DNA from: Phapecoctavirus DIJ07P2
Direction: 5' to 3' (one strand)
Sequence record: OZ035771.1
DNA: 64,000 nucleotides
Shown here: positions 1 through 64,000 of the stretch, one piece after another
Position numbering within the stretch: the stretch's first letter is position 1
Layout: each line of letters opens with the position of its first letter
Made by a program: the position numbers and the translations under genes
The notes under the pieces: generated by a model
Told to the model about the DNA's origin: nothing
Seen by the model: only the letters and a program-made list of their open reading frames with translations
Databases searched by the model: none

Positions 1-681
1 AGCTTCTAAGTTATTCTTTAAGTTTGGTGTTTCGACATAACTTATGTTACCACCATTGCTAATCTGTGCAAAACCTGCTTCATAATCCCATTTTTCAAAA
101 GGATTTGTTACCAACCATACAGGTTGGTGAAAAGAGTTGGTAAGATAATCTCTTTCTACCAAACCTGGGTATTTTTCATTTAAAGCTGTTGCAAACTTAT
201 AGCACAAGGATTCTGCTGGAGTTCCATAAAGACTAAACGCCAAATTAGATCGTTCTTTAAACACAGCACACACATCTTTCATATGTTGCAGAATGCTTTT
301 ACCAAGTTCCTTTTTATCTTTTTCTTCTGGATAAAGGATTTCCAAAGCTTCGGCAAGACCTACATAACCAATACTAATAGAAGCATAACCACCTTCAAAC
401 AAAACACCAATTTCATCATTGGCATTTAAACGCGCTAAAGCCCCTTCCATGAAAAGAATAGGGTTTTCAGATGCTTTGGTATGCCTAATACGGTTTACAC
501 GTAACATGTGAGCATCGTAGGCTATCTCCATATGTTTATTAAGGAGGTCGGTGAAAGATTCTCCTTTACTTCTCGCTTCCGCAGCAATCAGAGGTAAATT
601 GATAGAAACTACTCCAAGGTTGAATCGTCCATCATATTTTTCTCCTTGCTCTGTTGCATAGTATGACAAGAAACTTCTACA
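1..681 (-). CDS. nrdD: Anaerobic ribonucleoside-triphosphate reductase NrdD, exon 2 (3' part; continues beyond window start)
   Basis: Minus-strand translation from 681 downward reads CRSFLSYATEQGEKYDGRFNLGVVSINLPLIAAEA ... GGNISYVETPNLKNNLEA with no stop before position 1; collinear with class III RNR as recalled from T4 NrdD. Confidence 0.85.
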
Positions 682-1451
682 CATTATGTTCAAAGTGGCT
701 CGCAAGGCCACTCCCGCACCATTACGTGCTGCTGCATGTCACCATGCAGATCAGACTATATCTTCATGCTTAAAGCATGTCTACCATTTGGGGTGTCATA
801 GGCTTACACCCTACGCTGCTACATTCATCACAGCTAGTCGTTAGGCATTTCGTAACAGAACTCATAATCATAATTATTTGGTGCTCCTTGCTTTAAGATT
901 GCAGATATTCTTTTTCTGTCCAACCCTAAAGCGTCAGCACAACATCTCAGACTTTTAAAGTAAAAAACTTCACCAGTAGCCTTATGAGTAGCTTTTACAC
1001 TGTGACACCTTGTGTAGAAAGCATAACAGTTATTATCGTAACCCTCTTGCGTGTTGTCTGGACAAGATCCCCACTCAAGATTGTATACACTGTTGTCTTT
1101 CCTATTGTCACCTTTATGCTTCACATAAGGTAAATTGTCTGGATTGGGTAAAAACGCTTCAGCTACAAGTCTGTGCACCCGAAAGCAAACAGTTTTCTTG
1201 TTTTTACGTATTCTGACAAGTTGGTATCCTGTGTTTATTTCTTCCCACGAGCGAAGGATTCTTTCATCCTTATACCTGGTACAATAAACATTTCCAAGCT
1301 CGTCAATTTCATACCCTTCAAAATCACGAATTTGTTTTCTCATATCAGTACCCCCTTCTTCTGTGTTGGGAGTTCTGTTACGTTTAGCACGGGATTGTCT
1401 CTGTTGAGAGTTCCCCCGTTTAGGCAGATTTTACATGAGCAGTTATAGTTT
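682..1451 (-). mobile_element. Group-I-like self-splicing intron interrupting nrdD, carrying an HNH homing endonuclease ORF
   Basis: nrdD reading frame breaks after ...TSMG (last exon codon GGT, ends in U) and resumes at CRSFL; intervening 770 nt begins with in-frame stop, contains core-like sequence CTAAACGGGGGAAC...AGACAATCCCGTGCTAAA and ends in ...AACATAATG (terminal G) before exon 2. Confidence 0.75.
834..1343 (-). CDS. HNH homing endonuclease (intron-encoded)
   Basis: 169 aa; GYEIDELGNVY N-terminal motif and HRLVAEAFLPNP...NLEWGS HNH-type motif; lies wholly inside the nrdD intron. Confidence 0.8.
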   Translation of the reverse strand: MRKQIRDFEGYEIDELGNVYCTRYKDERILRSWEEINTGYQLVRIRKNKKTVCFRVHRLVAEAFLPNPDNLPYVKHKGDNRKDNSVYNLEWGSCPDNTQEGYDNNCYAFYTRCHSVKATHKATGEVFYFKSLRCCADALGLDRKRISAILKQGAPNNYDYEFCYEMPND

Positions 1452-2324
1452 ACCCATACTCGTAACGGTACCATCTGCTGATCCCGTAACTTCTTTGTTC
1501 AAAGGGACAGAAATAAAATCTGGATAAATACGATCAGCACAACATGCCAAAGCTTGTTGCTTAAGGTCGTAGTTAGGATCACTAGGTTTCATGTTAACAC
1601 CTTCTTGTAAAAAGAAAATAACTTTAGGGAATACAGGCGTTACATGATCTTTGCCTAGACCGTTACTATGCACTTTAAGATAGTTAGCTGTGATCATTCT
1701 GCCAAAAACAGAGGTATCCAGACCCATACTGATTGTAATAAAAGGAGATTGTCCATTAACACTCATTAAAGTGTTAACCTGATACAAAAGAGTTTGCATA
1801 GCGTCATATACATCTTGTTCGGTCATTTCTAGGGCTTCTTTCCTTGCATAACAACCGTAGCGACGTTTGGTTATCTCCATGTTTTTAAGGAAACTGGCTT
1901 CAACATAAGGACTAAGACCTTTATCAATGTGCGCACACGTCTGACCTCCATACTGACTGGAGGCAACAGCTTGAATGATTTGAGTTAGCACTGTAGTAGC
2001 TACTCCAATAGATTTTGGTTTTTCTATCTGTGCAGCACCGATCTTAAAACCATTCTCTAACATATCTTGATAATTAACAAGACAACAGTTTGTAAGAGGA
2101 GAGAGTAGGTAATCCAAGTCGTGAATATGTCCAAAACCTTCTGTATGCCATTCTGACAAGTTTTTTGGCAGTATCTGTGTCATTGCCATATGTTTGCTTA
2201 AAATCCCCGCCAAGAGATCTCTATGCGTGTTAACGAGGTGGGAAGGTTTGTTTGCATTCTCTCTAGTGTATGTTTCTGAAGTGCGATCTAAAAAAGAAAA
2301 AACATCTTGGTACAAATCTTTCAT
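1452..2324 (-). CDS. nrdD: Anaerobic ribonucleoside-triphosphate reductase NrdD, exon 1
   Basis: N-terminal part RENANKPSHLVNTHRDLLAGILSKH...HIHDLD...NCCLVNYQDMLENGFKIGAAQIEKPKSIGVAT typical of class III RNR; track ORF 1443-2324 terminates in intron-encoded KL-stop. Confidence 0.88.
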
Positions 2325-2427
2325 TATTAATCCTTATTTTGTGAGTAGAACTATTATTCTACCTCTTCCAACCGAAAAAAGCTTTGAGGGAAATCAAAAA
2401 AGGCGCAAAGTGCGCCTTTAAGTTTTA

Positions 2428-3774
2428 TCATTTGGAGAGGAATTGTCTTCCCATGATCTTACCGTTCTTCACAGCAGTCCCATCGTGTCCATTGTAATCC
2501 CAGGTTCCATCGATATTACGCAAGAAGCTATCACGAACAGTATAGGCTTTACCGTTCTCTACTTTACTTTCTTCCACAATGATTGCCATAACAAGCTTAT
2601 TTTCAATTTCGGTAGTAACCGATTCTTTGATACCCTCTGTAACTTCACGATCATATTGGATATAAACTCGCTCCTCGGTTACTTGCACGTCTACCACATT
2701 TTTAAATGTGTAGGTCTGTTGCGTAGTGTAGAGGACACGAACGACACTCTTCTTACCTACTGGCGGCTTCTGACGACGCTTGCGGTAACGTGGAGACGGG
2801 TTAAGTTTAATATAACCTACAATATCTGATCCATCTCCAGAGTGGCTCCAATACAACGTCTCTGCCAACAAACCTTTTCCTTGGTCCCCATTTCGAAAAA
2901 GAACATTAACAGGACCATCACAAGGGCGTCTACCTCCGATGTGGGCTTGGTATTTTGCTGTTCTTGGGAGAACAAAATATTCTTCAATCTGCCATTCACT
3001 ATCGTATTTCTCCCATTCAAAGTGGTTGGCTTTACATACTTCTAAAACACCATTTTTGTAACGGACTTGAACAAAGTCTTCACAAGGTTGAATACCTGTA
3101 TTAGGAATATAGGTAGGCTCTGTGTCTTCTGGTTCAAAAGTCTCTTTTTGTTGTTCCACATCTTCCACTTTTCTTACATGCTTAGTATAAAACATATCTT
3201 TAAACTCCTGTGCTTCAACCTCAACTGCAAATTCATGTTCTCTGACAGCCGGAGGCACAAGGCTTCCACACTCAAGATGTAGAGCATCCAGACCTGCCAT
3301 TTTATCGTAAAAGATAACTTTTCGATACTTCTTACCGTCTTCTGGAATAGCAGGGTCTACTCGTTTAAGACGGGAAGCATCGCTTTTAGTCCAAAAACTC
3401 TTCCCTGTTGTATTATTGAAAGTAGTAATCATTTCTTCAATTTCTTCTTCAGAAAGGTTACTAGTGTCTGTGTAAACATCTTCAATTTTTAGCGTTTTAG
3501 TTTTCTTAAAAATTAAATCTAGCATTGCATCTCCTGTAAAACGTAGTTCATTATCTCCTACTGTCGGCTCTCCAGTAAATTCATCGGTCCCAACTGTGTG
3601 ACAGATGTATGGAAAATTTGTGCAACCGTGTAAAAGAGCATATTGTCCTGTAAGTTTAGGATCTGTCTCTTTAGTCCAACCATATGCAATCTCAATAGCT
3701 TTGCAAAGCCTATCAAACAAGCCACGATTGTTTGCCGCTGTTACCAAATCCTGTTTATGTGCATATACATTCAT
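2428..3774 (-). CDS. Hypothetical protein (448 aa)
   Basis: Long ORF in operon orientation with nrdD; no motif recognised by eye. Confidence 0.6.
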   Translation of the reverse strand: MNVYAHKQDLVTAANNRGLFDRLCKAIEIAYGWTKETDPKLTGQYALLHGCTNFPYICHTVGTDEFTGEPTVGDNELRFTGDAMLDLIFKKTKTLKIEDVYTDTSNLSEEEIEEMITTFNNTTGKSFWTKSDASRLKRVDPAIPEDGKKYRKVIFYDKMAGLDALHLECGSLVPPAVREHEFAVEVEAQEFKDMFYTKHVRKVEDVEQQKETFEPEDTEPTYIPNTGIQPCEDFVQVRYKNGVLEVCKANHFEWEKYDSEWQIEEYFVLPRTAKYQAHIGGRRPCDGPVNVLFRNGDQGKGLLAETLYWSHSGDGSDIVGYIKLNPSPRYRKRRQKPPVGKKSVVRVLYTTQQTYTFKNVVDVQVTEERVYIQYDREVTEGIKESVTTEIENKLVMAIIVEESKVENGKAYTVRDSFLRNIDGTWDYNGHDGTAVKNGKIMGRQFLSK

Positions 3775-4325
3775 AATAATCCTCCTCGTTTTATTGCAAT
3801 AGATGCCCTAGGCTCTGCGATACCAGTGGCGTATAAATATGGATGACCTTGTGGAGAAGTTCTCATCCCAAACGAACCTAATTCTAACCCATACATATCT
3901 TCCACGTCAAGACCAATATCTGTCTCTATGATTTGAGTTTGAACTTTGTAATACGTCCAAAAGAAATAGCGCATAGTTTCGGCATACTCTTTGATGGACG
4001 CTCCTGGATAAAACTCAATAATTTCCAACTTCAAGAAAATGTTAAAATGAACATCATCTAATTCTTCCTCTGTTCGGTAGCAAGGTGTTAGAGCCATATA
4101 AGGATGATCTGTTGAAAATTCAAAACCATCTTTCTCCATCTGGAGGAAAGACTGCTCTGCACTGGCTACGTAGAACTTACCATTAGGATGCCCCAAGGGG
4201 CGATCCTCTTTACCTTCTGGTAATGTATATGCAAGGATATCTGCATCTACAAGATAAGGGACTTCCAACATCTCCGCAAACCGTCCATAGTAATCAATAG
4301 CTTGAGCAATAACAGCTACGTTCAT
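3771..4325 (-). CDS. Hypothetical protein (184 aa)
   Basis: ORF with 4-nt overlap coupling to neighbours. Confidence 0.55.
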   Translation of the reverse strand: MNVAVIAQAIDYYGRFAEMLEVPYLVDADILAYTLPEGKEDRPLGHPNGKFYVASAEQSFLQMEKDGFEFSTDHPYMALTPCYRTEEELDDVHFNIFLKLEIIEFYPGASIKEYAETMRYFFWTYYKVQTQIIETDIGLDVEDMYGLELGSFGMRTSPQGHPYLYATGIAEPRASIAIKRGGLL

Positions 4326-4573
4326 GATCTTCCTCCTGTGCGGAAAGCGCGTTTAGTAATGTTGGACATAATGATTAAATCTTGTAAAGTCATATCTGGG
4401 AACTGTTGTTCTAAAACTCCCTCGACAGCCCCTATAATATCTGACAATTCAACAAGTTGCATTATTTTGCAATCCTGCTCAACAGCATCAAAAAGTTCTT
4501 CTACTTCCTCTTTAATCTTTTCTATGCTGCCATAAGGTTGTTTCTTAATGTCTGTTATGTGATACCCTGCCAT
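4322..4573 (-). CDS. Small acidic protein, possibly MazG-like nucleotide pyrophosphohydrolase
   Basis: 83 aa with EE..E...D...E..D acidic helix pattern (EEVEELFDAVEQD...LVELSDIIGAVEGVLEQQ); weak by-eye similarity only. Confidence 0.35.
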   Translation of the reverse strand: MAGYHITDIKKQPYGSIEKIKEEVEELFDAVEQDCKIMQLVELSDIIGAVEGVLEQQFPDMTLQDLIIMSNITKRAFRTGGRS

Positions 4574-7204
4574 TTAACGATCCTCTCTGATTTGATTAAT
4601 CTTACGAGCAAGGGCAGCTATAAGCTTATCTTCTTCAGATACAGGAGCCGTGCTCTTACCTAAACGATGCATGTCTAAAATCTCTTGAACAGTTCGGTTC
4701 CATTGCAGACATTTAATACAACGTGTATGTGCAACATACAGAAGATTTCGTTCTGATTCTTCAAGACCTACCCACTCACCCTTCTTATCGTAATTAGAAG
4801 GGAAGTCATTTGCAACAATAACCTGATCCCATTCCAAACCTTTTGATTTGTGGGCTGTAGTTAAAGTAACTTTAGCCGTTGGAGAGTTACGGTGCATACG
4901 TAAAGTGTATGCAATATTATTAGCTTTACCAGAAACAACAATGTTTAAAAGTCGTTTTGCATCAGGATCTGATTCTGCACACTCTACAAATTCTTCCCAA
5001 GAAGTGTAAGGTAGAACTGTCTCATGCTTAACTTTGTCCAAATCACCTCTACGTAAAGCATTAACACTATCAACCATAGAAATGAAATCTTTGGTATCTA
5101 CGTTAATAATAATCTCTTCTCCGTTAGCGATTCGATCCATTGCCTCCATAAGCAAGGTTAAATTCTTGCGAAAGATGATAGTGTAAGGTTTTGTATAGTC
5201 TACAACATCTGATTTGTAGCTACCTACTACAGTATCAAAGCCTTTACCAACCAAAGGATGACGCAAAGGTTCTTTATCGCTTAAAATCATATTGGCAATG
5301 TTTGCCACTTTGGGGCCAAAACGGAAGCAAGCAGTTAATGGAAGCTCTGCCCCATACTTAGCTGTTTCAATCATCATATTAGAGCTACCTCTAAATTGAT
5401 AAATGCAGTTGTGGCTAAGAATTTCATTGCCAAAGAAGTTAGCAGTATCCTCTACTTCAATATCATAATAGATACCCTCACTATCTACAATGTCCACAAT
5501 CTCTTCTGCCGTTACAGTATCACCATCTTTTACCAACACAGACATGCCTTTAAACAAACCCGCTGCCGGAATTAAGTTATATTTGGCAGTGTCTACAGAG
5601 GACATGCATTCTTTTAAAGATGCAAACGGAACTATTTCAAGGATCTTTTGTGCAAAACTCAATGCTTCACAATAAGAATTGAAATATTTACGTACACGGT
5701 AACGACCTTCCAATTTAGCAACACTTACGCTTACACCTGCTTTAATGAGTGAAGCATAGATCGGCATTTCACTTTCTGTCCACTCAAAACTGACTTGTGT
5801 TCCTTTACAACCTTGTGCTCGCAAAGTCACTGTTAACATTTTTCTTTCATCTACTGCACAATTGATGCTGTGCCAATGTGGATAAGCAAAATGATAGTCT
5901 TTATCCTCTAAAAGTTTAAAACCATTCTGTCCGAATTGTTCAAAGATGTTATTGATCCTTTCTTGATTAATGCCGCGTGAACTTGCTTCAAATACACAAG
6001 TAGGAATGCCATATTGTAAACTGTATGCCATTTCTTTTTCCATAGCAGCTTCGCGATTTTCAACAATGTCCAACACCCATAATTTCTGTGCTTTTTCAGA
6101 ACGTGTACGTTGCCCCAGTTTAGAAAAACCTTCTTTATCATCGAATTTGTTAGTGATCCCTACTCGGAAACCTAAATCTTTCCTCCACATTAGGTATACC
6201 ACCATCTGGTCATCTTTCAGAACATAAGATGAAGCCCAAATACGATGGTTATGTGTCATATCTAAAGTTTTACCTGTAGCAGTAATAATATTCCTACCTT
6301 TTGTACGTGTAGATAAAGTCTTATTTGTTACTTTTCTAAATGTAACTTTACCATTAGAATAAGACTCTACCTTATCACCGATTTGCAGGTCTTTCATTGT
6401 AACCTGACCATTCTCGGTGTTAAGTACCGTGTTTTCCGACACACATTGAAATTCATCACCCACAACAACAATACGTTTAGCCGATTTAGCATTACGAAGG
6501 ATAGACAGGAATGCAGGGTTAACATCCTGGAATTCATCTCCAAAAATAATATCGTATCCTAAATCTTCTTTGCTCAATTCAAAGAGTTTCACATAGGTGT
6601 CATGAGTCATAATGGTTTCTGATTTAGGATCAATACGCTCACGCCAAAGTTGCTTCGCATATTTAACAACTTCGTTAATAAGTTTTTGTTCGTTGATGTT
6701 TTTACGTTTTAGGTCTGACATGTGCACTTTAGGAAAATGTTTATGTCCGATATGTTCATCGTCAGAAAACTCATATTTAGCTAAAGTTTGTTTTACCATT
6801 AACCCGATCATTGCACGAGTCAGTAGCACTTTACCATTCTTATCGATCAAGTTCTGAATCTTAAATTTCTTGGCAATCTCACTACCAGTTCCAGCTACGT
6901 TAACATATTGACCTTCTGGACGAGATAATTTGTGTCGAAGGTTTTGTGGAAGACGCTGGTAACAGATAGAATGTAGCGTTCGGCACATAACATTGGGCGG
7001 CATTTTACGTCGAGCTTCCTCTGCCATACTTTTGTTAAATGCCAAATATAGAATACTATCATTTGTGCCATTAGCCAACATATACAGTGTTGACGTTTTA
7101 CCTGATCCAGATTTAGCTTGAATTGTAACGAAACGATTTTCTTTATACCCGCTTTCAATAGCGTATTGTTCATCAGTAGGTGTAAAACTCAATTGTGTAG
7201 ACAC
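4574..7204 (-). CDS. SF1 (UvrD/PcrA-like) DNA helicase containing an intein
   Basis: Walker A AKSGSGKTS, motif II IFGDEFQD, motif III VVVGDEFQ|CIYQFRGS split by insertion, C-terminal TAHKSKGLEW and VAHTRC motifs. Confidence 0.85.
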   Translation of the reverse strand: MSTQLSFTPTDEQYAIESGYKENRFVTIQAKSGSGKTSTLYMLANGTNDSILYLAFNKSMAEEARRKMPPNVMCRTLHSICYQRLPQNLRHKLSRPEGQYVNVAGTGSEIAKKFKIQNLIDKNGKVLLTRAMIGLMVKQTLAKYEFSDDEHIGHKHFPKVHMSDLKRKNINEQKLINEVVKYAKQLWRERIDPKSETIMTHDTYVKLFELSKEDLGYDIIFGDEFQDVNPAFLSILRNAKSAKRIVVVGDEFQCVSENTVLNTENGQVTMKDLQIGDKVESYSNGKVTFRKVTNKTLSTRTKGRNIITATGKTLDMTHNHRIWASSYVLKDDQMVVYLMWRKDLGFRVGITNKFDDKEGFSKLGQRTRSEKAQKLWVLDIVENREAAMEKEMAYSLQYGIPTCVFEASSRGINQERINNIFEQFGQNGFKLLEDKDYHFAYPHWHSINCAVDERKMLTVTLRAQGCKGTQVSFEWTESEMPIYASLIKAGVSVSVAKLEGRYRVRKYFNSYCEALSFAQKILEIVPFASLKECMSSVDTAKYNLIPAAGLFKGMSVLVKDGDTVTAEEIVDIVDSEGIYYDIEVEDTANFFGNEILSHNCIYQFRGSSNMMIETAKYGAELPLTACFRFGPKVANIANMILSDKEPLRHPLVGKGFDTVVGSYKSDVVDYTKPYTIIFRKNLTLLMEAMDRIANGEEIIINVDTKDFISMVDSVNALRRGDLDKVKHETVLPYTSWEEFVECAESDPDAKRLLNIVVSGKANNIAYTLRMHRNSPTAKVTLTTAHKSKGLEWDQVIVANDFPSNYDKKGEWVGLEESERNLLYVAHTRCIKCLQWNRTVQEILDMHRLGKSTAPVSEEDKLIAALARKINQIREDR
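5408..6445 (-). mobile_element. Intein (346 aa) within helicase motif III
   Basis: Starts CVSENTVLNTENGQVTMKDLQIGDKV (block A), has TLDMTHNHRIW (block B), ends YDIEVEDTANFFGNEILSHN followed by extein Cys; codon checks at 6443-6445 (Cys) and 5408-5410 (Asn). Confidence 0.8.
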
Positions 7205-7218
7205 GTATTTCTCCTCTC

Positions 7219-7734
7219 TTAATAAAAACTCTTGACAATCCTCATCATTTCCTTAGCTCTGCTGGCGTAAGGTTCTTTTAGATTAGGTGGCAAATGTGCA
7301 TTAATGTACCCCATTTGTTTTTCCCATGTCCACTTATCTTTAAATCTTGGCATGGTGTCTCCTGCTAAACTGTTTTCTTTTCGTGTTTGAATAATCCAAT
7401 TACATGGAAAATGCACACCACCTTTACGGAAGGGAATATAATGTCCCAATGTGAATGCCTTATTGTTCTTTAAACGTCCAGCTAAATTAAGATTAACAAT
7501 AAGACTACGAAACACGTAGTATTGATAAAGATTGTCAACAGTATATACAGAGTAGTATGCTCTAAGTGCATTATCTCTACTAAGATTACCAACATCCAAA
7601 CTGCACCAGTTTAAATTACTTGGATCGTAGTTGTGATTATCAATCCATTCTTCTCTTTCCTCAAATTCTGCATTAACAGCAGACTGCCCTGCTGTAGATA
7701 CAAAAAGAGAATTTGCATCAAAGAACATACTCAC
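7219..7734 (-). CDS. Hypothetical protein (171 aa)
   Basis: ORF in leftward operon. Confidence 0.55.
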   Translation of the reverse strand: MSMFFDANSLFVSTAGQSAVNAEFEEREEWIDNHNYDPSNLNWCSLDVGNLSRDNALRAYYSVYTVDNLYQYYVFRSLIVNLNLAGRLKNNKAFTLGHYIPFRKGGVHFPCNWIIQTRKENSLAGDTMPRFKDKWTWEKQMGYINAHLPPNLKEPYASRAKEMMRIVKSFY

Positions 7735-7742
7735 TCCCCCCT

Positions 7743-8096
7743 TTAGTTTACATCGTTTAGAGCATTACCAATCTTTAAGATAATAACATCGTTAAGAGCT
7801 TCTTCTCCATTAAGGCCAGAGAAAGCAGGAGTAACGAAAGTTACCATGTAATAATGGTCTTCTTGTAGGATTGCGATAACGCCGTCTAGTTTAACATCTC
7901 CTGTGAAACGAAAAACTTTCAACTTTTGTTCTAAAGGAAGATCTCCTTCGACATTTAAAACCATATCTCCGACACCAAACTTTTCTGCCCCGATGTAGAT
8001 GTAAGCTTGGTCCTCTTTTTTATGGTAATACAATGTTGCTTGTTTGTCTTGTAGTGTTGTGATACCAAACACATCTACATCAATAATATTTTTCAA
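7743..8096 (-). CDS. Hypothetical protein (117 aa)
   Basis: ORF in leftward operon. Confidence 0.5.
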   Translation of the reverse strand: MKNIIDVDVFGITTLQDKQATLYYHKKEDQAYIYIGAEKFGVGDMVLNVEGDLPLEQKLKVFRFTGDVKLDGVIAILQEDHYYMVTFVTPAFSGLNGEEALNDVIILKIGNALNDVN

Positions 8097-8209
8097 AAAA
8101 TTCTCCTCTTATTTTGTGTTGACCTTATTTCGCATTAACCTGTGGGATACAGAGTTGCGAGATCTGTTTAGAACCTTACCAATCCCTGCATGACTATACC
8201 CTTCACTAT

Positions 8210-8572
8210 TTAACCTAAACACATACGTGCGATCAGACCCTGGATGAGTTTATCTGCTTCTTCACGATCATAGTCGGTATCTTCTATACCACCATCTTCG
8301 TCACGATAAACTTTACCTTCCAGGTACCCAGCATCGATCAAACCAATAATCAAATCGAACTGCCAACAAGAATTACCGAAAGGACGTTTTCCACTGAAAC
8401 TGTCTTCTTCTTCCCAAAGTGTAGAGAGCAGTCGTCTGAAATATTCACGCACAGTAACAGTGCCAAGATCATCGTCTTCAAAAACAACATCTAAAGCATC
8501 TGGTTCAGCTTTATCTACAACAGGCACATAACGTTGACCATTAATAACAACATCTACAATCGTTTCTCTCAT
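8210..8572 (-). CDS. Hypothetical acidic protein (120 aa)
   Basis: ORF; overlaps next gene start by 4 nt. Confidence 0.5.
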   Translation of the reverse strand: MRETIVDVVINGQRYVPVVDKAEPDALDVVFEDDDLGTVTVREYFRRLLSTLWEEEDSFSGKRPFGNSCWQFDLIIGLIDAGYLEGKVYRDEDGGIEDTDYDREEADKLIQGLIARMCLG

Positions 8573-8928
8573 TTTTCCTCCTTCTTGTATTCTAAGAACA
8601 TGTCAACTTCATAAGCTGTCCGTTCATCAAATTTGCTAGGATCTACTAAAATAAAAAGTTGTTTATTTATATCTTGAAACTCTTTTACTACAATGTAAAG
8701 GTGTTTCTTACAAGAGAAGCCTGTTGCTTGATAAGCATCACCCCAATCATCCACACCTTTTAATGTTTCTACATACTTACATTTTATTTTATCTTTACCA
8801 TCTTGGTAAAGTGCTTCACCTCCGAACCATGTGAAGAATTTAGTGCGATCTGCCCCAACCTTGAAGCCGTCACGAGCAGAAGCACTGACAGACACCGCCA
8901 ACATTAGGACAAACAGCAACTTTTTCAT
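8569..8928 (-). CDS. Putative secreted protein or lipoprotein (119 aa)
   Basis: N-terminal signal-peptide-like MKKLLFVLMLAVSVSASA. Confidence 0.55.
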   Translation of the reverse strand: MKKLLFVLMLAVSVSASARDGFKVGADRTKFFTWFGGEALYQDGKDKIKCKYVETLKGVDDWGDAYQATGFSCKKHLYIVVKEFQDINKQLFILVDPSKFDERTAYEVDMFLEYKKEEK

Positions 8929-9236
8929 TACATCTCCTCGTCAGACTTTTTGTTTTTGTCGAAGACAACGTGCCACTGGCTACCACACCCATCGTTGATG
9001 TAGAACATGATGTAGTTATCATCTTCATCTACAGCATGTCGGTATTCCAATTCGTAGCTATACAGATGAACATTACCTTCGCAACTAGGAGGATTCCAAA
9101 AGTAGACTTCATCATGAGTTTCACACCACTTGTATTGGCTTAAGTCTTCAAATACCAGTGAAGAAGGGTTTGGATGATCCTTAACAGCTTCTTCGTATGC
9201 CTGGTGAACTTCCACTGCTTTCGTTAATGTGCTCAT
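8928..9236 (-). CDS. Hypothetical protein (102 aa)
   Basis: ORF; start overlaps upstream stop (TAATG). Confidence 0.5.
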   Translation of the reverse strand: MSTLTKAVEVHQAYEEAVKDHPNPSSLVFEDLSQYKWCETHDEVYFWNPPSCEGNVHLYSYELEYRHAVDEDDNYIMFYINDGCGSQWHVVFDKNKKSDEEM

Positions 9237-9409
9237 TATGCCTCCTCATAAGCCTTACAGATGACCAAACGCCAAGTCTGCTTGTAGTGTTCTCTTTTCG
9301 CAAGAGCCTCTTTGTAAGAGGGTATACGTTGCGACAGAAGCATCCATTCACAATCTGCACCCATTCTTCCATAAAGCGCGTAACGGATGTTACTTTGTTT
9401 ATCTCCCAT
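9236..9409 (-). CDS. Hypothetical small protein (57 aa), self-derived
   Basis: ATG preceded by TAAGGAGG RBS; MGDKQSNIRYALYGRMGADCEWMLLSQRIPSYKEALAKREHYKQTWRLVICKAYEEA; stop overlaps next start; preferred over track ORF 9181-9372. Confidence 0.5.
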   Translation of the reverse strand: MGDKQSNIRYALYGRMGADCEWMLLSQRIPSYKEALAKREHYKQTWRLVICKAYEEA

Positions 9410-9452
9410 AAATGCCTCCTTAATCTTGTTTACAAGTATACCCTCTAATTAG

Positions 9453-9650
9453 TTACACTTTTTCCCAAGTACCAAAAGCACAGGAAGGGTAGATTCCAAC
9501 TTGAGGGTTTCCGTTATCATCTTTGAAAGTAAAACTGTTGTTGTCTTTATCAAGAACTGTAGAATAAATCTTACCAACAGTAACGCAGTTGGAAGCTTGA
9601 CCCAGTTCAGTGAGAGTAAGACATTTCATTTTCTGTTTCTTTGTAGCCAT
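9453..9650 (-). CDS. Hypothetical protein (65 aa)
   Basis: ORF with AAGGAG RBS. Confidence 0.5.
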   Translation of the reverse strand: MATKKQKMKCLTLTELGQASNCVTVGKIYSTVLDKDNNSFTFKDDNGNPQVGIYPSCAFGTWEKV

Positions 9651-9732
9651 TTATAAAATCTCCTTAGTAAGTGAATCTTTATTCTACACAAAGAGCTTTG
9701 CACATGTCAAGTAACTCTTTGTCAGATTAGTC

Positions 9733-10002
9733 TTAATGATTGGTGATGTTGATCACAATCTTGGTTTCAACTTTAGCCCAACAGGAGTCTGCTTCATTAA
9801 AACGACTATTCACAATGTATTCTCCTGCACGAGAACCTGTTAAACACACTGCACCTGTATCTGTAGCCAAATAGTATTCTCGTTCTTGTTCATCTACTTC
9901 TGCAATGTAATAGTAGAAAACAGACATAGGTTCAATTTCAGATAAACGGTATAACTTTGGAACAGGGGATTTCTCGATAAACTCAACAGAAGTTTTACTC
10001 AT
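9733..10002 (-). CDS. Hypothetical protein (89 aa)
   Basis: ORF coupled to next gene. Confidence 0.5.
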   Translation of the reverse strand: MSKTSVEFIEKSPVPKLYRLSEIEPMSVFYYYIAEVDEQEREYYLATDTGAVCLTGSRAGEYIVNSRFNEADSCWAKVETKIVINITNH

Positions 10003-10235
10003 TTGTTTTCTCCTAGATCTAAACTAATTAAGAAGTCACGAAGGATGATCATTTGTTCTGTAGACAATGATAATACACCTTCTCCATAAATATCACCAGA
10101 CCATTCAGCAGTAAAATCTAACACACCAGTACCAGGGAACCAGTCTACTGTGATCTGATTACCATTAGAATCAGGTAGTACACCATTAACTAACATAACA
10201 CACTCTCCTATTATTGTTCTTGATCTTACGATCAT
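9999..10235 (-). CDS. Hypothetical protein (78 aa)
   Basis: ORF downstream of intergenic repeat. Confidence 0.45.
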   Translation of the reverse strand: MIVRSRTIIGECVMLVNGVLPDSNGNQITVDWFPGTGVLDFTAEWSGDIYGEGVLSLSTEQMIILRDFLISLDLGENK

Positions 10236-10307
10236 CTACCGATAAGAACAAGTACTTAAATCTCTGTTCTTCGAACATCTAACGATAGAGATTAATCTAT
10301 TACATAA

Positions 10308-10370
10308 TCTACACTCGCTATCGCTCGACCCTTCGGGGTTAGGGTAGCATATTTTTTGAAAAAAGTCAAC
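10308..10370. repeat. Intergenic repeat copy 1 (ACTCGCTATCGCTCG ... TTAGGGTAGCATATTTTTTGAAAAAAGTCAA)
   Basis: About 60 bp near-identical to 36054-36116; includes UUCG-type hairpin and, on minus strand, a TTGACT -35-like box. Confidence 0.6.
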
Positions 10371-10372
10371 AC

Positions 10373-10690
10373 TTATTTTTTGGTAAGTAGATAAATCAAT
10401 TGTTCACCTGCTTCTGGTGCATATAGTGCTTTAGTATCGAAGTCAAAGAAGTGAGTGACCCCTGTTACTTTGGATACCCGGATAGATAATCGTGCAAGCT
10501 TAAGCAGATTATCCATTTCCGCAATCTTTGCACGAAACACTGCACGTGTAGCGTCAAAAGCTGCATGTGGCATGTATTTACGATTTAGACTACTACGTTT
10601 AAATTTACGATAATCTGCAATGATCTTGTTGCGTTCTTTGTTCAAGTGCTTTACCAGTGCAGTGTATACATGTGGTTCTTTGTTAGCCAT
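10373..10690 (-). CDS. Hypothetical basic protein (105 aa)
   Basis: Start moved to internal ATG (MANKEPHVY) preceded by GAGGAG RBS. Confidence 0.5.
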   Translation of the reverse strand: MANKEPHVYTALVKHLNKERNKIIADYRKFKRSSLNRKYMPHAAFDATRAVFRAKIAEMDNLLKLARLSIRVSKVTGVTHFFDFDTKALYAPEAGEQLIYLLTKK

Positions 10691-10895
10691 TGTTAATCTC
10701 CTCTTCATATGTTGGTAGTGCATGGTATGCGATCACAGGTGCCAAGTCAAAATAAAAATGACCATTGATAACAGCTATCGTGCCATTGCGTGTTTTGTTA
10801 ACTTCACAGAATCCCTTCTTGCCGTTTGCCATGATTACAAGCCACTCTCCGATAGGAACATCCTCGGTACCAGATACTTTAATCCATCCACTCAC
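10683..10895 (-). CDS. Hypothetical protein (70 aa)
   Basis: ORF overlapping neighbours by a few nt. Confidence 0.45.
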   Translation of the reverse strand: MSGWIKVSGTEDVPIGEWLVIMANGKKGFCEVNKTRNGTIAVINGHFYFDLAPVIAYHALPTYEEEINNG

Positions 10896-11149
10896 TTTAC
10901 TTCCCCTTTGTAATCGGACACTATACCAGGTCTTACTTTTGCCTTAAGATGTTTCAACTCTACCATAGGAGTTGCCACTTGTATAGGGCTAACTTCAACC
11001 TTGTAGATAGTATATTCATAAGTCGCATATTTACCGATGGAATGCAAATACTTAATTGCGTGTTCAGGGGAATCTGCTTCAACATACCCTAAATCTTTCG
11101 TAGTACGACCTTCGGTATCGCCTTCAGTGGTTACGTGATAAAGTGTCAT
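10892..11149 (-). CDS. Hypothetical protein (85 aa)
   Basis: ORF with ATGA coupling. Confidence 0.5.
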   Translation of the reverse strand: MTLYHVTTEGDTEGRTTKDLGYVEADSPEHAIKYLHSIGKYATYEYTIYKVEVSPIQVATPMVELKHLKAKVRPGIVSDYKGEVK

Positions 11150-11469
11150 AAAACCTCCTTCTGGTTGGCTGCTTCAATCATAACGTTAAGAGTCTCCATA
11201 CCGCTTTCAACTGCTTGAGCAATCTCTTGGAACACTGTTTTCTTAAAGATGTATAAAGATCCTGCCTGTAAGCGTTGCACACAGCATAAGAGGGTTTGGT
11301 GATCCATAACAAAGTCTCCATAAGCACAATCAATTTTCCCTGTGATTGGGTTGTCTCGTGAGCGAGGATCGTATTCTAATGTGATATGCGTTACACCAGG
11401 TAAAGTAACAAACTGACAACGGATGTTGACACGTGGTGCAATTGACACGCTAAACAAACTGTTTGACAT
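11146..11469 (-). CDS. Hypothetical protein (107 aa)
   Basis: ORF with ATGA coupling. Confidence 0.5.
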   Translation of the reverse strand: MSNSLFSVSIAPRVNIRCQFVTLPGVTHITLEYDPRSRDNPITGKIDCAYGDFVMDHQTLLCCVQRLQAGSLYIFKKTVFQEIAQAVESGMETLNVMIEAANQKEVL

Positions 11470-11616
11470 TTAAACCTCCTCGTAGTAAGGCAAAGCTTTG
11501 ATCAGCTGTTCTGAAGTGCCATTCTCTGTCCATGTAACCCCGTTGTCAAGAGAAACATACCCTTTCTTATCGATAAATTTACGGAGACAACCAGTGAACT
11601 TGTTTTTGTAGATCAT
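11470..11616 (-). CDS. Hypothetical small protein (48 aa), self-derived
   Basis: MIYKNKFTGCLRKFIDKKGYVSLDNGVTWTENGTSEQLIKALPYYEEV; stop immediately precedes next start. Confidence 0.4.
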   Translation of the reverse strand: MIYKNKFTGCLRKFIDKKGYVSLDNGVTWTENGTSEQLIKALPYYEEV

Positions 11617-12047
11617 TTCTTCTTTCCTTTCTTTAATTTGTTGTGACCTTTACCCTTATAAAGCTTGTGATTACGAGCAGATGGGTTATTTTGGTTCTCC
11701 AGTCGGCTAACAGGTGTATTCCAAAGATTTCCTGCTACAAAAGATGCTGCCACAAGTTCTTCCAGGTATACGAAATCCAAAGCAGGTATCTTTGTTTCCC
11801 TCATCTTGCGTTCTACATTAGACAACACGCCTTCTTCCTTACTGTCTTCTTTTTCAATTACAGACCAACCCTCTTCCTGCCAAGCTTCCCCTCTGAACCA
11901 AGTTTCCATGTTATAACCGTGTTCGTCGAGAATAACACCATCTCGCATCTCAAACCATTCACCACCGCAAAAATAGCTGTGCTCAACACGTCTACCTTCC
12001 TTCATTGCTTCTTTAGCTTCGGTCCAAGTCAGTTTGATGTTTTGCAT
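11613..12047 (-). CDS. DUF2829-like protein (possible Tad2-type anti-Thoeris sponge) with basic tail
   Basis: WTEAKEAMKEGRRVEH...GGEW...WFRGEAW..EGWSV pattern recalled for DUF2829; first gene downstream of a leftward promoter. Confidence 0.35.
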   Translation of the reverse strand: MQNIKLTWTEAKEAMKEGRRVEHSYFCGGEWFEMRDGVILDEHGYNMETWFRGEAWQEEGWSVIEKEDSKEEGVLSNVERKMRETKIPALDFVYLEELVAASFVAGNLWNTPVSRLENQNNPSARNHKLYKGKGHNKLKKGKKK

Positions 12048-12077
12048 TTGTTTTCTCCTCTCGTTTTGTATGAGTTG

Positions 12078-12105
12078 ATCTTAACAGGACTAAAAAGCAT
12101 GTCAA
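12078..12105 (-). promoter_or_regulatory. Leftward sigma70-type promoter (-35 TTGACA, 16-nt spacer, -10 TAAGAT)
   Basis: Reverse complement of 12078-12105 reads TTGACATGCTTTTTAGTCCTGTTAAGAT; followed by GAGAGGAG RBS and the 11613-12047 ORF. Confidence 0.5.
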
Positions 12106-12108
12106 TAC

Positions 12109-12137
12109 TTGATCTGAAATTATTTTCAGGTATCATA
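12109..12137 (+). promoter_or_regulatory. Rightward sigma70-type promoter (-35 TTGATC, -10 ATCATA/TATCAT)
   Basis: Divergent from the leftward promoter; precedes first rightward gene at 12162. Confidence 0.4.
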
Positions 12138-12161
12138 TATGAATATTAACAAGAGAGGTAG

Positions 12162-12455
12162 ATGATGAACATTACTTTAGCAACTAAGAATATTTCTGAA
12201 ACAATTAACGGTTTTGGTGTCATTGTAGCCTTACACGGTAACAACGAGAAATGGTTGGCTTCTTTTGAAGAGGATCGTCAGCACAACATTATTTTAGATG
12301 CTCCTATAAAAATTATGCATATTGTTGGTGAAAGCAAAGTGCTCACTTCCTCCCGTTCAAAAGAACAAATTACAAATGAATTAGTAAAACTGCTTGACAA
12401 TGTTCTTAACATGTTTGATAATGCACCCATCGATACAAAACGTGTCTTAATGTGA
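12162..12455 (+). CDS. Hypothetical protein (97 aa)
   Basis: First ORF of rightward block. Confidence 0.5.
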   Translation: MMNITLATKNISETINGFGVIVALHGNNEKWLASFEEDRQHNIILDAPIKIMHIVGESKVLTSSRSKEQITNELVKLLDNVLNMFDNAPIDTKRVLM

Positions 12456-12467
12456 GAGGAGAACAAA

Positions 12468-12752
12468 ATGTACTATTCACAAGACGAAGCAGCAAACATT
12501 AAACTGGCAGTTGGCGATCTTATTGTGTCACCTAACTACCATTGGGATAACACAGATTTGGTTGAAGTAGTAACTCATGTTGGGTTTGAGGGCGTTGTGC
12601 TCTACACCCTGGGCGGAGGTGTTGTTGGGGAAATGGAACGTTATACAACAACGAAGAAACTGGTAAGCTCTTATCGCATGTTTTTACACCAAGGTTCGGA
12701 AGAGTATACAGCTTTCTTGTTGAAATTAGACGCAGATCGGGAGAAGGCATGA
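12468..12752 (+). CDS. Hypothetical protein (94 aa)
   Basis: ORF with GAGGAG RBS. Confidence 0.5.
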   Translation: MYYSQDEAANIKLAVGDLIVSPNYHWDNTDLVEVVTHVGFEGVVLYTLGGGVVGEMERYTTTKKLVSSYRMFLHQGSEEYTAFLLKLDADREKA

Positions 12753-13108
12753 TGAAAATTGTACACGATGAAATTCAAATAGAAGAAAGTGACCTGATGG
12801 ATTTGGATGCAGCTTTGGGGAAGGTAATCTATGCAGGAATTAAAGCCTTCCGTGAGAAGGCAAACAATAGCACGTTTGTCATGATCCCCACTAAACTGAT
12901 GCGTGTTTTGTATCCAAATAGAAGTGCGCCGTATACAGATGAAGAAGAGGAGACAGGTAGAAGGGAGTGGTTAAATATTTTAGAAAAGATGGAGAATGCT
13001 TTTATTGATAGCGGTAATCCAGAAATCGTGTATGCTGAAGATCAAAGGAAGGCACGATTAGAGGGCCGTCTTTTATTCGCTAGTTATTTTGATAATCTTT
13101 GGAGCTAA
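12749..13108 (+). CDS. Hypothetical protein (119 aa)
   Basis: ATGA-coupled ORF. Confidence 0.5.
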   Translation: MMKIVHDEIQIEESDLMDLDAALGKVIYAGIKAFREKANNSTFVMIPTKLMRVLYPNRSAPYTDEEEETGRREWLNILEKMENAFIDSGNPEIVYAEDQRKARLEGRLLFASYFDNLWS

Positions 13109-13110
13109 AT

Positions 13111-13287
13111 ATGTCTGAATTCTTCACAATGGCTTTCTTAGGGATCTATCTGATTATTAGTGCTGTTGGCTTAATCATGTCTCTAATAGAAGAAATGGGA
13201 ATTAATTGGAATTGTGCATTCGGTATAGCTCTTATGCTCACTCCGGTTTGGATCTACATCTGCAAAGCAGTTGAACTAATTGGTTAA
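13111..13287 (+). CDS. Small membrane protein (58 aa)
   Basis: Start at ATG (MSEFFT); hydrophobic stretch FLGIYLIISAVGLIMSLI. Confidence 0.45.
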   Translation: MSEFFTMAFLGIYLIISAVGLIMSLIEEMGINWNCAFGIALMLTPVWIYICKAVELIG

Positions 13288-13298
13288 TAGGGGGTAAT

Positions 13299-13550
13299 AT
13301 GATTCAGTTCCAAAAAGGTCAAAAGATGACGGTATACGACGCAAAAGATATGGAATTTGCACTTGAACTTCTCGAAGATGCAGGTTTTGTGTGGATCAAC
13401 GGCGGAGAGAAGCCTACGGCTTGGCTTCCACATGAAAAAGTAGTCAACCACACCTTTCCTGACAGTATCAACTGGCATTCTGATGGTAAGATTTGCCGTG
13501 GAAGTTACCCAACAGGTGTCGAGTGGACCATTAAATTAGGAGGGCTTTAA
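13299..13550 (+). CDS. Hypothetical protein (83 aa)
   Basis: ORF with purine-rich RBS. Confidence 0.5.
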   Translation: MIQFQKGQKMTVYDAKDMEFALELLEDAGFVWINGGEKPTAWLPHEKVVNHTFPDSINWHSDGKICRGSYPTGVEWTIKLGGL

Positions 13551-13551
13551 T

Positions 13552-13890
13552 ATGTTTAGTAAAGAGATGAGAGACGTAATTGCCACTCTGGTAGTTGATC
13601 ATGGTGTTGAAGTTGAGCGTCACGTTTGGAAAGATGAGCCTCCTTTCTTTGATTTGGCATCACGGGCTAAAAGTCACATGTATCTCCTTGAAGACGATAA
13701 GGATTTTATTCTGCGTATGCGTTATGATCGAGAGTTTAGAATTCCTCTTGACACAGATCCTGATGATGTAGTATTGTGGTTGGCAGAGCATTTCGCATTT
13801 AACGCTCTACACGGAAGAAGTTTTGGTAATGAACGTTGGGATACCATTTGTCGTAAACATAATATTGAACCAGAATACGGGAGTCTTTAA
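13552..13890 (+). CDS. Hypothetical protein (112 aa)
   Basis: ORF in operon. Confidence 0.5.
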   Translation: MFSKEMRDVIATLVVDHGVEVERHVWKDEPPFFDLASRAKSHMYLLEDDKDFILRMRYDREFRIPLDTDPDDVVLWLAEHFAFNALHGRSFGNERWDTICRKHNIEPEYGSL

Positions 13891-14141
13891 TGCTAAATAT
13901 CAAGCCTAAGATGATTACTGAAGATCAAAAAGATTACATTTATAAATGTGGTCGGGTGTGGAAAGAATACACTAAAGGTAATGAAGTTATTGTAGTTACG
14001 GAACATGCTATTTCTTTATCAGATCTTTTTGGTGATTATTTGCAAGTCATTAAAATTGGTATTGACAGAGGTTTGGTGCAGGTGTTAACATTATCCCAAG
14101 TTGAAGCAGAACACTTAGACAAAATCATTGTCGAGTTCTAA
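13890..14141 (+). CDS. Hypothetical protein (83 aa)
   Basis: ORF with TAATG coupling. Confidence 0.5.
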   Translation: MLNIKPKMITEDQKDYIYKCGRVWKEYTKGNEVIVVTEHAISLSDLFGDYLQVIKIGIDRGLVQVLTLSQVEAEHLDKIIVEF

Positions 14142-14154
14142 GAGGAGAAAGAAT

Positions 14155-14319
14155 ATGATCTCTTTAGAATCAATAGCTTTTAAGAAGGGGTATACCGCAG
14201 GGTTCAAGTTTGGTATGTTTAATAAAGTAAATCCATATTGTCCAAAGACACACAAAAAGGAATTCGAAGAATGGGAAGATGGATTTTCTAAAGGCTACCA
14301 GGCAAAGGGTTGGTTGTAA
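14155..14319 (+). CDS. Hypothetical protein (54 aa)
   Basis: Start at internal ATG after GAGGAG RBS. Confidence 0.4.
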   Translation: MISLESIAFKKGYTAGFKFGMFNKVNPYCPKTHKKEFEEWEDGFSKGYQAKGWL

Positions 14320-14328
14320 GGAGAGAAT

Positions 14329-14493
14329 ATGATTTTAAACTTCATCATCAACTTGTGTTTGACATTGGGACTACTCTGTGCAATAGTATCCCCTCTGGTT
14401 GGTGAATATTTTTCTGAACTGGCGATGTTTATAGTTCTTGGTGCGGCTGTTGCTAACATGTTTGTCGCTGCGATTTGTATGTTGTGGGAATAG
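14329..14493 (+). CDS. Small membrane protein (54 aa), self-derived
   Basis: TAAGGAGAG RBS; two hydrophobic segments (MILNFIINLCLTLGLLCAIV..., ...AMFIVLGAAVANMFVAAICM). Confidence 0.45.
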   Translation: MILNFIINLCLTLGLLCAIVSPLVGEYFSELAMFIVLGAAVANMFVAAICMLWE

Positions 14494-14504
14494 GAGGGAA
14501 GTTT

Positions 14505-14861
14505 ATGAAAAAATTAATCTTAGCCACATTGCTGGCTACCGTAAGCTTCACCACTTACGCTCAAAAATTTGTAGCAGTTAAAACAGATATTGGTAAAGAT
14601 GTTGTGATCACAGGCAACAAGTTTTACTATACACCTGGGAATGGTGTTCTAGAAGAGTGCAAAGATGTTGAGGCATATACAGGAAAAGAAGATAACACGG
14701 AACGTCCTTTTTATTCGATTATAGCTACTTGCAAAAATGAAATAGTAGCTATTAAACAATACAAAGATGCACCTGGAGGAGAGTACTTATTAATCAAGAA
14801 TATTAAGAGTGAAAAAACTGCAAAGTTTACAGTAATTATTTTAAAAGGAGAAACGTTCTAA
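14505..14861 (+). CDS. Putative secreted protein (118 aa)
   Basis: Signal-peptide-like MKKLILATLLATVSFTTYAQ after AGGAGGG RBS. Confidence 0.55.
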   Translation: MKKLILATLLATVSFTTYAQKFVAVKTDIGKDVVITGNKFYYTPGNGVLEECKDVEAYTGKEDNTERPFYSIIATCKNEIVAIKQYKDAPGGEYLLIKNIKSEKTAKFTVIILKGETF

Positions 14862-16000
14862 TGAAATACACTATTTTTGGAGATGTGGCTGTTGTAAATA
14901 AGGAATATGGTGTTGAAGCTAATAAACTTCCTGCTGGAGTTTGGGTTGTCAACTGCGATCCGCACGGTAACTACTCTTTAGTGCGTGGCGAAAGTTTCTC
15001 TCTTCCGAACACTCTTTATGGGGAAACTAAAGACCGCGCCGCACATATTATTAAAACATTTGCTCGTCGTAGTAAAGAAGGTAAAAATACTGGGGTGTTA
15101 CTGACAGGGACAAAGGGCAGTGGTAAGACGATGTTAGCTAAACTGATTAGCATGTCCCTAATGTCCACAGAAGGTTTAGGTATTCCAACCATTTTGGTGA
15201 CACAGCCTTACACAGATGCTGGATTCTTAGAATTTATGAGTAAAATTACAGATCGTGCTGTTGTTTTATTTGACGAGTTTGATAAAGTGTACGCTAAGAA
15301 AGAAGATCAGGAAGCACTGTTGACCTTGTTGGATGGAACAGGAAGTGGAAATAAACTTTACATCCTCACTAAAAATAGTGGCTATATCTCGGAATATTTT
15401 GTAAACCGTCCTAGTCGTATCTACTACAGTTTCAATTACGATAAACTGTCTAGTGAAACTATGTTAGATTACTTGGATAAGAACTTGGTAAATAAAAAGC
15501 ACGTAGATAACTTCCAACGTTTATGGGATGTTAGCACAGAGTTGTCTTTCGATGTTATTCAAGGCATTGTAGAAGAATTGAATTTCTATCCAAAAATGAC
15601 TTTTAAAGAATGTCTGGAAATGATGGGTATTTCTTTAGGCAACGATGCTAAATGGAATGTGGCTTCTATCGTAGCTAATGGCAAAACACTGAAGGTGAAT
15701 TGGATCAATAACTGGCACGACTTCACCCCTACTAAGTTTTTGTCGGGTGCTTGTTCCCTGAACATCTATCTGCAAAGCTTGAAAGATGATGAAGTTGAAG
15801 CAATGGAAACCAACAGTTATGTTATCCTGGATGAAGATGGTGATCCACATATTGATCTATGTGCAACGGCGGATGGTCTAACTTGTGATCTGATTGAAGG
15901 TGGTAAGATTCTGGTTATGAGCACTACACCAGGAAACACTCTGCGAGTGGTGCTGGAGCCTGTAACACAACGTTCCACCACACTGGGTAGCGTGTTCTAA
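14861..16000 (+). CDS. AAA-family ATPase
   Basis: Walker A GTKGSGKT, Walker B VVLFDEFDK, sensor-like ILTKN. Confidence 0.7.
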   Translation: MKYTIFGDVAVVNKEYGVEANKLPAGVWVVNCDPHGNYSLVRGESFSLPNTLYGETKDRAAHIIKTFARRSKEGKNTGVLLTGTKGSGKTMLAKLISMSLMSTEGLGIPTILVTQPYTDAGFLEFMSKITDRAVVLFDEFDKVYAKKEDQEALLTLLDGTGSGNKLYILTKNSGYISEYFVNRPSRIYYSFNYDKLSSETMLDYLDKNLVNKKHVDNFQRLWDVSTELSFDVIQGIVEELNFYPKMTFKECLEMMGISLGNDAKWNVASIVANGKTLKVNWINNWHDFTPTKFLSGACSLNIYLQSLKDDEVEAMETNSYVILDEDGDPHIDLCATADGLTCDLIEGGKILVMSTTPGNTLRVVLEPVTQRSTTLGSVF

Positions 16001-16017
16001 TAAGGCTACCTTATTAA

Positions 16018-16039
16018 ACCCGCTTCGGCGGGTTTTGTT
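16018..16039 (+). terminator. Intrinsic terminator (ACCCGC-TTCG-GCGGGT + T-tract)
   Basis: GC hairpin with UUCG loop followed by TTTTGTT just after AAA ATPase stop; same hairpin recurs at 39114 and 45251. Confidence 0.6.
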
Positions 16040-16077
16040 ATATTGATTTCAGTTTAATAGGAAGAGAATTGTTAGAT

Positions 16078-17076
16078 ATGCCAGTAAAGAAGAGTATTGA
16101 AACATATATGGAAGAATGTAAGCCGATAGCTGAGGCTAAAGGGATTACCATTCTCGGCACGTATGGAGAAGATAAAGGTGTGCATACGAAGATGATCAAT
16201 AGTTGTGAGCATGGTCATGAATGGAATACTACAACGTTTCACAGTTTTAAAGATGGTCGAGGTTGTCCTAAGTGCGCCTACAGGGAACGTTCGAAAAAGA
16301 GAAGCAAAGCTATCACTATTCCAGACCAGCAACACATACAAGATTTTATGAAGGTAGGTAAATTTAAGGAAGGCACTATTTTCACCAATACAGGGGAACG
16401 TAAAGGGTGTGATATAGTATGGATGGTTGAATGTCCTGTTTGCTCTCATGATGAATATGTGGAAGCTGGGGTGTGTGATGGTAAATTCTATGCTACCGGA
16501 AGTCATCTTAAACGTGGGTGTCTCCCTTGCCGCTGTTCTACGAGTTACAAATACACAGAGGATCAGACCACCTATAGAACAAGAAAGGAAGTAGAAAGGA
16601 GAGGATATATATTGGTAGGATGGATCGGTAAACCTTCAACAATGGGTAAGTTTAAATATAGATGTAAGGAGCACGGGGAACAGATAGGGCGTGCAGATGG
16701 TTTGCTACATAAGGGGAGTGGGTGTCCGCAGTGCGGGGGCCAAAATCAACAACAATGTTACATTAATCATATTTATGATGAAGATGGTATTCTTTGTGCA
16801 CTGAAGTTTGGTATTGCCAATAGTAGTGATCGCCGTATCAAAGAACAGAATAGCCGCAATGTGTTTACTATGAGACAAGTTCAAGTGTGGCAGTTCCCCA
16901 CTGTGAAGCAGTGTAAAAATTCAGAAAAGTATTGCAAAAAGGTGTTAGACACAGAAGCAGTGAGCAAATATGCTATGCCAGACGGCTACACAGAAACAGT
17001 GGAGCTATCTTGTCTGGCATCAATACAAAACATTTATAAACTTTATGGTGGAATATTACAGGAGGAAACATGTTAG
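16078..17076 (+). CDS. Cys-rich protein with repeated G-x-G-C-P-x-C zinc-ribbon-like motifs; possible nuclease
   Basis: DGRGCPKCAY, KRGCLPCRC, GSGCPQCGG repeats; function not assignable by eye. Confidence 0.5.
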   Translation: MPVKKSIETYMEECKPIAEAKGITILGTYGEDKGVHTKMINSCEHGHEWNTTTFHSFKDGRGCPKCAYRERSKKRSKAITIPDQQHIQDFMKVGKFKEGTIFTNTGERKGCDIVWMVECPVCSHDEYVEAGVCDGKFYATGSHLKRGCLPCRCSTSYKYTEDQTTYRTRKEVERRGYILVGWIGKPSTMGKFKYRCKEHGEQIGRADGLLHKGSGCPQCGGQNQQQCYINHIYDEDGILCALKFGIANSSDRRIKEQNSRNVFTMRQVQVWQFPTVKQCKNSEKYCKKVLDTEAVSKYAMPDGYTETVELSCLASIQNIYKLYGGILQEETC

Positions 17077-17435
17077 TTGACGTTCAAATTATGCGCAACG
17101 AAAGAATGGACTTCTTTGAAGCAGTAGAGAAACATCTGATCAGATGGGACTATGAATTTGTTCCTGCTGGATGTGGACCAGTAGAGCATTTAGCGGAAGA
17201 CGACGATGTATACATGATCATTCGTCAAGTGTACCAGACAGACCAGTGTGAAGAAACTCCCGAACTGATTTTGTTTGAGTGTAAAGATCTTGCAAAATAT
17301 TTTGACTATGGCGGAAAAGAGGGTCATAATCTCTCCAGATACAATAAACGTCTACTTATCTTAGACTACATGCGGAACAATAAACACAAACTCATCGACG
17401 CAGACGCAGTTTATGGCTACTGGTGGATGGATTAA
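17070..17435 (+). CDS. Hypothetical protein (121 aa)
   Basis: ORF overlapping upstream stop. Confidence 0.5.
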   Translation: MLVDVQIMRNERMDFFEAVEKHLIRWDYEFVPAGCGPVEHLAEDDDVYMIIRQVYQTDQCEETPELILFECKDLAKYFDYGGKEGHNLSRYNKRLLILDYMRNNKHKLIDADAVYGYWWMD

Positions 17436-17448
17436 CAAAGGAGAAACT

Positions 17449-17628
17449 ATGGCACGTTTAGCAGACCATGAAATCTTTAAACCTATTCTGAACCACTATG
17501 ATGAACTTAAAGCAGTGTTGGATTGTTATAGAGAGGATGAAGAACGTTTGGAAGTCAATCTTAAGATAGTTCTGATGAAAGCTTTTCAAGACGGGCAAGC
17601 TAAAGTTTTAGAAGGCATGAAAAAATGA
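17449..17628 (+). CDS. Hypothetical protein (59 aa)
   Basis: Start at ATG (MARLADH) after AAAGGAG RBS. Confidence 0.45.
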   Translation: MARLADHEIFKPILNHYDELKAVLDCYREDEERLEVNLKIVLMKAFQDGQAKVLEGMKK

Positions 17629-18167
17629 GAATAACTGATGAATATGTATTCTTCTTTTCACATAAAGATGTGTTTAGTAATTGGTATATTGCACCCTTTA
17701 CAGAAACTGAACCAGGTTACAATGAGACTTTCTGTTGTGTTGAGCAATATATGATGTGGCGTAAGGCTTTGCTGTTCAAGGATCATGCGATTGCAGCAGC
17801 TATCCTTGATCACTCAACTATACGTGACAACGAGAGGAAACAAGCATACTACAAACGTATGGGTCGAGCGGTATCTGGTTTTAATAATGATATGTGGGAA
17901 GAGAACCGTGAGCGTATTGTTATGCGAGGTTTATGCTTGAAATATGTACAGAATCCAGATTTGTATGCAGACTTACACCTTTACCAATACAAAACGTTTG
18001 TTGAAGCAAGTCCTTACGATAAGGTTTACGGTATTGGAATGGGAATGTATGAACCAGGGGTGCTAAATCCGGTCAACTGGAAAGGGCAAAATCTTTTAGG
18101 TAAATATCATAACAAACTGATCGAAATACTTTTCCCAGACAAAATACCGCAAAGACGATATTTGTGA
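17625..18167 (+). CDS. NADAR-domain (YbiA/DUF1768-like) protein
   Basis: FFFS..DVFSNWY, CCVEQYMMWRKALLF, VEASPYDKVYGIGMG, GQNLLGKYHNKLIEIL match the NADAR pattern as recalled. Confidence 0.65.
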   Translation: MRITDEYVFFFSHKDVFSNWYIAPFTETEPGYNETFCCVEQYMMWRKALLFKDHAIAAAILDHSTIRDNERKQAYYKRMGRAVSGFNNDMWEENRERIVMRGLCLKYVQNPDLYADLHLYQYKTFVEASPYDKVYGIGMGMYEPGVLNPVNWKGQNLLGKYHNKLIEILFPDKIPQRRYL

Positions 18168-18223
18168 TATTTTAACTTTTTTCATTTTTAGAACAAAGGT
18201 GTCACTTTGTAGCACAGAAATAA

Positions 18224-18259
18224 GGCTCCTACAGCACCGTAGAGAGCCTATTATTTTGT
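18224..18259 (+). terminator. Putative intrinsic terminator after the NADAR gene
   Basis: AGGCTC...GAGCCT stem followed by ATTATTTTG. Confidence 0.45.
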
Positions 18260-18390
18260 CCTATACAAACCCTTGTCTTTTTCAGTTTGCATCACTAGGA
18301 TTCGATCTGAGTGGGTTCCTGAAGGTCTGCCAATAAGATTAAAGGTTATCTCAAATTCCCACTACCTATTATCTCAAAAATCCCTCAAAT

Positions 18391-18456
18391 TATTTAAACT
18401 TTTTAAGAATTTACAAAAGTGAAAGTTGAAAACCAAAATTTAAAGTTTAGGAAAAT
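18391..18456. repeat. AT-rich direct repeat, copy 1
   Basis: TATTTAAACTTTTTAAGAATTTACAAAAGTGAAAGTTGAAAACCAAAATTTAAAGTTTAGGAAAATT; near-duplicate at 18529-18593. Confidence 0.6.
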
Positions 18457-18528
18457 TATCTTAAAATGTCAGATACAAAACAAAACTCAAAAGTCAAGGA
18501 AAATTTTAAAAATTTTGCGCGCCCACAG

Positions 18529-18593
18529 TATTTAAAGTTTTTTTGCTTTTACAAAAATGAAAGTACAAAAGCAAAATTTAAAGTTTACAAAAA
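18529..18593. repeat. AT-rich direct repeat, copy 2
   Basis: TATTTAAAGTTTTTTTGCTTTTACAAAAATGAAAGTACAAAAGCAAAATTTAAAGTTTACAAAAATT. Confidence 0.6.
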
Positions 18594-18607
18594 TTTATGC
18601 AGATGGG

Positions 18608-18655
18608 AATGAGAAGAGTTCTCATATGGAAATGCAAATGATAATGATTCGCATT
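18608..18655. promoter_or_regulatory. Fur-box-like palindromic operator candidates (AATGAGAAGAGTTCTCAT; AATGATAATGATTCGCATT)
   Basis: Resemble the 19-bp Fur consensus GATAATGATAATCATTATC as recalled. Confidence 0.35.
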
Positions 18656-18693
18656 TAGGTTTATAAATGAGATTGATTCTTATTTGATAAGGT

Positions 18694-18714
18694 AAATGAT
18701 AATCATTCTCATTT
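18694..18714. promoter_or_regulatory. Fur-box-like operator candidate (AAATGATAATCATTCTCATTT)
   Basis: About 15 of 19 positions match the Fur consensus by eye; shares ATCATTCTCAT core with sites at 28963 and 29141. Confidence 0.4.
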
Positions 18715-18972
18715 AGAGAATGACGCGCAGGGGCGGTGTTTGTCTCGCGCTCCCGTGTCCCCTCGCCATGTAATAAGAATAACAGATCCAGCCAGGAAAG
18801 CAAGCGATTATTTTATCTTTACATTTCTTTACAAATATATAGCGCCCAGCCTACCGGCGATCAACCTTCCAACCAGCGCCCTGGTATGTTAGCCCCGCCT
18901 TTACGCCGTGGGGGTGGCGCTTCCTCTTCTGTATGTAAAACAGTATAAGCCCGATCCCTGGGCTTGTCAAGA

Positions 18973-19239
18973 TTATTTTTTGTTTTCTTGCCAGGTTAGG
19001 ACACCTAGCCAAAAATGAATATCACCTTTTCCCCAATGTGGTATATTGCTTTCTTTCCCACCTTCACGCGCCCAGGTAAAACCGCCCGTGTAACTTTGTA
19101 ATTGATAACTATCCTCGACCTTATAATCTGATAGGTTGAGAACTGTTTCAACCTTTAAGCCCGTTGCGCTTGCTACCTGGTGCACCGTGCCGCCTTGCCA
19201 GCCCAATGAGTGCATAAGGTGTAATGTAGTATTTGTCAT
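18973..19239 (-). CDS. Hypothetical protein (88 aa) in GC-richer spacer
   Basis: Only leftward ORF in this region; weak RBS. Confidence 0.3.
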   Translation of the reverse strand: MTNTTLHLMHSLGWQGGTVHQVASATGLKVETVLNLSDYKVEDSYQLQSYTGGFTWAREGGKESNIPHWGKGDIHFWLGVLTWQENKK

Positions 19240-19348
19240 GGTGTCGCCCTTTCTTTGTTGTGCGCCCTGGTTGGCGCGGTAGAAAGATGATAGCCCTTTC
19301 CTTTATATATAGCAAGCAAAAAGAAAATAAAAAAGATTGAAAAAGTGA

Positions 19349-19407
19349 TTGACGTTCGCCAGGTGGCGGCATAATATTTACCACGTAGGGCGGCAATGGT
19401 GCCGCTC
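19349..19407 (+). promoter_or_regulatory. Promoter + 5' stem-loop cassette (-35 TTGACG, -10 TAATAT, hairpin GCGGC-AATGGT-GCCGC)
   Basis: 17-nt spacer; hairpin starts a few nt after predicted +1. Confidence 0.55.
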
Positions 19408-19426
19408 ATTATTTGGAATTAAGATC

Positions 19427-19624
19427 ATGGCAACATTGCACATTGTGGCGAAAGCTGGACAAATCAACGTAGTAGTAAACGGTTTTACTGAGTTCAGTCA
19501 TCCCCAGGATGATCATGAAACGGTTTTATCTTTCATTGATTCACTGTTAGAAATGGGAGTCATTACAGAAGACCAGCACGCTACAAAATGCAAACGCGTT
19601 AATCAGATTGCAGGAATAGAATAA
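19427..19624 (+). CDS. Small hypothetical protein (65 aa)
   Basis: First ATG downstream of cassette hairpin; track start at 19349 lies upstream of the promoter. Confidence 0.5.
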   Translation: MATLHIVAKAGQINVVVNGFTEFSHPQDDHETVLSFIDSLLEMGVITEDQHATKCKRVNQIAGIE

Positions 19625-19630
19625 AAAGTA

Positions 19631-19689
19631 TTGACAACAACCAACAACCTGATAAGATGTATCACATAAGGCGGGAAATGGTTTCCCGC
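19631..19689 (+). promoter_or_regulatory. Promoter + 5' stem-loop cassette (TTGACA, TGnTAAGAT, GCGGGAA..TTCCCGC)
   Basis: Extended -10; hairpin followed by ACAACAGAAGAGAG RBS region. Confidence 0.55.
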
Positions 19690-19713
19690 TCACAACAGAA
19701 GAGAGAAATCATC

Positions 19714-19986
19714 ATGGCATCATATAGCGCAACAATGATCGTAGCTGGTACCACTGGTAAACCTATGAGCGGTGGCGGATCTTTCGCTAATATTAATATT
19801 GATGGGCGTTTATCCCTGGACGCAGCGATCACCGTGGCGCGGGAAACATTTAAGAAAGAATGTGATTTCAACAAGCAAGATTATTTAGGTTTTGCTATTG
19901 AAAAAACGGCGCGTTTTGTTGATTATAAAAGTCCGAAAATGGTTGATACTACACTAAAAGCGCAAGATGTAGCCTTTTTGCTTTAA
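19714..19986 (+). CDS. Small hypothetical protein (90 aa)
   Basis: ATG (MASYSATMIV) after cassette and AGAGAG RBS. Confidence 0.5.
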   Translation: MASYSATMIVAGTTGKPMSGGGSFANINIDGRLSLDAAITVARETFKKECDFNKQDYLGFAIEKTARFVDYKSPKMVDTTLKAQDVAFLL

Positions 19987-19989
19987 GGC

Positions 19990-20045
19990 TTGACATTAAC
20001 GAATAATTTGTTAATATGTTACATAAAGCGGGAACTATTCCCGCT
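19990..20045 (+). promoter_or_regulatory. Promoter + 5' stem-loop cassette (TTGACA, TAATAT, AGCGGGAA..TTCCCGCT)
   Basis: Same architecture as other cassettes. Confidence 0.5.
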
Positions 20046-20062
20046 ATTTGTAAGGTGGTAGA

Positions 20063-20320
20063 ATGTTTTACATCAAATTAAAAGGTCACGTGATCGCGTT
20101 CAAGGATAACGCTTTTTACAGATTAGCAAAATATGCGTTAATACATCCCCATTATGTTTATATAAGGGGGCGTGATGAAATAAATATCTTTGATCAAACA
20201 ACATGCGAGAACATCGAGATCCGCAAGGTTGGCGTACGTGACTATCGTACATCTTTCTACCCTTGCAAGGATTCAGCAAGTCTTTTTAAAGTATGCCAAT
20301 TGTTGAAAAAAGGTGGTTAA
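20063..20320 (+). CDS. Small hypothetical protein (85 aa)
   Basis: AAGGTGG RBS. Confidence 0.5.
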   Translation: MFYIKLKGHVIAFKDNAFYRLAKYALIHPHYVYIRGRDEINIFDQTTCENIEIRKVGVRDYRTSFYPCKDSASLFKVCQLLKKGG

Positions 20321-20321
20321 T

Positions 20322-20879
20322 ATGGGCCGCGAATATGTGATCCAGTCTTGGGTAAAACATGAAGCAGATGATCCGCGCATCATTCCTGATTATCTTGTCG
20401 ATGAATCCACGGGCTATAGCGGGGAGCAAATAGGTAACAGATTAGCACGTAGTAACGGCAACGTAAAAGCGCGTTATGTGCGCCCTGGCTGGCTGGCAAA
20501 TGGTAACGCTGATTTATCCAGTGCGGAAGATGCGAGCGACGGCGCGAAAGATAATCCTTTGTACAAAGTTGATCCGGCTTTTCGTGTCCTGGATGAATAC
20601 CCCAGCAAGATAGCGGCGCTCGATCAGGCCCTGGAAAGTAAGCGCATCACCTGGACCGCTTACAACATGGCAAAAAACGTACTTGATGGTAAATTGATTC
20701 AAGCTGAAAGAAAATTAGCCAAAATTGCAGCCATAGCCCAGGAGGAAGACGAGGAGACAACGGAAGAGGAAGAGTACGAAGAGATCCCGCCGTTGTTGTG
20801 TGTTGATGCTTTTCCTGATTATCAGCCGACAGAGGAAGAAAAAAGGATCGCACTAGAAAACTTTGAAAATAGTCTTTGA
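20322..20879 (+). CDS. Hypothetical protein with acidic C-terminal tail (185 aa)
   Basis: ATG after AAAAGGTGG RBS; C-terminus EEDEETTEEEEYEE. Confidence 0.5.
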   Translation: MGREYVIQSWVKHEADDPRIIPDYLVDESTGYSGEQIGNRLARSNGNVKARYVRPGWLANGNADLSSAEDASDGAKDNPLYKVDPAFRVLDEYPSKIAALDQALESKRITWTAYNMAKNVLDGKLIQAERKLAKIAAIAQEEDEETTEEEEYEEIPPLLCVDAFPDYQPTEEEKRIALENFENSL

Positions 20880-20932
20880 CATATCGCCGCCACTGGCATA
20901 ATATTTACCACGTAGGGCGGCAATGGTGCCGC
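20876..20932 (+). promoter_or_regulatory. Promoter + 5' stem-loop cassette (TTGACA, TAATAT, GGCGGC-AATGGT-GCCGC)
   Basis: Near-identical to cassette at 19349. Confidence 0.55.
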
Positions 20933-20962
20933 TCATAGTGAAATTATGCAAGAGGCTTACAA

Positions 20963-21058
20963 TGATTAATAAAGGAAATAGCTTGACGGTTGGAACGATT
21001 AACGCTATCATTCTCGCCGTTCCATTTTGGGTTGTAGTAGCGGCTATTATTTTCTAAA
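20963..21058 (+). CDS. Micro-ORF, hydrophobic peptide (31 aa), self-derived
   Basis: AAGAGG RBS 6 nt before ATG; MINKGNSLTVGTINAIILAVPFWVVVAAIIF. Confidence 0.4.
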
Positions 21059-21066
21059 AAATATTC

Positions 21067-21127
21067 TTGACAACGTTTTTTAATCTGATAAGATGTATCA
21101 CATAGGGCGGCGGAATACTTCCCCGCC
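21067..21127 (+). promoter_or_regulatory. Promoter + 5' stem-loop cassette (TTGACA, TGATAAGAT, GGGCGGCGGAA..TTCCCCGCC)
   Basis: Conserved block TAAGATGTATCACATAGGGCGG. Confidence 0.55.
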
Positions 21128-21148
21128 AAAACAAAAAAGGGTAACACA

Positions 21149-21511
21149 ATGAGCAAGCAAATCAATACTATCATGTTTAATCTGGTATCTTTCCGCGATG
21201 ATATGAAAAATTTACCACGTGAAACGGTTGATATTCATGTTTCAGCTTATCGCGCCCTTATTGACATGTTACCGCTAAAACGTGATCAACATGCCGCTAA
21301 TATGATGCTTAATGCTATGCTTAAAAAGATGATTCAAACGGATCTCACCCTGGCATATGAGTATCAAGGGCGCTTATATGCAAATTACAACAGAGCGGTA
21401 CCTGGTCTGGGAAGTACTGAAGAGTTGCACGGCTTAAACCTGGATCAAAACACTTGGGATAGTATGCGCCGCGTTATGGTATGGGCCGAAAGCGGTAAAA
21501 TTTACGAATAA
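21149..21511 (+). CDS. Small hypothetical protein (120 aa)
   Basis: ORF after cassette. Confidence 0.5.
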   Translation: MSKQINTIMFNLVSFRDDMKNLPRETVDIHVSAYRALIDMLPLKRDQHAANMMLNAMLKKMIQTDLTLAYEYQGRLYANYNRAVPGLGSTEELHGLNLDQNTWDSMRRVMVWAESGKIYE

Positions 21512-21517
21512 AAACGG

Positions 21518-21575
21518 TTGACACTGTTTTTTATTCTGGTATAGTTTATCACGTAGGGCGGCAATGGTGCCGCCA
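21518..21575 (+). promoter_or_regulatory. Promoter + 5' stem-loop cassette (TTGACA, TATAGT, GGCGGC-AATGGT-GCCGCC)
   Basis: Same architecture. Confidence 0.5.
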
Positions 21576-21594
21576 ACAATAAAAGGTTAACATC

Positions 21595-21774
21595 ATGACC
21601 ATCATTGCAAAAACTGAGATTATAGGTTTAGATTCGATCCTCCTGGCTTATGAGGAAACTTTAAAAATGTATGTAGTGACCTATGGTGATTATGTGCGTG
21701 AATACGAATACATTGATCTTGCTTTCGAATGTTACATTCGCCAGGTCAATAAAGCCTATAACGATTATCGTTAA
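21595..21774 (+). CDS. Small hypothetical protein (59 aa), self-derived
   Basis: ATG after AAAAGG RBS; MTIIAKTEIIGLDSILLAYEETLKMYVVTYGDYVREYEYIDLAFECYIRQVNKAYNDYR. Confidence 0.45.
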   Translation: MTIIAKTEIIGLDSILLAYEETLKMYVVTYGDYVREYEYIDLAFECYIRQVNKAYNDYR

Positions 21775-21793
21775 AAGTTTTAGTCTTATACTA

Positions 21794-21846
21794 TTGACAA
21801 TGAGTGATAGTATAAGCATAATAACTTTTATCGGGAATACTTCCCA
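21794..21846 (+). promoter_or_regulatory. Promoter + imperfect 5' stem-loop cassette (TTGACA, CATAAT)
   Basis: Hairpin CGGGAA-TAC-TTCCC(A) degenerate. Confidence 0.45.
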
Positions 21847-21870
21847 CTAACCAAAAAAGAGAGTAATATC

Positions 21871-22236
21871 ATGGCTATTAATATCAATGTTTCCTCTTAT
21901 GCTACCCTGGCTGACACGGCTAAAATTGAATTATCCAGCATTGAGGCGGTGCATATTAGCGCCCGTCGTTGGTTTCAACAGTCCTACGGTAACACATATT
22001 TTTCTTTAATGGTTGACGTTGAGATCGGCGGTAAACTGATCGAGGTGGTTAACGTTCCGTTTCAATATGGTTATGGTGATCATTTTGATACCGTCGCCCT
22101 GGAAGAATTTAGCAAGGTTATTAATATGGAAGGTAAAGAGTTTTCACGCGGCGCGTATCTTTCCCGTTTTTGCCGTGATAATGGGATCACTGTATACAGT
22201 CATGCGAGCGATGTTAAACGTAAAAAAGATTTATAA
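21871..22236 (+). CDS. Small hypothetical protein (121 aa)
   Basis: ORF after cassette; N-terminus MAINI shared with 22744 ORF. Confidence 0.5.
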   Translation: MAININVSSYATLADTAKIELSSIEAVHISARRWFQQSYGNTYFSLMVDVEIGGKLIEVVNVPFQYGYGDHFDTVALEEFSKVINMEGKEFSRGAYLSRFCRDNGITVYSHASDVKRKKDL

Positions 22237-22243
22237 AAAGCAT

Positions 22244-22302
22244 TGACAGCACGAATAAAAAGAGTAAACTGTATTACATAGAGAGCGGGAACACTTCCCG
22301 CC
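22244..22302 (+). promoter_or_regulatory. Promoter + 5' stem-loop cassette (TTGACA, TAAACT, GCGGGAA..TTCCCGCC)
   Basis: Conserved block TAAACTGTATTACATAG. Confidence 0.5.
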
Positions 22303-22326
22303 TCACTGAAAAAAGAGATTAACATC

Positions 22327-22566
22327 ATGGCTAAATCAAAAATGTTCTTAGGTCACAAAAATAAAACTCATTGGAATGTAAGCCTTTGGATTAATAACGA
22401 TGAATCGTTATATCGGTTGGCGAAAGAATTTATCGCCGCTAATACTAATCGTAATGATGCTGCCCGTGATATGATGTTATTCCTGGAACAAACTGGACAA
22501 GATAAAACTCCAGACGGTTTCAAGTATAGCACTACAGCGATCCGCGCCGCGATGGTTGGAATGTAA
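22327..22566 (+). CDS. Small hypothetical protein (79 aa)
   Basis: ORF after cassette. Confidence 0.5.
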   Translation: MAKSKMFLGHKNKTHWNVSLWINNDESLYRLAKEFIAANTNRNDAARDMMLFLEQTGQDKTPDGFKYSTTAIRAAMVGM

Positions 22567-22661
22567 AGGAGATATAAAAATGAAACATCGTTCTACCTAT
22601 CTAACAAAACGTTTTAGCTTAGATCATAAATTGGGCTATTACGGAAGAAATAGAAAATAAT

Positions 22662-22721
22662 TTGACAACGTTTAAAATTAGTGTAAGATGTATCACATAG
22701 GGCGGGAAGTGGTTTCCCGCC
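22662..22721 (+). promoter_or_regulatory. Promoter + 5' stem-loop cassette (TTGACA, TAAGAT, GGGCGGGAA..TTCCCGCC)
   Basis: Same architecture. Confidence 0.55.
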
Positions 22722-22743
22722 AACAACAGAGAGATTAAAGATT

Positions 22744-22971
22744 ATGGCTATCAATATTGTTCGCGTATCCGGCACCGTTGGCACTTCCCAAGTTATTGCA
22801 GTTGTAACAAACAAAAAGATTAATGATGTATGTGAAAGCTTGAATAAGTGGGCTATTGTTAATTTTGGGGAATATGCAAGCGTCGAGTACATCGAATCCT
22901 ACCAGGTGCCAACCATCAGCCTAACCGATCTCAACGTTGATCGCTTGTTGTGCCTGGATGAATTAATCTGA
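22744..22971 (+). CDS. Small hypothetical protein (75 aa)
   Basis: ORF after cassette. Confidence 0.5.
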   Translation: MAINIVRVSGTVGTSQVIAVVTNKKINDVCESLNKWAIVNFGEYASVEYIESYQVPTISLTDLNVDRLLCLDELI

Positions 22972-22982
22972 AAAAAGATTGT

Positions 22983-23037
22983 TGACACCGGAAAGAAAAA
23001 GAGTAGAATATATTACATAGGGCGGCAATGGTGCCGC
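22983..23037 (+). promoter_or_regulatory. Promoter + 5' stem-loop cassette (TTGACA, TAGAAT, GGCGGC-AATGGT-GCCGC)
   Basis: Same architecture. Confidence 0.55.
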
Positions 23038-23062
23038 TCACAACAGAAGAGAGATTATCACG

Positions 23063-23278
23063 ATGGCTAATATCCGCACTTTACTGAAAAATGCAAGTCA
23101 AGTTTTATTTTCAGATGATGAGTATTTCAATAAAGACATTACAGGCGTGAAAAATTTAAAAGACGTGAAGGATGTTATCGGTATTCGTGGATCTTTACGT
23201 AAAGGTGACTACTATGGTAACAAGGTGCAATATAAACTGTCAAAGGATTACAATTTTACTTTGACAATTATTTCATAA
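23063..23278 (+). CDS. Small hypothetical protein (71 aa)
   Basis: ORF after cassette. Confidence 0.5.
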   Translation: MANIRTLLKNASQVLFSDDEYFNKDITGVKNLKDVKDVIGIRGSLRKGDYYGNKVQYKLSKDYNFTLTIIS

Positions 23279-23283
23279 AACCG

Positions 23284-23345
23284 CTTGCAATACTGCAAAA
23301 ATAAAGTAAACTGTATTCATCAAGGCGGTGGAATAGCCAACCGCC
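23284..23345 (+). promoter_or_regulatory. Promoter + 5' stem-loop cassette (CTTGCA, TAAACT, GGCGG..CCGCC)
   Basis: Weaker -35; hairpin retained. Confidence 0.45.
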
Positions 23346-23369
23346 TAACAAAGAGAAGAGGAAAACATC

Positions 23370-23537
23370 ATGATCACTTTCGCTACCCGTGAAGCCGCTC
23401 GCAACGTTGCACGTAAAGTTAACGCCGCCAACCTGGGCGCTACGCTTAAAGCTCCGGTAAAAGATGAATCAGGCAAATGGATCTTCCCTGGTCTGCGTCA
23501 TGCTGACAAGTTAGGTACTTTAAGCCTTAAAAAATAA
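23370..23537 (+). CDS. Small basic protein (55 aa), self-derived
   Basis: GAGAAGAGG RBS; MITFATREAARNVARKVNAANLGATLKAPVKDESGKWIFPGLRHADKLGTLSLKK. Confidence 0.45.
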   Translation: MITFATREAARNVARKVNAANLGATLKAPVKDESGKWIFPGLRHADKLGTLSLKK

Positions 23538-23540
23538 TCG

Positions 23541-23580
23541 TTGACTTTTCGTTATAGCGCCTTACAATGGGCGCTATAGA
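23541..23580 (+). promoter_or_regulatory. Promoter variant (TTGACT, TTACAAT) with hairpin AGCGCC..GGCGCT overlapping the -10
   Basis: Differs from canonical cassette in that the stem-loop spans the -10 element. Confidence 0.4.
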
Positions 23581-23612
23581 GAAGAGAAACCACTACTAAC
23601 AAGGAAACCATT

Positions 23613-23834
23613 ATGATCACTTTCGCTATTGTCGCCGTTGTTGCTGGTCAAGTTTACGTAAATGAGACATTTACTACAGAAGACAAGGCAGCAGGAGATA
23701 TAACCGCCGTTTACAATGAGTGCAAGGCAGTAGAAAGGATGTTAGCGCCTTGTATGCTAATGAGTGAACGCCAGGACGGAATAACAGTATTTACTAACAT
23801 TGGAACAGGGTACCAAATGGTAGTAACAAAATAA
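23613..23834 (+). CDS. Small membrane-anchored protein (73 aa)
   Basis: N-terminal hydrophobic MITFAIVAVVAGQVYV. Confidence 0.5.
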   Translation: MITFAIVAVVAGQVYVNETFTTEDKAAGDITAVYNECKAVERMLAPCMLMSERQDGITVFTNIGTGYQMVVTK

Positions 23835-23837
23835 AGC

Positions 23838-23895
23838 TTGACACCGATTTAATTTTTAGTAAACTGTTACACGTAGGGCGGGAATAGTTCCCGCT
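23838..23895 (+). promoter_or_regulatory. Promoter + 5' stem-loop cassette (TTGACA, TAAACT, GGGCGGGAA..TTCCCGC)
   Basis: Same architecture. Confidence 0.55.
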
Positions 23896-23913
23896 CAAAA
23901 AGAGAGAAAGATC

Positions 23914-24267
23914 ATGAAAGCACAAAATGCAATTAAAGAGTACATCCTTGCCGCTATCGGTTTTAATGATTACGGTATTACAACAGAAAAAGAGAAGATC
24001 GCGGAATTGATGCGCCGTTTTAATTCCGAGTACTGGTACCCTGATAACCAATCACGTTTTAATTATAGTATTGTTAAAGCACTTGCATCATGGTTACAAG
24101 GTTTGCCATCAGATATTAATATCGCTTTCGAATATTGGGAAGTGGATCGCTTGTTAACATCCTGGGGATACATTAAAGAGAATAGCAGCGATGATAAAAT
24201 CCAACGAGAAAGGGAAAATTATTGGCTTTATATTGCAGGCGTGATCCTTGCTTGCTCTTATGAATGA
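23914..24267 (+). CDS. Small hypothetical protein (117 aa)
   Basis: ORF after cassette. Confidence 0.5.
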   Translation: MKAQNAIKEYILAAIGFNDYGITTEKEKIAELMRRFNSEYWYPDNQSRFNYSIVKALASWLQGLPSDINIAFEYWEVDRLLTSWGYIKENSSDDKIQRERENYWLYIAGVILACSYE

Positions 24268-24273
24268 TAAACC

Positions 24274-24328
24274 TTGACAATTTTACAAAACAGTTTAAAT
24301 TAACAATATAGCGGCAATGGTGCCGCTC
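24274..24328 (+). promoter_or_regulatory. Promoter + 5' stem-loop cassette (TTGACA, hairpin AGCGGC-AATGGT-GCCGCT)
   Basis: -10 less clear (TTTAAAT/TAACAAT). Confidence 0.45.
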
Positions 24329-24346
24329 ATATAAAGAGGAAACAAA

Positions 24347-24493
24347 ATGAATACATCTAATCGCGCAGAAAAAATTCAATCTTCCAAGATCCGCAAGGCC
24401 TGGAACGAGGAAGTGATCCGCAAAGGCGACAAGCGTAATAAAACAAAGCGCGGGAAGAGTGACAAATATAATTGGATGGATTTAGAGGATTAA
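24347..24493 (+). CDS. Small basic protein (48 aa), self-derived
   Basis: AAAGAGG RBS; MNTSNRAEKIQSSKIRKAWNEEVIRKGDKRNKTKRGKSDKYNWMDLED. Confidence 0.45.
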   Translation: MNTSNRAEKIQSSKIRKAWNEEVIRKGDKRNKTKRGKSDKYNWMDLED

Positions 24494-24500
24494 CATAACA

Positions 24501-24527
24501 AGGGCGCACCAAGCGCCCTTTCTTTTT
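24501..24527 (+). terminator. Intrinsic terminator (AGGGCGC-ACCAA-GCGCCCT + TTTCTTTTT)
   Basis: GC stem followed by T-tract directly after stop at 24493. Confidence 0.65.
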
Positions 24528-24548
24528 ATATGCAGAGGATAAACAAAG

Positions 24549-24734
24549 ATGACTTTAAACGAGCTTAAAACAGCCTACAACGCAACATTAAAAATAGCCG
24601 TGCGTTACCGTGATGCGTATGGTTTTATCGCGCAGGGCGTGATCCTGGGCTTTTCTGACGATGGTTTGATCTATGTTGATGCACATCACAACAAGGTTAA
24701 ACCTGAAAACGTCATTAATATAAAATATCTTTAA
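24549..24734 (+). CDS. Small hypothetical protein (61 aa)
   Basis: ORF after terminator, no cassette upstream. Confidence 0.4.
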   Translation: MTLNELKTAYNATLKIAVRYRDAYGFIAQGVILGFSDDGLIYVDAHHNKVKPENVINIKYL

Positions 24735-24740
24735 AAATGG

Positions 24741-24800
24741 TTGACACCATAACCGGACCTGTTAAACTGTATTACATCAGGCGGGGAATAGTTCCCCACC
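24741..24800 (+). promoter_or_regulatory. Promoter + 5' stem-loop cassette (TTGACA, TAAACT, GCGGGGAA..TTCCCCAC)
   Basis: Same architecture. Confidence 0.55.
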
Positions 24801-24819
24801 ATACAAAAAGGTAAATATT

Positions 24820-25026
24820 ATGATCACCGCAAAACAAGAAAAAATCATTATCGACGTTGCAGCCGTTGCCGCTATCGCTATTATTGGATCTTATTATGAT
24901 ACCCGTTTCCCGTCGGCTATGCATGAGGTCGCCGCCGTTGCATCAGTTGGCGTACTGTTTTACGTTGGTAAACGCTATTTATCACCAATGATTAACAAGC
25001 TGACACCGTGGAAAAATAAAGGTTGA
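24820..25026 (+). CDS. Small membrane protein (68 aa)
   Basis: Hydrophobic IIIDVAAVAAIAIIGSYY and VAAVASVGVLFYVG segments. Confidence 0.5.
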   Translation: MITAKQEKIIIDVAAVAAIAIIGSYYDTRFPSAMHEVAAVASVGVLFYVGKRYLSPMINKLTPWKNKG

Positions 25027-25078
25027 TCCTGTTTTACATTATGTTATAGTTATCGTGTAGGGCGGCAATGGTGCCGCG
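25023..25078 (+). promoter_or_regulatory. Promoter + 5' stem-loop cassette (TTGATC, TATAGT, GGCGGC-AATGGT-GCCGC)
   Basis: Same architecture; track ORF start at 25068 falls inside the hairpin. Confidence 0.5.
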
Positions 25079-25097
25079 CCCCTTTGAGGATGCAATC

Positions 25098-25382
25098 ATG
25101 AGTAAAGCTAACACCGTGCTAATGTTTTCCCTGATTAATGATCTCGCTTACTTGTCCAACATGACGCAGGAGGGTAACACATTAACGGCAACATTCACCA
25201 ATAAGCTTGACCGAGTGATCATCGTCTCACTGAAAACAGTTAGTAAAGGCTTTTACTTGTTAGCTTATCATTGTATCACTGATACCGATGAGACAAGCCA
25301 GGACTATAGCGCCCCTTTCCCTGAATCAATGGCACGGGAGATCATCGCCGCCGTTGTAAATGATGGTTTGTTTACTGCATAA
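25098..25382 (+). CDS. Small hypothetical protein (94 aa)
   Basis: Start moved to ATG (MSKANTVL) downstream of hairpin. Confidence 0.5.
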   Translation: MSKANTVLMFSLINDLAYLSNMTQEGNTLTATFTNKLDRVIIVSLKTVSKGFYLLAYHCITDTDETSQDYSAPFPESMAREIIAAVVNDGLFTA

Positions 25383-25400
25383 AATAATTTAGAAAAAGGC

Positions 25401-25460
25401 TTGCAATCATTTTGAGATAGTGTATATTTAATTCATAGGGCGGCGGGAATAGTTCCCAAA
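25401..25460 (+). promoter_or_regulatory. Promoter + imperfect 5' stem-loop cassette (TTGCAA, TATATT)
   Basis: Hairpin GGGCGGCGGGAATAGTTCCC degenerate. Confidence 0.4.
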
Positions 25461-25480
25461 GCAAACGAGAGGATTACACG

Positions 25481-25600
25481 ATGAGCAAGTACACAGTAGA
25501 ATACACGGTAGAGAATCCGGCAGTATCCGAAGGTAAAAAGATGACATTTACCATCAGTATAATCGCTTTCGTTGTCACTATCTTATCAATCATCTTATAA
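25481..25600 (+). CDS. Micro-ORF, single-pass membrane peptide (39 aa), self-derived
   Basis: GAGAGG RBS; MSKYTVEYTVENPAVSEGKKMTFTISIIAFVVTILSIIL. Confidence 0.4.
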   Translation: MSKYTVEYTVENPAVSEGKKMTFTISIIAFVVTILSIIL

Positions 25601-25610
25601 GGTGCACACC

Positions 25611-25772
25611 ATGAAAACAACAGATATTATCAAAGAGATCGCCCTTGCCGCTGGCGTTGAGATCGAGGAAGTGATCGCGCTCAATCTTACAGAAAACGAT
25701 CTGCGCAACTATGAAGCGGAAAGCGTGAAAGCAAGTGGCGCGGTCCTGGCATATAATCCGGCTAACAAATAG
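25611..25772 (+). CDS. Small hypothetical protein (53 aa)
   Basis: ATG (MKTTDIIKEI) after AAGGTG RBS. Confidence 0.45.
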   Translation: MKTTDIIKEIALAAGVEIEEVIALNLTENDLRNYEAESVKASGAVLAYNPANK

Positions 25773-25773
25773 T

Positions 25774-25830
25774 TTGACAAGCTGAATCAACCTGATAAGA
25801 TGTATCACATAGGGGCGACAAGCGCCCCGC
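25774..25830 (+). promoter_or_regulatory. Promoter + 5' stem-loop cassette (TTGACA, TGATAAGAT, GGGGCG-ACAA-GCGCCCC)
   Basis: Same architecture with different hairpin sequence. Confidence 0.55.
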
Positions 25831-25849
25831 CTAACAGAGAGATAGAATC

Positions 25850-26128
25850 ATGACCATCGCCAAATTATCCGCCGAAGAAATCGAACAAGTGCTAACTACT
25901 AACCTGGAACAATGGAAACGTGAGGCAGATATACAATCAGCACAATGGCTTAACGAGAAGTTAACACCGGATGATCTGAGTAAGATTATAGATCCTCAAT
26001 TCTACGAAGATATTCACGACACCGTTTTAAGCGTCGAGGATGTACTTGATAAGCATTATATTGCTACTGATTTGCAGGTTTACGGGCGTAAAAACTTTAT
26101 TACTATTCACGACATTTACAATAACTAA
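25850..26128 (+). CDS. Small hypothetical protein (92 aa)
   Basis: ORF after cassette. Confidence 0.5.
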   Translation: MTIAKLSAEEIEQVLTTNLEQWKREADIQSAQWLNEKLTPDDLSKIIDPQFYEDIHDTVLSVEDVLDKHYIATDLQVYGRKNFITIHDIYNN

Positions 26129-26136
26129 GGGATAAC

Positions 26137-26265
26137 ATGAATCCGAAAGATATGCAAGCATGGAAAGGGTACGACGATCTAAGCGCCTTGCGCAATAAGT
26201 CAAGCCGTAACCTTAGACGGTTAGAAGCAAAGAAAAAGAAAAAACAGTTTGACAAGTCCGCTTAA
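26137..26265 (+). CDS. Small basic protein (42 aa), self-derived
   Basis: MNPKDMQAWKGYDDLSALRNKSSRNLRRLEAKKKKKQFDKSA; 3' end overlaps next cassette -35. Confidence 0.35.
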   Translation: MNPKDMQAWKGYDDLSALRNKSSRNLRRLEAKKKKKQFDKSA

Positions 26266-26306
26266 TCTGGTAAAGTGTATCTCGTAGGGCGGCAATGATG
26301 CCGCTC
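26249..26306 (+). promoter_or_regulatory. Promoter + 5' stem-loop cassette (TTGACA, TAAAGT, GGCGGC-AATGAT-GCCGC)
   Basis: Same architecture. Confidence 0.55.
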
Positions 26307-26325
26307 ACAAGAAGAGAGAAAAATC

Positions 26326-26610
26326 ATGAAGATCACAAAAAGCCTAACTAATTATGCAGCACGTCGCGGATTATGCTTAACCGTTGAAAACTCAGGGAAA
26401 GAAGACTTTTTGTGTTTTTGGGAGCTTGAAAATGATTGCGAGTGGATGTTTTCTTATTCTATCTGCGAAGATCAAAACGGTTGTTTGTTAACCTGGCGCG
26501 GTAATATCTATTTACCGGAAGAAATTAAAGAAGAGTTACCAGGTACGATCATGACAGAGAGACAGCTTAAGGAAGTGATCAATTTTGTAGGGCAAAACAT
26601 TAAAAAATAA
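26326..26610 (+). CDS. Small hypothetical protein (94 aa)
   Basis: ORF after cassette. Confidence 0.5.
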   Translation: MKITKSLTNYAARRGLCLTVENSGKEDFLCFWELENDCEWMFSYSICEDQNGCLLTWRGNIYLPEEIKEELPGTIMTERQLKEVINFVGQNIKK

Positions 26611-26611
26611 T

Positions 26612-26674
26612 TTGACAGCACGCAAACAACGTAGTAAAGTTTACCACATAGGGCGGCGGAATGGTCCACCGCTC
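26612..26674 (+). promoter_or_regulatory. Promoter + 5' stem-loop cassette (TTGACA, TAAAGT, GGGCGGCGGAATGGTCCACCGCTC)
   Basis: Same architecture. Confidence 0.5.
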
Positions 26675-26695
26675 ACAACAGAAGAGAAACAAATC

Positions 26696-26866
26696 ATGAT
26701 CCCGACTATGTTTTATGTATCGCGCAAAGGTCACAATATTTTTTGGTCTGAAGATTTAAATGAAGCCATGACGTTTGCCCGTGATCGTGTTGCTATCGGT
26801 GGCGTTAACATCACCGTAACCGATGAAAATGGCATTGAATACTATAACGGCGACGATGAAGAGTAA
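26696..26866 (+). CDS. Small hypothetical protein (56 aa)
   Basis: Start moved to ATG (MIPTMFYVS) downstream of hairpin. Confidence 0.45.
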   Translation: MIPTMFYVSRKGHNIFWSEDLNEAMTFARDRVAIGGVNITVTDENGIEYYNGDDEE

Positions 26867-26931
26867 TTAATAAGGCGGGGAATACTTCCCGCCACGCAGT
26901 GAATTTTCCGTTTGGGAAGTAAAAAATAAAT

Positions 26932-26993
26932 CTTGACGATAATTTGTTATCTGATAGAATGTATTTCGTAGGGCGGGGCAATAAGGCAAGCCC
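26932..26993 (+). promoter_or_regulatory. Promoter + 5' stem-loop cassette (TTGACG, TAGAAT, GGGC..GCCC)
   Basis: Same architecture; a second hairpin (GCGGGGAATACTTCCCGCC) sits just upstream at 26875-26895. Confidence 0.5.
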
Positions 26994-27010
26994 ACAAAGA
27001 GGAAAATAAA

Positions 27011-27379
27011 ATGAGCAAATCAGCAATTAAAGCACTTGAAAAAGCACAAGAAGTGATCGCAACGTCAACCACTGGCGCAAAGGTTAATCTCGTTTGTTAT
27101 CTGACAGATGAAACTATCCGTAAAAATTGGCGTAATGCTGATTTACTGGCTTGCTTATTGATTAATAGTGTCGCTAATGCTTTCCAGTGTGAAACAGCCG
27201 AGAGCCTGGAGGAAAACTTGTTTGATAATATGGATCAAGCCATTGAAACCTATATACAATCAAACCTGGATAGCTGGAACAGTAAAACATGGCCCGACAA
27301 TTTACGCGATACAACTGATCAACTGATCCGCCTTGCCCTGATGGTTGAACGCGATAACGTTTACAACAGCACAAAGTAA
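27011..27379 (+). CDS. Small hypothetical protein (122 aa)
   Basis: ORF after cassette. Confidence 0.5.
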   Translation: MSKSAIKALEKAQEVIATSTTGAKVNLVCYLTDETIRKNWRNADLLACLLINSVANAFQCETAESLEENLFDNMDQAIETYIQSNLDSWNSKTWPDNLRDTTDQLIRLALMVERDNVYNSTK

Positions 27380-27388
27380 GATTATACA

Positions 27389-27410
27389 AGGGCGCACTAA
27401 GCGCCCTTTA
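27389..27410 (+). terminator. Putative terminator hairpin (AGGGCGC-ACTAA-GCGCCCT)
   Basis: GC hairpin after stop; weak T-tract. Confidence 0.4.
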
Positions 27411-27443
27411 ACGTAAAGAAATGTAAATAATGCGCTATCCCTA

Positions 27444-27470
27444 TTGACAGGGGATCGGCGTTATATTATA
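27444..27470 (+). promoter_or_regulatory. Sigma70-type promoter without stem-loop (TTGACA, TATATT)
   Basis: Last promoter of the array, precedes 27518 ORF. Confidence 0.45.
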
Positions 27471-27517
27471 TTTAACTTACTGGCAGCAAACAACGAAACG
27501 AAACAAAGGACAACATC

Positions 27518-27937
27518 ATGAACATTAAATCAAATAATCCAGCTTACTCCTTCGATAACGCTTTTTGTCACGGTAGCGCCGCCAAAGGCTTCGAAATCGA
27601 TGGTAAATTGGTTATCGTGAACGTTGACGGGGAAGAGGTTGCAGTGTATCCGGTAAACGATGTTAAAAGCCGTTTACAATGCCGCATGGATGTTACCGCA
27701 TATCAGCTTGATCCGGTCCGTGTAGTTGCCCTGGTATTAGAGGAAGAGATCAAAGCAATGCATCACAGTAATAAGTTTATTGGTGACGCGCAGGATAATA
27801 TGAACGTTTGCCGCCATAAAGTTAATGAAGCATTGAAAGAATGCGGTTTTAAGGATCTGATGATTAAACGTGATGAAAAATTCCGCTTTCGTAATGACCT
27901 GGCAAACCGGATCTACTCAATCTATGAAGCTTTATAA
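27518..27937 (+). CDS. Hypothetical protein (139 aa)
   Basis: Last ORF of the array, followed by strong terminator. Confidence 0.5.
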   Translation: MNIKSNNPAYSFDNAFCHGSAAKGFEIDGKLVIVNVDGEEVAVYPVNDVKSRLQCRMDVTAYQLDPVRVVALVLEEEIKAMHHSNKFIGDAQDNMNVCRHKVNEALKECGFKDLMIKRDEKFRFRNDLANRIYSIYEAL

Positions 27938-27952
27938 TCGACAACAAAACAA

Positions 27953-27979
27953 GGGGCGCACAAAGCGCCCTTTCTTTTT
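27953..27979 (+). terminator. Intrinsic terminator (GGGCGC-ACAAA-GCGCCC + TTTCTTTTT)
   Basis: GC stem plus T-tract after stop at 27937. Confidence 0.65.
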
Positions 27980-27989
27980 GCCCGAACAA

Positions 27990-28900
27990 TGTTGATAGCT
28001 TTCGCCTATGAAAAACCGACACAGAACAAAACTGAATAAATCGCGGTATCGAGCTAATCAACCAGCAAACGAATAACCATACCTCCCAGGGTTACAGGCT
28101 GTTAGAGAGCCATTTAGAGCGGTTAAAATCGATCAACAACCAACAACAAACCATCAAAAACACCCTTTTACCTCCTTTCTAGTGCAATGATAACCATTAT
28201 CATCTACCCATGATTATCTATGCAATATAAGCGCATAATTATAATGTTGATAATAGTTCGCAACAACTAACCAACAAACAACATAAAACAATAAGCAAAC
28301 TAATCATAATCAAAGGAATAATAGCAAGATGATTGATAACGACAAACAATCGAACCATGATGAATACTAAGCAAGATAACGATAACACGACAAAACAACC
28401 AACTAACGAACAATAACAAACGAAACCATTAAAATAATAACTATTAGCAAAATAGTGCCTGAATGAAATCATTACAAAACGAATCATTCACAGAGTCATC
28501 ATTAGCACGCTATGCCGGACACATAGCGAGCTAATAATAAGCCAACTACACCCCAACAATCATAACCATCGGTGACGGTTATTTCTTGTTACTGCGTAGC
28601 TTGCAATAATTGCAAGCGTAATGACGCTTACACTTATTGCGCTGGCTTATTATTAGCATTATATGTAATTACCAAGATCATAACATTAGCGCAATAACAA
28701 TAGTCATTGTAATAATTACATGAGTTATCACTATCGTTCAGTGTGATCATCATTAGCACAGTGAATAATTGCACGTAGCAACATGAGCGAATAGCGACAG
28801 GTTGCATAGTGTGCACATAGTGTATAAACATACAAGAAAATAAAGGCTAATCTTTTGGGGGCGAATACTATCGCGTAGCGATATGTTGAGCACCTTCTCT
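27990..28900. other. Non-coding region with strong A+C strand skew, GATAA-type hexamers and palindromes
   Basis: Plus strand dominated by A/C (e.g. CAACAACCAACAACAAACCATCAAAAACACC); palindromes TGATAACCATTATCA (28188-28202) and CTTGCAATAATTGCAAG (28600-28616); no convincing ORF. Confidence 0.5.
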
Positions 28901-28962
28901 TAAACGTAAATAAAATCAGAAAATTCTTGATTTATTTTAGTTTTTATGTTAATAAACGTTTA

Positions 28963-28980
28963 AATAATAATCATTCTCAT
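28963..28980. promoter_or_regulatory. Fur-box-like operator candidate (AATAATAATCATTCTCAT) followed by TATAAATA
   Basis: Shares ATCATTCTCAT core with 18694 site. Confidence 0.35.
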
Positions 28981-29140
28981 ATAAATAATAGTCTGCTTGT
29001 CATGAGCGGGATTAGTTGACAATGTTCCGTCATATGATGAAGTTGCCAAGCCATTGATAAATAAGTGTTTGTGTGATTTATAATCAGGTGGCCCACCTTG
29101 TCGCTATGTTGGCATGAGCCTTGCATAAGTCATTGAATAC

Positions 29141-29161
29141 GAATGATAATTATTCTCATTC
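29141..29161. promoter_or_regulatory. Fur-box-like palindromic operator candidate (GAATGATAATTATTCTCATTC)
   Basis: Near-palindrome; matches Fur consensus at most positions by eye. Confidence 0.4.
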
Positions 29162-29501
29162 GCATGATATTTGGGAATTGTCGCTGCGTGGACCTGACGG
29201 CCCGAAAATTCGCGTTAAGCACTTCTTACGTATACGCCATGATTTTTGCCATATGATATTGATTCTATTAGATATTCTTGCCATTATTGCCATGAAACAT
29301 GGTGTCCCGAAATAATCTCTCCCCGTAGATATTTTGGGTTACTTTTTATACAAGAGTGGGGTGTCAAAAATAATCAGTATATATGGGATAATTGATAGGA
29401 ATCCCCTATGATAATTCGATTGTAATTCCCTAAGATTGATCGTATGATGTTGGTGATTGATGATTGCCATGAAAGATGGCTAACGATGAGAGGAGATTGT
29501 C

Positions 29502-29876
29502 ATGCAAGAGAGTAAAAATGTTCCGTTGAGTAGTGCAACATTGCTTCGCTTCTATAAAGCATGGATTGCCAACTATCCTGCAATGAATCGCACAACGAGT
29601 GGCTTATGTGGTTGTCTGGTAGATTATGTAAATGATTTTGTTGGTGAGACAACTAGAGAAGAAGATAGAAGATGGCGGGATAGTTTGTTGGACCGTTTGA
29701 AATATGAAATGAGGAAACAATTTACATGTGCAGGGCTGGACTATAATCTTCCGTTCAATGCAGATTGCATGGATTACCTTTCAGAGTGTATAAACTTGGC
29801 GTGTCATACCAACACGTTACGTCTTCAGTGGGTGAAAGACAGAATTGAAGATGCAAATAATGCTTGCATTGAATAA
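29502..29876 (+). CDS. Hypothetical protein, paralog family member A (124 aa)
   Basis: GAGGAG RBS; shares GLCGCL, LPFN and RLQWVKDRI motifs with ORFs at 33354 and 34659. Confidence 0.55.
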   Translation: MQESKNVPLSSATLLRFYKAWIANYPAMNRTTSGLCGCLVDYVNDFVGETTREEDRRWRDSLLDRLKYEMRKQFTCAGLDYNLPFNADCMDYLSECINLACHTNTLRLQWVKDRIEDANNACIE

Positions 29877-29925
29877 AGATGTTTGTATAATGGATGACAT
29901 AACAGATAGCCAATGAGGAGATGAA

Positions 29926-30135
29926 ATGAAGAATTTGAAAACTGTCACAATGTTCTTGACTAATCCTACACGTGTGCAAGCACTGGCTAAAGCCAGCCGT
30001 GTAGCTGTAGAATTCCAAAACTTTAAGCCGTCCGTTGTGACAGGCAGTGAAACGTGTGTTATCGATTTCATTAACGAATACTTCCGAGGGAATCCGGTTG
30101 GTCGTTACTTTATTAAGGGTCTGAAGGATGCATAA
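29926..30135 (+). CDS. Hypothetical protein (69 aa)
   Basis: ORF with GAGGAG RBS. Confidence 0.5.
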   Translation: MKNLKTVTMFLTNPTRVQALAKASRVAVEFQNFKPSVVTGSETCVIDFINEYFRGNPVGRYFIKGLKDA

Positions 30136-30358
30136 CATGAAACGCATGAAAATTCGTATTGAGAATGATGGTGGTTATAAAGGATTGGCACATGCAAAAT
30201 TTCCACTTGTGTTGGAAGCTACGGTGGAATACAGTGGGCTTGCTCATGTGCGATTCTCGAAGATGATGGAAGTGCAGGAATGGTTTTGGGACGAGATAGA
30301 TGCACGAGAAGGAGAAGATTATGTTTTCTTTCCTCACGAATATAACATTGTCTATTAA
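30128..30358 (+). CDS. Hypothetical protein (76 aa)
   Basis: Overlapping-coupled ORF. Confidence 0.5.
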   Translation: MHNMKRMKIRIENDGGYKGLAHAKFPLVLEATVEYSGLAHVRFSKMMEVQEWFWDEIDAREGEDYVFFPHEYNIVY

Positions 30359-30370
30359 AGGTTGTGTGCA

Positions 30371-30610
30371 ATGATCACACCACAACAGAATGAAGCAGCA
30401 ATGGATCTTCTTGATAGTTTGTATTTCGATAATTGGTACTCTGAATGTGAATGGATGAATATGCAAACTCTGAAAGAGAAGACAAAAGCGTTGATTACAG
30501 TAGATCAATTTCTTGCAGAGACGGAAAGAATGAATTATGATATGGCATCTCGCGCACGACGCGTTTCCATTTTCAATAAAATGTTAGCATTATGGGGAGG
30601 TAGAAAATGA
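30371..30610 (+). CDS. Hypothetical protein (79 aa)
   Basis: Start at ATG (MITPQQ). Confidence 0.5.
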   Translation: MITPQQNEAAMDLLDSLYFDNWYSECEWMNMQTLKEKTKALITVDQFLAETERMNYDMASRARRVSIFNKMLALWGGRK

Positions 30611-30834
30611 GACAATTCACTATACTGGAAGCACATGTGCAATGTGTTGCAGATTATGTCAAAGAACATTCAAGTTTGTTGGATGTAACCTGTGCAGTGC
30701 AAAATGATGTAGGTATTGTCTGTGTGCAACATATCCTATCTGAAACTCGTTACGAAGTATTCCGTGCTACCTTGTTTGGATGTGATCGTGTGAACTGGGT
30801 AAAAGAACGTGTAGCAGAAGAAATAATTGGTTGA
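30607..30834 (+). CDS. Hypothetical protein (75 aa)
   Basis: ATGA-coupled ORF. Confidence 0.5.
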   Translation: MRQFTILEAHVQCVADYVKEHSSLLDVTCAVQNDVGIVCVQHILSETRYEVFRATLFGCDRVNWVKERVAEEIIG

Positions 30835-30859
30835 CAGAAGGATCTGTCTTTGTCATAAT
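30831..30859 (+). promoter_or_regulatory. Sigma70-type promoter (TTGACA, 17 nt, CATAAT)
   Basis: Precedes ORF at 30889. Confidence 0.45.
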
Positions 30860-30888
30860 CATCTCATCGAAACAGAGAGGAGAAAATC

Positions 30889-31302
30889 ATGAAAAAGTTT
30901 ATTTGCACCCGTTCCACTAACAGTGATATCCTTGTAGGTAAGGTTATCAAAGGAGAACTCTTCCATGCAAACGGTAAGAAATATATTCTGCTGAAAGATT
31001 CTTTCAACGGGGAATATCCGCGCTGCACTTTCTTCAATTACAACACTCCATTTGCTTTAGAAGGAGATGCTTGGGAATGGGCTGAACTCAATCCTTGTTG
31101 TGAGGAAGAAGAATCTATGTTCTTAGGTTTAAACGTTTACCGTGTAGATTACACCATGTGCGGAGCGGAACATTCTGTTCGCGTAGAAGCCGAATCCAAA
31201 CTACAAGCACCTTTCAAGGCAGGATTGACTTTGGGTCATTGTTTGGCAAACATTGAAGATGTTGTGATCCAAAGAGTTGTTTTAGAGAAAGAGGCTATTT
31301 GA
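30889..31302 (+). CDS. Hypothetical protein (137 aa)
   Basis: GAGAGGAG RBS. Confidence 0.55.
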   Translation: MKKFICTRSTNSDILVGKVIKGELFHANGKKYILLKDSFNGEYPRCTFFNYNTPFALEGDAWEWAELNPCCEEEESMFLGLNVYRVDYTMCGAEHSVRVEAESKLQAPFKAGLTLGHCLANIEDVVIQRVVLEKEAI

Positions 31303-31327
31303 CAGAAGACGGTACAATATTTAAAAT
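31299..31327 (+). promoter_or_regulatory. Sigma70-type promoter (TTGACA, 17 nt, TAAAAT)
   Basis: Precedes ORF at 31357. Confidence 0.45.
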
Positions 31328-31356
31328 ATAAAGATTAACCACAAAAGGAGAGAAAC

Positions 31357-31656
31357 ATGCAAGTTGAAGACCTGATCAAGATTCTGAATAAAGCCAAAGA
31401 GAAGGGTGCTATCAAAGACTGGAAACGTGAAACAAGTGAAGATTTATCTCATTGTTGTCGAGAATTTTACATTGAAGGTATTGCTAACGATCATTATACT
31501 ATTGAATGGTATATTAACTTAATGACTCTTAAACACGGTTCATTTGAGGTTTGGTTTGATGACATTGATGTAAATGGTTTTCATCCTGGCTATAAAATCG
31601 CTATGCAGTTATCTTATCGTAGAGAAGTTGTAGCACATTTGGGTTTACATAACTAA
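31357..31656 (+). CDS. Hypothetical protein (99 aa)
   Basis: AAGGAGAG RBS. Confidence 0.55.
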   Translation: MQVEDLIKILNKAKEKGAIKDWKRETSEDLSHCCREFYIEGIANDHYTIEWYINLMTLKHGSFEVWFDDIDVNGFHPGYKIAMQLSYRREVVAHLGLHN

Positions 31657-31666
31657 GGAGAAAAGA

Positions 31667-31990
31667 ATGCAAGCAGTTGTTAACGAAGCTATTATGAACT
31701 TATCCTTCTTGTTAGCTGGTTTAGGAGGTGTTCTCATAGGTTTGGCTCTTATCTGGTGTATTCGTCGATTAATCGGGTACCGACAAAAAGGTGTTTCATG
31801 TTTTGTATCTTACAATTTTACAACTGCTTACAGCAATGAGGTTGGATCTGGTAATGCTCAAGCATTTTTACCAACATATCCTCCTACGGTGGAGGATATT
31901 CGAAACTTGGAAGTAGAACTTATGGGACTAAGTGATAACTATACATCTCTCGTTATTCAAAATATTTTTCGACTAAAACAGGAGGCGTGA
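31667..31990 (+). CDS. Membrane protein (107 aa)
   Basis: TM segment LSFLLAGLGGVLIGLALIWCI. Confidence 0.5.
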   Translation: MQAVVNEAIMNLSFLLAGLGGVLIGLALIWCIRRLIGYRQKGVSCFVSYNFTTAYSNEVGSGNAQAFLPTYPPTVEDIRNLEVELMGLSDNYTSLVIQNIFRLKQEA

Positions 31991-32203
31991 ATGAAGGCAC
32001 ATTACCCTCATCCCTTTGATCCTAAAAACAAAGCCGTAATTCTTCGTCAGTGGCAACGGGTTTGTCGTACTAAATGTCCAATTAATAGCCAACACAATGT
32101 GGACAAGGATTATCTTGGGACATTTGTTGAATACACTTACATAGACAAAAACAAGCGTAAACAACATGTCGAGGAATACTGCTTAAAAGTAGAATGGCTG
32201 TAA
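31991..32203 (+). CDS. Hypothetical protein (70 aa)
   Basis: ORF coupled to upstream gene. Confidence 0.5.
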   Translation: MKAHYPHPFDPKNKAVILRQWQRVCRTKCPINSQHNVDKDYLGTFVEYTYIDKNKRKQHVEEYCLKVEWL

Positions 32204-32215
32204 ATAATAAATACC

Positions 32216-32244
32216 TTGACAAGTGTTTATTCGTTTTGTAAAGT
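32216..32244 (+). promoter_or_regulatory. Sigma70-type promoter (TTGACA, 17 nt, TAAAGT)
   Basis: Precedes the recombinase gene. Confidence 0.45.
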
Positions 32245-32273
32245 GAGAATACAGCAATGGTTTAGGAGTGGTT

Positions 32274-32945
32274 ATGAAAAAGTTTGTTGTTTACAGTCGT
32301 CTTTCTAAACAGAAAAAAGGTGAGGCACAATATGGTATGGAGAGCCAAGAGAACGATATCCGTTACTTCTTAGACTCTGTGCCTGATGCTGAAGTTATTG
32401 GTCAATTTTCTGAATACTATTCGGGTAAGGGCGATTGGAAGCAACGTAAGGAACTGGTTAAAGCGGTTGAAATGTGTAAAGCTACCGGAGCAACTTTATT
32501 GGTAGCTAAAGTTGACCGCTTGGGTCGTAACAACGCATCCGTAGCAACTCTTCTAGAAATGATTGATGTTAAGATAGCCATCATGCCAGACGCAGATAAA
32601 ATGGTTATACAGCTTCTGTCTGTTCTGGCTGAACAAGAAGTTAGAGGTATTGCTGATCGTATTAAAAAGGGTCTTGCTGTAGCAAAAAGCAAAGGTGTTT
32701 TATTAGGCAGTGCTAATCCTAAAACTGCTGCTGCACGTAGAAAAGGAAAAATGGAATACAATTCTGTTAAAGCAGACGCTTTTGCAGAGACATTTCGTGA
32801 ACGCTTGGAGATCCTTAGAGATTTAAATACACCTTACAAAACTATTGCTGAAAAATTCAATAGTAAGAAAATAGCAACAGCACGTGGTGGTAAATGGGAT
32901 GCTAAAACTGTTTCTCGTTTGTGTGCCAGACTTAACATTAAATAG
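32274..32945 (+). CDS. Serine recombinase (resolvase/invertase family)
   Basis: YSRLS N-terminal motif, LVAKVDRLGRN, AEQEVRGIADRIKKGLAVAKSKG match resolvase catalytic-domain motifs as recalled; C-terminal HTH-like region. Confidence 0.65.
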   Translation: MKKFVVYSRLSKQKKGEAQYGMESQENDIRYFLDSVPDAEVIGQFSEYYSGKGDWKQRKELVKAVEMCKATGATLLVAKVDRLGRNNASVATLLEMIDVKIAIMPDADKMVIQLLSVLAEQEVRGIADRIKKGLAVAKSKGVLLGSANPKTAAARRKGKMEYNSVKADAFAETFRERLEILRDLNTPYKTIAEKFNSKKIATARGGKWDAKTVSRLCARLNIK

Positions 32946-32953
32946 GAGAGGAT

Positions 32954-33376
32954 ATGAAACAAGAAAATGAATCTGTAGATCACTTAATCATGCTGTCAGC
33001 CCTTTTTGCCGGATGGGACGTATTTTTTGAAAATTTATTCAATTCTGCTACAGATGGTTCCGATTTTATGCGGCAGTTTAAACGACGAACTGTTGAGGAC
33101 TATGCTTTCTATTCAGGTCGGATTGAAAAAGGTTACGAAGATACAAATACAACACTCACCATTAAAGTTTTAGATGTGATGTTTAGTGTTATAGATGCTA
33201 TCGACGAAAGTCTTCCGATCCTAGACAATTGTAATACGAAAGCCTATGTTTACAAAATAGCTCGTGCTTATGTGTCTGCAAACAGTTGTCTTCTTTCCAC
33301 CCAGATTGCCGTGAACAATCTTGCCAACTTGTTTGACGAAGGAGAAACTTTTTATGACAATCGATTTGAAGTGTAA
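32954..33376 (+). CDS. Hypothetical protein (140 aa)
   Basis: ORF with GGAGAGG RBS. Confidence 0.5.
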   Translation: MKQENESVDHLIMLSALFAGWDVFFENLFNSATDGSDFMRQFKRRTVEDYAFYSGRIEKGYEDTNTTLTIKVLDVMFSVIDAIDESLPILDNCNTKAYVYKIARAYVSANSCLLSTQIAVNNLANLFDEGETFYDNRFEV

Positions 33377-33719
33377 GAGGATTCTTTTAGATTTCTATAA
33401 TAATTGGTTAGAACACCTCCGTCTCTTTCCAAGAGAAAGTGGTTACGCTGATGTTGGCTTATGCCGAGGTCTGCGTATGTATATAAGTGATGAATTTCGG
33501 GCCGAGCATTCTTTAGCATATTCTGTTTATGGTATGCAATTAGCCAGTTTTGAAAACGCTGGCTTAGATACAACTTTCCCATTTAACACAGCAAAATCTT
33601 TTGAGCAAGAGTGTAAGGAAAAACGTTGCATGTTTAATGAAAAACGTGTACAGTGGGTTAAGGATCGAGTTAAACAACTGGAACAAGAGTTGGATTTCTT
33701 TTATGACGAGGCAGAATAA
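33354..33719 (+). CDS. Hypothetical protein, paralog family member B (121 aa)
   Basis: Start at MTIDLK after AAGGAG; contains GLCRGL, GLDTTFPFN, RVQWVKDRV. Confidence 0.5.
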   Translation: MTIDLKCKRILLDFYNNWLEHLRLFPRESGYADVGLCRGLRMYISDEFRAEHSLAYSVYGMQLASFENAGLDTTFPFNTAKSFEQECKEKRCMFNEKRVQWVKDRVKQLEQELDFFYDEAE

Positions 33720-33991
33720 TGGATAGACAAACCTTAAAAACAATGGCAGATGCTACTAATTCCCCGTACTTTGAAAAAGTAAGTAAATTGGTAGTTCAAG
33801 CCGCAGAGGAAGGATATTATAACATAAACATCCACAACCCAAATCTTATACTAGAAATGCCAAGTGATAAGAAGATACAAGAGAGTATCTGTGAAGGTAT
33901 TGTTAGTTACTGGCGCGAGCGTGGGTGTGGTGCAAACATGGCTTTAGACAGTGCAAACATTGTAAGATATATAAATATTTCTTGGGGATGA
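33719..33991 (+). CDS. Hypothetical protein (90 aa)
   Basis: TAATG-coupled ORF. Confidence 0.5.
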   Translation: MDRQTLKTMADATNSPYFEKVSKLVVQAAEEGYYNINIHNPNLILEMPSDKKIQESICEGIVSYWRERGCGANMALDSANIVRYINISWG

Positions 33992-33995
33992 TTTT

Positions 33996-34607
33996 ATGAT
34001 TCAATGCACTCATATCCAAATTACTTGGAGAGATGAACTTTACCATTTGGGACAATTTACTGTAGGGGAAACATACCTTGTCATTAAACATAATCCTAAC
34101 ATCGCAAACTTTGACAGGATGGTTCTTGTTGAGGACGATCTAGGTCAAACTTATTCTTTAGATCTAAAATATCCGTTTTCTTACGGCTACGATTGGATCG
34201 TTACTTTTGAAGACGTGGAGGAAAATAAAACAATGAACGAAAAAAATTCTTGGTATTATCGTTGTGAACTGCCGCCAGTAGGTGAAAAGGTTATCTTTGT
34301 TCCTGATTTGGAAAGATATTCTTGGGACAGTTCTTATTCTGTTCCTAAAGAAGGCACCGAAGTTGAAGTTATTGCACATCGCACAACTTCGCATGGTAAC
34401 GATGTAGCAGTTGTTTTCTGGGATGATGAAGGCGCTGCTTGTGCAGGTGGCTTTGTTGCAGGTAATTTTGAACCGCTGCCAGATCCTTTGAAGGAGGCAA
34501 TTTTAGGCGTAGCTTCTTTTGGACTCTCTTACACATCTGCACAAGAGATCGTAGAAGGTATTTTAAACGGTACCGTTCCAAACGAAATTTTTAAACAGAT
34601 TAAATAA
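33996..34607 (+). CDS. Hypothetical protein (203 aa)
   Basis: ORF followed by terminator. Confidence 0.55.
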   Translation: MIQCTHIQITWRDELYHLGQFTVGETYLVIKHNPNIANFDRMVLVEDDLGQTYSLDLKYPFSYGYDWIVTFEDVEENKTMNEKNSWYYRCELPPVGEKVIFVPDLERYSWDSSYSVPKEGTEVEVIAHRTTSHGNDVAVVFWDDEGAACAGGFVAGNFEPLPDPLKEAILGVASFGLSYTSAQEIVEGILNGTVPNEIFKQIK

Positions 34608-34612
34608 TAGTT

Positions 34613-34637
34613 GCACCCCGTTCTGCGGGGTGTTATT
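34613..34637 (+). terminator. Intrinsic terminator (CACCCCG-TTCT-GCGGGGTG + T-rich)
   Basis: Hairpin immediately after stop at 34607. Confidence 0.55.
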
Positions 34638-34658
34638 GTATACGTAAAGGAGGCGCTA

Positions 34659-35019
34659 ATGTATTACACTGAAGACTACATATTGTATAACTTTTTTAAA
34701 GGCTGGTTGAAATGGGCTGAACAAGCTCCTGTCGGAGATTGTGTTTTTCCTTGGGATTCTCGTCAAGGTTTGTGTCGTTGTTTGGAAGATTGGCTTATAA
34801 CCACAAACTACAACTCAGAAACTAAGAAATCTACATCACAGAGACTAAAAAATGTTATTTGAAGAAGATGGTTTAGATCCGATTTATCCTTTCGGTGAGG
34901 AAAGTTTCCACAATGGTCTTTTCCTTGGCACTCAACATTATGATAAAGATCGTGTAGATTGGGTAAAAGAAAAGGTAGCACAGTATGAATGGGGGTTAAG
35001 AATTATCACCGCTGGTTAG
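34659..35019 (+). pseudogene. Paralog family member C with +1 frameshift (possible pseudogene, programmed shift or sequence error)
   Basis: Frame 0 encodes ...GLCRCLEDW... to stop at 34862; +1 frame from 34861 encodes GLDPIYPFG...DRVDWVKEKV, the conserved C-terminal half; A6 run near junction. Confidence 0.45.
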
Positions 35020-35189
35020 AAAGCTATCTTAAGAAATGCGAACTTGGTGTTCCAGGTTATACTTACGACACGGACGAGATTCTTGATGAAATGGAAGTTT
35101 GGTTTAAAGAGCCTCGTGAACTATTGGCAAATATTCTAATGGCTTGGGATGGTACGGCACAAAGCATCGAAGGAGGTAGAAATGAGTAA
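34989..35189 (+). CDS. Hypothetical protein (66 aa)
   Basis: ORF overlapping the end of the frameshifted paralog. Confidence 0.45.
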   Translation: MGVKNYHRWLESYLKKCELGVPGYTYDTDEILDEMEVWFKEPRELLANILMAWDGTAQSIEGGRNE

Positions 35190-35316
35190 GAAATTGTTTA
35201 ATATTCGTGAGAATCGTGATGGATCGTTCTCTGTAGTCAATGAATTTAACGTTTCGGTTGGGACTTTTATTACTAAACGTCAAGCAGAACAAGTAAGAGA
35301 TACTTTAAACAAGTAA
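35182..35316 (+). CDS. Small hypothetical protein (44 aa), self-derived
   Basis: GAAGGAGG RBS; MSKKLFNIRENRDGSFSVVNEFNVSVGTFITKRQAEQVRDTLNK. Confidence 0.45.
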   Translation: MSKKLFNIRENRDGSFSVVNEFNVSVGTFITKRQAEQVRDTLNK

Positions 35317-35333
35317 GTTTTTAAGGGGGACTT

Positions 35334-35753
35334 ATGTTAGGTAAGATCAAAGCTTTTTTCAAACGTGTTATTGAAGGAAGTCCAACAGAAGGTGCATTAG
35401 GAAGATCCCTAACAGGAGAACCACTTGCCATAATTTCTATCAGTCGGCATGGTGGATATTCCATTCGACAAACACCTTTAGGTATAAAAGGTAGTATGCT
35501 TTCTTGGACAATATCTCAAGTTGGTGATAACAGGCTTGCAGCTATAGCATTGCTTCGTGGGGAGTATGACTATTGTTTATCAGCATCTTGTAAAAAGCAC
35601 CTTATAGAGCACATTAGAGACAGAGTAGAAAGAGAAGGCGGATACTTCTTCGAAACTAAGAGAAACCAACAAGGGACTCTTGACTTCACTAAGGTTTACT
35701 GGGACAATCATACTCGTCAAACTGTTGAACAAATTCTGGAGGAAAGATGTTAA
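35334..35753 (+). CDS. Hypothetical protein (139 aa)
   Basis: AAGGGGG RBS. Confidence 0.55.
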   Translation: MLGKIKAFFKRVIEGSPTEGALGRSLTGEPLAIISISRHGGYSIRQTPLGIKGSMLSWTISQVGDNRLAAIALLRGEYDYCLSASCKKHLIEHIRDRVEREGGYFFETKRNQQGTLDFTKVYWDNHTRQTVEQILEERC

Positions 35754-35956
35754 AAGCTTTTGCTATATACTCTACTGTAGGATTCTTTTATTGGATTATA
35801 GTTATTGTTGGATGTTGGTTAGGTTCTTGTGTTGTAATGGGAGAATGGTTAACATACAATGTATTTGAATGGGATGTAGTTTGTAGATCATTACTTGTTA
35901 TATGGACTGTTATTGTTTGTTGGATAACTGTTAGTCTAACATTGGATCTATACTGA
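35747..35956 (+). CDS. Small membrane protein (69 aa)
   Basis: Two hydrophobic segments. Confidence 0.45.
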   Translation: MLKAFAIYSTVGFFYWIIVIVGCWLGSCVVMGEWLTYNVFEWDVVCRSLLVIWTVIVCWITVSLTLDLY

Positions 35957-36053
35957 TTAATAGATGGTAGATAGATGATCATAGTTTATCTACCTTCACT
36001 TACGTTTCATACCTCACTATCGTGAGTAACATGAAACATTATTATATAGAAAT

Positions 36054-36116
36054 CTACTACTCGCTATCGCTCGTAAACATATGTTTAGGGTACCATATTT
36101 TTTTGAAAAAGTCAAT
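36054..36116. repeat. Intergenic repeat copy 2 (ACTCGCTATCGCTCG ... TTAGGGTACCATATTTTTTTGAAAAAGTCAA)
   Basis: Near-identical to 10308-10370, same orientation. Confidence 0.6.
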
Positions 36117-36249
36117 GCTGATTCACCTATCAATTATCTGTTTAAGATAAGTCTTACCTATCAATCTAAGTCTTAACTAGTATTGCACCTATAGTAAGAC
36201 TATTCCTATAGTTATTAACCCTCTTCTTCTGTAGAATGTAATTAGATCC

Positions 36250-36278
36250 TTGACAAACTCACAAAACTTGTGTTACAT
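36250..36278 (+). promoter_or_regulatory. Sigma70-type promoter (TTGACA, 17 nt, TTACAT)
   Basis: Precedes ORF at 36317 with AGGAGG RBS. Confidence 0.45.
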
Positions 36279-36316
36279 TGTGTCTCACAGGTGAATAATA
36301 CCGAACAGGAGGAAGA

Positions 36317-36532
36317 ATGAGTTCCAATTTTCTATACAAAGCAAAAGATTCACGAGATGGAGAGAACCATTGGTGGTTGATCACAGAAGATGGTGTTATC
36401 ATCCTACCGTGGGACGGAGAGACGAAAGTTCAAATATTAGAGAAAGTAAAAGGTGTTAGTTTTAATGTTAGTCATGACATAACAACTTTCAAAGCTTTTG
36501 CTATGAATCCTAGTCTTGTTGCTGAATGGTAA
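36317..36532 (+). CDS. Hypothetical protein (71 aa)
   Basis: ORF after promoter. Confidence 0.55.
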   Translation: MSSNFLYKAKDSRDGENHWWLITEDGVIILPWDGETKVQILEKVKGVSFNVSHDITTFKAFAMNPSLVAEW

Positions 36533-36545
36533 TCCAGGAGAAAAT

Positions 36546-36764
36546 ATGACTAAAATGTATGCAGCCGTTGATAAGCTGGATGGGTCTGATTCTGTTTTTA
36601 TTTTGAATAAAATGGGTGTCTTAGTTTATGCCCGAACTTCTCAAAACATAGAACACCAAGTGGAAGCAGCACAAATTTTAGAGCAAATAACCCCTCCATA
36701 CCTATACTCAAATGTTGAGCGTTTTAACGATGCACTTGGTTTGACGTTAATAGCGGAATGGTAA
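36546..36764 (+). CDS. Hypothetical protein (72 aa)
   Basis: Start at MTKMY after AGGAG. Confidence 0.5.
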   Translation: MTKMYAAVDKLDGSDSVFILNKMGVLVYARTSQNIEHQVEAAQILEQITPPYLYSNVERFNDALGLTLIAEW

Positions 36765-36964
36765 TAATGGCGAAAATGTTGGAAATTGATAATGTCGTAA
36801 CAATCACTACGTCCATACCTTGTCCTCCTATGCCTTGCCCCTATTGTGGTGGTGCAGGATATGTTATGGCGGATGTAGGTCAAATTTACGAGTGTAACCC
36901 GTGCAAAACCACAGGCTATATCGAAATAGAATCAGAGGAGAAACACTATGAGCCAAAACGCTAA
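36758..36964 (+). CDS. Small Cys-rich protein (68 aa)
   Basis: CPPMPCPYCGG...CNPCKTTG zinc-ribbon-like. Confidence 0.5.
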   Translation: MVIMAKMLEIDNVVTITTSIPCPPMPCPYCGGAGYVMADVGQIYECNPCKTTGYIEIESEEKHYEPKR

Positions 36965-37397
36965 AGAAAAAGAAGTAATCACGGTAATCCGTCAGATGGA
37001 AGGTGCCGAAAACAATGCTTTTGTTACTAAGATTCTTCTTAATATCTTTGAAGATATTATTTTAAACAATCCTGGTCATAAAGATTATCAGTATGATGTT
37101 ATGATGGGTGCTTTGCTTGAGATTAACAAAAACACTTTTGCTGAATATGAGCAACACATGCTTTTACCAGAGGAAGATCAGGATTATTTGTTATCTGGTG
37201 CTTTAAGTGCACAAGAAAATTTCTACCACGTTCTTAATATGGCTTATGCAGATGAACTTGCTGTTTCCCTTGAAGAGCGTATTCAAATGGTTCGTGATGT
37301 GATGAATGAACAAATCCAAGAAGTTGAAGACTTGGTAGCAGAACCTTTAGCAGAAATTCGTGCAGCTATTGAAAAACAAAAAGGAACTCAATCATGA
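36948..37397 (+). CDS. Hypothetical acidic protein (149 aa)
   Basis: ORF in operon. Confidence 0.55.
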   Translation: MSQNAKEKEVITVIRQMEGAENNAFVTKILLNIFEDIILNNPGHKDYQYDVMMGALLEINKNTFAEYEQHMLLPEEDQDYLLSGALSAQENFYHVLNMAYADELAVSLEERIQMVRDVMNEQIQEVEDLVAEPLAEIRAAIEKQKGTQS

Positions 37398-37561
37398 TGC
37401 AAGTAGGTGATGTGGTTTGCCTTAAAGGTGCAAACAAACAAATGACAGTAATAGAAAGTTATGGTGAATCTTGTAAAGTAACTTGGTTCGATGAAAACGG
37501 GGAATTGCAACACGCCATATTCGATCAAAAAGCTTTGAGGAAGGTTGAAGAAAAAGAATGA
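37394..37561 (+). CDS. Small hypothetical protein (55 aa), self-derived
   Basis: AAGGA RBS; ATGA coupling to next gene. Confidence 0.45.
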   Translation: MMQVGDVVCLKGANKQMTVIESYGESCKVTWFDENGELQHAIFDQKALRKVEEKE

Positions 37562-37821
37562 GCCATCCGTCAATATTTTTCTGTTTTGTAGATCTTGAAA
37601 ACGAGTCTTTAATCGTTGATAGTGAGGGTTACTTCACTTATTGGGAATCCGAGCACGAAACTATAAGCGTAGTGAAAGAAATTATGCAAACTAATCCAAA
37701 CCTACCAGCACATAAGTACGGTATTGCAAAAGTGTTTGTTACTAAAACAGAGTACACAAAAGAGCGAAGCACTTTGTATCATAATATTGAAGTGATTCAC
37801 TATTTCAAAGATGTTATTTAG
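37558..37821 (+). CDS. Hypothetical protein (87 aa)
   Basis: ATGA-coupled. Confidence 0.5.
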   Translation: MSHPSIFFCFVDLENESLIVDSEGYFTYWESEHETISVVKEIMQTNPNLPAHKYGIAKVFVTKTEYTKERSTLYHNIEVIHYFKDVI

Positions 37822-37829
37822 GAGGTTAT

Positions 37830-38438
37830 ATGGAAGAGAAGATTTGGGATGGTAAAGATCCTTTAGAAGTGGGACATGTAGCACGTGTCAAAAAATCTAC
37901 TACAGGCCCTGGTTTTTCTGGTTCGTATCATATACCAGAAGAGGGTCAGCACGTTACAATTTTGGCTCGTGACAAACAAAACGGAGCAACGCCTGTGTGG
38001 ATTGTTCGTTGGTATGACAAAGATCTTAACATTTGCTTGTCACCTATTATGGCTCATTTGCTGGAAGCCCCTTGCTCTGAAGAAGCTCTCATTTTTGTTT
38101 CGGCTTTTCAGAAAGCCACAGGTTTAACATTAGATGCAAAAGATGTGCAAAAAGCATTTGACATTATTCAGGAAGACAACGATACTACATCTAACGACGA
38201 ACTGGTTGAAGTTACAATCTTATCTTCAGCAGATATTCGAGAGATTGATAATTGTGATTTTCCAATCACATTTAAAATGTCACAGAAAGACGTGCAGTCA
38301 TCTGGAAGTTGTTTTGGTATACCTCGTTGGTTTTTTGATTCTATCAAAAATTCTACTACAGAGGGATCAGATTATGATCAAGATGACATGCTTTGGTTCT
38401 TAAAAAACCGAGAGATTGTTCTCTCACCACTTAAGTAA
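37830..38438 (+). CDS. Hypothetical protein (202 aa)
   Basis: GGAGG RBS. Confidence 0.55.
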   Translation: MEEKIWDGKDPLEVGHVARVKKSTTGPGFSGSYHIPEEGQHVTILARDKQNGATPVWIVRWYDKDLNICLSPIMAHLLEAPCSEEALIFVSAFQKATGLTLDAKDVQKAFDIIQEDNDTTSNDELVEVTILSSADIREIDNCDFPITFKMSQKDVQSSGSCFGIPRWFFDSIKNSTTEGSDYDQDDMLWFLKNREIVLSPLK

Positions 38439-38447
38439 GGAGAAATA

Positions 38448-38549
38448 ATGGTTTCATTTATCGTAGGTGTAGTTGTAGGCTATCTTATTAACAAATATCA
38501 AGACGTTATCACGGCAAAAGTAAAAGACATTTTAGACTCATCTAAATAA
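38448..38549 (+). CDS. Micro-ORF membrane peptide (33 aa), self-derived
   Basis: AAGGAG RBS; MVSFIVGVVVGYLINKYQDVITAKVKDILDSSK. Confidence 0.4.
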   Translation: MVSFIVGVVVGYLINKYQDVITAKVKDILDSSK

Positions 38550-38574
38550 TCTATCAAAGCTGCATCTTCAATAG

Positions 38575-38775
38575 GTGCAGCCTTTTAAAAGGAGATACGG
38601 CATGACTAAACGCACTGATTTTAAATGTATGCATTGTGGGAAATCTTTTGGGGATCATCAAGCTCGCACATTCAATTGTCCACGTAAAGGTCGCGGAAAT
38701 TTTAAAGGTTTTAATACCGCACATGTTTATTCTCCAGATTACGATAAACCAGAAGAAGAAAAATTTGTTATTTAA
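38575..38775 (+). CDS. Small Cys-containing basic protein (66 aa)
   Basis: CMHCGKSFGDHQARTFNCP zinc-finger-like. Confidence 0.5.
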   Translation: MQPFKRRYGMTKRTDFKCMHCGKSFGDHQARTFNCPRKGRGNFKGFNTAHVYSPDYDKPEEEKFVI

Positions 38776-38787
38776 TAAGGAGGTAAT

Positions 38788-39069
38788 ATGGAACTCGTTC
38801 AAGAACTGTATAATGCTTTAGGAGCAAAAGGAAAAGATTGGCCCGAACATGCGCTTATTGCTATAAGAGACTCCGATGGTGAGATTAAGTTTTCAAGCGT
38901 AAGTAAAGAGCACATTGTACAAACAAAACTGGGTATTTATATGCGTGGAACTTATTGCTTATTCAACACCAGAATGGTAGAAGCCCCTGTTATCGAGGAT
39001 GGAACAAAAGGTTGCCCCACAATCGTAACAAAAGCTGAATATGAGAAGTTTTTCTACGCTAAGGCTTGA
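38788..39069 (+). CDS. Hypothetical protein (93 aa)
   Basis: AAGGAGG RBS. Confidence 0.55.
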   Translation: MELVQELYNALGAKGKDWPEHALIAIRDSDGEIKFSSVSKEHIVQTKLGIYMRGTYCLFNTRMVEAPVIEDGTKGCPTIVTKAEYEKFFYAKA

Positions 39070-39113
39070 CACAGAAACAATACTATAGGATAGTGATTCT
39101 ATCGTAGCAATAG

Positions 39114-39136
39114 AACCCGCTTCGGCGGGTTTTTTC
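39114..39136 (+). terminator. Intrinsic terminator (ACCCGC-TTCG-GCGGGT + TTTTTT)
   Basis: Identical hairpin to 16018; strong T-tract. Confidence 0.65.
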
Positions 39137-39160
39137 ATATCTGTAGCAATAGGAGGTCGT

Positions 39161-39391
39161 GTGTTAAATAAAATCGAAGAAGGTTGTATGGCATTTTTGG
39201 TAGATAACCCGTTTCCGTTTATGGTTAAGATCCACATAGGAGAGTATTTAGGTAATGACGAATGGGATTGTAGTATCAATAGTGAAATGCACCACTACCA
39301 ACCAACAATCCTTAAGACGGATCAAATGGCGCGTATTACAGTAGAGGATGAATTGATTATTGAGTTATACGAGAGAGCACTACACAAGTAA
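39161..39391 (+). CDS. Hypothetical protein (76 aa, GTG start)
   Basis: AGGAGG RBS. Confidence 0.45.
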   Translation: MLNKIEEGCMAFLVDNPFPFMVKIHIGEYLGNDEWDCSINSEMHHYQPTILKTDQMARITVEDELIIELYERALHK

Positions 39392-39460
39392 GCTAGAACC
39401 CACCTAAATCAAACAGAGACGCTCTAAAATAGGAAAGGCACCCAAGTGGGTGCCTTTATT

Positions 39461-39733
39461 TTATTCTTCGTTAGATTGCGTTTCAGACGCGTTAAATTCG
39501 GTTTCAGTACAACTTGCTAGGTAACTTATGTTTTGCATCACTACAACTACAGGTGTTTTAAGTTTATCTTCTAGCCCAGCAGCCACTTGAGCCAAGGCAT
39601 TATCAATATTTGATTTCCTAACACCTGTTCCATGCCCTGTTGCCAAGTAAAGATTACCTTCCCCTTTTTGTGTAGCATTAGCAAAGTAGTAAACGTAATG
39701 TGCAAGGTAGTAATCACGGATTTCTTCAGTCAT
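39461..39733 (-). CDS. Hypothetical protein (90 aa)
   Basis: Last gene of the leftward block. Confidence 0.5.
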   Translation of the reverse strand: MTEEIRDYYLAHYVYYFANATQKGEGNLYLATGHGTGVRKSNIDNALAQVAAGLEDKLKTPVVVVMQNISYLASCTETEFNASETQSNEE

Positions 39734-39747
39734 TTTATTCTCCTAAT

Positions 39748-39767
39748 AAGAAAGGGGCCGAAGCCCC
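39748..39767 (-). terminator. Intrinsic terminator on minus strand (AGGGGC-TTCG-GCCCCT + T-tract)
   Basis: Lies between SIR2 stop and next RBS. Confidence 0.55.
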
Positions 39768-39776
39768 TTGAGTGGT

Positions 39777-40577
39777 TTATTTGTTTAAATGGTCTTCAAC
39801 CATTTTGATAAAGCCTTCATCACTGAAGACTGTTCCTGCTTTCTCTCGGTAGACAAGCACTCCACGTTCTTCGTAGAGAGTTTGTTCTACAAAATTCAAA
39901 CCTGGGTTAACTACAACCATCTTAACCCCAATATTCAGGGCAGGGAAGAGTTCCCAGTTGAAGTTGATTACTTGGTTAGAGCAGCCTACAACGATAACCA
40001 TATCTTGTGATGTTAGTTGATCCAGTTTGTGATACATGTCTGTGTAGAGCGGTGCATTCTCACCAAAAAACACCACATTAGGCTTCACATATTTGTAATC
40101 GTCTACATCAATAGCTGCGTAACCCACATCTTTGATAATTTTGTTATCAACAACAACTTCTGGCAAGAAACCATGAACGTGCAATATTTCTTCTCTATCG
40201 ATTCCAGCGCGTTCTAATAGATCGTCAACGTTAGTAGTGATGTTAATAATCCTTTCTGCACCGTATTTTTCGAACCATTCTCCAATCTGAAGATGTGCTG
40301 GATTCGGGTCAACTTTCTCTAATTCCACGCGACGTTTATTGTAGAAGTCGTGAGTTTTACGGTAGAGGTTATATCCTTCCACATCTAAGCCACCCATAGC
40401 ATCAGGAATACCCTGTTCTTGCTGATAACCGGCACGGAAGTTGAAAATGTCACAAACCTCAGAAAGATCATAAGAAGACCATAACGCCTCCCCTGAAGAA
40501 GTATCTGTTCTAAAAGCTGGGATACCGCTATCCACAGATAGTCCTGCGCCAGTTATGAATATGACTCTACGCGGCAT
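39777..40577 (-). CDS. SIR2-family (sirtuin-like) NAD-dependent protein, zinc-ribbon-less
   Basis: GAGLSVDSGIPAFR, TTNVDDLLERAG, LHVHG, VVFFGE, VVGCSNQV motifs; no CxxC pairs. Confidence 0.7.
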   Translation of the reverse strand: MPRRVIFITGAGLSVDSGIPAFRTDTSSGEALWSSYDLSEVCDIFNFRAGYQQEQGIPDAMGGLDVEGYNLYRKTHDFYNKRRVELEKVDPNPAHLQIGEWFEKYGAERIINITTNVDDLLERAGIDREEILHVHGFLPEVVVDNKIIKDVGYAAIDVDDYKYVKPNVVFFGENAPLYTDMYHKLDQLTSQDMVIVVGCSNQVINFNWELFPALNIGVKMVVVNPGLNFVEQTLYEERGVLVYREKAGTVFSDEGFIKMVEDHLNK

Positions 40578-41307
40578 AAATCTCCTCCTTATATTTTTCG
40601 CAAATGCTTTTATTTGCAGGTTTATATTTTTCTTTCATCACCTTCAATCTTAGCTTCTCCAGAGCTATAGCACATCTCTCTGGATCGTTGAAACCATATT
40701 TGCAATACGTGGTCTTGTCAAACACAAACTTGAAAAAGAATGTTCTCTCTCTTGTTGCCACAAACACACAACTTAATCCTGAAGTGTTATCTATACGCTT
40801 CTTTTCTTTTTTGATATAAGATCCTTTCAAAATTTCTTGTTTTGCTAAAGCTCTAGCTACAATAGCTTCCTCTTTAGTTTTGAAACCTGAAACAGAGAAA
40901 GTTTCTTGGTTGTAGTTTATAACCCAAAGAAAAACACCATCCTTTTCATAAATACCTTCTAACCCATCCACATGTCTATTATTATTATTTAATAAATAGT
41001 TACTATCTAATAAATTACTTTCCGCATTATTAAGTTTATTGCCGTCGTCATGGTCTATAACATCTGGACAGTAATTATGGTACATTTTAAAACAAACTCT
41101 GTGCTCCAAGTATACAATACCATCTATTTTGACATGAGAGTAACCAACTTTATCAATAGTCCCTGCAATCTTCCCTGCGTATCTGCTATTCCACCTTTTG
41201 TTCTCTTTTGTTGTAGAAGGTTTAGGTTTCCAAACAAGACGACCATTCTCCACACTAAACCTTGATAACAAGTAATCTCTATCTGGTAAGGGTTTTCGTT
41301 CTATCAT
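40567..41307 (-). CDS. Freestanding homing endonuclease (HNH with AP2-like DNA-binding domain)
   Basis: HRVCFKMYHN...IDHDDGNKLNN HNH-like motif and VSGFKTKEEAIVARALAKQE AP2-like segment; overlaps SIR2 start by 11 nt. Confidence 0.65.
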   Translation of the reverse strand: MIERKPLPDRDYLLSRFSVENGRLVWKPKPSTTKENKRWNSRYAGKIAGTIDKVGYSHVKIDGIVYLEHRVCFKMYHNYCPDVIDHDDGNKLNNAESNLLDSNYLLNNNNRHVDGLEGIYEKDGVFLWVINYNQETFSVSGFKTKEEAIVARALAKQEILKGSYIKKEKKRIDNTSGLSCVFVATRERTFFFKFVFDKTTYCKYGFNDPERCAIALEKLRLKVMKEKYKPANKSICEKYKEEIYAA

Positions 41308-41792
41308 TCACCCTCGTCCTCCTCAAATGGATCATAAGAATCATATTCGTAAGTATCATCTTCTGAAAATTCTACTTCAAAGTAAATATCAAACTCTGCA
41401 AACAAACGTAGAATGTTGGACATGCTGTAATAGTTATCATAAGCTTCCTCTGCTTCATAGTAGAGGCGTAGCAAACGTTCAGCTTCTTCATCTTCTACCC
41501 ATTTATGATCGACATAGACAGAAGCAGCGTAGGTATTGTAGGCTTGTTCCCGAATATCGACAAGATTTCGGCTCAACAGTTCAGGGAAGTCCTTATAATT
41601 TACATTCAGTCTTCCGCATAACCACAAAGCAATATCATGCCAATCTGCATCCATACCACTAAAGCAACTTGCTTCTTCTCCAAAAGAAGCTTCTCCTAAA
41701 TCACCACTAATACGAACAACATTAGATGAATTATAGCCACACGTTTCACAATCAGAGTAACTATTATGCACATTGATATTTACTTGAAACAT
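41304..41792 (-). CDS. Hypothetical acidic protein (162 aa)
   Basis: ATGA-coupled. Confidence 0.5.
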   Translation of the reverse strand: MFQVNINVHNSYSDCETCGYNSSNVVRISGDLGEASFGEEASCFSGMDADWHDIALWLCGRLNVNYKDFPELLSRNLVDIREQAYNTYAASVYVDHKWVEDEEAERLLRLYYEAEEAYDNYYSMSNILRLFAEFDIYFEVEFSEDDTYEYDSYDPFEEDEGE

Positions 41793-41803
41793 ATTCCCTC
41801 CTA

Positions 41804-41835
41804 TAAAAGAAAAGCCCCCTGAAACAGGAGGCTTT
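41804..41835 (-). terminator. Putative minus-strand terminator hairpin
   Basis: AGCCTCCTG-TTTC-AGGGGGCT then TTTCTTTT on minus strand. Confidence 0.45.
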
Positions 41836-41850
41836 GTTCAGATGTTGGCA

Positions 41851-42501
41851 CTATACCAGACTTTGTAGGTATTTGTCAAGGGCTTCTTGATCACCTTGGC
41901 AAACATAGCAACGAAAGTCTTTAACAGATGGTACTTTATTCTCATCCCAGTCCCACATTATATTACCTTTGTAACGTGAACTAGGGAAGTCGAAAAATGC
42001 TGTATGGGTGATGTGGTGTGGACCGCCCCAAACCTCTGTAAAGGTGAACTGCGGATACGCTACCTTCACCGCCTCCATAAACCAAGCTTTACGAATCAAA
42101 GCATTGTTGATAAAATGCGCGTGACGTTCCATTTCTTCCCAGTTCTTCCACACACTTTTCTCGTCAAGGGAGAATACAAGATCCTCTTCAATATACAAGC
42201 CATCTTCGCATTCATCAAAATCTGCCTCAAGACCTCCTACAGGTTCGTCGAGTCTAACACCATCAAAAGCAGAATATACCCACCAACCATCTTCCAGTAA
42301 GGCTTTGATAGGGACGAAGCCTTTATCAGCATATTGATCGAATTGTTTGACACGGTGGCTTGTGCAGTCTTCAAACTCACATTCTAAACGATATGCACCT
42401 TTTCGACGAGCCTCAAGACCGTGTGTACTGAAAATAACAACACTTCCTTCACCATCATTACGATCTACTTGATAAGCAACCACTGGTTTTGAATTTGACA
42501 T
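41851..42501 (-). CDS. Hypothetical protein (216 aa)
   Basis: ORF in operon. Confidence 0.55.
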   Translation of the reverse strand: MSNSKPVVAYQVDRNDGEGSVVIFSTHGLEARRKGAYRLECEFEDCTSHRVKQFDQYADKGFVPIKALLEDGWWVYSAFDGVRLDEPVGGLEADFDECEDGLYIEEDLVFSLDEKSVWKNWEEMERHAHFINNALIRKAWFMEAVKVAYPQFTFTEVWGGPHHITHTAFFDFPSSRYKGNIMWDWDENKVPSVKDFRCYVCQGDQEALDKYLQSLV

Positions 42502-43184
42502 TATTTCTCCTTATCTAGAAGATTGTTAGACAAAAACACTGCACGAGCAAAACCACGTGCGGTTAGTGATCTAAGTTGTTTTGTTTTTGCACTAGCTCCA
42601 CCTAAGCTTTTCCAACCCCAGAAGCAGCCTATATGATCTACTGGTTTCTTCACTGGTTGAACAAAACCATTGCCGTGCCAAATACAAGTTTTCTTTGTAT
42701 ACCCATCACGGGTAGGCATTTTAGGATGAAAGCTTCCTTCCTCTTCAAACAAATACCCACCATACTCATAAGGATCAAAGTAAAAATCTGGTTTACGCCA
42801 TAAGGTTGAAAGTTTACCTACTGGGTTCTCAATCATCCAAGGAACATTATATTTGTTACCCAAAGCTTCCACTACACGAATATTAGCTAAAGCTTCATCT
42901 AATTCCTCTGTGCTACGTTCGTGTTTGCTACCACTACCTGCTAACATAGTGCAAGGTGGAAATCCAAAAATAATATCGGGTTTAGGTATTCCATGATCTT
43001 CAGGGTTGAATGTAGAATCTATCCAAGCATTCACATAGGTTATGTTTGGGTGCTCCATCCTAACCTCGTATTTACCGTGATCCCCTTCATCAGCGTTTAC
43101 ACAAAAACACTTGTGACCTGCTTCGGCATAACGTAACACCATGATCCCAGATCCGTCAAACATAGACAAAACTGTTTTACTCAT
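42501..43184 (-). CDS. Short C5-methyltransferase-like protein
   Basis: Motif I-like SMFDGSG, motif IV-like FGFPPC (Pro-Cys), motif VI-like ENPVG; only ~227 aa; start moved to M15 after GGAGGGG RBS. Confidence 0.45.
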   Translation of the reverse strand: MSKTVLSMFDGSGIMVLRYAEAGHKCFCVNADEGDHGKYEVRMEHPNITYVNAWIDSTFNPEDHGIPKPDIIFGFPPCTMLAGSGSKHERSTEELDEALANIRVVEALGNKYNVPWMIENPVGKLSTLWRKPDFYFDPYEYGGYLFEEEGSFHPKMPTRDGYTKKTCIWHGNGFVQPVKKPVDHIGCFWGWKSLGGASAKTKQLRSLTARGFARAVFLSNNLLDKEK

Positions 43185-43575
43185 TACCCCTCCATTCAAG
43201 ACAAGCCATAACTTTACGCCAATCACTTTCTGTTAGGAAGATCTGTTCTGAACTGATCCACAAATCTAAATCTTCTACATCTGGAAGGCGGTAGCGTAAC
43301 TCCAAGAGATCATGTTCTTCAGGAGAAATGTATCCCAAATGTTCTGCCATATCGTGGAACCAAGCCCAACCGTGCATATTTTTAACTACATGCTCTCGTT
43401 GCGTCATGACTTTACGTTTCAGTCCAAACCAAGAAGTGATTACCACTTTACTCTCTCGGAGACGTTTGTCAATAGCCACTGTTTCTTTTTCGATACTCAA
43501 CAACTTCACTCTTGCTTTGTTGAGATCCGCATGTGTTACTTTGAAGTAACTTTGTGACTGATCACACCAACCCAT
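43177..43575 (-). CDS. Hypothetical protein (132 aa)
   Basis: ORF in operon. Confidence 0.5.
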   Translation of the reverse strand: MGWCDQSQSYFKVTHADLNKARVKLLSIEKETVAIDKRLRESKVVITSWFGLKRKVMTQREHVVKNMHGWAWFHDMAEHLGYISPEEHDLLELRYRLPDVEDLDLWISSEQIFLTESDWRKVMACLEWRGNE

Positions 43576-43576
43576 A

Positions 43577-44248
43577 TCAATAACCTCCTTCGTAAGGTTT
43601 CACCTTAGCCCTATCATAATATAACATCTCTGCCTCCTTCCGTTTACGAATAGCTTCTTCTTTACTGTTACCATAGTATAAACTAATATGCTCTCCATTG
43701 ACTCGGATGTATGCAATCCATTTGCCCCTATCTTTTCTGTATTTTACCCCACAAATACCGGATAGATTATCTTTCCTTAGTTTTTGATCATAAGATTGCA
43801 TTGCGAGTGAAGCCCACTCACAGGTTTCTTTGCTATAAACATCAGCAGAATTAATTCTGTTTAAGGTTGTGTTTTGTGGTCTACTACCCATATCCTCAAC
43901 GAAATTCAAAAAACCTAAGTCCCCCTTCTCTAACCATCTACAGCATACAGAAACTCCACTACCTCCATACTTAGGATAATTCGGTGAGTTCTCATTGGTG
44001 CACCTGTCTATCATGGCATTGTAGGAATTATATGTATATCTATCCTCAATGAACTTGTAATGGTAACGCTCACAACCACAAGATTTAGTTTTACCAGATT
44101 TTAATCTTTCGGCTGTAGTAACAAACTTCTCACCGCAATGACAAATACAATTCCATTTTGTAGATCGTCCAGTCTCCTTAATTGCTACATCAAGAACTGT
44201 TATACCATTGAATACCATTCCAGACAGGTTTTCTAATTTCCTCCCCAT
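43577..44248 (-). CDS. Freestanding homing endonuclease-like protein with AP2-like domain
   Basis: Cys cluster CICHCGEKF...SCGCE and ICGVKYRKDRGKWIAYIRVNGEHISLYYGNSKEEAIRKRKE AP2-like segment; start moved to M27. Confidence 0.55.
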   Translation of the reverse strand: MGRKLENLSGMVFNGITVLDVAIKETGRSTKWNCICHCGEKFVTTAERLKSGKTKSCGCERYHYKFIEDRYTYNSYNAMIDRCTNENSPNYPKYGGSGVSVCCRWLEKGDLGFLNFVEDMGSRPQNTTLNRINSADVYSKETCEWASLAMQSYDQKLRKDNLSGICGVKYRKDRGKWIAYIRVNGEHISLYYGNSKEEAIRKRKEAEMLYYDRAKVKPYEGGY

Positions 44249-44249
44249 A

Positions 44250-45185
44250 CTATTCCTCAAAAGGTTTAAGTAAGTGTTTATTAGCGTGGAATCTTTTGAT
44301 GTAATCATCTTCTCCCATACTTTCATAAAGCTTCATCACGACATGGAAGGATTCATAGGCATATTCACGAAACCAACCACTAGTGATAGATGTGCAAACT
44401 TTAGATAAAGCCATCATAAAACTTTGCTTAGGTGTTGGACCTCCGATCTCTTCACCGAAAGGAATTTGTGAACGTTCCAAAGCCAAAACACACGCTTCTT
44501 CATAAACACCTAACAGGCGCACATGTTTTGGTTGAGCAAAAAACTTTTCTTTGCTGGTCATAACTTCACTTCCATCTTTCATATAAGATTTATATGCTGG
44601 AGCATCCATTACCGCGATTGCTTCATGGATAGAATCATGATCATAAACATACGGAACCTCATCACCTTTAAAGAAGTCTTTACTTTTTACGTTTAAGTTC
44701 GGATGAGAGTAAGTGTATGTTTCTTTCTCACGCAACTCATAAATACTCTTAAGATTTTCTGGGATCTTTGCGCCCAGTGACCGCATGAAATGAATATCTT
44801 TCATAGTTTTAAAGAAGTGAGGACTATCCTTTTTAAAACGATGACTCATTTTAAGAAGGTAGAGCACATCTAAAGGAGCAACAACATGTCCAGCGTAAGT
44901 TCGACGAACATCATCAGAATCTTCACAATAACTAATCAAAGCTTCTGTGCTATCTCCTTGAGAAGCAATATCGTATTCCAAATGTGCACCAGCTATCATT
45001 TTGACGTGGCCTTTGTTCCCTTTACGTTCTACAAGTTCAACAAACTCGTCTTGAGAGAACATTTTTGATAATTCTTCCCACTCTTGTTCTGTACAGAGAT
45101 AATCTAAATCTACACAAGGGCGATACAAGTCTTTTCCCATGTCCATAGCATGAATTTGTAATGCACGGCTACCAATTAACACCAT
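44250..45185 (-). CDS. Hypothetical protein with possible Pol-beta-type nucleotidyltransferase motif
   Basis: LIGSRALQIHAMDMGKDLYRPCVDLDY loosely resembles GS...D.D signature; speculative. Confidence 0.4.
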   Translation of the reverse strand: MVLIGSRALQIHAMDMGKDLYRPCVDLDYLCTEQEWEELSKMFSQDEFVELVERKGNKGHVKMIAGAHLEYDIASQGDSTEALISYCEDSDDVRRTYAGHVVAPLDVLYLLKMSHRFKKDSPHFFKTMKDIHFMRSLGAKIPENLKSIYELREKETYTYSHPNLNVKSKDFFKGDEVPYVYDHDSIHEAIAVMDAPAYKSYMKDGSEVMTSKEKFFAQPKHVRLLGVYEEACVLALERSQIPFGEEIGGPTPKQSFMMALSKVCTSITSGWFREYAYESFHVVMKLYESMGEDDYIKRFHANKHLLKPFEE

Positions 45186-45245
45186 AATATTTCTCCTCTA
45201 TTGGTTGATAGGTTAAGTTTATCAAGCTTCCAGATTTCTGTCAAT

Positions 45246-45266
45246 AAAAAACCCGCCGAAGCGGGT
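45246..45266 (-). terminator. Intrinsic terminator on minus strand (ACCCGC-TTCG-GCGGGT + T-tract)
   Basis: Third copy of the same hairpin as 16018/39114, inverted. Confidence 0.6.
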
Positions 45267-45275
45267 TATTATTTA

Positions 45276-45548
45276 CTAACACATTGAGGAAGAAGAGATC
45301 CAAACACCTCTTGTGGTTAAACCATTTTCATCCAACTCTACACCATAATCTTCACAAATGAAATCAATATAGTGATCTGCGGCTGGCGTTCCTGTAGGGT
45401 AATAAGTTTCTCCGTTACCGTAGTCACCTATCCAAGCTTGTTCCTGAAACTGTTCACAAAGTTCTTCGATTTCCTTACGAAACTTTCTTTGTGCTTGTTC
45501 CATCTCTTTAACTTTCTTTTTTATCAGCAGTTCGCCTTCAGACTCCAC
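45276..45548 (-). CDS. Small acidic protein, W-SSS-C-tail family member 1
   Basis: Ends ...GVWISSSSMC. Confidence 0.55.
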   Translation of the reverse strand: MESEGELLIKKKVKEMEQAQRKFRKEIEELCEQFQEQAWIGDYGNGETYYPTGTPAADHYIDFICEDYGVELDENGLTTRGVWISSSSMC

Positions 45549-45557
45549 AATCTCTCC

Positions 45558-45773
45558 TTAACAGCTACTACTGTGCCAAACGCCTTGAGAATTAACGACG
45601 AAACCATCATCACCTTCACCATAACAAGAAGAGGATTGCCAATCTTCAAAACAGATTGCGTTATCTTCTAAACTAAGACCAAAACCAGCATCTTCAGCTT
45701 CTTTTGTAAGTTCGTCCACTAAAGCCATAATAGCTTGGGCTTTTTCAGTTAATTCTTCAACATTACGATCACT
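45558..45773 (-). CDS. Small acidic protein, W-SSS-C-tail family member 2
   Basis: Start moved to MSDRNVEEL after GGAGGAG RBS; internal EDWQSSSC and C-terminal GVWHSSSC. Confidence 0.55.
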   Translation of the reverse strand, partial: SDRNVEELTEKAQAIMALVDELTKEAEDAGFGLSLEDNAICFEDWQSSSCYGEGDDGFVVNSQGVWHSSSC

Positions 45774-45775
45774 CA

Positions 45776-46051
45776 TTAGTATTTCTCCTCCGGTTGGAAA
45801 ACTGAACGACAAGCCCACATACTAGCTTCTTTTAAATGTTTAATAGCACAACGGATTTGATCAATACGCTCGTATGCAACATCTAATTCTTTTTCTGTGC
45901 CGTCAAAAGACCCATGATATGCTTCACAATACTCTTCCTCTAAAGCTTTGAAGATTAAACCTAAACGCTCTTCTGCATCTTTAATAGCGTTAACCTTGCC
46001 AATCTTATCGTCAGTATGCGCCTTATAACCTTTGATATCTTCGATTCCCAC
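45776..46051 (-). CDS. Hypothetical protein (about 91 aa, GTG start)
   Basis: AGGAGG RBS 5 nt before GTG. Confidence 0.45.
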   Translation of the reverse strand: MGIEDIKGYKAHTDDKIGKVNAIKDAEERLGLIFKALEEEYCEAYHGSFDGTEKELDVAYERIDQIRCAIKHLKEASMWACRSVFQPEEKY

Positions 46052-46062
46052 TTTACCTCCTA

Positions 46063-46260
46063 TTAACAACTTAAAGAAGATGGATGCCAATTTGTCCCAG
46101 TATTCTCATTTTCATCTTCTGGATCATAATAACCACCCATCCCATATTCAGGGGAGAAACGGAAACCTTCTCCAGTCTCGTCTGCTAACTGCTCTGCTTC
46201 CGCTAAAGCATCATAAGCTGCTTTTACGGCTTCTTCTACTGTTTTAAACTTGGTCGTCAT
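46063..46260 (-). CDS. Small acidic protein, W-SSS-C-tail family member 3
   Basis: Ends ...TNWHPSSLSC; GGAGAGGAG RBS. Confidence 0.55.
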   Translation of the reverse strand: MTTKFKTVEEAVKAAYDALAEAEQLADETGEGFRFSPEYGMGGYYDPEDENENTGTNWHPSSLSC

Positions 46261-46534
46261 AAAATTTCTCCTCTCCTAAAGACATGGTGACATGAAATGC
46301 ACGATATGTAAATTCGTTGTCCGTTGTATTTGAATAAAACTCAAATTGAACAACACCGTCTTGAGAAGACAAATACATGCCAATTTGAACTGTACCTTCT
46401 GGTACTAGGTAAGCATACTCTGGGCGTAGTGTTACATTGTAAAAATAAAGTTCACCAACACCCATTTCATCCCAAGCTTCCCAAGCGGTAACGAAGTTAC
46501 TTTCAAAACTTGTTACTGATCCGAACTCTGCCAT
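46244..46534 (-). CDS. Hypothetical protein (96 aa)
   Basis: ORF in operon. Confidence 0.5.
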   Translation of the reverse strand: MAEFGSVTSFESNFVTAWEAWDEMGVGELYFYNVTLRPEYAYLVPEGTVQIGMYLSSQDGVVQFEFYSNTTDNEFTYRAFHVTMSLGEEKFYDDQV

Positions 46535-47025
46535 AAAACCTCCTCAATTTTGTAGTTTGACTCCATCTCCAACACATTTCCACGAACGTCTCTCCGAAGA
46601 AAGGCATAAGCTTTATTAGGTATTGTAGACTCATATTTAACCATATCTGGCACAGCAAAAGATACTACTACTCCTGCTGGGCTTCTGTCAAGAGCCTTAT
46701 TAATATTTCTAAGGATATCGTTAGCCAAGATTTCTGCCAATTCTCCAAGAACAGTTTCTGTTATATCTTTATATCCCATTAAGTATTTGTTGATATCTTT
46801 CATCTCCGTATTGTTCAGAGTATAGTCCAAAGGATAGAAATTCAAAGCGGAGTCACTTTTATGTGTCCACATGAAATGCACCCGATCCGAGCAGAATCGT
46901 AACCCTCTTTGAAGAATATCTTCTACAACAGGCAGAATTTCTTTTGTCACATCATTAACCATGTTGTAATCTAAGATTTCTGCCAAGTTTGTTCTTTGTT
47001 CACCACGTTTACGTTTAGGAATCAC
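46513..47025 (-). CDS. Hypothetical protein (170 aa)
   Basis: ORF in operon. Confidence 0.5.
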   Translation of the reverse strand: MIPKRKRGEQRTNLAEILDYNMVNDVTKEILPVVEDILQRGLRFCSDRVHFMWTHKSDSALNFYPLDYTLNNTEMKDINKYLMGYKDITETVLGELAEILANDILRNINKALDRSPAGVVVSFAVPDMVKYESTIPNKAYAFLRRDVRGNVLEMESNYKIEEVLWQSSDQ

Positions 47026-47620
47026 TTGTTATTGCCCTCATTACCAAAGGTCGTAGAAAATCGTAAATCTCTTGTTTTGTTTTCCCACGAATGTTTAAAC
47101 AAGGAACATTATTGGCTTTAGCTATCTTCCAAGCCGTAGCTGTTCCACCTTTTGCATCTCCATGTTTATCAGTATTAGCACAAGCCAACAAGAAACATGA
47201 TGGAGCAGGATTCTCCAAATCTCTACCTAACACTTGATGCACATTACGTTGGTGCAATTTTCTAGCACCCTGCTTAAGCTTTTCATAGGCTGGGTGAACA
47301 TCTTTGATCCATTGCACAGAGATAGCATAGTTCATTGTATCTGGTTTTGCAAGAACAATAACATCCCCTGGAATCTGATTACCTTTGAAATTTTCCCAAG
47401 GAACATAAATCTCCTTGTTAGTAGGATTTTCAGACTCTTGGACACCTGTTTCAAAAGCAGAATCACTACCCTCTGCCTTCCCAGACCTTAATTTAAACCC
47501 AAGGTTTGAAAGCCATTTCCCTATGCCTACCATCAAAGCCCACTCTTCTTCGGATATGTCTCTACTTCCAACTCCCGTATAGAACAGTTCTGCCATAATC
47601 ACCTCAACAAGTAATTTCAA
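47015..47620 (-). CDS. DprA/Smf-like (SLOG Rossmann-fold) protein
   Basis: YTGVGSRDIS, LRSGKAEGSDSAF, HQRNVHQVLG, GGTATAWKIA segments resemble the DprA fold as recalled. Confidence 0.4.
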   Translation of the reverse strand: MKLLVEVIMAELFYTGVGSRDISEEEWALMVGIGKWLSNLGFKLRSGKAEGSDSAFETGVQESENPTNKEIYVPWENFKGNQIPGDVIVLAKPDTMNYAISVQWIKDVHPAYEKLKQGARKLHQRNVHQVLGRDLENPAPSCFLLACANTDKHGDAKGGTATAWKIAKANNVPCLNIRGKTKQEIYDFLRPLVMRAITSDS

Positions 47621-47912
47621 AAGGTGTATAGGGTTCCGTATTTCTCATGATCCAAGGACTGCTAGGATTGCTCGGATCATAAGGACCAAAAGGTTTTATG
47701 GTAGGTTGTGTTTCTTTCTTCTGAATCTCTTCAAAAATACGACGAAGTTCAGAATATTCTTGATCCACCATAAGATTCGGTGCATCTGATTCTACAGCTT
47801 GCAGATTATCTTCCTTAAAAAGAATCTCACGAACAAGATTAACATCTTCTGTTTCTAAGATAACTTCTTTACGGATATTGCCTACACTTTGAATAATTGT
47901 AATCTTATACAT
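47604..47912 (-). CDS. Hypothetical protein (102 aa)
   Basis: ORF in operon. Confidence 0.5.
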   Translation of the reverse strand: MYKITIIQSVGNIRKEVILETEDVNLVREILFKEDNLQAVESDAPNLMVDQEYSELRRIFEEIQKKETQPTIKPFGPYDPSNPSSPWIMRNTEPYTPFEITC

Positions 47913-48655
47913 TAATCCTCCTCAAGAGTTGAATAAAATTGAAGACCACCGTCCATATCGAAATAAGCAAATGTTAAGTTATTATTGAACACAGATCCAG
48001 TATCCATATAAACACGATTCGCATTGATAATAGGTGTTTTTACATAAGAGTGTCCATGAAACACATAGTCCACACCCATCACAACAGGAAGTTTCATTCC
48101 CTCTTTAGCACAGTCCACCATATCTCTGTCCCACATAAGTGCTTCAGCAAAACGGTTTTCCTGTGTTTTTGTCATCTTCAAAGTGTATTCTGGAATATCT
48201 GTTACAGGGAGATATTCCAAAGAAGATGGATACCCACCATGAATAAACGCAAGTTTCATGCCTCTGTAGTTAACAATGAGAACAACAGGTAAATCTTCTG
48301 TCATCATTGCTAAGGCTGTAGCTCCTTCTTCACCACATTCTTCAAGGACTGTATATCCTCCATTTTGATACCAACACTCGAAGTAGCTACGATCTCCTTC
48401 CAGCATAGCTTTAATCATCATGTCTTCATGATTTCCACGAATAGCATAGCGATTGTGTTTACGAGTAAATTCTAAAACACAACGAAAGTTTTGCTTTCCA
48501 CGGTCAGTAAGATCTCCTAAAGATACAACTACATCTGTATCTCGGATACCTAACTTTGCCTTTCCTTTTTCATACAAATTATAACAACCGTGCAGATCTC
48601 CAATTATAAAAAGATCTTGATCGCTTTTAACAGTAATTTCTCTATGTATGATCAC
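47912..48655 (-). CDS. Ser/Thr protein phosphatase (metallophosphoesterase)
   Basis: GDLHG, GDLTDRG, GNHE calcineurin-like motifs. Confidence 0.8.
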   Translation of the reverse strand: MIIHREITVKSDQDLFIIGDLHGCYNLYEKGKAKLGIRDTDVVVSLGDLTDRGKQNFRCVLEFTRKHNRYAIRGNHEDMMIKAMLEGDRSYFECWYQNGGYTVLEECGEEGATALAMMTEDLPVVLIVNYRGMKLAFIHGGYPSSLEYLPVTDIPEYTLKMTKTQENRFAEALMWDRDMVDCAKEGMKLPVVMGVDYVFHGHSYVKTPIINANRVYMDTGSVFNNNLTFAYFDMDGGLQFYSTLEED

Positions 48656-48981
48656 TTATCCTCCTCAAAATCTAAGAAAATAAAAATATTCACCTTTCCT
48701 TCAATCTTTTGTTCTAAAACAAGATCGGCAAATTCTGCATAAGCTTTCTCTTCAACTTTTTCAATATGCTCTGCGGCATCTTTAAAAGGTGTATCCCCAT
48801 CCACCTTTACTAATAAGAAAAGAGATCGCATTTCGACGCTTTTACTGTTACGAGGAAGGAAATCTACAGCTTCAACAATTCTCCAACCCAAATAGCCAGG
48901 AGTTTTATGAATCTCCCCTAAATGCTTTTCTAAGATTTTACGACCCTCGTCGATAAGGGCTTGTTCTGTAGTAATTTCCAT
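48652..48981 (-). CDS. Hypothetical protein (109 aa)
   Basis: ATGA-coupled. Confidence 0.5.
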   Translation of the reverse strand: MEITTEQALIDEGRKILEKHLGEIHKTPGYLGWRIVEAVDFLPRNSKSVEMRSLFLLVKVDGDTPFKDAAEHIEKVEEKAYAEFADLVLEQKIEGKVNIFIFLDFEEDK

Positions 48982-48991
48982 TCCTTCCTCC

Positions 48992-49582
48992 TCAAATTAT
49001 TAACGAAACCGCATGACTAAATTTTGGTTCAGATATAACCTCTGCTACAGTCACATATGTATCGTGCAGCCAAAAAGATTCTACTCTACAAACACAAATA
49101 CCGTTGATAATGAAATCTACACAGGCTTTATTATTTTCGCACACTTGTTGTCTATAAACAACCCCTAAAGAGTCATAAAGTGATCTCACTGTTGCTACCA
49201 TTTCATCTGTTTCATCTTCGTGCGAAACAAAGAAAACGAATACAGACAAGTTGTTAGCGAAAGTACTGCTATTCTCTACTTCAACCGACTTACAAGGTAA
49301 AAAGGAGTAATATTTACCGTTAGGTATCAATTTCGCCTCAACCTGGTTAAGTATGCTTTGAGATGGTTTTGTTACATAAAAAAGATTTTCTGTTGGGTTT
49401 TCAACATTACTCCTTACTATGCAACGAGTGGGGTTCGAAGGATCAAAAACATGATCGAAATCGACACACACAGGTAAGTTAACAACTTTAAACTTTTTGC
49501 TAAGAATGCTTACTGCGGTAAAAATCAAACCAGCGTTTATTTTGCCAGTGAAAGTTGAACGCATAACTACTCCTCGGATCAT
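48992..49582 (-). CDS. Hypothetical protein (196 aa)
   Basis: ORF in operon. Confidence 0.5.
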   Translation of the reverse strand: MIRGVVMRSTFTGKINAGLIFTAVSILSKKFKVVNLPVCVDFDHVFDPSNPTRCIVRSNVENPTENLFYVTKPSQSILNQVEAKLIPNGKYYSFLPCKSVEVENSSTFANNLSVFVFFVSHEDETDEMVATVRSLYDSLGVVYRQQVCENNKACVDFIINGICVCRVESFWLHDTYVTVAEVISEPKFSHAVSLII

Positions 49583-49773
49583 TCTACCAAAGAGAATTCC
49601 GCCTCTTCCAGGTAGATTACAGACCTTGTTGCATGATATTTAACGCTCCAGAAATTACCTTCGCGCCGTAAAAGTATCTCATTCACATCAAGATTACTTA
49701 GAAAAACCATATAACTTAAAGCTTGTTGACGCGTTGAGAATTGTTTCTCTAAAAGTTCTTCTCCGCTCTGCAT
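49579..49773 (-). CDS. Hypothetical protein (64 aa)
   Basis: ATGA-coupled. Confidence 0.45.
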   Translation of the reverse strand: MQSGEELLEKQFSTRQQALSYMVFLSNLDVNEILLRREGNFWSVKYHATRSVIYLEEAEFSLVE

Positions 49774-49783
49774 AATCCCTCCT

Positions 49784-49810
49784 TAAAAATACTCCCTCCG
49801 AGAAGGGAGT
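49784..49810 (-). terminator. Putative minus-strand terminator (ACTCCCT..AGGGAGT + T-tract)
   Basis: Hairpin followed on minus strand by ATTTTTAA and GGAGGG RBS. Confidence 0.45.
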
Positions 49811-50021
49811 ATAAGTATATCACGTAGTTGTTATGTTGTCTTCTTGGATACCAGAATCCACTTCTGCAAACATATCTTCTGCACTGTAATTATTTCCAGT
49901 CCAGCGTGATAGAAGGATAGCACCAATCTCTTTTGCATGAGATTCAGACTCCGCATAAACGTTAGTCCCAGTGTCACCTTTTTCTTTTCATGTGCATAAA
50001 TGCAGTAATAATTGTAAGCCA

Positions 50022-50258
50022 TTAGTCTTCCCAGTCATTGTTCTCGGTAGAGTGAACCAAAGCTCGCACGATGCCGCCATAGTCTACTGCTTGGTTTGCA
50101 GCATGTTCGGCATAAACTTCAATAGCTTTTTTGAAGAAAAGAGCAGTAGCTGCTTCAATATTATCCATTTCACCCTCTACATCAGTAGAAAGTGAAAGGT
50201 TGAGGCTTTCATCTACTTCATCAAAATCAATAGCCACTGTCATAATTAGTTTACCCAT
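50022..50258 (-). CDS. Hypothetical acidic protein (78 aa)
   Basis: ORF in operon. Confidence 0.5.
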   Translation of the reverse strand: MGKLIMTVAIDFDEVDESLNLSLSTDVEGEMDNIEAATALFFKKAIEVYAEHAANQAVDYGGIVRALVHSTENNDWED

Positions 50259-50270
50259 AGTTCACACTCC

Positions 50271-50780
50271 TTAAACAAAATAAAATGGTTGAGAGAGGCC
50301 CAAACGATTCTTTGGGTCGTATACATACCAAGCGTATGCTGTCTTATCTGTTCCACCTGCAACAAACGAAGGCCGTTCTGAAAGAACTATAAGGTTTGTC
50401 GGTGGATTCTTTTGATGGAACTCTCGTCGTTTCTTTGACTCCAAGAAGCCCAACCGAAGAAGATAAATACAAACATCCGCCTCTTTTAAGCTCTTTTCCA
50501 AGAACTCCATTGCTAACTTAAATGGAGGGTTTGTGATTATAATGTCGGGACGATTTTCCCACTCGTGACTAAAATAATCCTTACCTTCTTCAAGTTCACA
50601 ATATTCTGAACCTTCAGGAAAATGGCGATAAATCGCTTCAGCTTCACCTCTGCAAGGTTCTGCAAAAACCCAACCTTCTTCCTTTAGATTTTTGAAATCT
50701 ATAACACTAAACAAACTATTGATTGCTTTTTGCGGTGTAGGATAATAATCGCTCGTTGGGCGATCATAATCTAATGCCAT
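50271..50780 (-). CDS. Small N6-adenine DNA methyltransferase-like protein
   Basis: IIITNPPF motif (N/DPPF/Y catalytic motif IV); 169 aa. Confidence 0.45.
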   Translation of the reverse strand: MALDYDRPTSDYYPTPQKAINSLFSVIDFKNLKEEGWVFAEPCRGEAEAIYRHFPEGSEYCELEEGKDYFSHEWENRPDIIITNPPFKLAMEFLEKSLKEADVCIYLLRLGFLESKKRREFHQKNPPTNLIVLSERPSFVAGGTDKTAYAWYVYDPKNRLGLSQPFYFV

Positions 50781-51198
50781 CTAAAATCTCCTCTTTTGTA
50801 ATATTATCCAACTCTTTAAAAGATGAAATCTCGTTTAATAATCCTATTTGATCAGCCTCTAGAGGATAAGTGTTTTTATCTGTTTTTCTAGACAAAATAT
50901 CCTCAACAAACTTATCAATAGCCAAAGAAGAATCATAAAATTTTAAAAGTTGGTAATCCATAGGAGATATTTTGTCATCTCTTAGAAATATTTCTAACAT
51001 GTTTTCAGGAGTATCGTGGTTTAGTTTATGTTCACCAAAAATATTAACTTCGTAAACATCTTTGCCAAACCAACGTTTCTTCTTTTCAACAGTATAGGTT
51101 TTTGCCACCAGACCATCTAAACAGTTTCTTGCCCTCTTACATGTTTGACGGTAAGAGTGGATAGCGCCTTCAACAAACTTAGCAGGAACTTGTAACAT
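50764..51198 (-). CDS. Hypothetical protein (144 aa)
   Basis: ORF in operon. Confidence 0.5.
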   Translation of the reverse strand: MLQVPAKFVEGAIHSYRQTCKRARNCLDGLVAKTYTVEKKKRWFGKDVYEVNIFGEHKLNHDTPENMLEIFLRDDKISPMDYQLLKFYDSSLAIDKFVEDILSRKTDKNTYPLEADQIGLLNEISSFKELDNITKEEILDGIRL

Positions 51199-51216
51199 TA
51201 TTAATCTCCTATGTTT

Positions 51217-51238
51217 AAGAAATGCCCCCGAAGGGGCA
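51217..51238 (-). terminator. Minus-strand terminator (TGCCCC-TTCG-GGGGCA + T-tract)
   Basis: Between HslV-like stop and next RBS. Confidence 0.5.
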
Positions 51239-51243
51239 GTTTG

Positions 51244-51936
51244 TTAAATAGCGGTTCCTTCGAAATCCGCCACATTTACGAGATTAATATTTTCAGATTT
51301 AGAAGTCAAGTTGTTTTCTGCAACAGATTTTTCTTCAGTATCCGCCTCGTTACCTGCCACGTTACGAGGTTCTTCTTCACCGTAGGGATTACCGAATTTC
51401 AAAAGATTGATTAATTCTTCTTTGGAGAAGTTTTCTAAATCATCGTCTGTTAATTCAATAATCTCGTCTTGTTCTTCAATAAATGTTTCACCACCAGAAA
51501 AAGCATCTCGCTTTTTAGCTACTTCCATAGCTTGTTCTGGTGTTGCCCCTGCATCAAGAGCAGCTAAAGCAAAGTCTGACCCACTTCCTACTGCATAATA
51601 TTCTTCATCAATCGGATATGCACGTGTTGGATTGTTACCTTCGTGCAGGAAAATACGTCCGTCTGGATGAACAACAAGCGCAATAAACTCTTCATCTTCT
51701 TTATCTGGATCAGAATGAATCATCAAACCAGGGACAGCATCACGTGCTGCTTCGCACTGTAGGTTTTGTTCAAACCATTGAAAGAAAGAAAGCACGGAGG
51801 TCAGACGACCAGCACCACCTACAAGGTAATCTCCAATTTTTCGGACCTTTTTGAAATTAATAGAATCTACACGTCCGCCAAAAGTTACCTTACCATCACT
51901 CAAAATCTTATTCTTGGTTGCAATAATTGTCGTCAC
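51244..51936 (-). CDS. HslV/proteasome-beta-like Ntn peptidase with acidic C-terminal extension
   Basis: MTTIIA N-terminus (Thr after Met), FKKVRKIGDYLVGGAG and YYAVGSGSDFALAAL resemble HslV; about 60-aa acidic tail. Confidence 0.6.
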   Translation of the reverse strand: MTTIIATKNKILSDGKVTFGGRVDSINFKKVRKIGDYLVGGAGRLTSVLSFFQWFEQNLQCEAARDAVPGLMIHSDPDKEDEEFIALVVHPDGRIFLHEGNNPTRAYPIDEEYYAVGSGSDFALAALDAGATPEQAMEVAKKRDAFSGGETFIEEQDEIIELTDDDLENFSKEELINLLKFGNPYGEEEPRNVAGNEADTEEKSVAENNLTSKSENINLVNVADFEGTAI

Positions 51937-52439
51937 TATTCTTCCTCCTCTGTTAATGTTTTAAGAACCGCTTTCCCGCCATTCACATATTTGCAGATGT
52001 ATTCTATCGCACGTAGTGTCTCTTTGTCAACAAAAATTTGATCAGACGTTGCGAGCGGGTTATTAAGAAGATCACTGCAATCACGAACAAGCAGTGCTTT
52101 CTTATTAAACAAATTACTTAAGAACAGTAACTTCGCCTCTTCTTCTGTTATGTGCAGAAGGCTAGGATCGGAGCCAGCTATTCCTATTATACAATCAAAC
52201 AAGCTTTCTTTACTATCAGAAAGTTCTTGAAAATGGTTTAAAAGCCAATCTTCTCCTAGACACCAACATTTAAACATTTCCAGTTTATCTCGGAGGGTCA
52301 TATTCTCTAAAGTAAGAGCAATCTCTTTTTCAATATGGTTTACACAAATTTGACGAAATTCGTTAGGTTTTACGAGTCCCGTTTGATAGCACTCATCTAT
52401 ACCACTTCTTCCGATAGCTATTGTTGCTACACCCATCAA
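51936..52439 (-). CDS. Hypothetical protein (167 aa)
   Basis: Stop-start overlaps HslV-like gene. Confidence 0.5.
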   Translation of the reverse strand: MMGVATIAIGRSGIDECYQTGLVKPNEFRQICVNHIEKEIALTLENMTLRDKLEMFKCWCLGEDWLLNHFQELSDSKESLFDCIIGIAGSDPSLLHITEEEAKLLFLSNLFNKKALLVRDCSDLLNNPLATSDQIFVDKETLRAIEYICKYVNGGKAVLKTLTEEEE

Positions 52440-52471
52440 TCCTCCTTATAAATGGCTTCCCTGCCACGTTA

Positions 52472-53230
52472 TTAAATAAACACTTCAGTAATCAGTTTAG
52501 ACAAACGTCCACGTTTATTATCGTCCGTTGTCAGTTCAACATATCCAATAAAATCTACAATTGGCTCACGAACACCTTCTTCATTTTCTGGATATAAAAG
52601 TTCCAAAATTTGATGCAGACCATTGCTACGTTTTTTAATTGCATATGTCTGGCGAACATCGCCTAATACAATAACATGCGTATTAATACCTGCACGTTCA
52701 ATAAGAAGTTTAAGTGTTTCTGTTGACATAAGTTGTGCTTCGTCAATAATGACAATTGTATTATCCAGGGTAGCTCCCAACAAATAGTTAGGAATATTCA
52801 ATTCGATCTTACCTGATCCAATATCATTTTCCAATTTATTGGCTGTCATGAATTGCTGGAAAATACGTTTTGTAGATTCGTAGTGTGCTGCTAGTTTATC
52901 TGTTTTATCCCCAGACAAGAAACCAATCTGGTCATCTCCGACTTCAGTAGGGTTCTTGATAAAAAGTAGTTTACGGAAGTCTCCTGAACGAAGCATCTGC
53001 AAAGCTTTCCATAAAGCAACAGAGGTTTTACCAGTCCCTGCCGGAGCATTTACAACAGTCAGATCATTCCAAATCATGCTTTGAACAATCTTATTTTGGT
53101 CCCCTTCAGGCATAAATTCATCTAAACGGTAATCGTCATTACCTACCGCTTTTGCTGCATAACGGCTTTCAATCTTTGCTGAATTAGCCAGTTTCTGCCG
53201 TTGTGTTTTAGCTGCGGTTTTATTTCCCAT
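52472..53230 (-). CDS. phoH: PhoH-like ATPase
   Basis: Walker A PAGTGKTS and Walker B VIIDEAQ; start moved to MGNK after AAGGAG. Confidence 0.85.
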   Translation of the reverse strand: MGNKTAAKTQRQKLANSAKIESRYAAKAVGNDDYRLDEFMPEGDQNKIVQSMIWNDLTVVNAPAGTGKTSVALWKALQMLRSGDFRKLLFIKNPTEVGDDQIGFLSGDKTDKLAAHYESTKRIFQQFMTANKLENDIGSGKIELNIPNYLLGATLDNTIVIIDEAQLMSTETLKLLIERAGINTHVIVLGDVRQTYAIKKRSNGLHQILELLYPENEEGVREPIVDFIGYVELTTDDNKRGRLSKLITEVFI

Positions 53231-53246
53231 AGTAGCACTCCTTTTA

Positions 53247-53266
53247 GAAGGGGCCGAAGCCCCTTT
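53247..53266 (-). promoter_or_regulatory. Conserved GGGGC-CGAA-GCCCC stem-loop between lysozyme and phoH
   Basis: Same hairpin as at 39754 and 58609, here without minus-strand T-tract. Confidence 0.4.
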
Positions 53267-53267
53267 A

Positions 53268-53768
53268 TTAGTTGTAAGCATCTAAAGTTCCAGAAGTCAG
53301 AACTTTAATTACTCGTTCAGCACGGTTTGGCGTCTGGCTATACCATCGGCTTTTACGCATGTTTTTACCTGCTTGAGTATAATATGCATTGCTGATTAAA
53401 GTCAAGCTATTTTTAAACCCTTCAGCACCTTTTAACCCCAACTGGAAAACCATGTTGATTATTCCCAATTTACGAGTATCACTCACCTTATCATAGATTG
53501 GTGATAAGATAGCACTGTTTTTTATGTCTCTCTTCACTTTTGCAACATCGTCAGCAAAGATTTGACGGGCTTCTTTTTCTGTGATAACTCCATTGGTCTT
53601 ACGACCAAGGAGATTATCTAAGATTTGAATAGCCTTTGCTTTATCTTTTATTTTAGTCAGAAGGTGTCCTATGCCGACTGTCCAATAACCAAGATGGTCT
53701 TGATAAACAGTAAGCTTCAGTCCTTCATCGACTCGTAGCATATCAAACTCATCTACTACTTTAGCCAT
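53268..53768 (-). CDS. T4-type lysozyme (endolysin)
   Basis: FDMLRVDEGLKLTVYQDHLGYWTVGIGHLLTK and NMVFQLG...SRWYSQTPNRAERVI closely parallel T4 lysozyme as recalled. Confidence 0.9.
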   Translation of the reverse strand: MAKVVDEFDMLRVDEGLKLTVYQDHLGYWTVGIGHLLTKIKDKAKAIQILDNLLGRKTNGVITEKEARQIFADDVAKVKRDIKNSAILSPIYDKVSDTRKLGIINMVFQLGLKGAEGFKNSLTLISNAYYTQAGKNMRKSRWYSQTPNRAERVIKVLTSGTLDAYN

Positions 53769-53775
53769 TTACTTC

Positions 53776-53925
53776 CTATTCGTCATCTCCTACTCCGTGA
53801 TCCAACTCGTTAAACAACAGGTGTTCTGGAGAAGTTTCACGTTTTGGTTTCGTTTTCTTTATGTTGGACTTCAGCTCATTTGCCAAAGCACGAGAAAAGA
53901 TCTTACGTTTCTGTTTACTTTTCAT
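53776..53925 (-). CDS. Small basic protein (49 aa), self-derived
   Basis: MKSKQKRKIFSRALANELKSNIKKTKPKRETSPEHLLFNELDHGVGDDE. Confidence 0.35.
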   Translation of the reverse strand: MKSKQKRKIFSRALANELKSNIKKTKPKRETSPEHLLFNELDHGVGDDE

Positions 53926-53930
53926 AATTG

Positions 53931-54191
53931 TTACTCCGCAATTTGAGCCATGAGATCACGCAGTTCGGTAAAACCGCCTACGTATGTTACCTCCCCGTTC
54001 ACTTCAGACAGAATTTGTGGAAATGTGCGTGGAGGAACTCCGGTAAGATCAACAACTGTTTTAGTCATTGATTCTAAATCGTAGTCTTGGTCAAGACTTA
54101 AATATTCAAACTGTTTATTGCGCATGGTTAATAGTTGTTTTGACATTTCGCAAAATTGACAGTTAGGTTTACCAAAAATTACAAATTCCAT
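53931..54191 (-). CDS. Glutaredoxin/thioredoxin-like redox protein (probable RNR reductant)
   Basis: 86 aa with CQFC active-site motif; lies between rmlD and lysozyme in the nrd operon. Confidence 0.6.
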   Translation of the reverse strand: MEFVIFGKPNCQFCEMSKQLLTMRNKQFEYLSLDQDYDLESMTKTVVDLTGVPPRTFPQILSEVNGEVTYVGGFTELRDLMAQIAE

Positions 54192-55033
54192 TACCTCTCC
54201 TTATTAAGTAATACTGCTAAAGACCGTTCAATACCTTTATTTAAATCTGATTTTGTAAGATAGTGACTGGTTACTAATTGTGACTTCACCGGACGTGCTG
54301 CTGGAGCATTATAGGTTGAAGCTGATACCGCCGATATCTTAACAGGTTCTGGCATCTGTGTCAAGATCTTTTCCGCAAACTCCGCCCAAGAAATAAGATG
54401 GCTTCCTGCAAAATGGTAAGTCTTTACAGATCTTGACCAACCTGTTTTTAATACTTCAAAAATAGCTTCTGCTAAATCTGGGGCATATGTTGGACAAGAG
54501 AACTGATCAGCAACAATAATAAAATCACGTTGTCCATCATTATAGCGAGACAACATGGTTTTTAGAAAGTTATTTCCAAATTCACTATATACAGACGCTG
54601 TTCGAATAATATATGCGTTTGGGTTAACTCCTCGCACCATTTTTTCACCGAGTTCTTTCGTATACCCATAATTGTTTATCGGGTTAGGTGTAGTGTCTTC
54701 AAAAATAGGATGAGAATAATTAAAAATATAGTCTGTAGAAATATGCACAAAATCAATTTTAAGTTTGCTGCACACTGCCGCAATATTTGCAGGGCCATAG
54801 GCATTAACAGCCAAAGCAGTAGCAAAATCCTGTTCTGCTTTATCTACAGCCGTATAAGCAGCGCAATTAATAACACCATCTACATAATCTTCAACAATAG
54901 CGTTTCGCACAGCTTCAAAATTTGTAATATCTACACGTTCTTTAGGATAAATTAAAGACACATTTGAAGGAGCCACTTTACGTAAAGCTTGTCCCAGTTG
55001 TCCATTACCACCCAATACCAGATATGTTAGCAT
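54191..55033 (-). CDS. rmlD: dTDP-4-dehydrorhamnose reductase
   Basis: LVLGGNGQLG Rossmann motif, STDYIF and YGYTK motifs. Confidence 0.8.
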   Translation of the reverse strand: MLTYLVLGGNGQLGQALRKVAPSNVSLIYPKERVDITNFEAVRNAIVEDYVDGVINCAAYTAVDKAEQDFATALAVNAYGPANIAAVCSKLKIDFVHISTDYIFNYSHPIFEDTTPNPINNYGYTKELGEKMVRGVNPNAYIIRTASVYSEFGNNFLKTMLSRYNDGQRDFIIVADQFSCPTYAPDLAEAIFEVLKTGWSRSVKTYHFAGSHLISWAEFAEKILTQMPEPVKISAVSASTYNAPAARPVKSQLVTSHYLTKSDLNKGIERSLAVLLNKER

Positions 55034-55593
55034 ACACCCTCGCTACGTAGCTGTTGAAAAGACTTAGCCATTGCATCTTTTGTTGATAAGATAGGTTTAA
55101 AATCTTCGTCAAAAATCATATCGAAGCCCCAATCAATCCCTATATCAGGATCATCCCAACGTAAACTTTGTTCGCTGGAAGGGTCGTATGGAGTTGTGCA
55201 TTTGTATTCGAAGATAGCATCCATACTCAACACTATAAAACCATGCGCCAAACCAGGTGGAAGCCAGAACTGTGTATGGTGTCGTGCACGAAGAACAACA
55301 CCGTCCCAAGCACCGTAAGTAGGACTATCTTTACGTAGGTCTACAGCGAAATCCAATACTTCCCCACTTACACAACGAACAAGCTTACCTTGCGGATTAT
55401 TTGTTTGAAAGTGCATTCCTCGCAAAACACCGAAGTTTGATTTAGACATGTTATCTTGAACGAAAGTTTGTCTACCGATGATATCTTCGTATTTTTGTTC
55501 ATTATATGTTTCTAAAAAGAAACCACGATCATCTTTATAAACGTCTGGTTTGATAATTACCGCACCTTCAATTTTTGTTTTTTCTACTTTCAT
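55027..55593 (-). CDS. rmlC: dTDP-4-dehydrorhamnose 3,5-epimerase
   Basis: KIEGAVIIKPDVYKDDRGFF, GMHFQ, WLPPGLAHGF cupin motifs; start moved to MKVEKTK after GGAGAG. Confidence 0.8.
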   Translation of the reverse strand: MKVEKTKIEGAVIIKPDVYKDDRGFFLETYNEQKYEDIIGRQTFVQDNMSKSNFGVLRGMHFQTNNPQGKLVRCVSGEVLDFAVDLRKDSPTYGAWDGVVLRARHHTQFWLPPGLAHGFIVLSMDAIFEYKCTTPYDPSSEQSLRWDDPDIGIDWGFDMIFDEDFKPILSTKDAMAKSFQQLRSEGVC

Positions 55594-55737
55594 TTTCTCT
55601 CCGCTAATTTGAGTAGGTATTGCCCGTACTCTGTTTTCTTCAGTGAGTTTCCATGATATACCAAAGTCTCTAAAGAAATCCACCCTTTTTTGAAAGCAAT
55701 TTCTTCCAGGCACGCAATCTTCAACCCTTGACGGTTC

Positions 55738-56658
55738 TCAATAGTTTGCACTCCAACCCAGTTCAGACTCTATCTTAGAAGGATTGATTTCATAACGCAA
55801 GTCATGCCCTTTACGATCTTCAACAAAAGTTATCAAGTTGGAAGAAGGGTAGGTTCCTGCTTCTGGATGTACAGCATCCATGTAGTCACAAACCATATAG
55901 ATGATCTCCATATTGGTTTTGGGATTACGTGTTCCCACATTATACGTTTTACCTGGTTCTCCACCTGTTGCCACTTGAAGAATAGCTCGCGCATGATCCT
56001 CAACAAAAAGCCAGTCTCGCACCTGATCGCCTTTACCATACACCGGAATCTCTTTATTCGTCAAGATACTTGTGATGATTTTTGGGATCAGCTTTTCTGG
56101 ATGTTGATAGGGTCCAAAGTTATTGGAGCAGTTGGTTATCACAACAGGCAAATCGTAGGTACGGTGCCAAGCTTTCACAAGATGGTCAGATGCTGCCTTA
56201 GACGCACTGTATGGGCTTGAAGGGGCATAAGCTGTCTCTTCGGTAAAGGGAACGCCAGAGTCTGCCATATCGCCGTACACTTCGTCTGTGGAGACGTGTA
56301 CGAACATCTTCAGTTTATTCTTTGGGAGGAGCCTTGCAGCTTCCAATAAATTGTATGTACCAATAATATTGGAGTCGATGAAAACTCGTGGATTCTTGAT
56401 AGAATTATCCACATGACTCTCTGCCGCTAAGTGAATGATGAAATCGGGATTGCACTCTACTACTAAACTTTTTACTTGGGCTTCGTTTGCCAAATCTGTC
56501 ATGCTTAGTTTAACGTGAGTGATATCGCCTACATTCTCAATATCTGCTGCATAGCTCATCTTATCAACGACAAAAACTTCGTTATTAGGATCTTGACAAA
56601 GAGAGCGCACCACGGCACTCCCAATAAAACCAAGACCACCTGTTACCAGATAGCGCAT
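55738..56658 (-). CDS. rmlB: dTDP-glucose 4,6-dehydratase
   Basis: MRYLVTGGLGFIGS, YSASKAASDHLV (YxxxK), HVSTDEVYG. Confidence 0.85.
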   Translation of the reverse strand: MRYLVTGGLGFIGSAVVRSLCQDPNNEVFVVDKMSYAADIENVGDITHVKLSMTDLANEAQVKSLVVECNPDFIIHLAAESHVDNSIKNPRVFIDSNIIGTYNLLEAARLLPKNKLKMFVHVSTDEVYGDMADSGVPFTEETAYAPSSPYSASKAASDHLVKAWHRTYDLPVVITNCSNNFGPYQHPEKLIPKIITSILTNKEIPVYGKGDQVRDWLFVEDHARAILQVATGGEPGKTYNVGTRNPKTNMEIIYMVCDYMDAVHPEAGTYPSSNLITFVEDRKGHDLRYEINPSKIESELGWSANY

Positions 56659-56667
56659 CAGTTCTCC

Positions 56668-56994
56668 TTACCAGACGTTTTGTGATACTAATGTTTCAGT
56701 TTCAATATTATACTTATTAAGCAGTTCAAAATAGATCTCATTCGCTTTTTTATTTAAGCTTGTGAGGTCTATGGCACAAGCACCACAGCCGCTACACAGC
56801 TTGACACCGAAGACACAATCTTCAGGATCTGCATCGTACCACGGGGAAATGTTTTCCAAGCCCAAACCTTCGCAGAGAAACCAATTAAAGTCCCCATCGA
56901 ACTGGTCTTCAACTTGTGGGTCGTCTCCAAATATTTCTTTCCATTTATCATATGGTGCACCCTGTAACATACGCCATTCGATATCAATACCCAT
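56668..56994 (-). CDS. Cys-containing small protein (108 aa)
   Basis: CSGCGAC cluster; upstream of rmlB. Confidence 0.5.
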   Translation of the reverse strand: MGIDIEWRMLQGAPYDKWKEIFGDDPQVEDQFDGDFNWFLCEGLGLENISPWYDADPEDCVFGVKLCSGCGACAIDLTSLNKKANEIYFELLNKYNIETETLVSQNVW

Positions 56995-57148
56995 TATTCA
57001 TCTCCTCCTCTTCTTGAGCAGCTTTAATAATTGCTTCATAAATATCGTAAGCAATACCTCCACAACATCTAGCTTCGAAAGCTATTGCTTCTGCAATGTG
57101 ATCTGTTAATTCTCGTGGAATGCGGACATACTCTTTTTCACTCTCCAT
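56984..57148 (-). CDS. Small protein (54 aa), self-derived
   Basis: MESEKEYVRIPRELTDHIAEAIAFEARCCGGIAYDIYEAIIKAAQEEEEMNNGY; overlaps both neighbours. Confidence 0.4.
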   Translation of the reverse strand: MESEKEYVRIPRELTDHIAEAIAFEARCCGGIAYDIYEAIIKAAQEEEEMNNGY

Positions 57149-57290
57149 CTTCTACCTCCAACCCTTCTTTTTCAAAGACTACTACTCGCCCCTCACCATG
57201 ACAATTCAGGCAAGGAAATGTTACCATAATTTCCACTTCCATTTGTCCAGTCCCACCACACACAGGACAAAAAATAAGTTTTTCAGCCAT
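57138..57290 (-). CDS. Zinc-ribbon micro-protein (50 aa), self-derived
   Basis: AGGAGG RBS; CPVCGG...CLNCHG two CxxC pairs; TAATG overlap with upstream stop. Confidence 0.45.
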   Translation of the reverse strand: MAEKLIFCPVCGGTGQMEVEIMVTFPCLNCHGEGRVVVFEKEGLEVEDGE

Positions 57291-57499
57291 TATTCCTCCT
57301 TAATTATTTCAAACTTGGCAACACCATTTACAATAATATGACCACAAGACATAACTCCTAGCCAAGGATCGCCGTTTTTCTTCAGGCGTTTACCGAATAC
57401 ATCACAAAAACCATTCTTCATTTCAGAGGCTTCATAAGAAGCCCCTTTATCAAAAACGTCTTTGAATGTGTCGATTATACCAACACATTTCAAAATCAT
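57290..57499 (-). CDS. Hypothetical protein (69 aa)
   Basis: ORF just downstream of nrdB. Confidence 0.5.
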   Translation of the reverse strand: MILKCVGIIDTFKDVFDKGASYEASEMKNGFCDVFGKRLKKNGDPWLGVMSCGHIIVNGVAKFEIIKEE

Positions 57500-58584
57500 T
57501 CGAAGTCAAGCTCCTCATCATCAGAGAGATCTTTGTTAGCTGAATTTAATTTGTAGTTAGTTAACTGAATCTCTTGGGCTGCTGACTGAATCAAATCAGG
57601 ATTCAACCATTTTTCCATCCAAGCTAAAGGACTATGTTTAGGTGCTTTAAACTTGGCTTTCATTTTCAATCGACGATAAATAGGAGCAGCATTGAAATAA
57701 ACCCATTGTTTAGACAATTCGGCGTTAAGACCTACAATAAAACGCCCTTCACTAAACAGGTAGTCACACCACTGTTCCTCTTGTTCAACAACAGTGTCGA
57801 GAATCAAAGTCAACTCTTCGATATTGTCTTCGTAAATTTTACGCCAAATTGGGTCATGCATCAATGCATCAATTACAGCATAATCCATCTTAACATGCAA
57901 GATTTCATCTAGCATAATTTTCTGGATCAGTTTACAAGCTCCAACAAACAGTTGTTGTTCTGCCATAGCAAAAGTAGCAGAGAAGGAAGATATAAACTGA
58001 ATACCTTCTAACCCAATCAGGGCTACCATCCCTTTAAGAATCAGCAGTCGAAGTTCATCGTTAGCTTCAATCAATCCTAGAGCATACTTATGACCAGCTT
58101 CTTCCAACTGACCCATGATATCAGCAATGATACCCATACGATTGAAAATTTTATCATTAATCATAATCTGATTGATGACTTCGATTGGATCTGGAGTACA
58201 TTGACGGATTATTTCAGAATACGTTAACGCATGGAGAACTTCCATTTCACTCTGCTTCATCATCATAGCACAGGCTTCATTGTTACTCAAGAATGGAGAG
58301 AACAAAGTGATGATTGATTTTGCAAGAGAATCATTTTCCCATTGGAACGATAAGTTTTTAATCATAACATCATAGTTGTTTTTAGAACAAGCTACGAAAT
58401 CTTTACGTGTCTGATCCAAGTTAACTTCGTTTTCATCCCAATCTTGTGCTTTTTGAAGTTTGTAGAGTTTGTGCATTTCTGGATAAGTCACGTTAACAGA
58501 ATCAAAGATCCCTAATTGTTCCCCTAAAAATACTGGATATTTTCCTGTTTTGTAAACTTCATTGTGTAAATTAATTGCTGCCAT
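57496..58584 (-). CDS. nrdB: Ribonucleotide reductase small subunit (class I)
   Basis: 362 aa with E..H iron-ligand motifs (EMEVLHALTYSE, LEGIQFISSF, EILHVK). Confidence 0.9.
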   Translation of the reverse strand: MAAINLHNEVYKTGKYPVFLGEQLGIFDSVNVTYPEMHKLYKLQKAQDWDENEVNLDQTRKDFVACSKNNYDVMIKNLSFQWENDSLAKSIITLFSPFLSNNEACAMMMKQSEMEVLHALTYSEIIRQCTPDPIEVINQIMINDKIFNRMGIIADIMGQLEEAGHKYALGLIEANDELRLLILKGMVALIGLEGIQFISSFSATFAMAEQQLFVGACKLIQKIMLDEILHVKMDYAVIDALMHDPIWRKIYEDNIEELTLILDTVVEQEEQWCDYLFSEGRFIVGLNAELSKQWVYFNAAPIYRRLKMKAKFKAPKHSPLAWMEKWLNPDLIQSAAQEIQLTNYKLNSANKDLSDDEELDFE

Positions 58585-58601
58585 TTAAAATTCTCCTCGA
58601 T

Positions 58602-58622
58602 AAAAAAGGGGGCCGAAGCCCC
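58602..58622 (-). terminator. Minus-strand terminator (GGGGC-TTCG-GCCCC + TTTTTT)
   Basis: Between endonuclease stop and nrdB RBS. Confidence 0.55.
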
Positions 58623-58629
58623 TTTATAT

Positions 58630-59286
58630 TTAGCCTCGAAACACTGTTTTTGTTTCAGCCAGATGCCAATAGAAATCCGCCTTGTTTACAAGAGTGTTGT
58701 ACACCTCTTGATAAAAATGTTCTTCCTCTTTGTAACGATCCGCTGTTTCCCTGATTGACTTAGCTTTATCCTTTAGCCAAGCGAAGTGTGCCTCTTCCTC
58801 TGTAGCGAAGTAACCTAAATGCTTACCTTTGCTCCCAGAAGCTTTGGCATAAATCTTACCATCTTTCCTAACATGTGCTCCTAGTAAGTATTTTCTTTCA
58901 TACCTCTTAGCATAACTTAAGAGTGTATTTATGTAAGGAGGAACAAACCTACAATATTCAGGACAGTAAACAGTATTTCCTTCAAGAACAAGATCTTTAT
59001 CTAAAACAAAGCCTTCCACGTTATGTTCTTGATACCAGTTATCAAAGTTTGAAAAGGTGAACCAAGCATCACACACGGTAACATCTTTATAACCTGGTCT
59101 AATGTTTTCCATACGATATGCGCGATTAAACATGCCTTTCCAAGCTGCATAGGAAGGATCTATGAATGTATTAACCCTTTTTCCATTGATAACACCACCT
59201 TCCCACAATCTACGTTCAACATCCACAATCAAGGGGATTTCTCCCCTCTCTGTGAGAACGGTAACTTTACGTTTACCCTTCTTCAT
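58630..59286 (-). CDS. Freestanding homing endonuclease-like protein (AP2-like domain) between nrdA and nrdB
   Basis: GKHLGYFATEEEAHFAW AP2-like segment; intergenic position between nrdA and nrdB. Confidence 0.55.
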   Translation of the reverse strand: MKKGKRKVTVLTERGEIPLIVDVERRLWEGGVINGKRVNTFIDPSYAAWKGMFNRAYRMENIRPGYKDVTVCDAWFTFSNFDNWYQEHNVEGFVLDKDLVLEGNTVYCPEYCRFVPPYINTLLSYAKRYERKYLLGAHVRKDGKIYAKASGSKGKHLGYFATEEEAHFAWLKDKAKSIRETADRYKEEEHFYQEVYNTLVNKADFYWHLAETKTVFRG

Positions 59287-59297
59287 CTGTTCTCCTA

Positions 59298-61541
59298 CTA
59301 CATTTTACAGGCACTACACCCTTCGTCTTCAGAATCTTCTTGTGCTAAAGAATCTGCTGATTTTGTTCTACTGTTAAGATAATACAACGACTTGCCACCC
59401 AATCTAGCAAAATTCAGAATAAACTGCATCTCGGCTTTCACTGATAAACGTCCACCTACCAATTTAGAATAATCTAGCCAAGAATCACAAGAAATTCCTT
59501 GGTCTGTAAACTTGGTAAAGATACCATACATTTCTGCAAGGTCTTTAGCCGGAGTATCCCAGGCGGATTGGTAGAACATTTTCAGTTTTTCGTAGTCTGG
59601 AACAATAAATAATACACTACCTTTCTGACTTTGTTTATACATAATAGTATCACGAACAGGGTACAGAGAGTTAGTAGTATTGCTTACCAAACTGCTGGAC
59701 TCATTAGGTGCAATAGCAGCCAAGACACTATTACGGATACCACCTTGTTCAATGATTTCAGCACGTAAACCTTCCCAGTCCATTTTAAGATCAAAGTTAC
59801 CGACACTATCTACTGCTTTAGCATAGGTGTCAATCGGTAGCCAACCTTGAGGCCATTTGGTCTTATCGATCCATTCTGCATTACCTTTTTCCTTAGCCAG
59901 ACGCAAAGAGGCTTTTGCCAACCAAAAGTAATGACGTTCTGCAAGTTCATGCATTAATTTTTTAGCATAATCATCTGAATAATTTACAAAATTACTTGCC
60001 AAGTAATGTGCTAAGTTTGTAATGCCTACACCAATAGATCTACGTGCTTTAGCAGTTATTTCGTTATGTTTAAATGGATAATCCATTGTTTCAATAACGT
60101 TGTCAATTGTCAATACAGTGTAGTATGCAACATCCTCATATTCTTCAGGTAATACACGACCAGCAACAATAGAAGATAAGAAACATAAAGCCAATTCTTG
60201 ATCTTCTGTATTTTCACCAGTAAAGAGATCCGGCATACTGTGAAAAGCTTTAGTTGGTAAGAAGATCTCTTGACACAGGTTTGATTGATACACCGTATCC
60301 AAGAAAGGTGTATGGTTGTTAACGTTGTCAGCAAAGAACATGTAAATACGTCCTGTTTCTGCACGTTGAACAATAATCTCTGTCAGAAGATCACGAGCCT
60401 TAACAAATTTTTTCTTAATGCGACGTCGGCTTACTTTGTCATAAACTGCATCAAACTCTTCTTCACTTTTATACAAAGCTTCATAAAGTTCAGGAGCATC
60501 ATCACAACTAACTAACATCCAGTCTTCGTTTTTTGCTGCTCGACGCAAGAACGAACGGTTAACAACAATAGAATAATCCAGTTTGTCTACTCGTTTATCT
60601 ATAGGTGTTGTTGGATTCTTCAGTCGAATCAGATCGTCGAAGTCTGGTTCAAGTATGGTAAAGGTAACTGTAGCACTACCTCCACGGCTTGCTTGCTTCG
60701 AAGCTCCAACACTATCTTCCATCCATTTCAGATACGGAAGAAGACCACCGTGAATAATACGATTATTCTTAACACCTTGACCTGTGGCACGAGTTTGAAG
60801 ATTAACACCAATACCTGCGTTATTCAATGTATACTCATGAGCTAAGTAATTAGCAATGGCTAAAGATTCTGCCGTATCGTCTGCACGGAATAAACAACAA
60901 GACGCACTTCCTTTGATTGGAGTTCGTAGAGTCGTCAGATACGGCGATGGCAGATTAATCTTAAGATCGCTAACATAAGTATAAAGTTTTTTAATATCTT
61001 CTATACGGCGTTCTTTTGGTTGGATCTCCATAACCTTCATTGCGATACCAATGAAAAGAAACTGTGGAGACTCATGCACCACATCGTTTACTGCATCTCG
61101 AATAAGATATTTATCTACCATCTGACGTAAAACAGAATAACCATAAGTTAGATTTTTATTATGCTTTACAATCTTACCGATTTCTTTGATCTCTTCGTCA
61201 GTATAATCCATTTTAGCCCAATGTCCACGTTCTACCATATCATGATAAAAGGTATTCAGTGAAGGGATACTGTGGTATCCCCCATGAGCCTGTTTGTAAA
61301 TCATACCCAGAAGAAGTCTTCCTGCCATATCACTGTAAGCTTGTGTTTTCTTGTCAATACACGCTGCAATCATTGCTTTATGCAGATCACGTGTAGACAC
61401 ACCGTCATAACACCGCTTCACAGCTTCTAATTCAATTTCAGACCAGTTTAGTTTACCTGCTGCAAATTCAGACCACTTGCGAAGTTTTTCTGGATTAAAC
61501 TCCTCTGTCTTACCGTTAGATTTAGTTACAAAACGAATCAA
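59298..61541 (-). CDS. nrdA: Ribonucleotide reductase large subunit (class Ia)
   Basis: 747 aa; N-terminal ATP-cone-like segment, catalytic-core similarity by eye. Confidence 0.9.
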   Translation of the reverse strand: MIRFVTKSNGKTEEFNPEKLRKWSEFAAGKLNWSEIELEAVKRCYDGVSTRDLHKAMIAACIDKKTQAYSDMAGRLLLGMIYKQAHGGYHSIPSLNTFYHDMVERGHWAKMDYTDEEIKEIGKIVKHNKNLTYGYSVLRQMVDKYLIRDAVNDVVHESPQFLFIGIAMKVMEIQPKERRIEDIKKLYTYVSDLKINLPSPYLTTLRTPIKGSASCCLFRADDTAESLAIANYLAHEYTLNNAGIGVNLQTRATGQGVKNNRIIHGGLLPYLKWMEDSVGASKQASRGGSATVTFTILEPDFDDLIRLKNPTTPIDKRVDKLDYSIVVNRSFLRRAAKNEDWMLVSCDDAPELYEALYKSEEEFDAVYDKVSRRRIKKKFVKARDLLTEIIVQRAETGRIYMFFADNVNNHTPFLDTVYQSNLCQEIFLPTKAFHSMPDLFTGENTEDQELALCFLSSIVAGRVLPEEYEDVAYYTVLTIDNVIETMDYPFKHNEITAKARRSIGVGITNLAHYLASNFVNYSDDYAKKLMHELAERHYFWLAKASLRLAKEKGNAEWIDKTKWPQGWLPIDTYAKAVDSVGNFDLKMDWEGLRAEIIEQGGIRNSVLAAIAPNESSSLVSNTTNSLYPVRDTIMYKQSQKGSVLFIVPDYEKLKMFYQSAWDTPAKDLAEMYGIFTKFTDQGISCDSWLDYSKLVGGRLSVKAEMQFILNFARLGGKSLYYLNSRTKSADSLAQEDSEDEGCSACKM

Positions 61542-61557
61542 CTTCTCCTCCCTATTA

Positions 61558-61812
61558 TTAATGCATATTCAAAACATCTACATCATAACCGAACTTCATT
61601 TCATTAAAAAGTCCATTAGCATATAGAAAACCTTCAAAATGAGTTATGTCATCAAACCCTTTTGCTTTTGCTCGACGGTCTGCTTCTTGTCTTTTAGGAG
61701 ATAAACGTTTTGAAGTGTCTAGAATTACAGTTACATTACAACCAACAGTTTCATCAAAATAGACTTCGATTTCACAGCCTTCATATTTATTATCAGTCAT
61801 TGTCCCTCTCAT
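61558..61812 (-). CDS. Hypothetical protein (84 aa)
   Basis: ORF upstream of nrdA. Confidence 0.5.
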   Translation of the reverse strand: MRGTMTDNKYEGCEIEVYFDETVGCNVTVILDTSKRLSPKRQEADRRAKAKGFDDITHFEGFLYANGLFNEMKFGYDVDVLNMH

Positions 61813-62219
61813 TGATTAGCATCATCTGCTTTCGCAGGATCATAAGAGTTACCGAAATCATCCATCTTAATATGTGACGCACCCCAACCTGTAAATTCTT
61901 CATCACCAAAATGAAAAATATCATTTTCTTGATAGATTCGTTTAAAACCACAATTAGGTGAAACAGGGAAAGTGAAAAGCGTTGTATTTGCAAACACTAC
62001 TCGCTTATCGTTATTGCTTCGGATATTCACATTACGCTCAACAGAATAGTGTGAATCTTCAGCCATACCCAGCATTACAAGCGACGCTCTAATAATAGCA
62101 TTTTGTTTCTCGTGTGGGATATTGCCATTGTGTTTATTTGATTCTAGTTTCCAGATAGGGGTAGACATTACAGTAGACATGCTTACGGTAGCCCAAGTTG
62201 TAGTATTTACTAATGACAT
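61809..62219 (-). CDS. Hypothetical protein (about 136 aa)
   Basis: Start moved to MSLVNTT after AAGGAG. Confidence 0.5.
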   Translation of the reverse strand: MSLVNTTTWATVSMSTVMSTPIWKLESNKHNGNIPHEKQNAIIRASLVMLGMAEDSHYSVERNVNIRSNNDKRVVFANTTLFTFPVSPNCGFKRIYQENDIFHFGDEEFTGWGASHIKMDDFGNSYDPAKADDANQ

Positions 62220-62318
62220 ATTTTCTCCTTCATTTTGAATGGGAGGACTCACCTCCTCCCAGTATTGTGCTATATTATACTAAAACTAATACTAAAGTCA
62301 ATAACTATTTAAAACAGA

Positions 62319-63317
62319 TCACCATTTAGTATGATTTGTTAAAAGTTGACGATGTTGAATCCAGCCTTTGAAATTGCCAGACCAAAACTTACCATTACGA
62401 TCTACATGGGTAATACCTGGCTCCCAAGAGTTAAAATCCCAGGGAGCATTGATAAACCAATCTTCAAAACAATTCTCTCCGTATTGTTCGCATGTTTCTT
62501 GCATTGGGGTGGCTTGATGTTCAAACGGAGAAGCATGAACCTTGCGCCCAGTCAGCAAACGACCATAGATATCTAAAGCTTTATCTTTAGTTGCATTTAA
62601 ACGACGATAGCTAACCTGTGCACAACACGACGCTGAAATAGCTTTAGCTTCTTCCAAAGTAAGCATAACAACTTCTCCAGATTCGTCTTGAACACAGTAT
62701 CCACCAAAAACAAAATGATCATCACCTTCTGTGCCAATATTATCGTAGAAATGATCTACATAAGGTGTATGCCATTGTCCTGGTTCCAGCACTTCTGGTG
62801 TAGATTCTTCATACTCTTTGTGCATCTCTTTAGCCAAAGCTTCGATAGTAGGATCAGCTTCTTTGTCATCACGTAGCCACCAGAAATTTTCATACTCTGT
62901 TGCTGTCAGAACTGTTTTAATTCGTTGGAAAGGTTCCAGAAGACGGTTTGCAACTTGTTTGTGGTACCCTGCCAAAGAGAATTCTTCTGCGAAACGTGCT
63001 GCACTAAGCGCGGCAAGATCCCACCACTCTTGAGCAGTATAACCTGCATCAATAAGAGCGTCATGATCAACACCTTTATCCTGCATACCAGGTTGGTTAG
63101 CCCCAAAACGATAAGGACGAGCAGGTTGATTTCGCACCATTTCAATCAGTGTTTTAACAGGTATAGCACGGCTAGAAGCAGCATTACGACTGAACAGGCG
63201 GTGAGTCATCAATTCTGAATGAATAATACGTGGATATTCCAGTTCAAAAGTTACAATCTCTTTTCCGTCTTCAGTGATGGAATGCGCAATAATACTAGCC
63301 GAAATCTGTTTTGTCAT
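62319..63317 (-). CDS. thyX: Flavin-dependent thymidylate synthase
   Basis: ThyX signature-like THRLFSRNAASSRAIP (RHR...S..R). Confidence 0.8.
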   Translation of the reverse strand: MTKQISASIIAHSITEDGKEIVTFELEYPRIIHSELMTHRLFSRNAASSRAIPVKTLIEMVRNQPARPYRFGANQPGMQDKGVDHDALIDAGYTAQEWWDLAALSAARFAEEFSLAGYHKQVANRLLEPFQRIKTVLTATEYENFWWLRDDKEADPTIEALAKEMHKEYEESTPEVLEPGQWHTPYVDHFYDNIGTEGDDHFVFGGYCVQDESGEVVMLTLEEAKAISASCCAQVSYRRLNATKDKALDIYGRLLTGRKVHASPFEHQATPMQETCEQYGENCFEDWFINAPWDFNSWEPGITHVDRNGKFWSGNFKGWIQHRQLLTNHTKW

Positions 63318-63326
63318 TTTTTCTCC

Positions 63327-63935
63327 TTAGTTTTTAAAATTGTTCAAAGTGTTAAAAACGTCCAAACATGTTAGCCACTGATCTTCTAAACCTGTGATCA
63401 CAACATTTGGTTTTTTCTTTAGTTCTTCTAGATGGTTATCTTTATAAGGTGTATTAAAATATATTTTAACCACTTCATCTGGAAAATATAGTAGGTTATC
63501 AGCCCTGTCATCTATTGCTATATCACAAGGCAATAAATATTTTTCTTTTGTAGCAAAAAAGCCGTTACCAGATCCTTTGCTAAAATCAATCGTATCTAAT
63601 GTTCTTAAAACATGTTTATGCTTGGAACTCAAGTGACCACCTTTTGTCACACTTGCGATCAAAATATTGCTGCCTTTCCTTGAAACACACTTTAAGAAAT
63701 CTGGCATACCTGTAACAAAACCCATTGTATCATAGAGATGAGGATTATCCAGGAATCCGTAAGGATCTATATTGAACTCCTCCCTGAAACCAGGGAAGTA
63801 GTTGGTAAGATCGTAGTCTGCATTTTTTGTGAATGTGTCTATCTTAACACCAAGTCCACTAATCTTATTCAACCATTCTAACCAAGCAACATCTAATGGA
63901 GCCACAACTAAATCCCAATCACATACGATCTGCAT
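63327..63935 (-). CDS. HAD-superfamily 5'(3')-deoxyribonucleotidase-like protein
   Basis: N-terminal IVCDWDLVV (DxD) and overall length typical of NT5C-like nucleotidases. Confidence 0.5.
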   Translation of the reverse strand: MQIVCDWDLVVAPLDVAWLEWLNKISGLGVKIDTFTKNADYDLTNYFPGFREEFNIDPYGFLDNPHLYDTMGFVTGMPDFLKCVSRKGSNILIASVTKGGHLSSKHKHVLRTLDTIDFSKGSGNGFFATKEKYLLPCDIAIDDRADNLLYFPDEVVKIYFNTPYKDNHLEELKKKPNVVITGLEDQWLTCLDVFNTLNNFKN

Positions 63936-64000
63936 AAAACCTCCTCTCTCTTTTAGTATAGTTATCTTATACTAACTTTCAATTTCCTGCAATAGGATTT

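Follow-up and report, generated by a model that had tools for sequence, protein, structure and literature searches.

Three small genes inserted between conserved operon genes of a Phapecoctavirus are probably freestanding elements of the homing endonuclease type

Small selfish genes wedged between conserved genes are ordinary in large phages, and the question raised by the present locus is whether three short genes of a Phapecoctavirus (phAPEC8-like), an E. coli phage, are elements of this kind and whether they encode nucleases. The window, meaning the whole 64-kb stretch of DNA analyzed, had been described in an initial annotation as holding three freestanding AP2/HNH-type homing endonuclease genes, one of them between nrdA and nrdB. 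The three open reading frames were confirmed, all on the minus strand, and are here called HEG1, HEG2, and HEG3:

40567-41307, minus strand: HEG1, freestanding endonuclease gene with HNH_3 and AP2 (246 aa)
43577-44248, minus strand: HEG2, gene with Zn knuckle, IPA-type domain, and AP2 (223 aa; PHROG 374, E 1.5e-62)
58630-59286, minus strand: HEG3, IPA-type and AP2-like gene between nrdA and nrdB (218 aa; PHROG 953, E 2e-56)

The mechanical ORF for HEG2 (43577-44326) is longer than the real gene, whose start was upheld at 44248 because the closest database cluster is 223 aa long and begins MGRK, and because GAGG lies 5 nt before the ATG. The window holds no further paralogues of the three proteins.

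Each gene is inserted exactly between two tightly packed operon genes. Among the about 85-87 related records matched by megablast, each is carried by some close relatives and missing from others: HEG1 at 98.7% aa identity or more occurs in only 8 records (6 phages), HEG2 in 2 records (1 phage), and HEG3 alleles of at least 80% aa identity in 20. A synteny comparison with relatives lacking the insertions, as proposed earlier, revealed the empty sites: in ZCKP1, sir2 directly adjoins the gene before it and the DUF7275 gene the one after it, while nrdA and nrdB in nepoznato and Schickermooser are split only by a 44-nt spacer with a terminator hairpin. Each gene is embedded in a short stretch of foreign flanking DNA, and diverged homologues in other phages adjoin the same neighbor, namely sir2 for HEG1, the DUF7275 gene for HEG2, and nrdA/nrdB for HEG3. 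By comparison with close relatives, all three are real insertions, far beyond chance, and presence/absence, foreign flanks, and same-site homologues bear out their description as freestanding, intergenic, mobile HEG-like genes. Purifying selection acts on all of them (dN/dS 0.06-0.18). As in T4 mob/seg cassettes, they have no promoter of their own: there is no promoter-like site immediately before any of the three, the best-scoring promoter-like sites precede genes upstream of the HEGs, and the operons containing them are bracketed by terminators. Patchy presence, foreign flanks, site fidelity, and purifying selection are hallmarks of freestanding homing endonuclease genes and of insertion hot spots, and we consider it probable that they are promoter-less selfish genes of the homing endonuclease type, with putative cleavage activity. 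They belong to already known kinds of element.

HEG1 represents the classical case. Its start codon overlaps the preceding gene's stop in the sequence ATGA, it runs 11 nt into the start of sir2, and the protein matches PHROG 99 'HNH endonuclease' (E 2.9e-34). Its parts are as follows:

40984-41112, minus strand: HNH motif region, residues ~66-108 (EHR...IDHDDGNKLNNAESNL)
40828-40974, minus strand: AP2-like DNA-binding domain, residues ~112-160 (hhalign, PDB profile, BLASTP)
40567-40815, minus strand: C-terminal ~80 aa beyond AP2

The Pfam HNH_3 match spans residues 68-99 and scores 22.2 bits, just below the curated cut-off of 24.8, and the family keeps H69, D85-H86, N94, N98, and N107 as conserved columns. 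The family profile found I-HmuI (PDB 1U3E; E 5.4e-6), an HNH_3 homing endonuclease of Bacillus phage SPO1 that nicks DNA and whose His, Asp-His, and Asn residues are kept in HEG1; I-HmuI, however, is intron-encoded and has another C-terminal DNA-binding region, whereas HEG1 is freestanding with an AP2 domain. Against PDB, the same profile matched the AP2 domains of WRI1 and TEM1, and BLASTP aligned the AP2 domains of HEG1 and HEG2 (E 0.009). A second AP2 repeat in HEG1 was considered and is not supported. By these motifs HEG1 is a genuine HNH_3 gene of the I-HmuI kind, carrying a single AP2 domain. It shares its N-terminal HNH and C-terminal AP2 with the HNH-AP2 endonucleases known from phages, ciliates, and cyanobacteria (Magnani et al. 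2004, cited in PMC10448857) and differs from them by its extra ~80-aa C-terminal region.

The surroundings of HEG1 record its arrival, as delimited by two features:

41304-41326, minus strand: upstream junction of the HEG1 cassette, with crossover within shared GGAGGACGA
40455-40577, minus strand: donor-type first ~120 nt of sir2 (identity comparison)

Identity to Justusliebigvirus muut and KKP_3264, taken in 60-nt windows, is 97-100% between 41299 and ~40470, against a backbone identity around HEG1 of only 50-78%; below ~40467 the sequence is 97-100% identical to HEG-less ZCKP1. The sir2 gene (39777-40577) is chimeric, since its start is of Justusliebigvirus type and the part from ~40467 downward of ZCKP1 type. 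Its first ~120 nt, with 93-100% identity to muut/KKP_3264 and 56-61% to HEG1-less Phapecoctavirus, look like a co-conversion tract. The upstream crossover falls in the 3' terminal part of phrog_9509 (41304-41792). HEG1 has moved horizontally between Phapecoctavirus and Justusliebigvirus, and the breakpoints of this transfer lie tightly around it. Diverged phages, too, carry a HEG1 homologue of ~70% aa identity immediately before sir2, and the ECML-183-2 copy of HEG1 carries a 2-bp deletion.

HEG2 begins one base after the stop of the upstream gene and has replaced parts of both neighbors:

44069-44161, minus strand: N-terminal Cys knuckle (WNCICHCG...KSCGC) of CapR-like CxCxC...CxC pattern
43784-44041, minus strand: IPA-type middle domain (YNSYNAMIDRC...LNRINS..YSKETCEWA), a predicted beta-beta-alpha unit
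43616-43759, minus strand: AP2 domain
43577-43603, minus strand: relic of the original DUF7275 gene 3' end, GTGAAACCTTACGAAGGAGGTTATTGA, encoding ..VKPYEGGY*
44250-44309, minus strand: replacement 3' end of the DUF7277/DUF7275 gene (44250-45185), arrived with HEG2
43273-43575, minus strand: divergent 5' part (~300 nt) of the next gene, phrog_16551 (43177-43575)

The 27-nt relic forms the in-frame tail of HEG2, and the next gene still draws its Shine-Dalgarno sequence from it; the empty allele closes with ..VKPFEGGY*, in the same DNA. The flanks were compared with five HEG2-less genomes (55-71% identity over both) and with HEG2-bearing nepoznato. The replacement 3' end is ~70% identical to all HEG2-less alleles and 100% to nepoznato; the divergent downstream stretch shows 55-63% identity to each HEG2-less genome and 100% to nepoznato, a pattern that marks it as a flank co-transferred with HEG2. 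Orthologues of 61-63% occur in T4-like VR7, vB_EcoM_005, and Aeromonas phage CC2, all directly downstream of a DUF7277/DUF7275 gene that is itself only 43-48% identical to the window's copy.

HEG3 occupies the ribonucleotide reductase locus, where both neighbors were confirmed by Pfam:

59298-61541, minus strand: nrdA, class Ia RNR large subunit, upstream of HEG3 (Ribonuc_red_lgC, E 1.7e-97)
57496-58584, minus strand: nrdB, RNR small subunit, downstream of HEG3 (Ribonuc_red_sm, E 6.3e-33)
58915-59163, minus strand: HEG3 IPA-type domain (YAAWKGMFNRAY...VLDKDL..YCPEYCRFVPPYIN; profile/alignment evidence)
58729-58890, minus strand: HEG3 AP2-like domain, three strands and a helix (hhalign 95%)
59298-59328, minus strand: recoded last ~10 codons of nrdA (..SEDEGCSACKM*)
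58609-58622, minus strand: intrinsic terminator hairpin between HEG3 and nrdB

The insertion lies between the nrdA stop and the hairpin, because the empty allele carries the hairpin too. Among the Phapecoctavirus genomes compared, the recoded nrdA tail is present in three HEG3-bearing genomes and in ZCKP1, which retains a HEG3 remnant with a ~500-bp deletion; both HEG3-less genomes lack it and end ..SDGGCEACKM*. The spacer shows four different states among relatives, in agreement with the earlier notion of an insertion hot spot, and the nrdA-nrdB spacer of diverged phages likewise holds HEG3 homologues of 51-62%. When the window is compared with ESCO5, dS is 1.1 for HEG3 and 0.105 for adjacent nrdA. 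The site is also variably occupied by other short ORFs, among them one of 112 aa (phrog_17458).

The position recalls T4 mobE, a freestanding HNH homing endonuclease gene in the nrdA-nrdB spacer, expressed from the nrdA transcript, whose product nicks nrdB with co-conversion of flanks (Wilson & Edgell 2009, PMC2790892; Edgell et al. 2010, PMC2988022). HEG3 is likewise a freestanding promoter-less cassette in that spacer; in MobE, however, a clear HNH domain is joined to a separate C-terminal region, whereas HEG3 has AP2 and no canonical HNH, and MobE targets nrdB whereas the recoded flank of HEG3 lies in nrdA. Hef of phage U5, also between nrdA and nrdB, is unlike known homing endonuclease families (Sandegren et al. 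2005), and HEG3 shares with it the genomic position and the lack of a recognizable nuclease motif. The 'Hef-like' F-LimIII of LIMEstone1, taken as a proxy for U5 Hef, bears no relation to the IPA profile (hhalign 0.3%); it falls in PHROG 559, as does window ORF 16069-17076.

The nuclease assignment had been AP2/HNH for all three genes. An AP2-type DNA-binding domain is supported in each (hhalign, PDB profile search), so that part stands, while HNH holds for HEG1 and not for HEG2 or HEG3; in the profile searches suggested as a check, two of the three genes failed for HNH, and no GIY-YIG domain was found. No HNH or other nuclease model of Pfam/NCBIfam matched HEG2 or HEG3, their HNH models matched 0 of 44 family members, the profile search against PDB returned only AP2 structures and no nuclease, and neither protein gave a significant fold match to a nuclease. 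The two families form one domain family (hhalign 99.3%, E 1.9e-20). Its middle domain keeps a predicted beta-beta-alpha unit, with an acidic/amide residue and Asn/Gln at the HNH metal-binding positions; in HEG3 the strands span residues 94-96 and 113-115 and the helix 117-122, with D96-K97-D98 and N120 invariant in the family. Where HNH has its catalytic (general-base) His, every one of 57 HEG2-family members carries Arg and every one of 15 HEG3-family members Lys; Arg also stands in 171 of 176 motif instances from 150 diverse representatives. Arg131 of HEG2 stands where HNH has His, and Asn replaces the metal-ligand Asp preceding it. The chemistry of HEG2 and HEG3 is uncertain because of this replacement.

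Both proteins belong to an atypical class that Barth et al. 2023 termed "IPA-HNH", with AP2 and without canonical HNH. That class comprises HEGs of ICP1 (gp59, gp115/116, gp209), Barbaviruses, and Flaumdraviruses, reported near RNR and polymerase genes, and HHsearch led its authors to place the IPA domain in the HNH superfamily (Barth, Dunham & Seed 2023, PMC10448857). HEG2 and HEG3 share the C-terminal AP2, the blindness of Pfam HNH_3 to them, and the vicinity of RNR genes, with HEG2 forming an Arg-type branch. HEG3 matches the gene that immediately follows DNA polymerase in ICP1 (tblastn E 1e-14), with which it has PHROGs 953 and 374 and the motif LDKD..YCPEYCR.VP..IN in common; matches also occur in Rheinheimera and Pseudomonas KIL phages. 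Compared with that report, Phapecoctavirus is a new host lineage with new target genes, and our alignments show that the catalytic His is absent throughout the family.

A different reading of HEG2 and HEG3 is that they are non-nuclease, sequence-specific DNA-binding proteins of HEG descent, kept to regulate or silence a target, similar to the PLE repressor CapR or to the 'CasPR' silencers with CapR and AP2, and spread only through ordinary recombination or by riding on other nucleases. The never-present catalytic His, the missing nuclease match by Pfam, PDB profile, or fold, and the strong purifying selection all speak for it, as do the 2-3 tandem domain copies in many relatives, which suit a DNA-binding module better than a catalytic one. 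HEG2 in particular has a zinc knuckle (C36/C38/C57/C59 invariant in its family) followed by AP2, the architecture of the purely DNA-binding CasPRs (bioRxiv 10.64898/2026.02.23.707548), but it has an additional conserved ~85-aa domain between the two, and the Pfam CapR model was not detected in it; CasPRs, moreover, were described from Bacillota prophage anti-CRISPR loci and are not site-specific inserts. Diverged homologues in distant phages keep the site next to the same gene, the flanks have been recoded, a relic of the target end persists, a decayed copy exists in ZCKP1, and HEG3 alleles exceed adjacent nrdA tenfold in synonymous divergence, features typical of self-propagating elements and not of a domesticated regulator; the residues retained at the HNH metal sites also speak against this reading, which we regard as unlikely yet deserving of some weight.

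Still less probable is that all three are ordinary accessory genes ('morons') in hypervariable spots, shuffled by general homologous recombination with no targeting of their own. The region is indeed mosaic, with divergent blocks unrelated to the HEGs at 41384-41684, 41884-42400, 45775-46000, and 56700-56900, so that ordinary recombination alone yields part of the insert/flank pattern, and the phrog_17458 ORF comes and goes at the nrdA-nrdB site as well. Against this, the I-HmuI-like HNH motif of HEG1 is intact, its inter-genus transfer had breakpoints hugging the gene, and the HEG2 lineage stays behind the DUF7275 gene across three phage lineages, a position that general recombination cannot explain because DUF7275 genes with only 43-48% aa identity offer too little homology in their DNA.

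For homing endonuclease-type genes, analogy with T4 mob/seg and I-HmuI suggests the following course. In a mixed infection, the protein would bind the HEG-less allele of the neighbor gene via AP2, to which HEG2 would add its Zn knuckle, and would then nick or cut nearby DNA. Phage recombination would mend the break from the HEG-carrying genome, copying the gene with tens to hundreds of flank bases, and the recoded flank would shield that genome against its own enzyme. The likely targets would be the first ~120 nt of sir2 for HEG1, the 3' end of the DUF7275 gene for HEG2, and, for HEG3, the last ~30 nt of nrdA, coding the C-terminal CxxC tail, together with the spacer.

The initial annotation had also counted an intron and an intein among the selfish elements of this genome. 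The intron was not sustained, with no Rfam match anywhere in the window at gathering threshold, and a probable intein is present in the helicase at 4574-7204.

The three endonuclease-like genes, designated HEG1, HEG2, and HEG3, lie in a region that is 90-99% identical at the DNA level to Phapecoctavirus phages (phAPEC8-like, Stephanstirmvirinae), the best matches being nepoznato over 39.5-45.5 kb and nieznany over 57-62 kb. GC content is ~38%, and genes from 39.5 kb onward are encoded on the minus strand. All three proposed ORFs are real, and the identity of the genes surrounding HEG3 was confirmed by Pfam and PHROGs:

40567-41307, minus strand: HEG1, 246 aa
43577-44248, minus strand: HEG2, 223 aa
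58630-59286, minus strand: HEG3, 218 aa, between nrdA and nrdB
59298-61541, minus strand: nrdA (Pfam and PHROGs)
57496-58584, minus strand: nrdB (Pfam and PHROGs)

The mechanical ORF of HEG2 reaches 44326, a start that was dropped for 44248, which agrees better with the homologues, the upstream gene's stop, and a Shine-Dalgarno sequence. No paralogues of the three genes were found elsewhere within the window, and the literature search returned nothing specific on homing endonuclease genes in Phapecoctavirus.

Comparison with related genomes provides strong evidence that all three genes are mobile, each being sporadically present at a single fixed position and flanked by linked foreign sequence of the co-conversion type. 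The synteny check recovered empty sites for each of them. At the HEG1 site, ZCKP1, phAPEC8, ESCO5, and nieznany have sir2 abutting or overlapping the phrog_9509 gene; at the HEG2 site, their DUF7275 gene directly adjoins the phrog_16551 gene. In nepoznato and Schickermooser the nrdA-nrdB gap is 44 nt long and holds one terminator hairpin. HEG1 is present at at least 98.7% protein identity in six phages, with a 2-bp deletion in the ECML-183-2 copy, nepoznato is the sole other carrier of HEG2, and HEG3 alleles at at least 80% identity occur in 20 records. Every informative pair, for each of the three genes, gave a dN/dS between 0.06 and 0.18. The initial annotation had described freestanding selfish elements marking insertion hot spots, a view borne out by presence and absence among relatives, the linked foreign flanks, and homologues at the same sites.

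No promoter-like site was found directly upstream of HEG1, HEG2, or HEG3; the best-scoring sites precede the upstream genes (41850-41879 and 45216-45244), and terminators are located after sir2 and after HEG3. This layout therefore indicates promoter-less cassettes embedded within existing operons, resembling the mob and seg genes of T4, which have been described in the same terms.

The HEG1 tract was mapped by BLAST and 60-nt sliding windows, with the junction read directly from the sequence. From 41299 down to ~40470 the window is 97-100% identical to Justusliebigvirus muut and KKP_3264, whereas the backbone on either side of this block is 50-78% identical to these phages or unalignable. Below ~40467, the window is 97-100% identical to ZCKP1, which lacks HEG1. 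The donor-like block thus ends inside sir2 (39777-40577), making this gene a chimera whose first ~110 nt appear to have arrived with HEG1. The upstream crossover falls within the common sequence GGAGGACGA, where the preceding gene ends, and in nepoznato the donor tract is longer. Homologues of ~70% identity on two metagenomic phage contigs are also situated directly upstream of sir2. These alignments indicate that HEG1 jumped between two genera, carrying a ~110-nt co-conversion tract.

At the HEG2 site both flanks are foreign. Segment 43273-43575 covers the 5' ~100 codons of the gene downstream, and 44250-44309 makes up the closing 20 codons of the DUF7275 gene; here the window is 55-71% identical to all five HEG2-less relatives and identical to nepoznato. 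The HEG2 ORF ends in ..VKPYEGGY*, encoded by DNA that once terminated the DUF7275 gene (empty alleles have ..VKPFEGGY*) and still provides the ribosome-binding site for the next gene, while the DUF7275 gene in the window now has the substitute end ..KPFEE*. This relic, together with the substitute end, places the point of insertion in the final eight codons. Orthologues of HEG2 with 61-63% identity occur in VR7 (Gaprivervirus, T4-like), vB_EcoM_005 (Dhakavirus), and Aeromonas phage CC2 (Ceceduovirus), in each case immediately after a DUF7277/DUF7275 gene only 43-48% identical to that of the window, with different genes following downstream. Within Stephanstirmvirinae and two subfamilies of Straboviridae, the HEG2 lineage has stayed with the DUF7275 gene.

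HEG3 is inserted after the nrdA stop codon and ahead of the spacer hairpin. The C-terminal cysteine pair of class Ia ribonucleotide reductase (RNR) is functionally essential, and essential conserved sequence of this kind is a typical target of homing endonuclease genes. The product of nrdA ends in ..SEDEGCSACKM* in three compared HEG3-bearing Phapecoctavirus genomes and in ZCKP1, which bears a HEG3 remnant, and in ..SDGGCEACKM* in both compared HEG3-less genomes; outside this recoded tail, identity among the compared genomes is 97-100%. Between the window and ESCO5, dS is 1.1 for HEG3 versus 0.105 for the adjacent nrdA, implying that the HEG alleles are older than the backbones carrying them. 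The same nrdA-nrdB position is occupied in more distant phages by homologues with 62% and 51% identity. This position parallels that of T4 mobE (Wilson & Edgell 2009, PMC2790892; Edgell et al. 2010, PMC2988022) and U5 hef, both situated between the same two genes. A homology of HEG3 to Hef found no support in the comparison with a proxy, the 'Hef-like' F-LimIII of LIMEstone1, which proved unrelated (hhalign 0.3%).

The nrdA-nrdB spacer exists in four states: empty, HEG3, a phrog_17458 ORF with a HEG3 remnant, and HEG3 with a phrog_17458 ORF. In ZCKP1, a 112-aa phrog_17458 ORF accompanies a HEG3 remnant with ~500 bp deleted, and EcG1 and ESCO5 carry HEG3 plus this ORF. The phrog_17458 ORF (112/113 aa, no Pfam match) is variably present between HEG3 and nrdB, overlaps the nrdB start, and is absent from the window. 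Its positions in the related-phage loci are as follows:

ZCKP1 (L005), 1866-2412: phrog_17458 ORF beside the HEG3 deletion remnant
L006 and L018, 1872-2210: phrog_17458 ORF
L009, 4691-5032: phrog_17458 ORF

The assignment of all three proteins to an AP2/HNH family holds fully for HEG1, whereas for HEG2 and HEG3 the canonical HNH part fails, with no Pfam HNH match and no catalytic histidine. HEG1 has the beta-beta-alpha-Me signature of a general-base histidine in a D-H pair with conserved asparagines, residues H69, D85-H86, N94, N98, and N107 being invariant or near-invariant in its family alignment. The profile of this alignment matches the HNH motif of I-HmuI (1U3E) with an E-value of 5.4e-6, and HEG1 matches PHROG 99 with an E-value of 2.9e-34. 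Pfam PF13392 (HNH_3) scored 22.2 bits on HEG1, below the cut-off of 24.8 (E 1.1e-4), and the homologues P0093-P0095 carry a precomputed match to this model. C-terminal to the nuclease, residues ~112-160 are AP2-like by hhalign against the AP2 domain of the HEG2 and HEG3 families, and the family profile matches the plant AP2 domains of the WRI1 and TEM1 structures; the Pfam AP2 model gave no match on HEG1. A second AP2 repeat in the C-terminus was unsupported (hhalign 3%). With the HNH motif residues retained as in I-HmuI, HEG1 is best described as an HNH-AP2 endonuclease of the I-HmuI type, and its intact motifs predict nuclease activity.

HEG2 and HEG3 are assigned by homology to the IPA-HNH homing endonuclease genes, a class defined from ICP1 gp59, gp115/116, and gp209 and described as carrying C-terminal AP2 domains, having diverged beyond the reach of the Pfam HNH_3 model, often neighbouring polymerase and RNR genes, and being enriched among Barbaviruses and Flaumdraviruses (Barth et al. 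2023, PMC10448857). In the literature searched, the term 'IPA-HNH' was found in that paper alone. The two families are homologous to each other over the middle (IPA) domain and AP2 (hhalign 99.3%, E 1.9e-20), have a C-terminal AP2 domain, and show the ICP1-type domain relationship without any Pfam HNH match. HEG3 matches an ICP1 ORF just downstream of the DNA polymerase gene (tblastn E 1e-14, common PHROGs 953/374, common motif), which from its position is presumably gp59. HEG3 also matches Rheinheimera (Barba) phages, and HEG2 matches Pseudomonas KIL phages. Among Pfam models, a weak AP2 match was obtained for HEG2 and nothing for HEG3; no Pfam model of the IPA domain exists, NCBIfam gave no match for either protein, and single-sequence PDB searches with the three HEG proteins yielded chance matches only. 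HEG2 resembles the CapR+AP2 'CasPR' silencers (bioRxiv 10.64898/2026.02.23.707548) in combining a Cys knuckle with AP2, the Cys pattern alone agreeing; a CapR homology domain (Pfam PF21817) in HEG2 was rejected, with no match at E <= 0.01 and a match in 1 of 29 HEG2-family members (E 0.0099).

The IPA domain departs from canonical HNH at the catalytic position. In alignments that include true HNH_3-AP2 proteins, L-D/N-R-I-N/D of HEG2 and L-D-K-D of HEG3 align at the HNH V-D-H-I, leaving both proteins without the general-base histidine that closes the first beta strand. The equivalent residue is Lys97 in HEG3, with lysine in 15/15 family members and the ICP1 ORF, and Arg131 in HEG2, with arginine in 57/57 family members. 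At E <= 0.001, the family profile, spanning IPA domain, Zn-knuckle, and AP2 modules, retrieved 242,479 representative clusters; in the top 150 representatives, arginine occupies this position in 171 of 176 motif instances, and histidine never does. HNH models gave no match among 29 HEG2-family and 15 HEG3-family members and 8 typical representatives. Both the acidic or amide residue preceding the histidine equivalent and the Asn/Gln of the helix that follows are retained, and the AlphaFold models of HEG2 and HEG3 are confident (pLDDT 87.8 and 89.9). Many IPA-domain relatives (P0096-P0245) are 400-900 aa long, carry two or three LDRID..NCRW units in tandem, and have as many as a dozen Zn-knuckle repeats.

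HEG2 and HEG3 may cut DNA, and the histidine-less domain is the one point worth an experiment. It is conceivable, though rather improbable, that the IPA domain is no conventional His-Me nuclease but a dead or Lys/Arg-based HNH derivative that still spreads site-specifically without a His-activated cut. Such spread could proceed through DNA binding tight enough to stall replication and so trigger recombination, or through recruitment of another phage nuclease. The 'HNH endonuclease' label given to this very large family in PHROGs and RefSeq rests on no conserved catalytic histidine, and whether and how the family cuts DNA bears on the annotation of thousands of phage genes.

HEG1-HEG3 are new examples of known element types, very similar copies being already present in GenBank as 'hypothetical' or 'HNH endonuclease'. 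For this genome the outcome is mostly housekeeping, allowing three such ORFs to be annotated as freestanding homing-type elements and accounting, through the HEG insertion sites, for why sir2, the DUF7275 gene, and the nrdA tail are locally mosaic. The filled and empty allele pairs at these loci are ready substrates for experiments.

Several other loci of the window were noted:

16069-17076, plus strand: ORF of 335 aa with two Pfam CapR homology domains (E 4e-25)
4574-7204, minus strand: UvrD-type helicase of 876 aa with an insert at ~residues 253-600
1443-3774, minus strand: anaerobic RNR (nrdD-like) gene in two ORFs, 2428-3774 and 1443-2324, separated by a 103-nt gap
32268-32945, plus strand: serine recombinase/resolvase-type gene (Pfam Resolvase, E 5e-18)

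The ORF at 16069-17076 matches PHROG 681 'endonuclease' and PHROG 559, the latter also holding F-LimIII of Dickeya phage LIMEstone1; its locus is allele-variable among relatives, and the ORF probably represents a fourth homing-endonuclease-like gene. The intein mentioned in the initial annotation probably corresponds to the helicase insert, where the Intein_splicing and Hint models fall just below their cut-offs. The intron mentioned there found no counterpart in an Rfam scan of the whole window, which gave zero matches at the gathering threshold. Compared with its PHROG profile, the upstream nrdD-like ORF (2428-3774) contains an additional ~130 residues.

Another hot spot lies just downstream of the thyX-like gene, where related phages carry an HNH_3 ORF or a LAGLIDADG-like ORF:

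L010, 578-1006, and L011, 570-989: occupied sites in related-phage loci
Window, ~62253-62318: equivalent site, empty

Divergent mosaic blocks free of HEGs, relative to close relatives, occur at 41384-41684, 41884-42400, 45775-46000, and 56700-56900, the window allele of 41384-41684 being common to ESCO5 only. The serine recombinase/resolvase-type gene resides in a phage genome of lytic type.

Follow-up and report, generated by a model that had tools for sequence, protein, structure and literature searches.

The window, a stretch of 64,000 nucleotides from Phapecoctavirus DIJ07P2 (OZ035771.1), contains two short methyltransferase-like genes, here called ORF A and ORF B (Table 1). Both had been proposed in an earlier sequence-only reading, and we recovered each of them at the same coordinates, on the minus strand and with the same motifs. 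The ATG of ORF A is preceded by GGAGGGG and that of ORF B by GAGGAG. The N-termini of homologues gave no support to a longer form of ORF A beginning at a GTG at position 43226. ORF A matched the profile of phrog_757 with an E value of 1.8e-84 (residues 1-225 on profile positions 13-223 of 247), and ORF B matched phrog_799 with an E value of 2.8e-59. Matches to the ORF A family were found in 1487 phage records (~3% of phage records; 1466 of the 1487 full-length), and matches to the ORF B family in 543 (~1%; 457 full-length). These E values and the homologues in so many records rule out chance open reading frames, and we conclude from the sequence comparisons that both are genuine genes. This coliphage of the phAPEC8 group carries two small stand-alone orphan methyltransferase genes.

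Table 1. Coordinates of the two genes and of their sequence motifs in the window.
Feature	Position	Strand	Remark
ORF A (phrog_757)	42501..43184	-	227 aa; predicted minimal DNA cytosine-C5 methyltransferase ('mini-Dcm')
ORF A motif I, FDGSG	43146..43160	-	residues 9-13; AdoMet-binding loop; aligns with motif I of M.HaeIII
ORF A motif IV, PPC	42951..42959	-	residues 76-78; Cys78 is the predicted catalytic nucleophile
ORF A motif VI, ENP	42822..42830	-	residues 119-121; E119 corresponds to E128 of K42 Dcm
ORF A TKKT	42687..42698	-	residues 163-166; at the position of motif VIII (canonical QxRxR)
ORF A C-terminal block, RSLTARGFAR	42543..42572	-	residues 205-214; resembles motif IX
ORF B (phrog_799)	50271..50780	-	169 aa; predicted minimal methyltransferase of the N6-adenine type, catalytic core alone
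ORF B YPTP	50733..50744	-	residues 13-16; motif X-like, N-terminal to motif I as in the gamma class
ORF B EPCRG	50646..50660	-	residues 41-45; variant motif I / AdoMet loop
ORF B motif IV, NPPF	50520..50531	-	residues 84-87; catalytic amino-methyltransferase motif

The annotation of these genes as methyltransferases is not new, and both labels are present in RefSeq and UniProt. Escherichia phage nepoznato, a Phapecoctavirus with 98.9% identity to the window, already has both genes labeled "DNA methyltransferase" in its RefSeq record. The exact protein sequence of ORF A occurs in 438 public contigs under the name 'Dcm' of Phapecoctavirus, and that of ORF B in 424 under the name 'DNA methyltransferase' of Phapecoctavirus. 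The shortness that the sequence-only reading had found unusual turned out to be a family trait, not a sign of truncation. Relatives of ORF A are 215-247 aa long, and the 870 clusters homologous to it are all about 215-267 aa. Most of the aligned relatives of ORF B fall in the range of 165-180 aa; library representatives with the best matches to ORF B have for the most part 160-260 aa, the exceptions being a small number of shorter proteins and two tandem fusions.

In ORF A, motifs I, IV and VI follow in the canonical order and are collinear with those of eight canonical C5 enzymes. Across 43 homologues, D10, G11, S12 and G13 of motif I, C78 of motif IV and E119, N120 and P121 of motif VI are invariant. 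The TKKT block is collinear with motif VIII of the same eight enzymes; K164 is invariant and K165 is either K or R in the 43 homologues. R205 and T208 of the C-terminal block are also invariant among homologues, and the protein ends 13 residues past this block. An AF2 model of ORF A (pLDDT 89.7) showed the C5-methyltransferase fold. The last helix of the protein spans residues 210-219.

ORF A departs from the canonical C5 enzymes (PF00145: E. coli Dcm, M.HhaI, M.HaeIII), with which the DNMT3A/3B catalytic domain is grouped among the systems nearest to it, in several respects. It is 227 aa long compared to 287-472 aa, and its variable (target-recognition) region, 38-41 aa in 42 family members, is 76-148 aa in the eight canonical enzymes. 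TKKT takes the place of the QxRxR of motif VIII. The canonical GN(S/A)V motif X is not recognizable by sequence in ORF A, and a search of the ORF A family members for GN[SA][VI] found it in none. At the level of profiles, the similarity to canonical enzymes was correspondingly slight. PF00145 scored 11.6 bits against a cut-off of 22 (E 0.18) over the N-terminal 89 residues only, and gave a weak match in only 6 of 43 relatives; NCBIfam at threshold did not recognize the protein. When the family was compared by hhalign with E. coli Dcm or with the eight-enzyme alignment, only motifs I-IV (29% probability) and a short motif IX-like block were aligned, the latter reflecting a weak match between RSLT(P/A)RGFAR and RRLTPRECAR of E. 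coli Dcm (E 0.012-0.027). A sequence search of the PDB matched the N-terminus to M.HaeIII at E 0.081. The sole match in the PDB profile search, Anosmin, was discarded as spurious.

The strongest indication of what ORF A does comes from a homologue with experimental data. Phage K42 Dcm raises the level of 5mC on the msDNA of retron Ec86, as measured by LC-MS (Wang et al., bioRxiv 10.1101/2023.08.16.553469; Cell Rep 2024 43:114857), and its C82A/E128A/K175A/K176A mutant gives no such rise (bioRxiv 10.1101/2023.08.16.553469). This 'Dcm-like C5 cytosine methyltransferase' of K42/KarlJaspers (Bas06) is the trigger of retron Ec86/Eco1, and phages that escape Ec86 lose the Dcm gene (bioRxiv 10.1101/2023.08.16.553469). 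ORF A is 50% identical over its full length (E 1e-71) to the Dcm of KarlJaspers (Bas06), a 711-bp gene that is the counterpart of K42 Dcm. The two proteins share a PHROG family and are of similar length (227 aa for ORF A and 236 aa for the other), both are orphans, and both are encoded in an early region, although the carrier of ORF A is a 150-kb myovirus and K42/KarlJaspers is a T1-like siphovirus. The two enzymes have the catalytic Cys, the Glu and the Lys-Lys pair in common; the four residues mutated in K42 Dcm (C82, E128, K175 and K176) correspond to C78, E119, K164 and K165 of ORF A in identical local context. With a tested relative of this kind, it is very probable that ORF A methylates cytosine in DNA at C5. 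To judge by its conserved residues and by the K42 Dcm mutant, Cys78 would attack C6 of a flipped-out cytosine and Glu119 would protonate N3, with the methyl group of AdoMet passing to C5.

The target of ORF A is probably a CCWGG-like site, judging from the action of K42 Dcm on CCTGG of the msDNA and from the lack of CCWGG avoidance in the genome (z +1.4). The CCWGG specificity of K42 Dcm was itself taken over from E. coli Dcm and not mapped (bioRxiv 10.1101/2023.08.16.553469). Between motif VIII and the C-terminal block, ORF A has PVDHIGCFWGWKS where KarlJaspers Dcm has LPKEDDKDNPGWAK; as this segment differs, the target site of ORF A may differ from that of KarlJaspers Dcm as well. GATC is likewise not avoided (z +1.6), and the host's own Dam and Dcm could be an equally good cause for the lack of avoidance of both sites. 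GTAC, GGCC, CCGG, CTSAG and CCSGG are avoided in the genome.

We found no tested relative of ORF B, and its assignment draws on motifs, model and family relationships. Among 42 relatives, T15 of the YPTP block is invariant and Y13 and P16 are nearly so; E41, P42 and C43 of EPCRG are invariant, with G45 nearly so; and T83, N84, P85 and P86 at motif IV are invariant. The AF2 model has a pLDDT of 90.5, and its viral structural neighbors are named DNA N-6-adenine methyltransferases. The best Pfam match, EcoRI_methylase, reached 14.7 bits against a threshold of 26.4; the thresholds of N6_Mtase and Eco57I were not reached either, the NCBIfam scan gave no match, and the PDB profile search yielded weak, sub-threshold methyltransferase matches. 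Sub-threshold Pfam matches of the relatives were mainly to DNA adenine methylase families (EcoRI_methylase in 36 of 42, Dam in 18 and Eco57I in 13). On this evidence, the most likely function of ORF B is N6 methylation of adenine in DNA. The order YPTP, EPCRG, NPPF suggests an architecture like that of the catalytic domain at the N-terminus of M.TaqI. The gamma-class enzymes (M.TaqI, MmeI, M.BseCI, CamA and type I HsdM) add a recognition domain or subunit of 180 to more than 300 aa, whereas the 169 aa of ORF B are all catalytic core.

Adenine methyltransferases of similar dimensions do exist in phages. The 'mini-Dam' proteins of PF05869 (HP1 Dam, T1-type Dam) are GATC-specific DNA adenine methyltransferases that lack a separate recognition domain. 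HP1 Dam (173 aa) and the T1-type Dam of KarlJaspers (233 aa) resemble ORF B in size and layout, sharing an N-terminal D-x-(Y/W)-x-T-P, an acidic-Pro/Cys motif I and NPP(F/Y) near residue 70-85. By hhalign, ORF B aligned with HP1 Dam over its full length (150 columns, E 1.4e-4, probability 52.6%), with YPTP falling on D-x-W-A-T-P. In a direct scan, in which the HP1 Dam control scored 250.8 bits, ORF B had no match to PF05869 at E<1, and the best member of its family reached E 0.0046. By these comparisons the ORF B family would be a distant sister of PF05869 at best, and the site specificity of the mini-Dam enzymes is not transferable to it. Another precedent for a very small NPPY enzyme with a defined DNA site is PamA of an S. 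aureus prophage (141 aa), which methylates DNA at GATC as seen by DpnI digestion (bioRxiv 10.1101/2024.04.17.589803). A possible link between the two through Gram-positive relatives of ORF B was dropped, as the Staphylococcus phage among the matches listed was SEP9, which at 92 kb is large and not of the phi11 type.

Taken together, we regard it as probable that ORF A is of the DNA C5 type and ORF B of the DNA adenine-N6 type, and that they are independent SAM-dependent orphans. Each enzyme would consist of little beyond the catalytic Rossmann domain, and ORF B would probably work as a dimer, since proteins with two such domains fused in tandem occur in nature. The gene neighborhoods offered no partner for either protein. 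No Pfam or PADLOC match to a cognate restriction nuclease was found in the neighbors, apart from HNH/AP2 homing-endonuclease-like genes, and the only PADLOC defense matches were weak ones (MTase_II and DruM) to ORF A and ORF B themselves. We found no conserved partner or specificity subunit for either gene, the neighbors differing between phage groups, and no thymidylate-synthase-like partner for ORF A among the ORFs of the window. Presumably both enzymes would methylate replicating phage DNA and so blunt particular restriction systems of the natural hosts. Such protection would be narrow and not broad, as relatives of this phage proved very sensitive to those restriction systems on which they have been tested. 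A cost may come with ORF A, as an enzyme of this kind would be the trigger sensed by retron Ec86/Eco1. A literature search for methylome data on rV5, phi92 or phAPEC8-like phages, or on K139/Kappa kp12, found nothing specific.

We weighed several other readings of the two proteins. The one that we take most seriously, although we consider it unlikely, concerns ORF B, which might act on RNA (m6A or m2G in host or phage rRNA or tRNA) or on protein glutamine, and not on DNA. Other small NPPF/NPPY Rossmann enzymes do so (METTL5, RsmC/RlmG-type enzymes and HemK). For ORF A, the sequence-only reading had suggested either a minimal methyltransferase or an enzyme that modifies a base or nucleotide; the former part held up, and the latter fared poorly in view of the 5mC that K42 Dcm produces in DNA. 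Action on the free base or nucleotide, in the manner of thymidylate synthase or dCMP hydroxymethylase, has in its favor the small size and missing recognition domain of ORF A and nothing else. Its fold and motifs are those of the AdoMet-dependent DNA C5 type and not of the folate-dependent thymidylate-synthase type, its homologue methylates DNA, and the phage carries a separate ThyX-type thymidylate synthase, so that we give this possibility the lowest probability of all.

Only slightly less improbable is the idea that ORF A, ORF B or both are dead remnants that now serve some other purpose, e.g. to bind or deplete AdoMet or to act as a decoy. The sub-threshold Pfam and NCBIfam scores, the non-canonical motif VIII of ORF A and its want of a recognizable motif X, and the lack of restriction protection in relatives would fit such a role. 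Against this, the catalytic residues are all invariant over 42-43 diverse homologues, the ORF A homologue K42 Dcm is active, and both families are very large and uniformly intact, with the full-length fractions given above and 13,693 cluster representatives at 50% identity for ORF B. It is also very unlikely, if marginally less so, that ORF A catalyzes the first step of a DNA hypermodification, either by Cx-SAM carboxymethylation as in CmoX or by forming 5mC that is then oxidized and glycosylated. Glycosylation could draw on the dTDP-rhamnose genes of the phage, but a search of the window ORFs of at least 90 aa turned up neither a CmoA or ligase nor a TET/JBP dioxygenase or glycosyltransferase. 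In addition, K42 Dcm gave 5mC by LC-MS in a CmoA+ host, CmoX has SPPC and carries Arg in place of the Asn of motif X where ORF A has PPC and no recognizable motif X, and the high restriction sensitivity of related phages speaks against a bulky genome-wide modification.

For this phage, the favored assignment to DNA C5 and adenine-N6 types mainly yields a tidier annotation. More generally, Pfam and NCBIfam at threshold fail to detect two methyltransferase families that are very abundant in phages, and pipelines that depend on these libraries miss them. The HMM classification recommended in the sequence-only reading had a correspondingly divided outcome: PHROGs and the fold recognized both proteins, but Pfam and NCBIfam scores stayed below threshold for both, so that a check by the latter two only would mislead. 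The presence of ORF A also predicts that phAPEC8-like phages encode the trigger to which Ec86/Eco1 responds, which bears on the choice of phages for therapy.

How sequence specificity is achieved with a 38-aa 'recognition' region, or with none, is a real structural question. It is conceivable, though we would not expect it, that mini-enzymes lacking a true recognition domain do not merely duplicate the host Dam and Dcm. The mini-Dcm may prefer other substrates or be less strict about them, accepting e.g. hairpin or partly single-stranded DNA or the outer cytosine, which would explain why Ec86 is activated in a dcm+ host, where host Dcm fails to activate it. The ORF B family may become specific only on dimerization, one subunit recognizing the DNA and its partner carrying out the methylation, as hinted by the natural tandem fusions, whose first catalytic motif is degenerate. 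If so, this family could be the smallest known sequence-reading adenine methyltransferase, or else RNA-acting. The tandem fusions, in which the first motif IV is degenerate, offer a handle on this question; some relatives of ORF B have zinc-ribbon-like Cys-rich inserts or tails.

Both methyltransferase-like genes described in the sequence-only reading lie at the positions reported there, on the minus strand, and their motifs were found to be invariant or nearly so within the respective families (table). An upstream GTG start for ORF A, the C5-methyltransferase-like protein, was proposed by the mechanical ORF (43226) and was rejected, since homologues begin at the ATG. Positions 42000-51000 of the window were 98.9% identical to Escherichia phage nepoznato (Phapecoctavirus, Stephanstirmvirinae), and 60 further phAPEC8-like phages matched the same region over most of its length. 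In the nepoznato RefSeq record, ORF A is gp197, a "DNA methyltransferase" (note: Dcm), and ORF B, the NPPF protein, is gp215, also a "DNA methyltransferase". The exact ORF A and ORF B proteins occurred on 438 and 424 public contigs, respectively, where they are called Phapecoctavirus "Dcm" and "DNA methyltransferase".

Features of the window and of the proteins discussed (nucleotide positions for genes, residues for motifs and domains)
Feature	Position	Strand	Description
ORF A	43184 to 42501	minus	227 aa; ATG a few bases 3' of GGAGGGG
ORF A motif FDGSG	residues 9-13		
ORF A motif PPC	residues 76-78		
ORF A motif ENP	residues 119-121		
ORF B	50780 to 50271	minus	169 aa; ATG 3' of GAGGAG
ORF B motif YPTP	residues 13-16		
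ORF B motif EPCRG	residues 41-45		
ORF B motif NPPF	residues 84-87		
P0335 domain copies	residues 152-320 and 377-544		560 aa; outside the window
P0364 domain copies	residues 46-214 and 268-433		448 aa; outside the window
Sir2-family protein	39777-40577	minus	PF02146, E 2.2e-20; ~1.9 kb downstream of ORF A, same direction
Second HNH-like gene	40567-41307		
phrog_8514 gene	41851-42501	minus	216 aa, no known function; start overlaps ORF A stop by one base (TAATG)
HNH/AP2 homing-endonuclease-like gene	43577-44326	minus	phrog_374, E 1.5e-62; 249 aa
"Histidyl tRNA synthetase" (PHROGs and RefSeq)	48992-49582	minus	phrog_4806; 196 aa
RmlD	54191-55033	minus	dTDP-rhamnose pathway, nucleotide-metabolism block
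RmlC	55027-55713	minus	dTDP-rhamnose pathway, nucleotide-metabolism block
RmlB-like 4,6-dehydratase	55738-56658	minus	dTDP-rhamnose pathway, nucleotide-metabolism block

Profile classification recognised both proteins through PHROGs (ORF A, phrog_757, E 1.8e-84; ORF B, phrog_799, E 2.8e-59; both families labelled DNA methyltransferase), whereas Pfam matched neither at threshold (ORF A to PF00145, E 0.18, 11.6 bits, the cut-off being 22; ORF B to EcoRI_methylase, E 0.02) and NCBIfam gave no match to either. AlphaFold2 models were confident (pLDDT 89.7 for ORF A and 90.5 for ORF B). By tblastn, the ORF A family matched in 1487 phage records, 1466 of them near full length, and the ORF B family in 543, forming 870 and 247 clusters, respectively, at 90% identity. 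ORF A relatives were 215-247 aa long; those of ORF B were mostly 165-180 aa among the aligned sequences and mostly 160-260 aa among the best library representatives, with 13,693 representatives at 50% identity for E ≤ 1e-3 and 7,097 for E ≤ 1e-10. Because the families are large and uniformly short, shortness is a family property and not truncation. The reading of the two genes as minimal methyltransferases was right. With ORF A, an already characterised phage mini-Dcm family gains a further member; ORF B belongs to a very large, already annotated family.

We aligned eight canonical C5 enzymes of 287-472 aa (E. coli Dcm and seven diverse phage C5 methyltransferases) and compared their motif positions with those of ORF A. 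Motifs I, IV, VI and VIII of ORF A began at positions 9, 76, 119 and 163, compared to 7-10 (counted after the Dcm N-terminal extension), 71-81, 110-129 and 152-170 in the canonical set; this agreement indicates that the N-terminal two thirds of ORF A are collinear with the canonical enzymes. Motif VIII itself reads TKKT, invariantly, in the ORF A family and QxRxR in the canonical set, and the distance from it to the next conserved block is 38-41 aa compared to 76-148 aa. That block, R205-S-L-T-(P/A)-R-G-F-A-R, resembles motif IX (RRLTPRECAR in Dcm), with a weak hhalign match (E 0.012-0.027). After this block, family members run 16-36 aa to their end, compared to 30-35 aa from motif IX to motif X plus a 16-38 aa tail in canonical enzymes, and the motif X sequence GN(S/A)V was absent in 43 of 43 members. 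The short gap and the missing GN(S/A)V indicate that the ORF A family is a C5 methyltransferase without most of the target-recognition domain, in which motif X would be either merged or lost.

A relative of ORF A has been tested as the trigger of retron Ec86 (Eco1). Escapers of Ec86 were isolated from phage K42, a KarlJaspers strain, and the lesions of all four fell in one 711-bp gene, that of a "Dcm-like C5 cytosine methyltransferase", whose expression was toxic only with Ec86 present (Wang et al., bioRxiv 10.1101/2023.08.16.553469; Cell Rep 2024 43:114857). LC-MS of the msDNA found high 5mC with wild-type K42 Dcm and not with a C82A/E128A/K175A/K176A mutant, alteration of CCTGG in the msDNA stem abolished defence, and the AlphaFold model of the enzyme resembled DNMT3A (bioRxiv 10.1101/2023.08.16.553469). 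We found the matching 711-bp gene in the BASEL KarlJaspers genome; the encoded protein and ORF A share 50% identity along their full length (E 1e-71), and the four mutated residues correspond to C78, E119, K164 and K165 of ORF A, with identical local context. This identity and the mapped residues place ORF A, as judged by homology, in a family for which C5 methylation of DNA has been demonstrated. The CCWGG specificity of K42 Dcm was borrowed from E. coli Dcm, with the msDNA mutants as its sole backing, and the phage enzyme triggers Ec86 in E. coli MG1655, a host with a Dcm of its own, yet msDNA 5mC is low when the phage enzyme is absent (bioRxiv 10.1101/2023.08.16.553469). As its site was thus assumed rather than mapped, the K42 mini-Dcm may differ from host Dcm in specificity or substrate preference. 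Between motif VIII and the C-terminal block, the sequence of ORF A in turn differs from that of KarlJaspers Dcm.

We weighed whether ORF A might instead modify a nucleotide, as had been proposed alternatively, or take part in DNA hypermodification. CmoX was among its structural neighbours, the window encodes RmlB, RmlC and RmlD, and there is speculation by others that phage DNA is rhamnosylated. However, ORF A is without SPPC and Arg, the marks of CmoX, and its homologue yields 5mC in a host having Cx-SAM (bioRxiv 10.1101/2023.08.16.553469). No TET/JBP dioxygenase, glycosyltransferase, CmoA or ligase was found among window ORFs of at least 90 aa. Related phages, described earlier as highly sensitive to the restriction systems tested, have orthologues of ORF B (that of PaulScherrer shares its 90% cluster, and that of EmilHeitz is 47.6% identical), which argues against a bulky genome-wide modification and also against non-specific adenine methylation. 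We therefore reject rhamnosylated DNA and a hypermodification role for ORF A, given no partner gene among window ORFs of that size, no CmoX signature and the 5mC made by the homologue; the nucleotide-modifying alternative is unsupported. At the RmlB position, nepoznato is annotated with four small hypothetical ORFs.

For ORF B, YPTP, EPCRG and NPPF follow one another in the order of gamma-class amino-methyltransferases, an order also seen in M.TaqI (VETPP, LEPACAHG, NPPY). The fold matches of ORF B were Rossmann methyltransferases of class I and N6-adenine type; the predicted fold by itself does not tell a DNA from an RNA substrate. Among predicted viral structures, some neighbours from other families bear the name DNA N-6-adenine-methyltransferase. 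Several other likenesses lean towards DNA. The sub-threshold Pfam matches among 42 aligned relatives were mostly to families of DNA adenine methylases, namely EcoRI_methylase (36), Dam PF05869 (18), Eco57I (13) and N6_Mtase (5), with the generic MTS small domain in 16. The ORF B profile aligned with that of HP1 Dam (173 aa, a bona fide PF05869 protein) over 150 columns, from the N-terminal D-x-aromatic-x-T-P to NPP(F/Y)S (E 1.4e-4, probability 52.6%). In the early replication operon of the P2-like Vibrio phage Kappa, kp12, 36% identical to ORF B, stands where HP1 keeps its Dam; the kp12 C-terminus is zinc-ribbon-like, and other relatives have a Cys-rich insert. Our searches turned up no relative in this family that had been tested by experiment, so that we infer from these likenesses that ORF B is probably a DNA adenine-N6 methyltransferase. 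In T1-like phages the mini-Dcm is accompanied by a PF05869 mini-Dam, in this phage by ORF B, and the parallel hints at an analogous role.

The ORF B relatives P0335 and P0364, both found in public read assemblies, each contain two complete ORF B-type domains in tandem, the two copies being 54-62% identical. Motif IV is degenerate in the first copy (NPPH or HPPS) and reads NPPY in the second, which suggests that the working unit of ORF B would be a dimer in which one catalytic protomer is enough. Type III Mod dimers and METTL3-METTL14 are likewise dimers needing one catalytic protomer. The N-termini of P0335 and P0364 look like signal peptides.

Word statistics over the whole window (1-64000) showed strong avoidance of many short palindromes, namely GTAC (z -10.8), CTAG (-8.6), GGCC (-7.6), CTSAG (-6.1), CCGG (-4.9) and CCSGG (-3.2), and GGATCC, CTGCAG, TCCGGA, GGCGCC and GCATGC had 0 copies each. 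GATC (z +1.6) and CCWGG (+1.4) were not avoided, and GCGC was at or above expectation. This pattern is consistent with methylated GATC and CCWGG and fits the phage enzymes and host Dam/Dcm equally, so GATC as the ORF B site is a guess.

Neither gene has a nuclease partner beside it. ORF A is flanked by phrog_8514 and phrog_16551 genes (no known function) and HNH/AP2 homing-endonuclease-like genes, and ORF B by phrog_15078 and phrog_14731 (no known function); in KarlJaspers, PaulSarasin, Kappa, FV3 and ABPH49, the homologues have none of these genes beside them. PADLOC returned weak MTase_II and DruM matches only, to ORF A and ORF B themselves. These results together indicate that both are orphan methyltransferases. 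The gene order PhoH, protease, methyltransferase is common to this phage and Vequintavirinae. The TAATG overlap and its own AAGGAG suggest that the phrog_8514 gene may be translationally coupled to ORF A; this gene is absent beside the Dcm genes of T1-like phages. The gene at the position of the phrog_374 gene in nepoznato encodes 110 aa, the main indel between the two genomes in this region. The "histidyl tRNA synthetase" label looks unreliable, as the product has no Pfam match and is far too short. Single Pfam matches among the other 57 ORFs of the window include an Acb2/Tad1 hairpin domain (anti-CBASS/anti-Thoeris sponge type), NADAR, CapR homology, resolvase, intein/Hint modules, anaerobic NrdD and ThyX.
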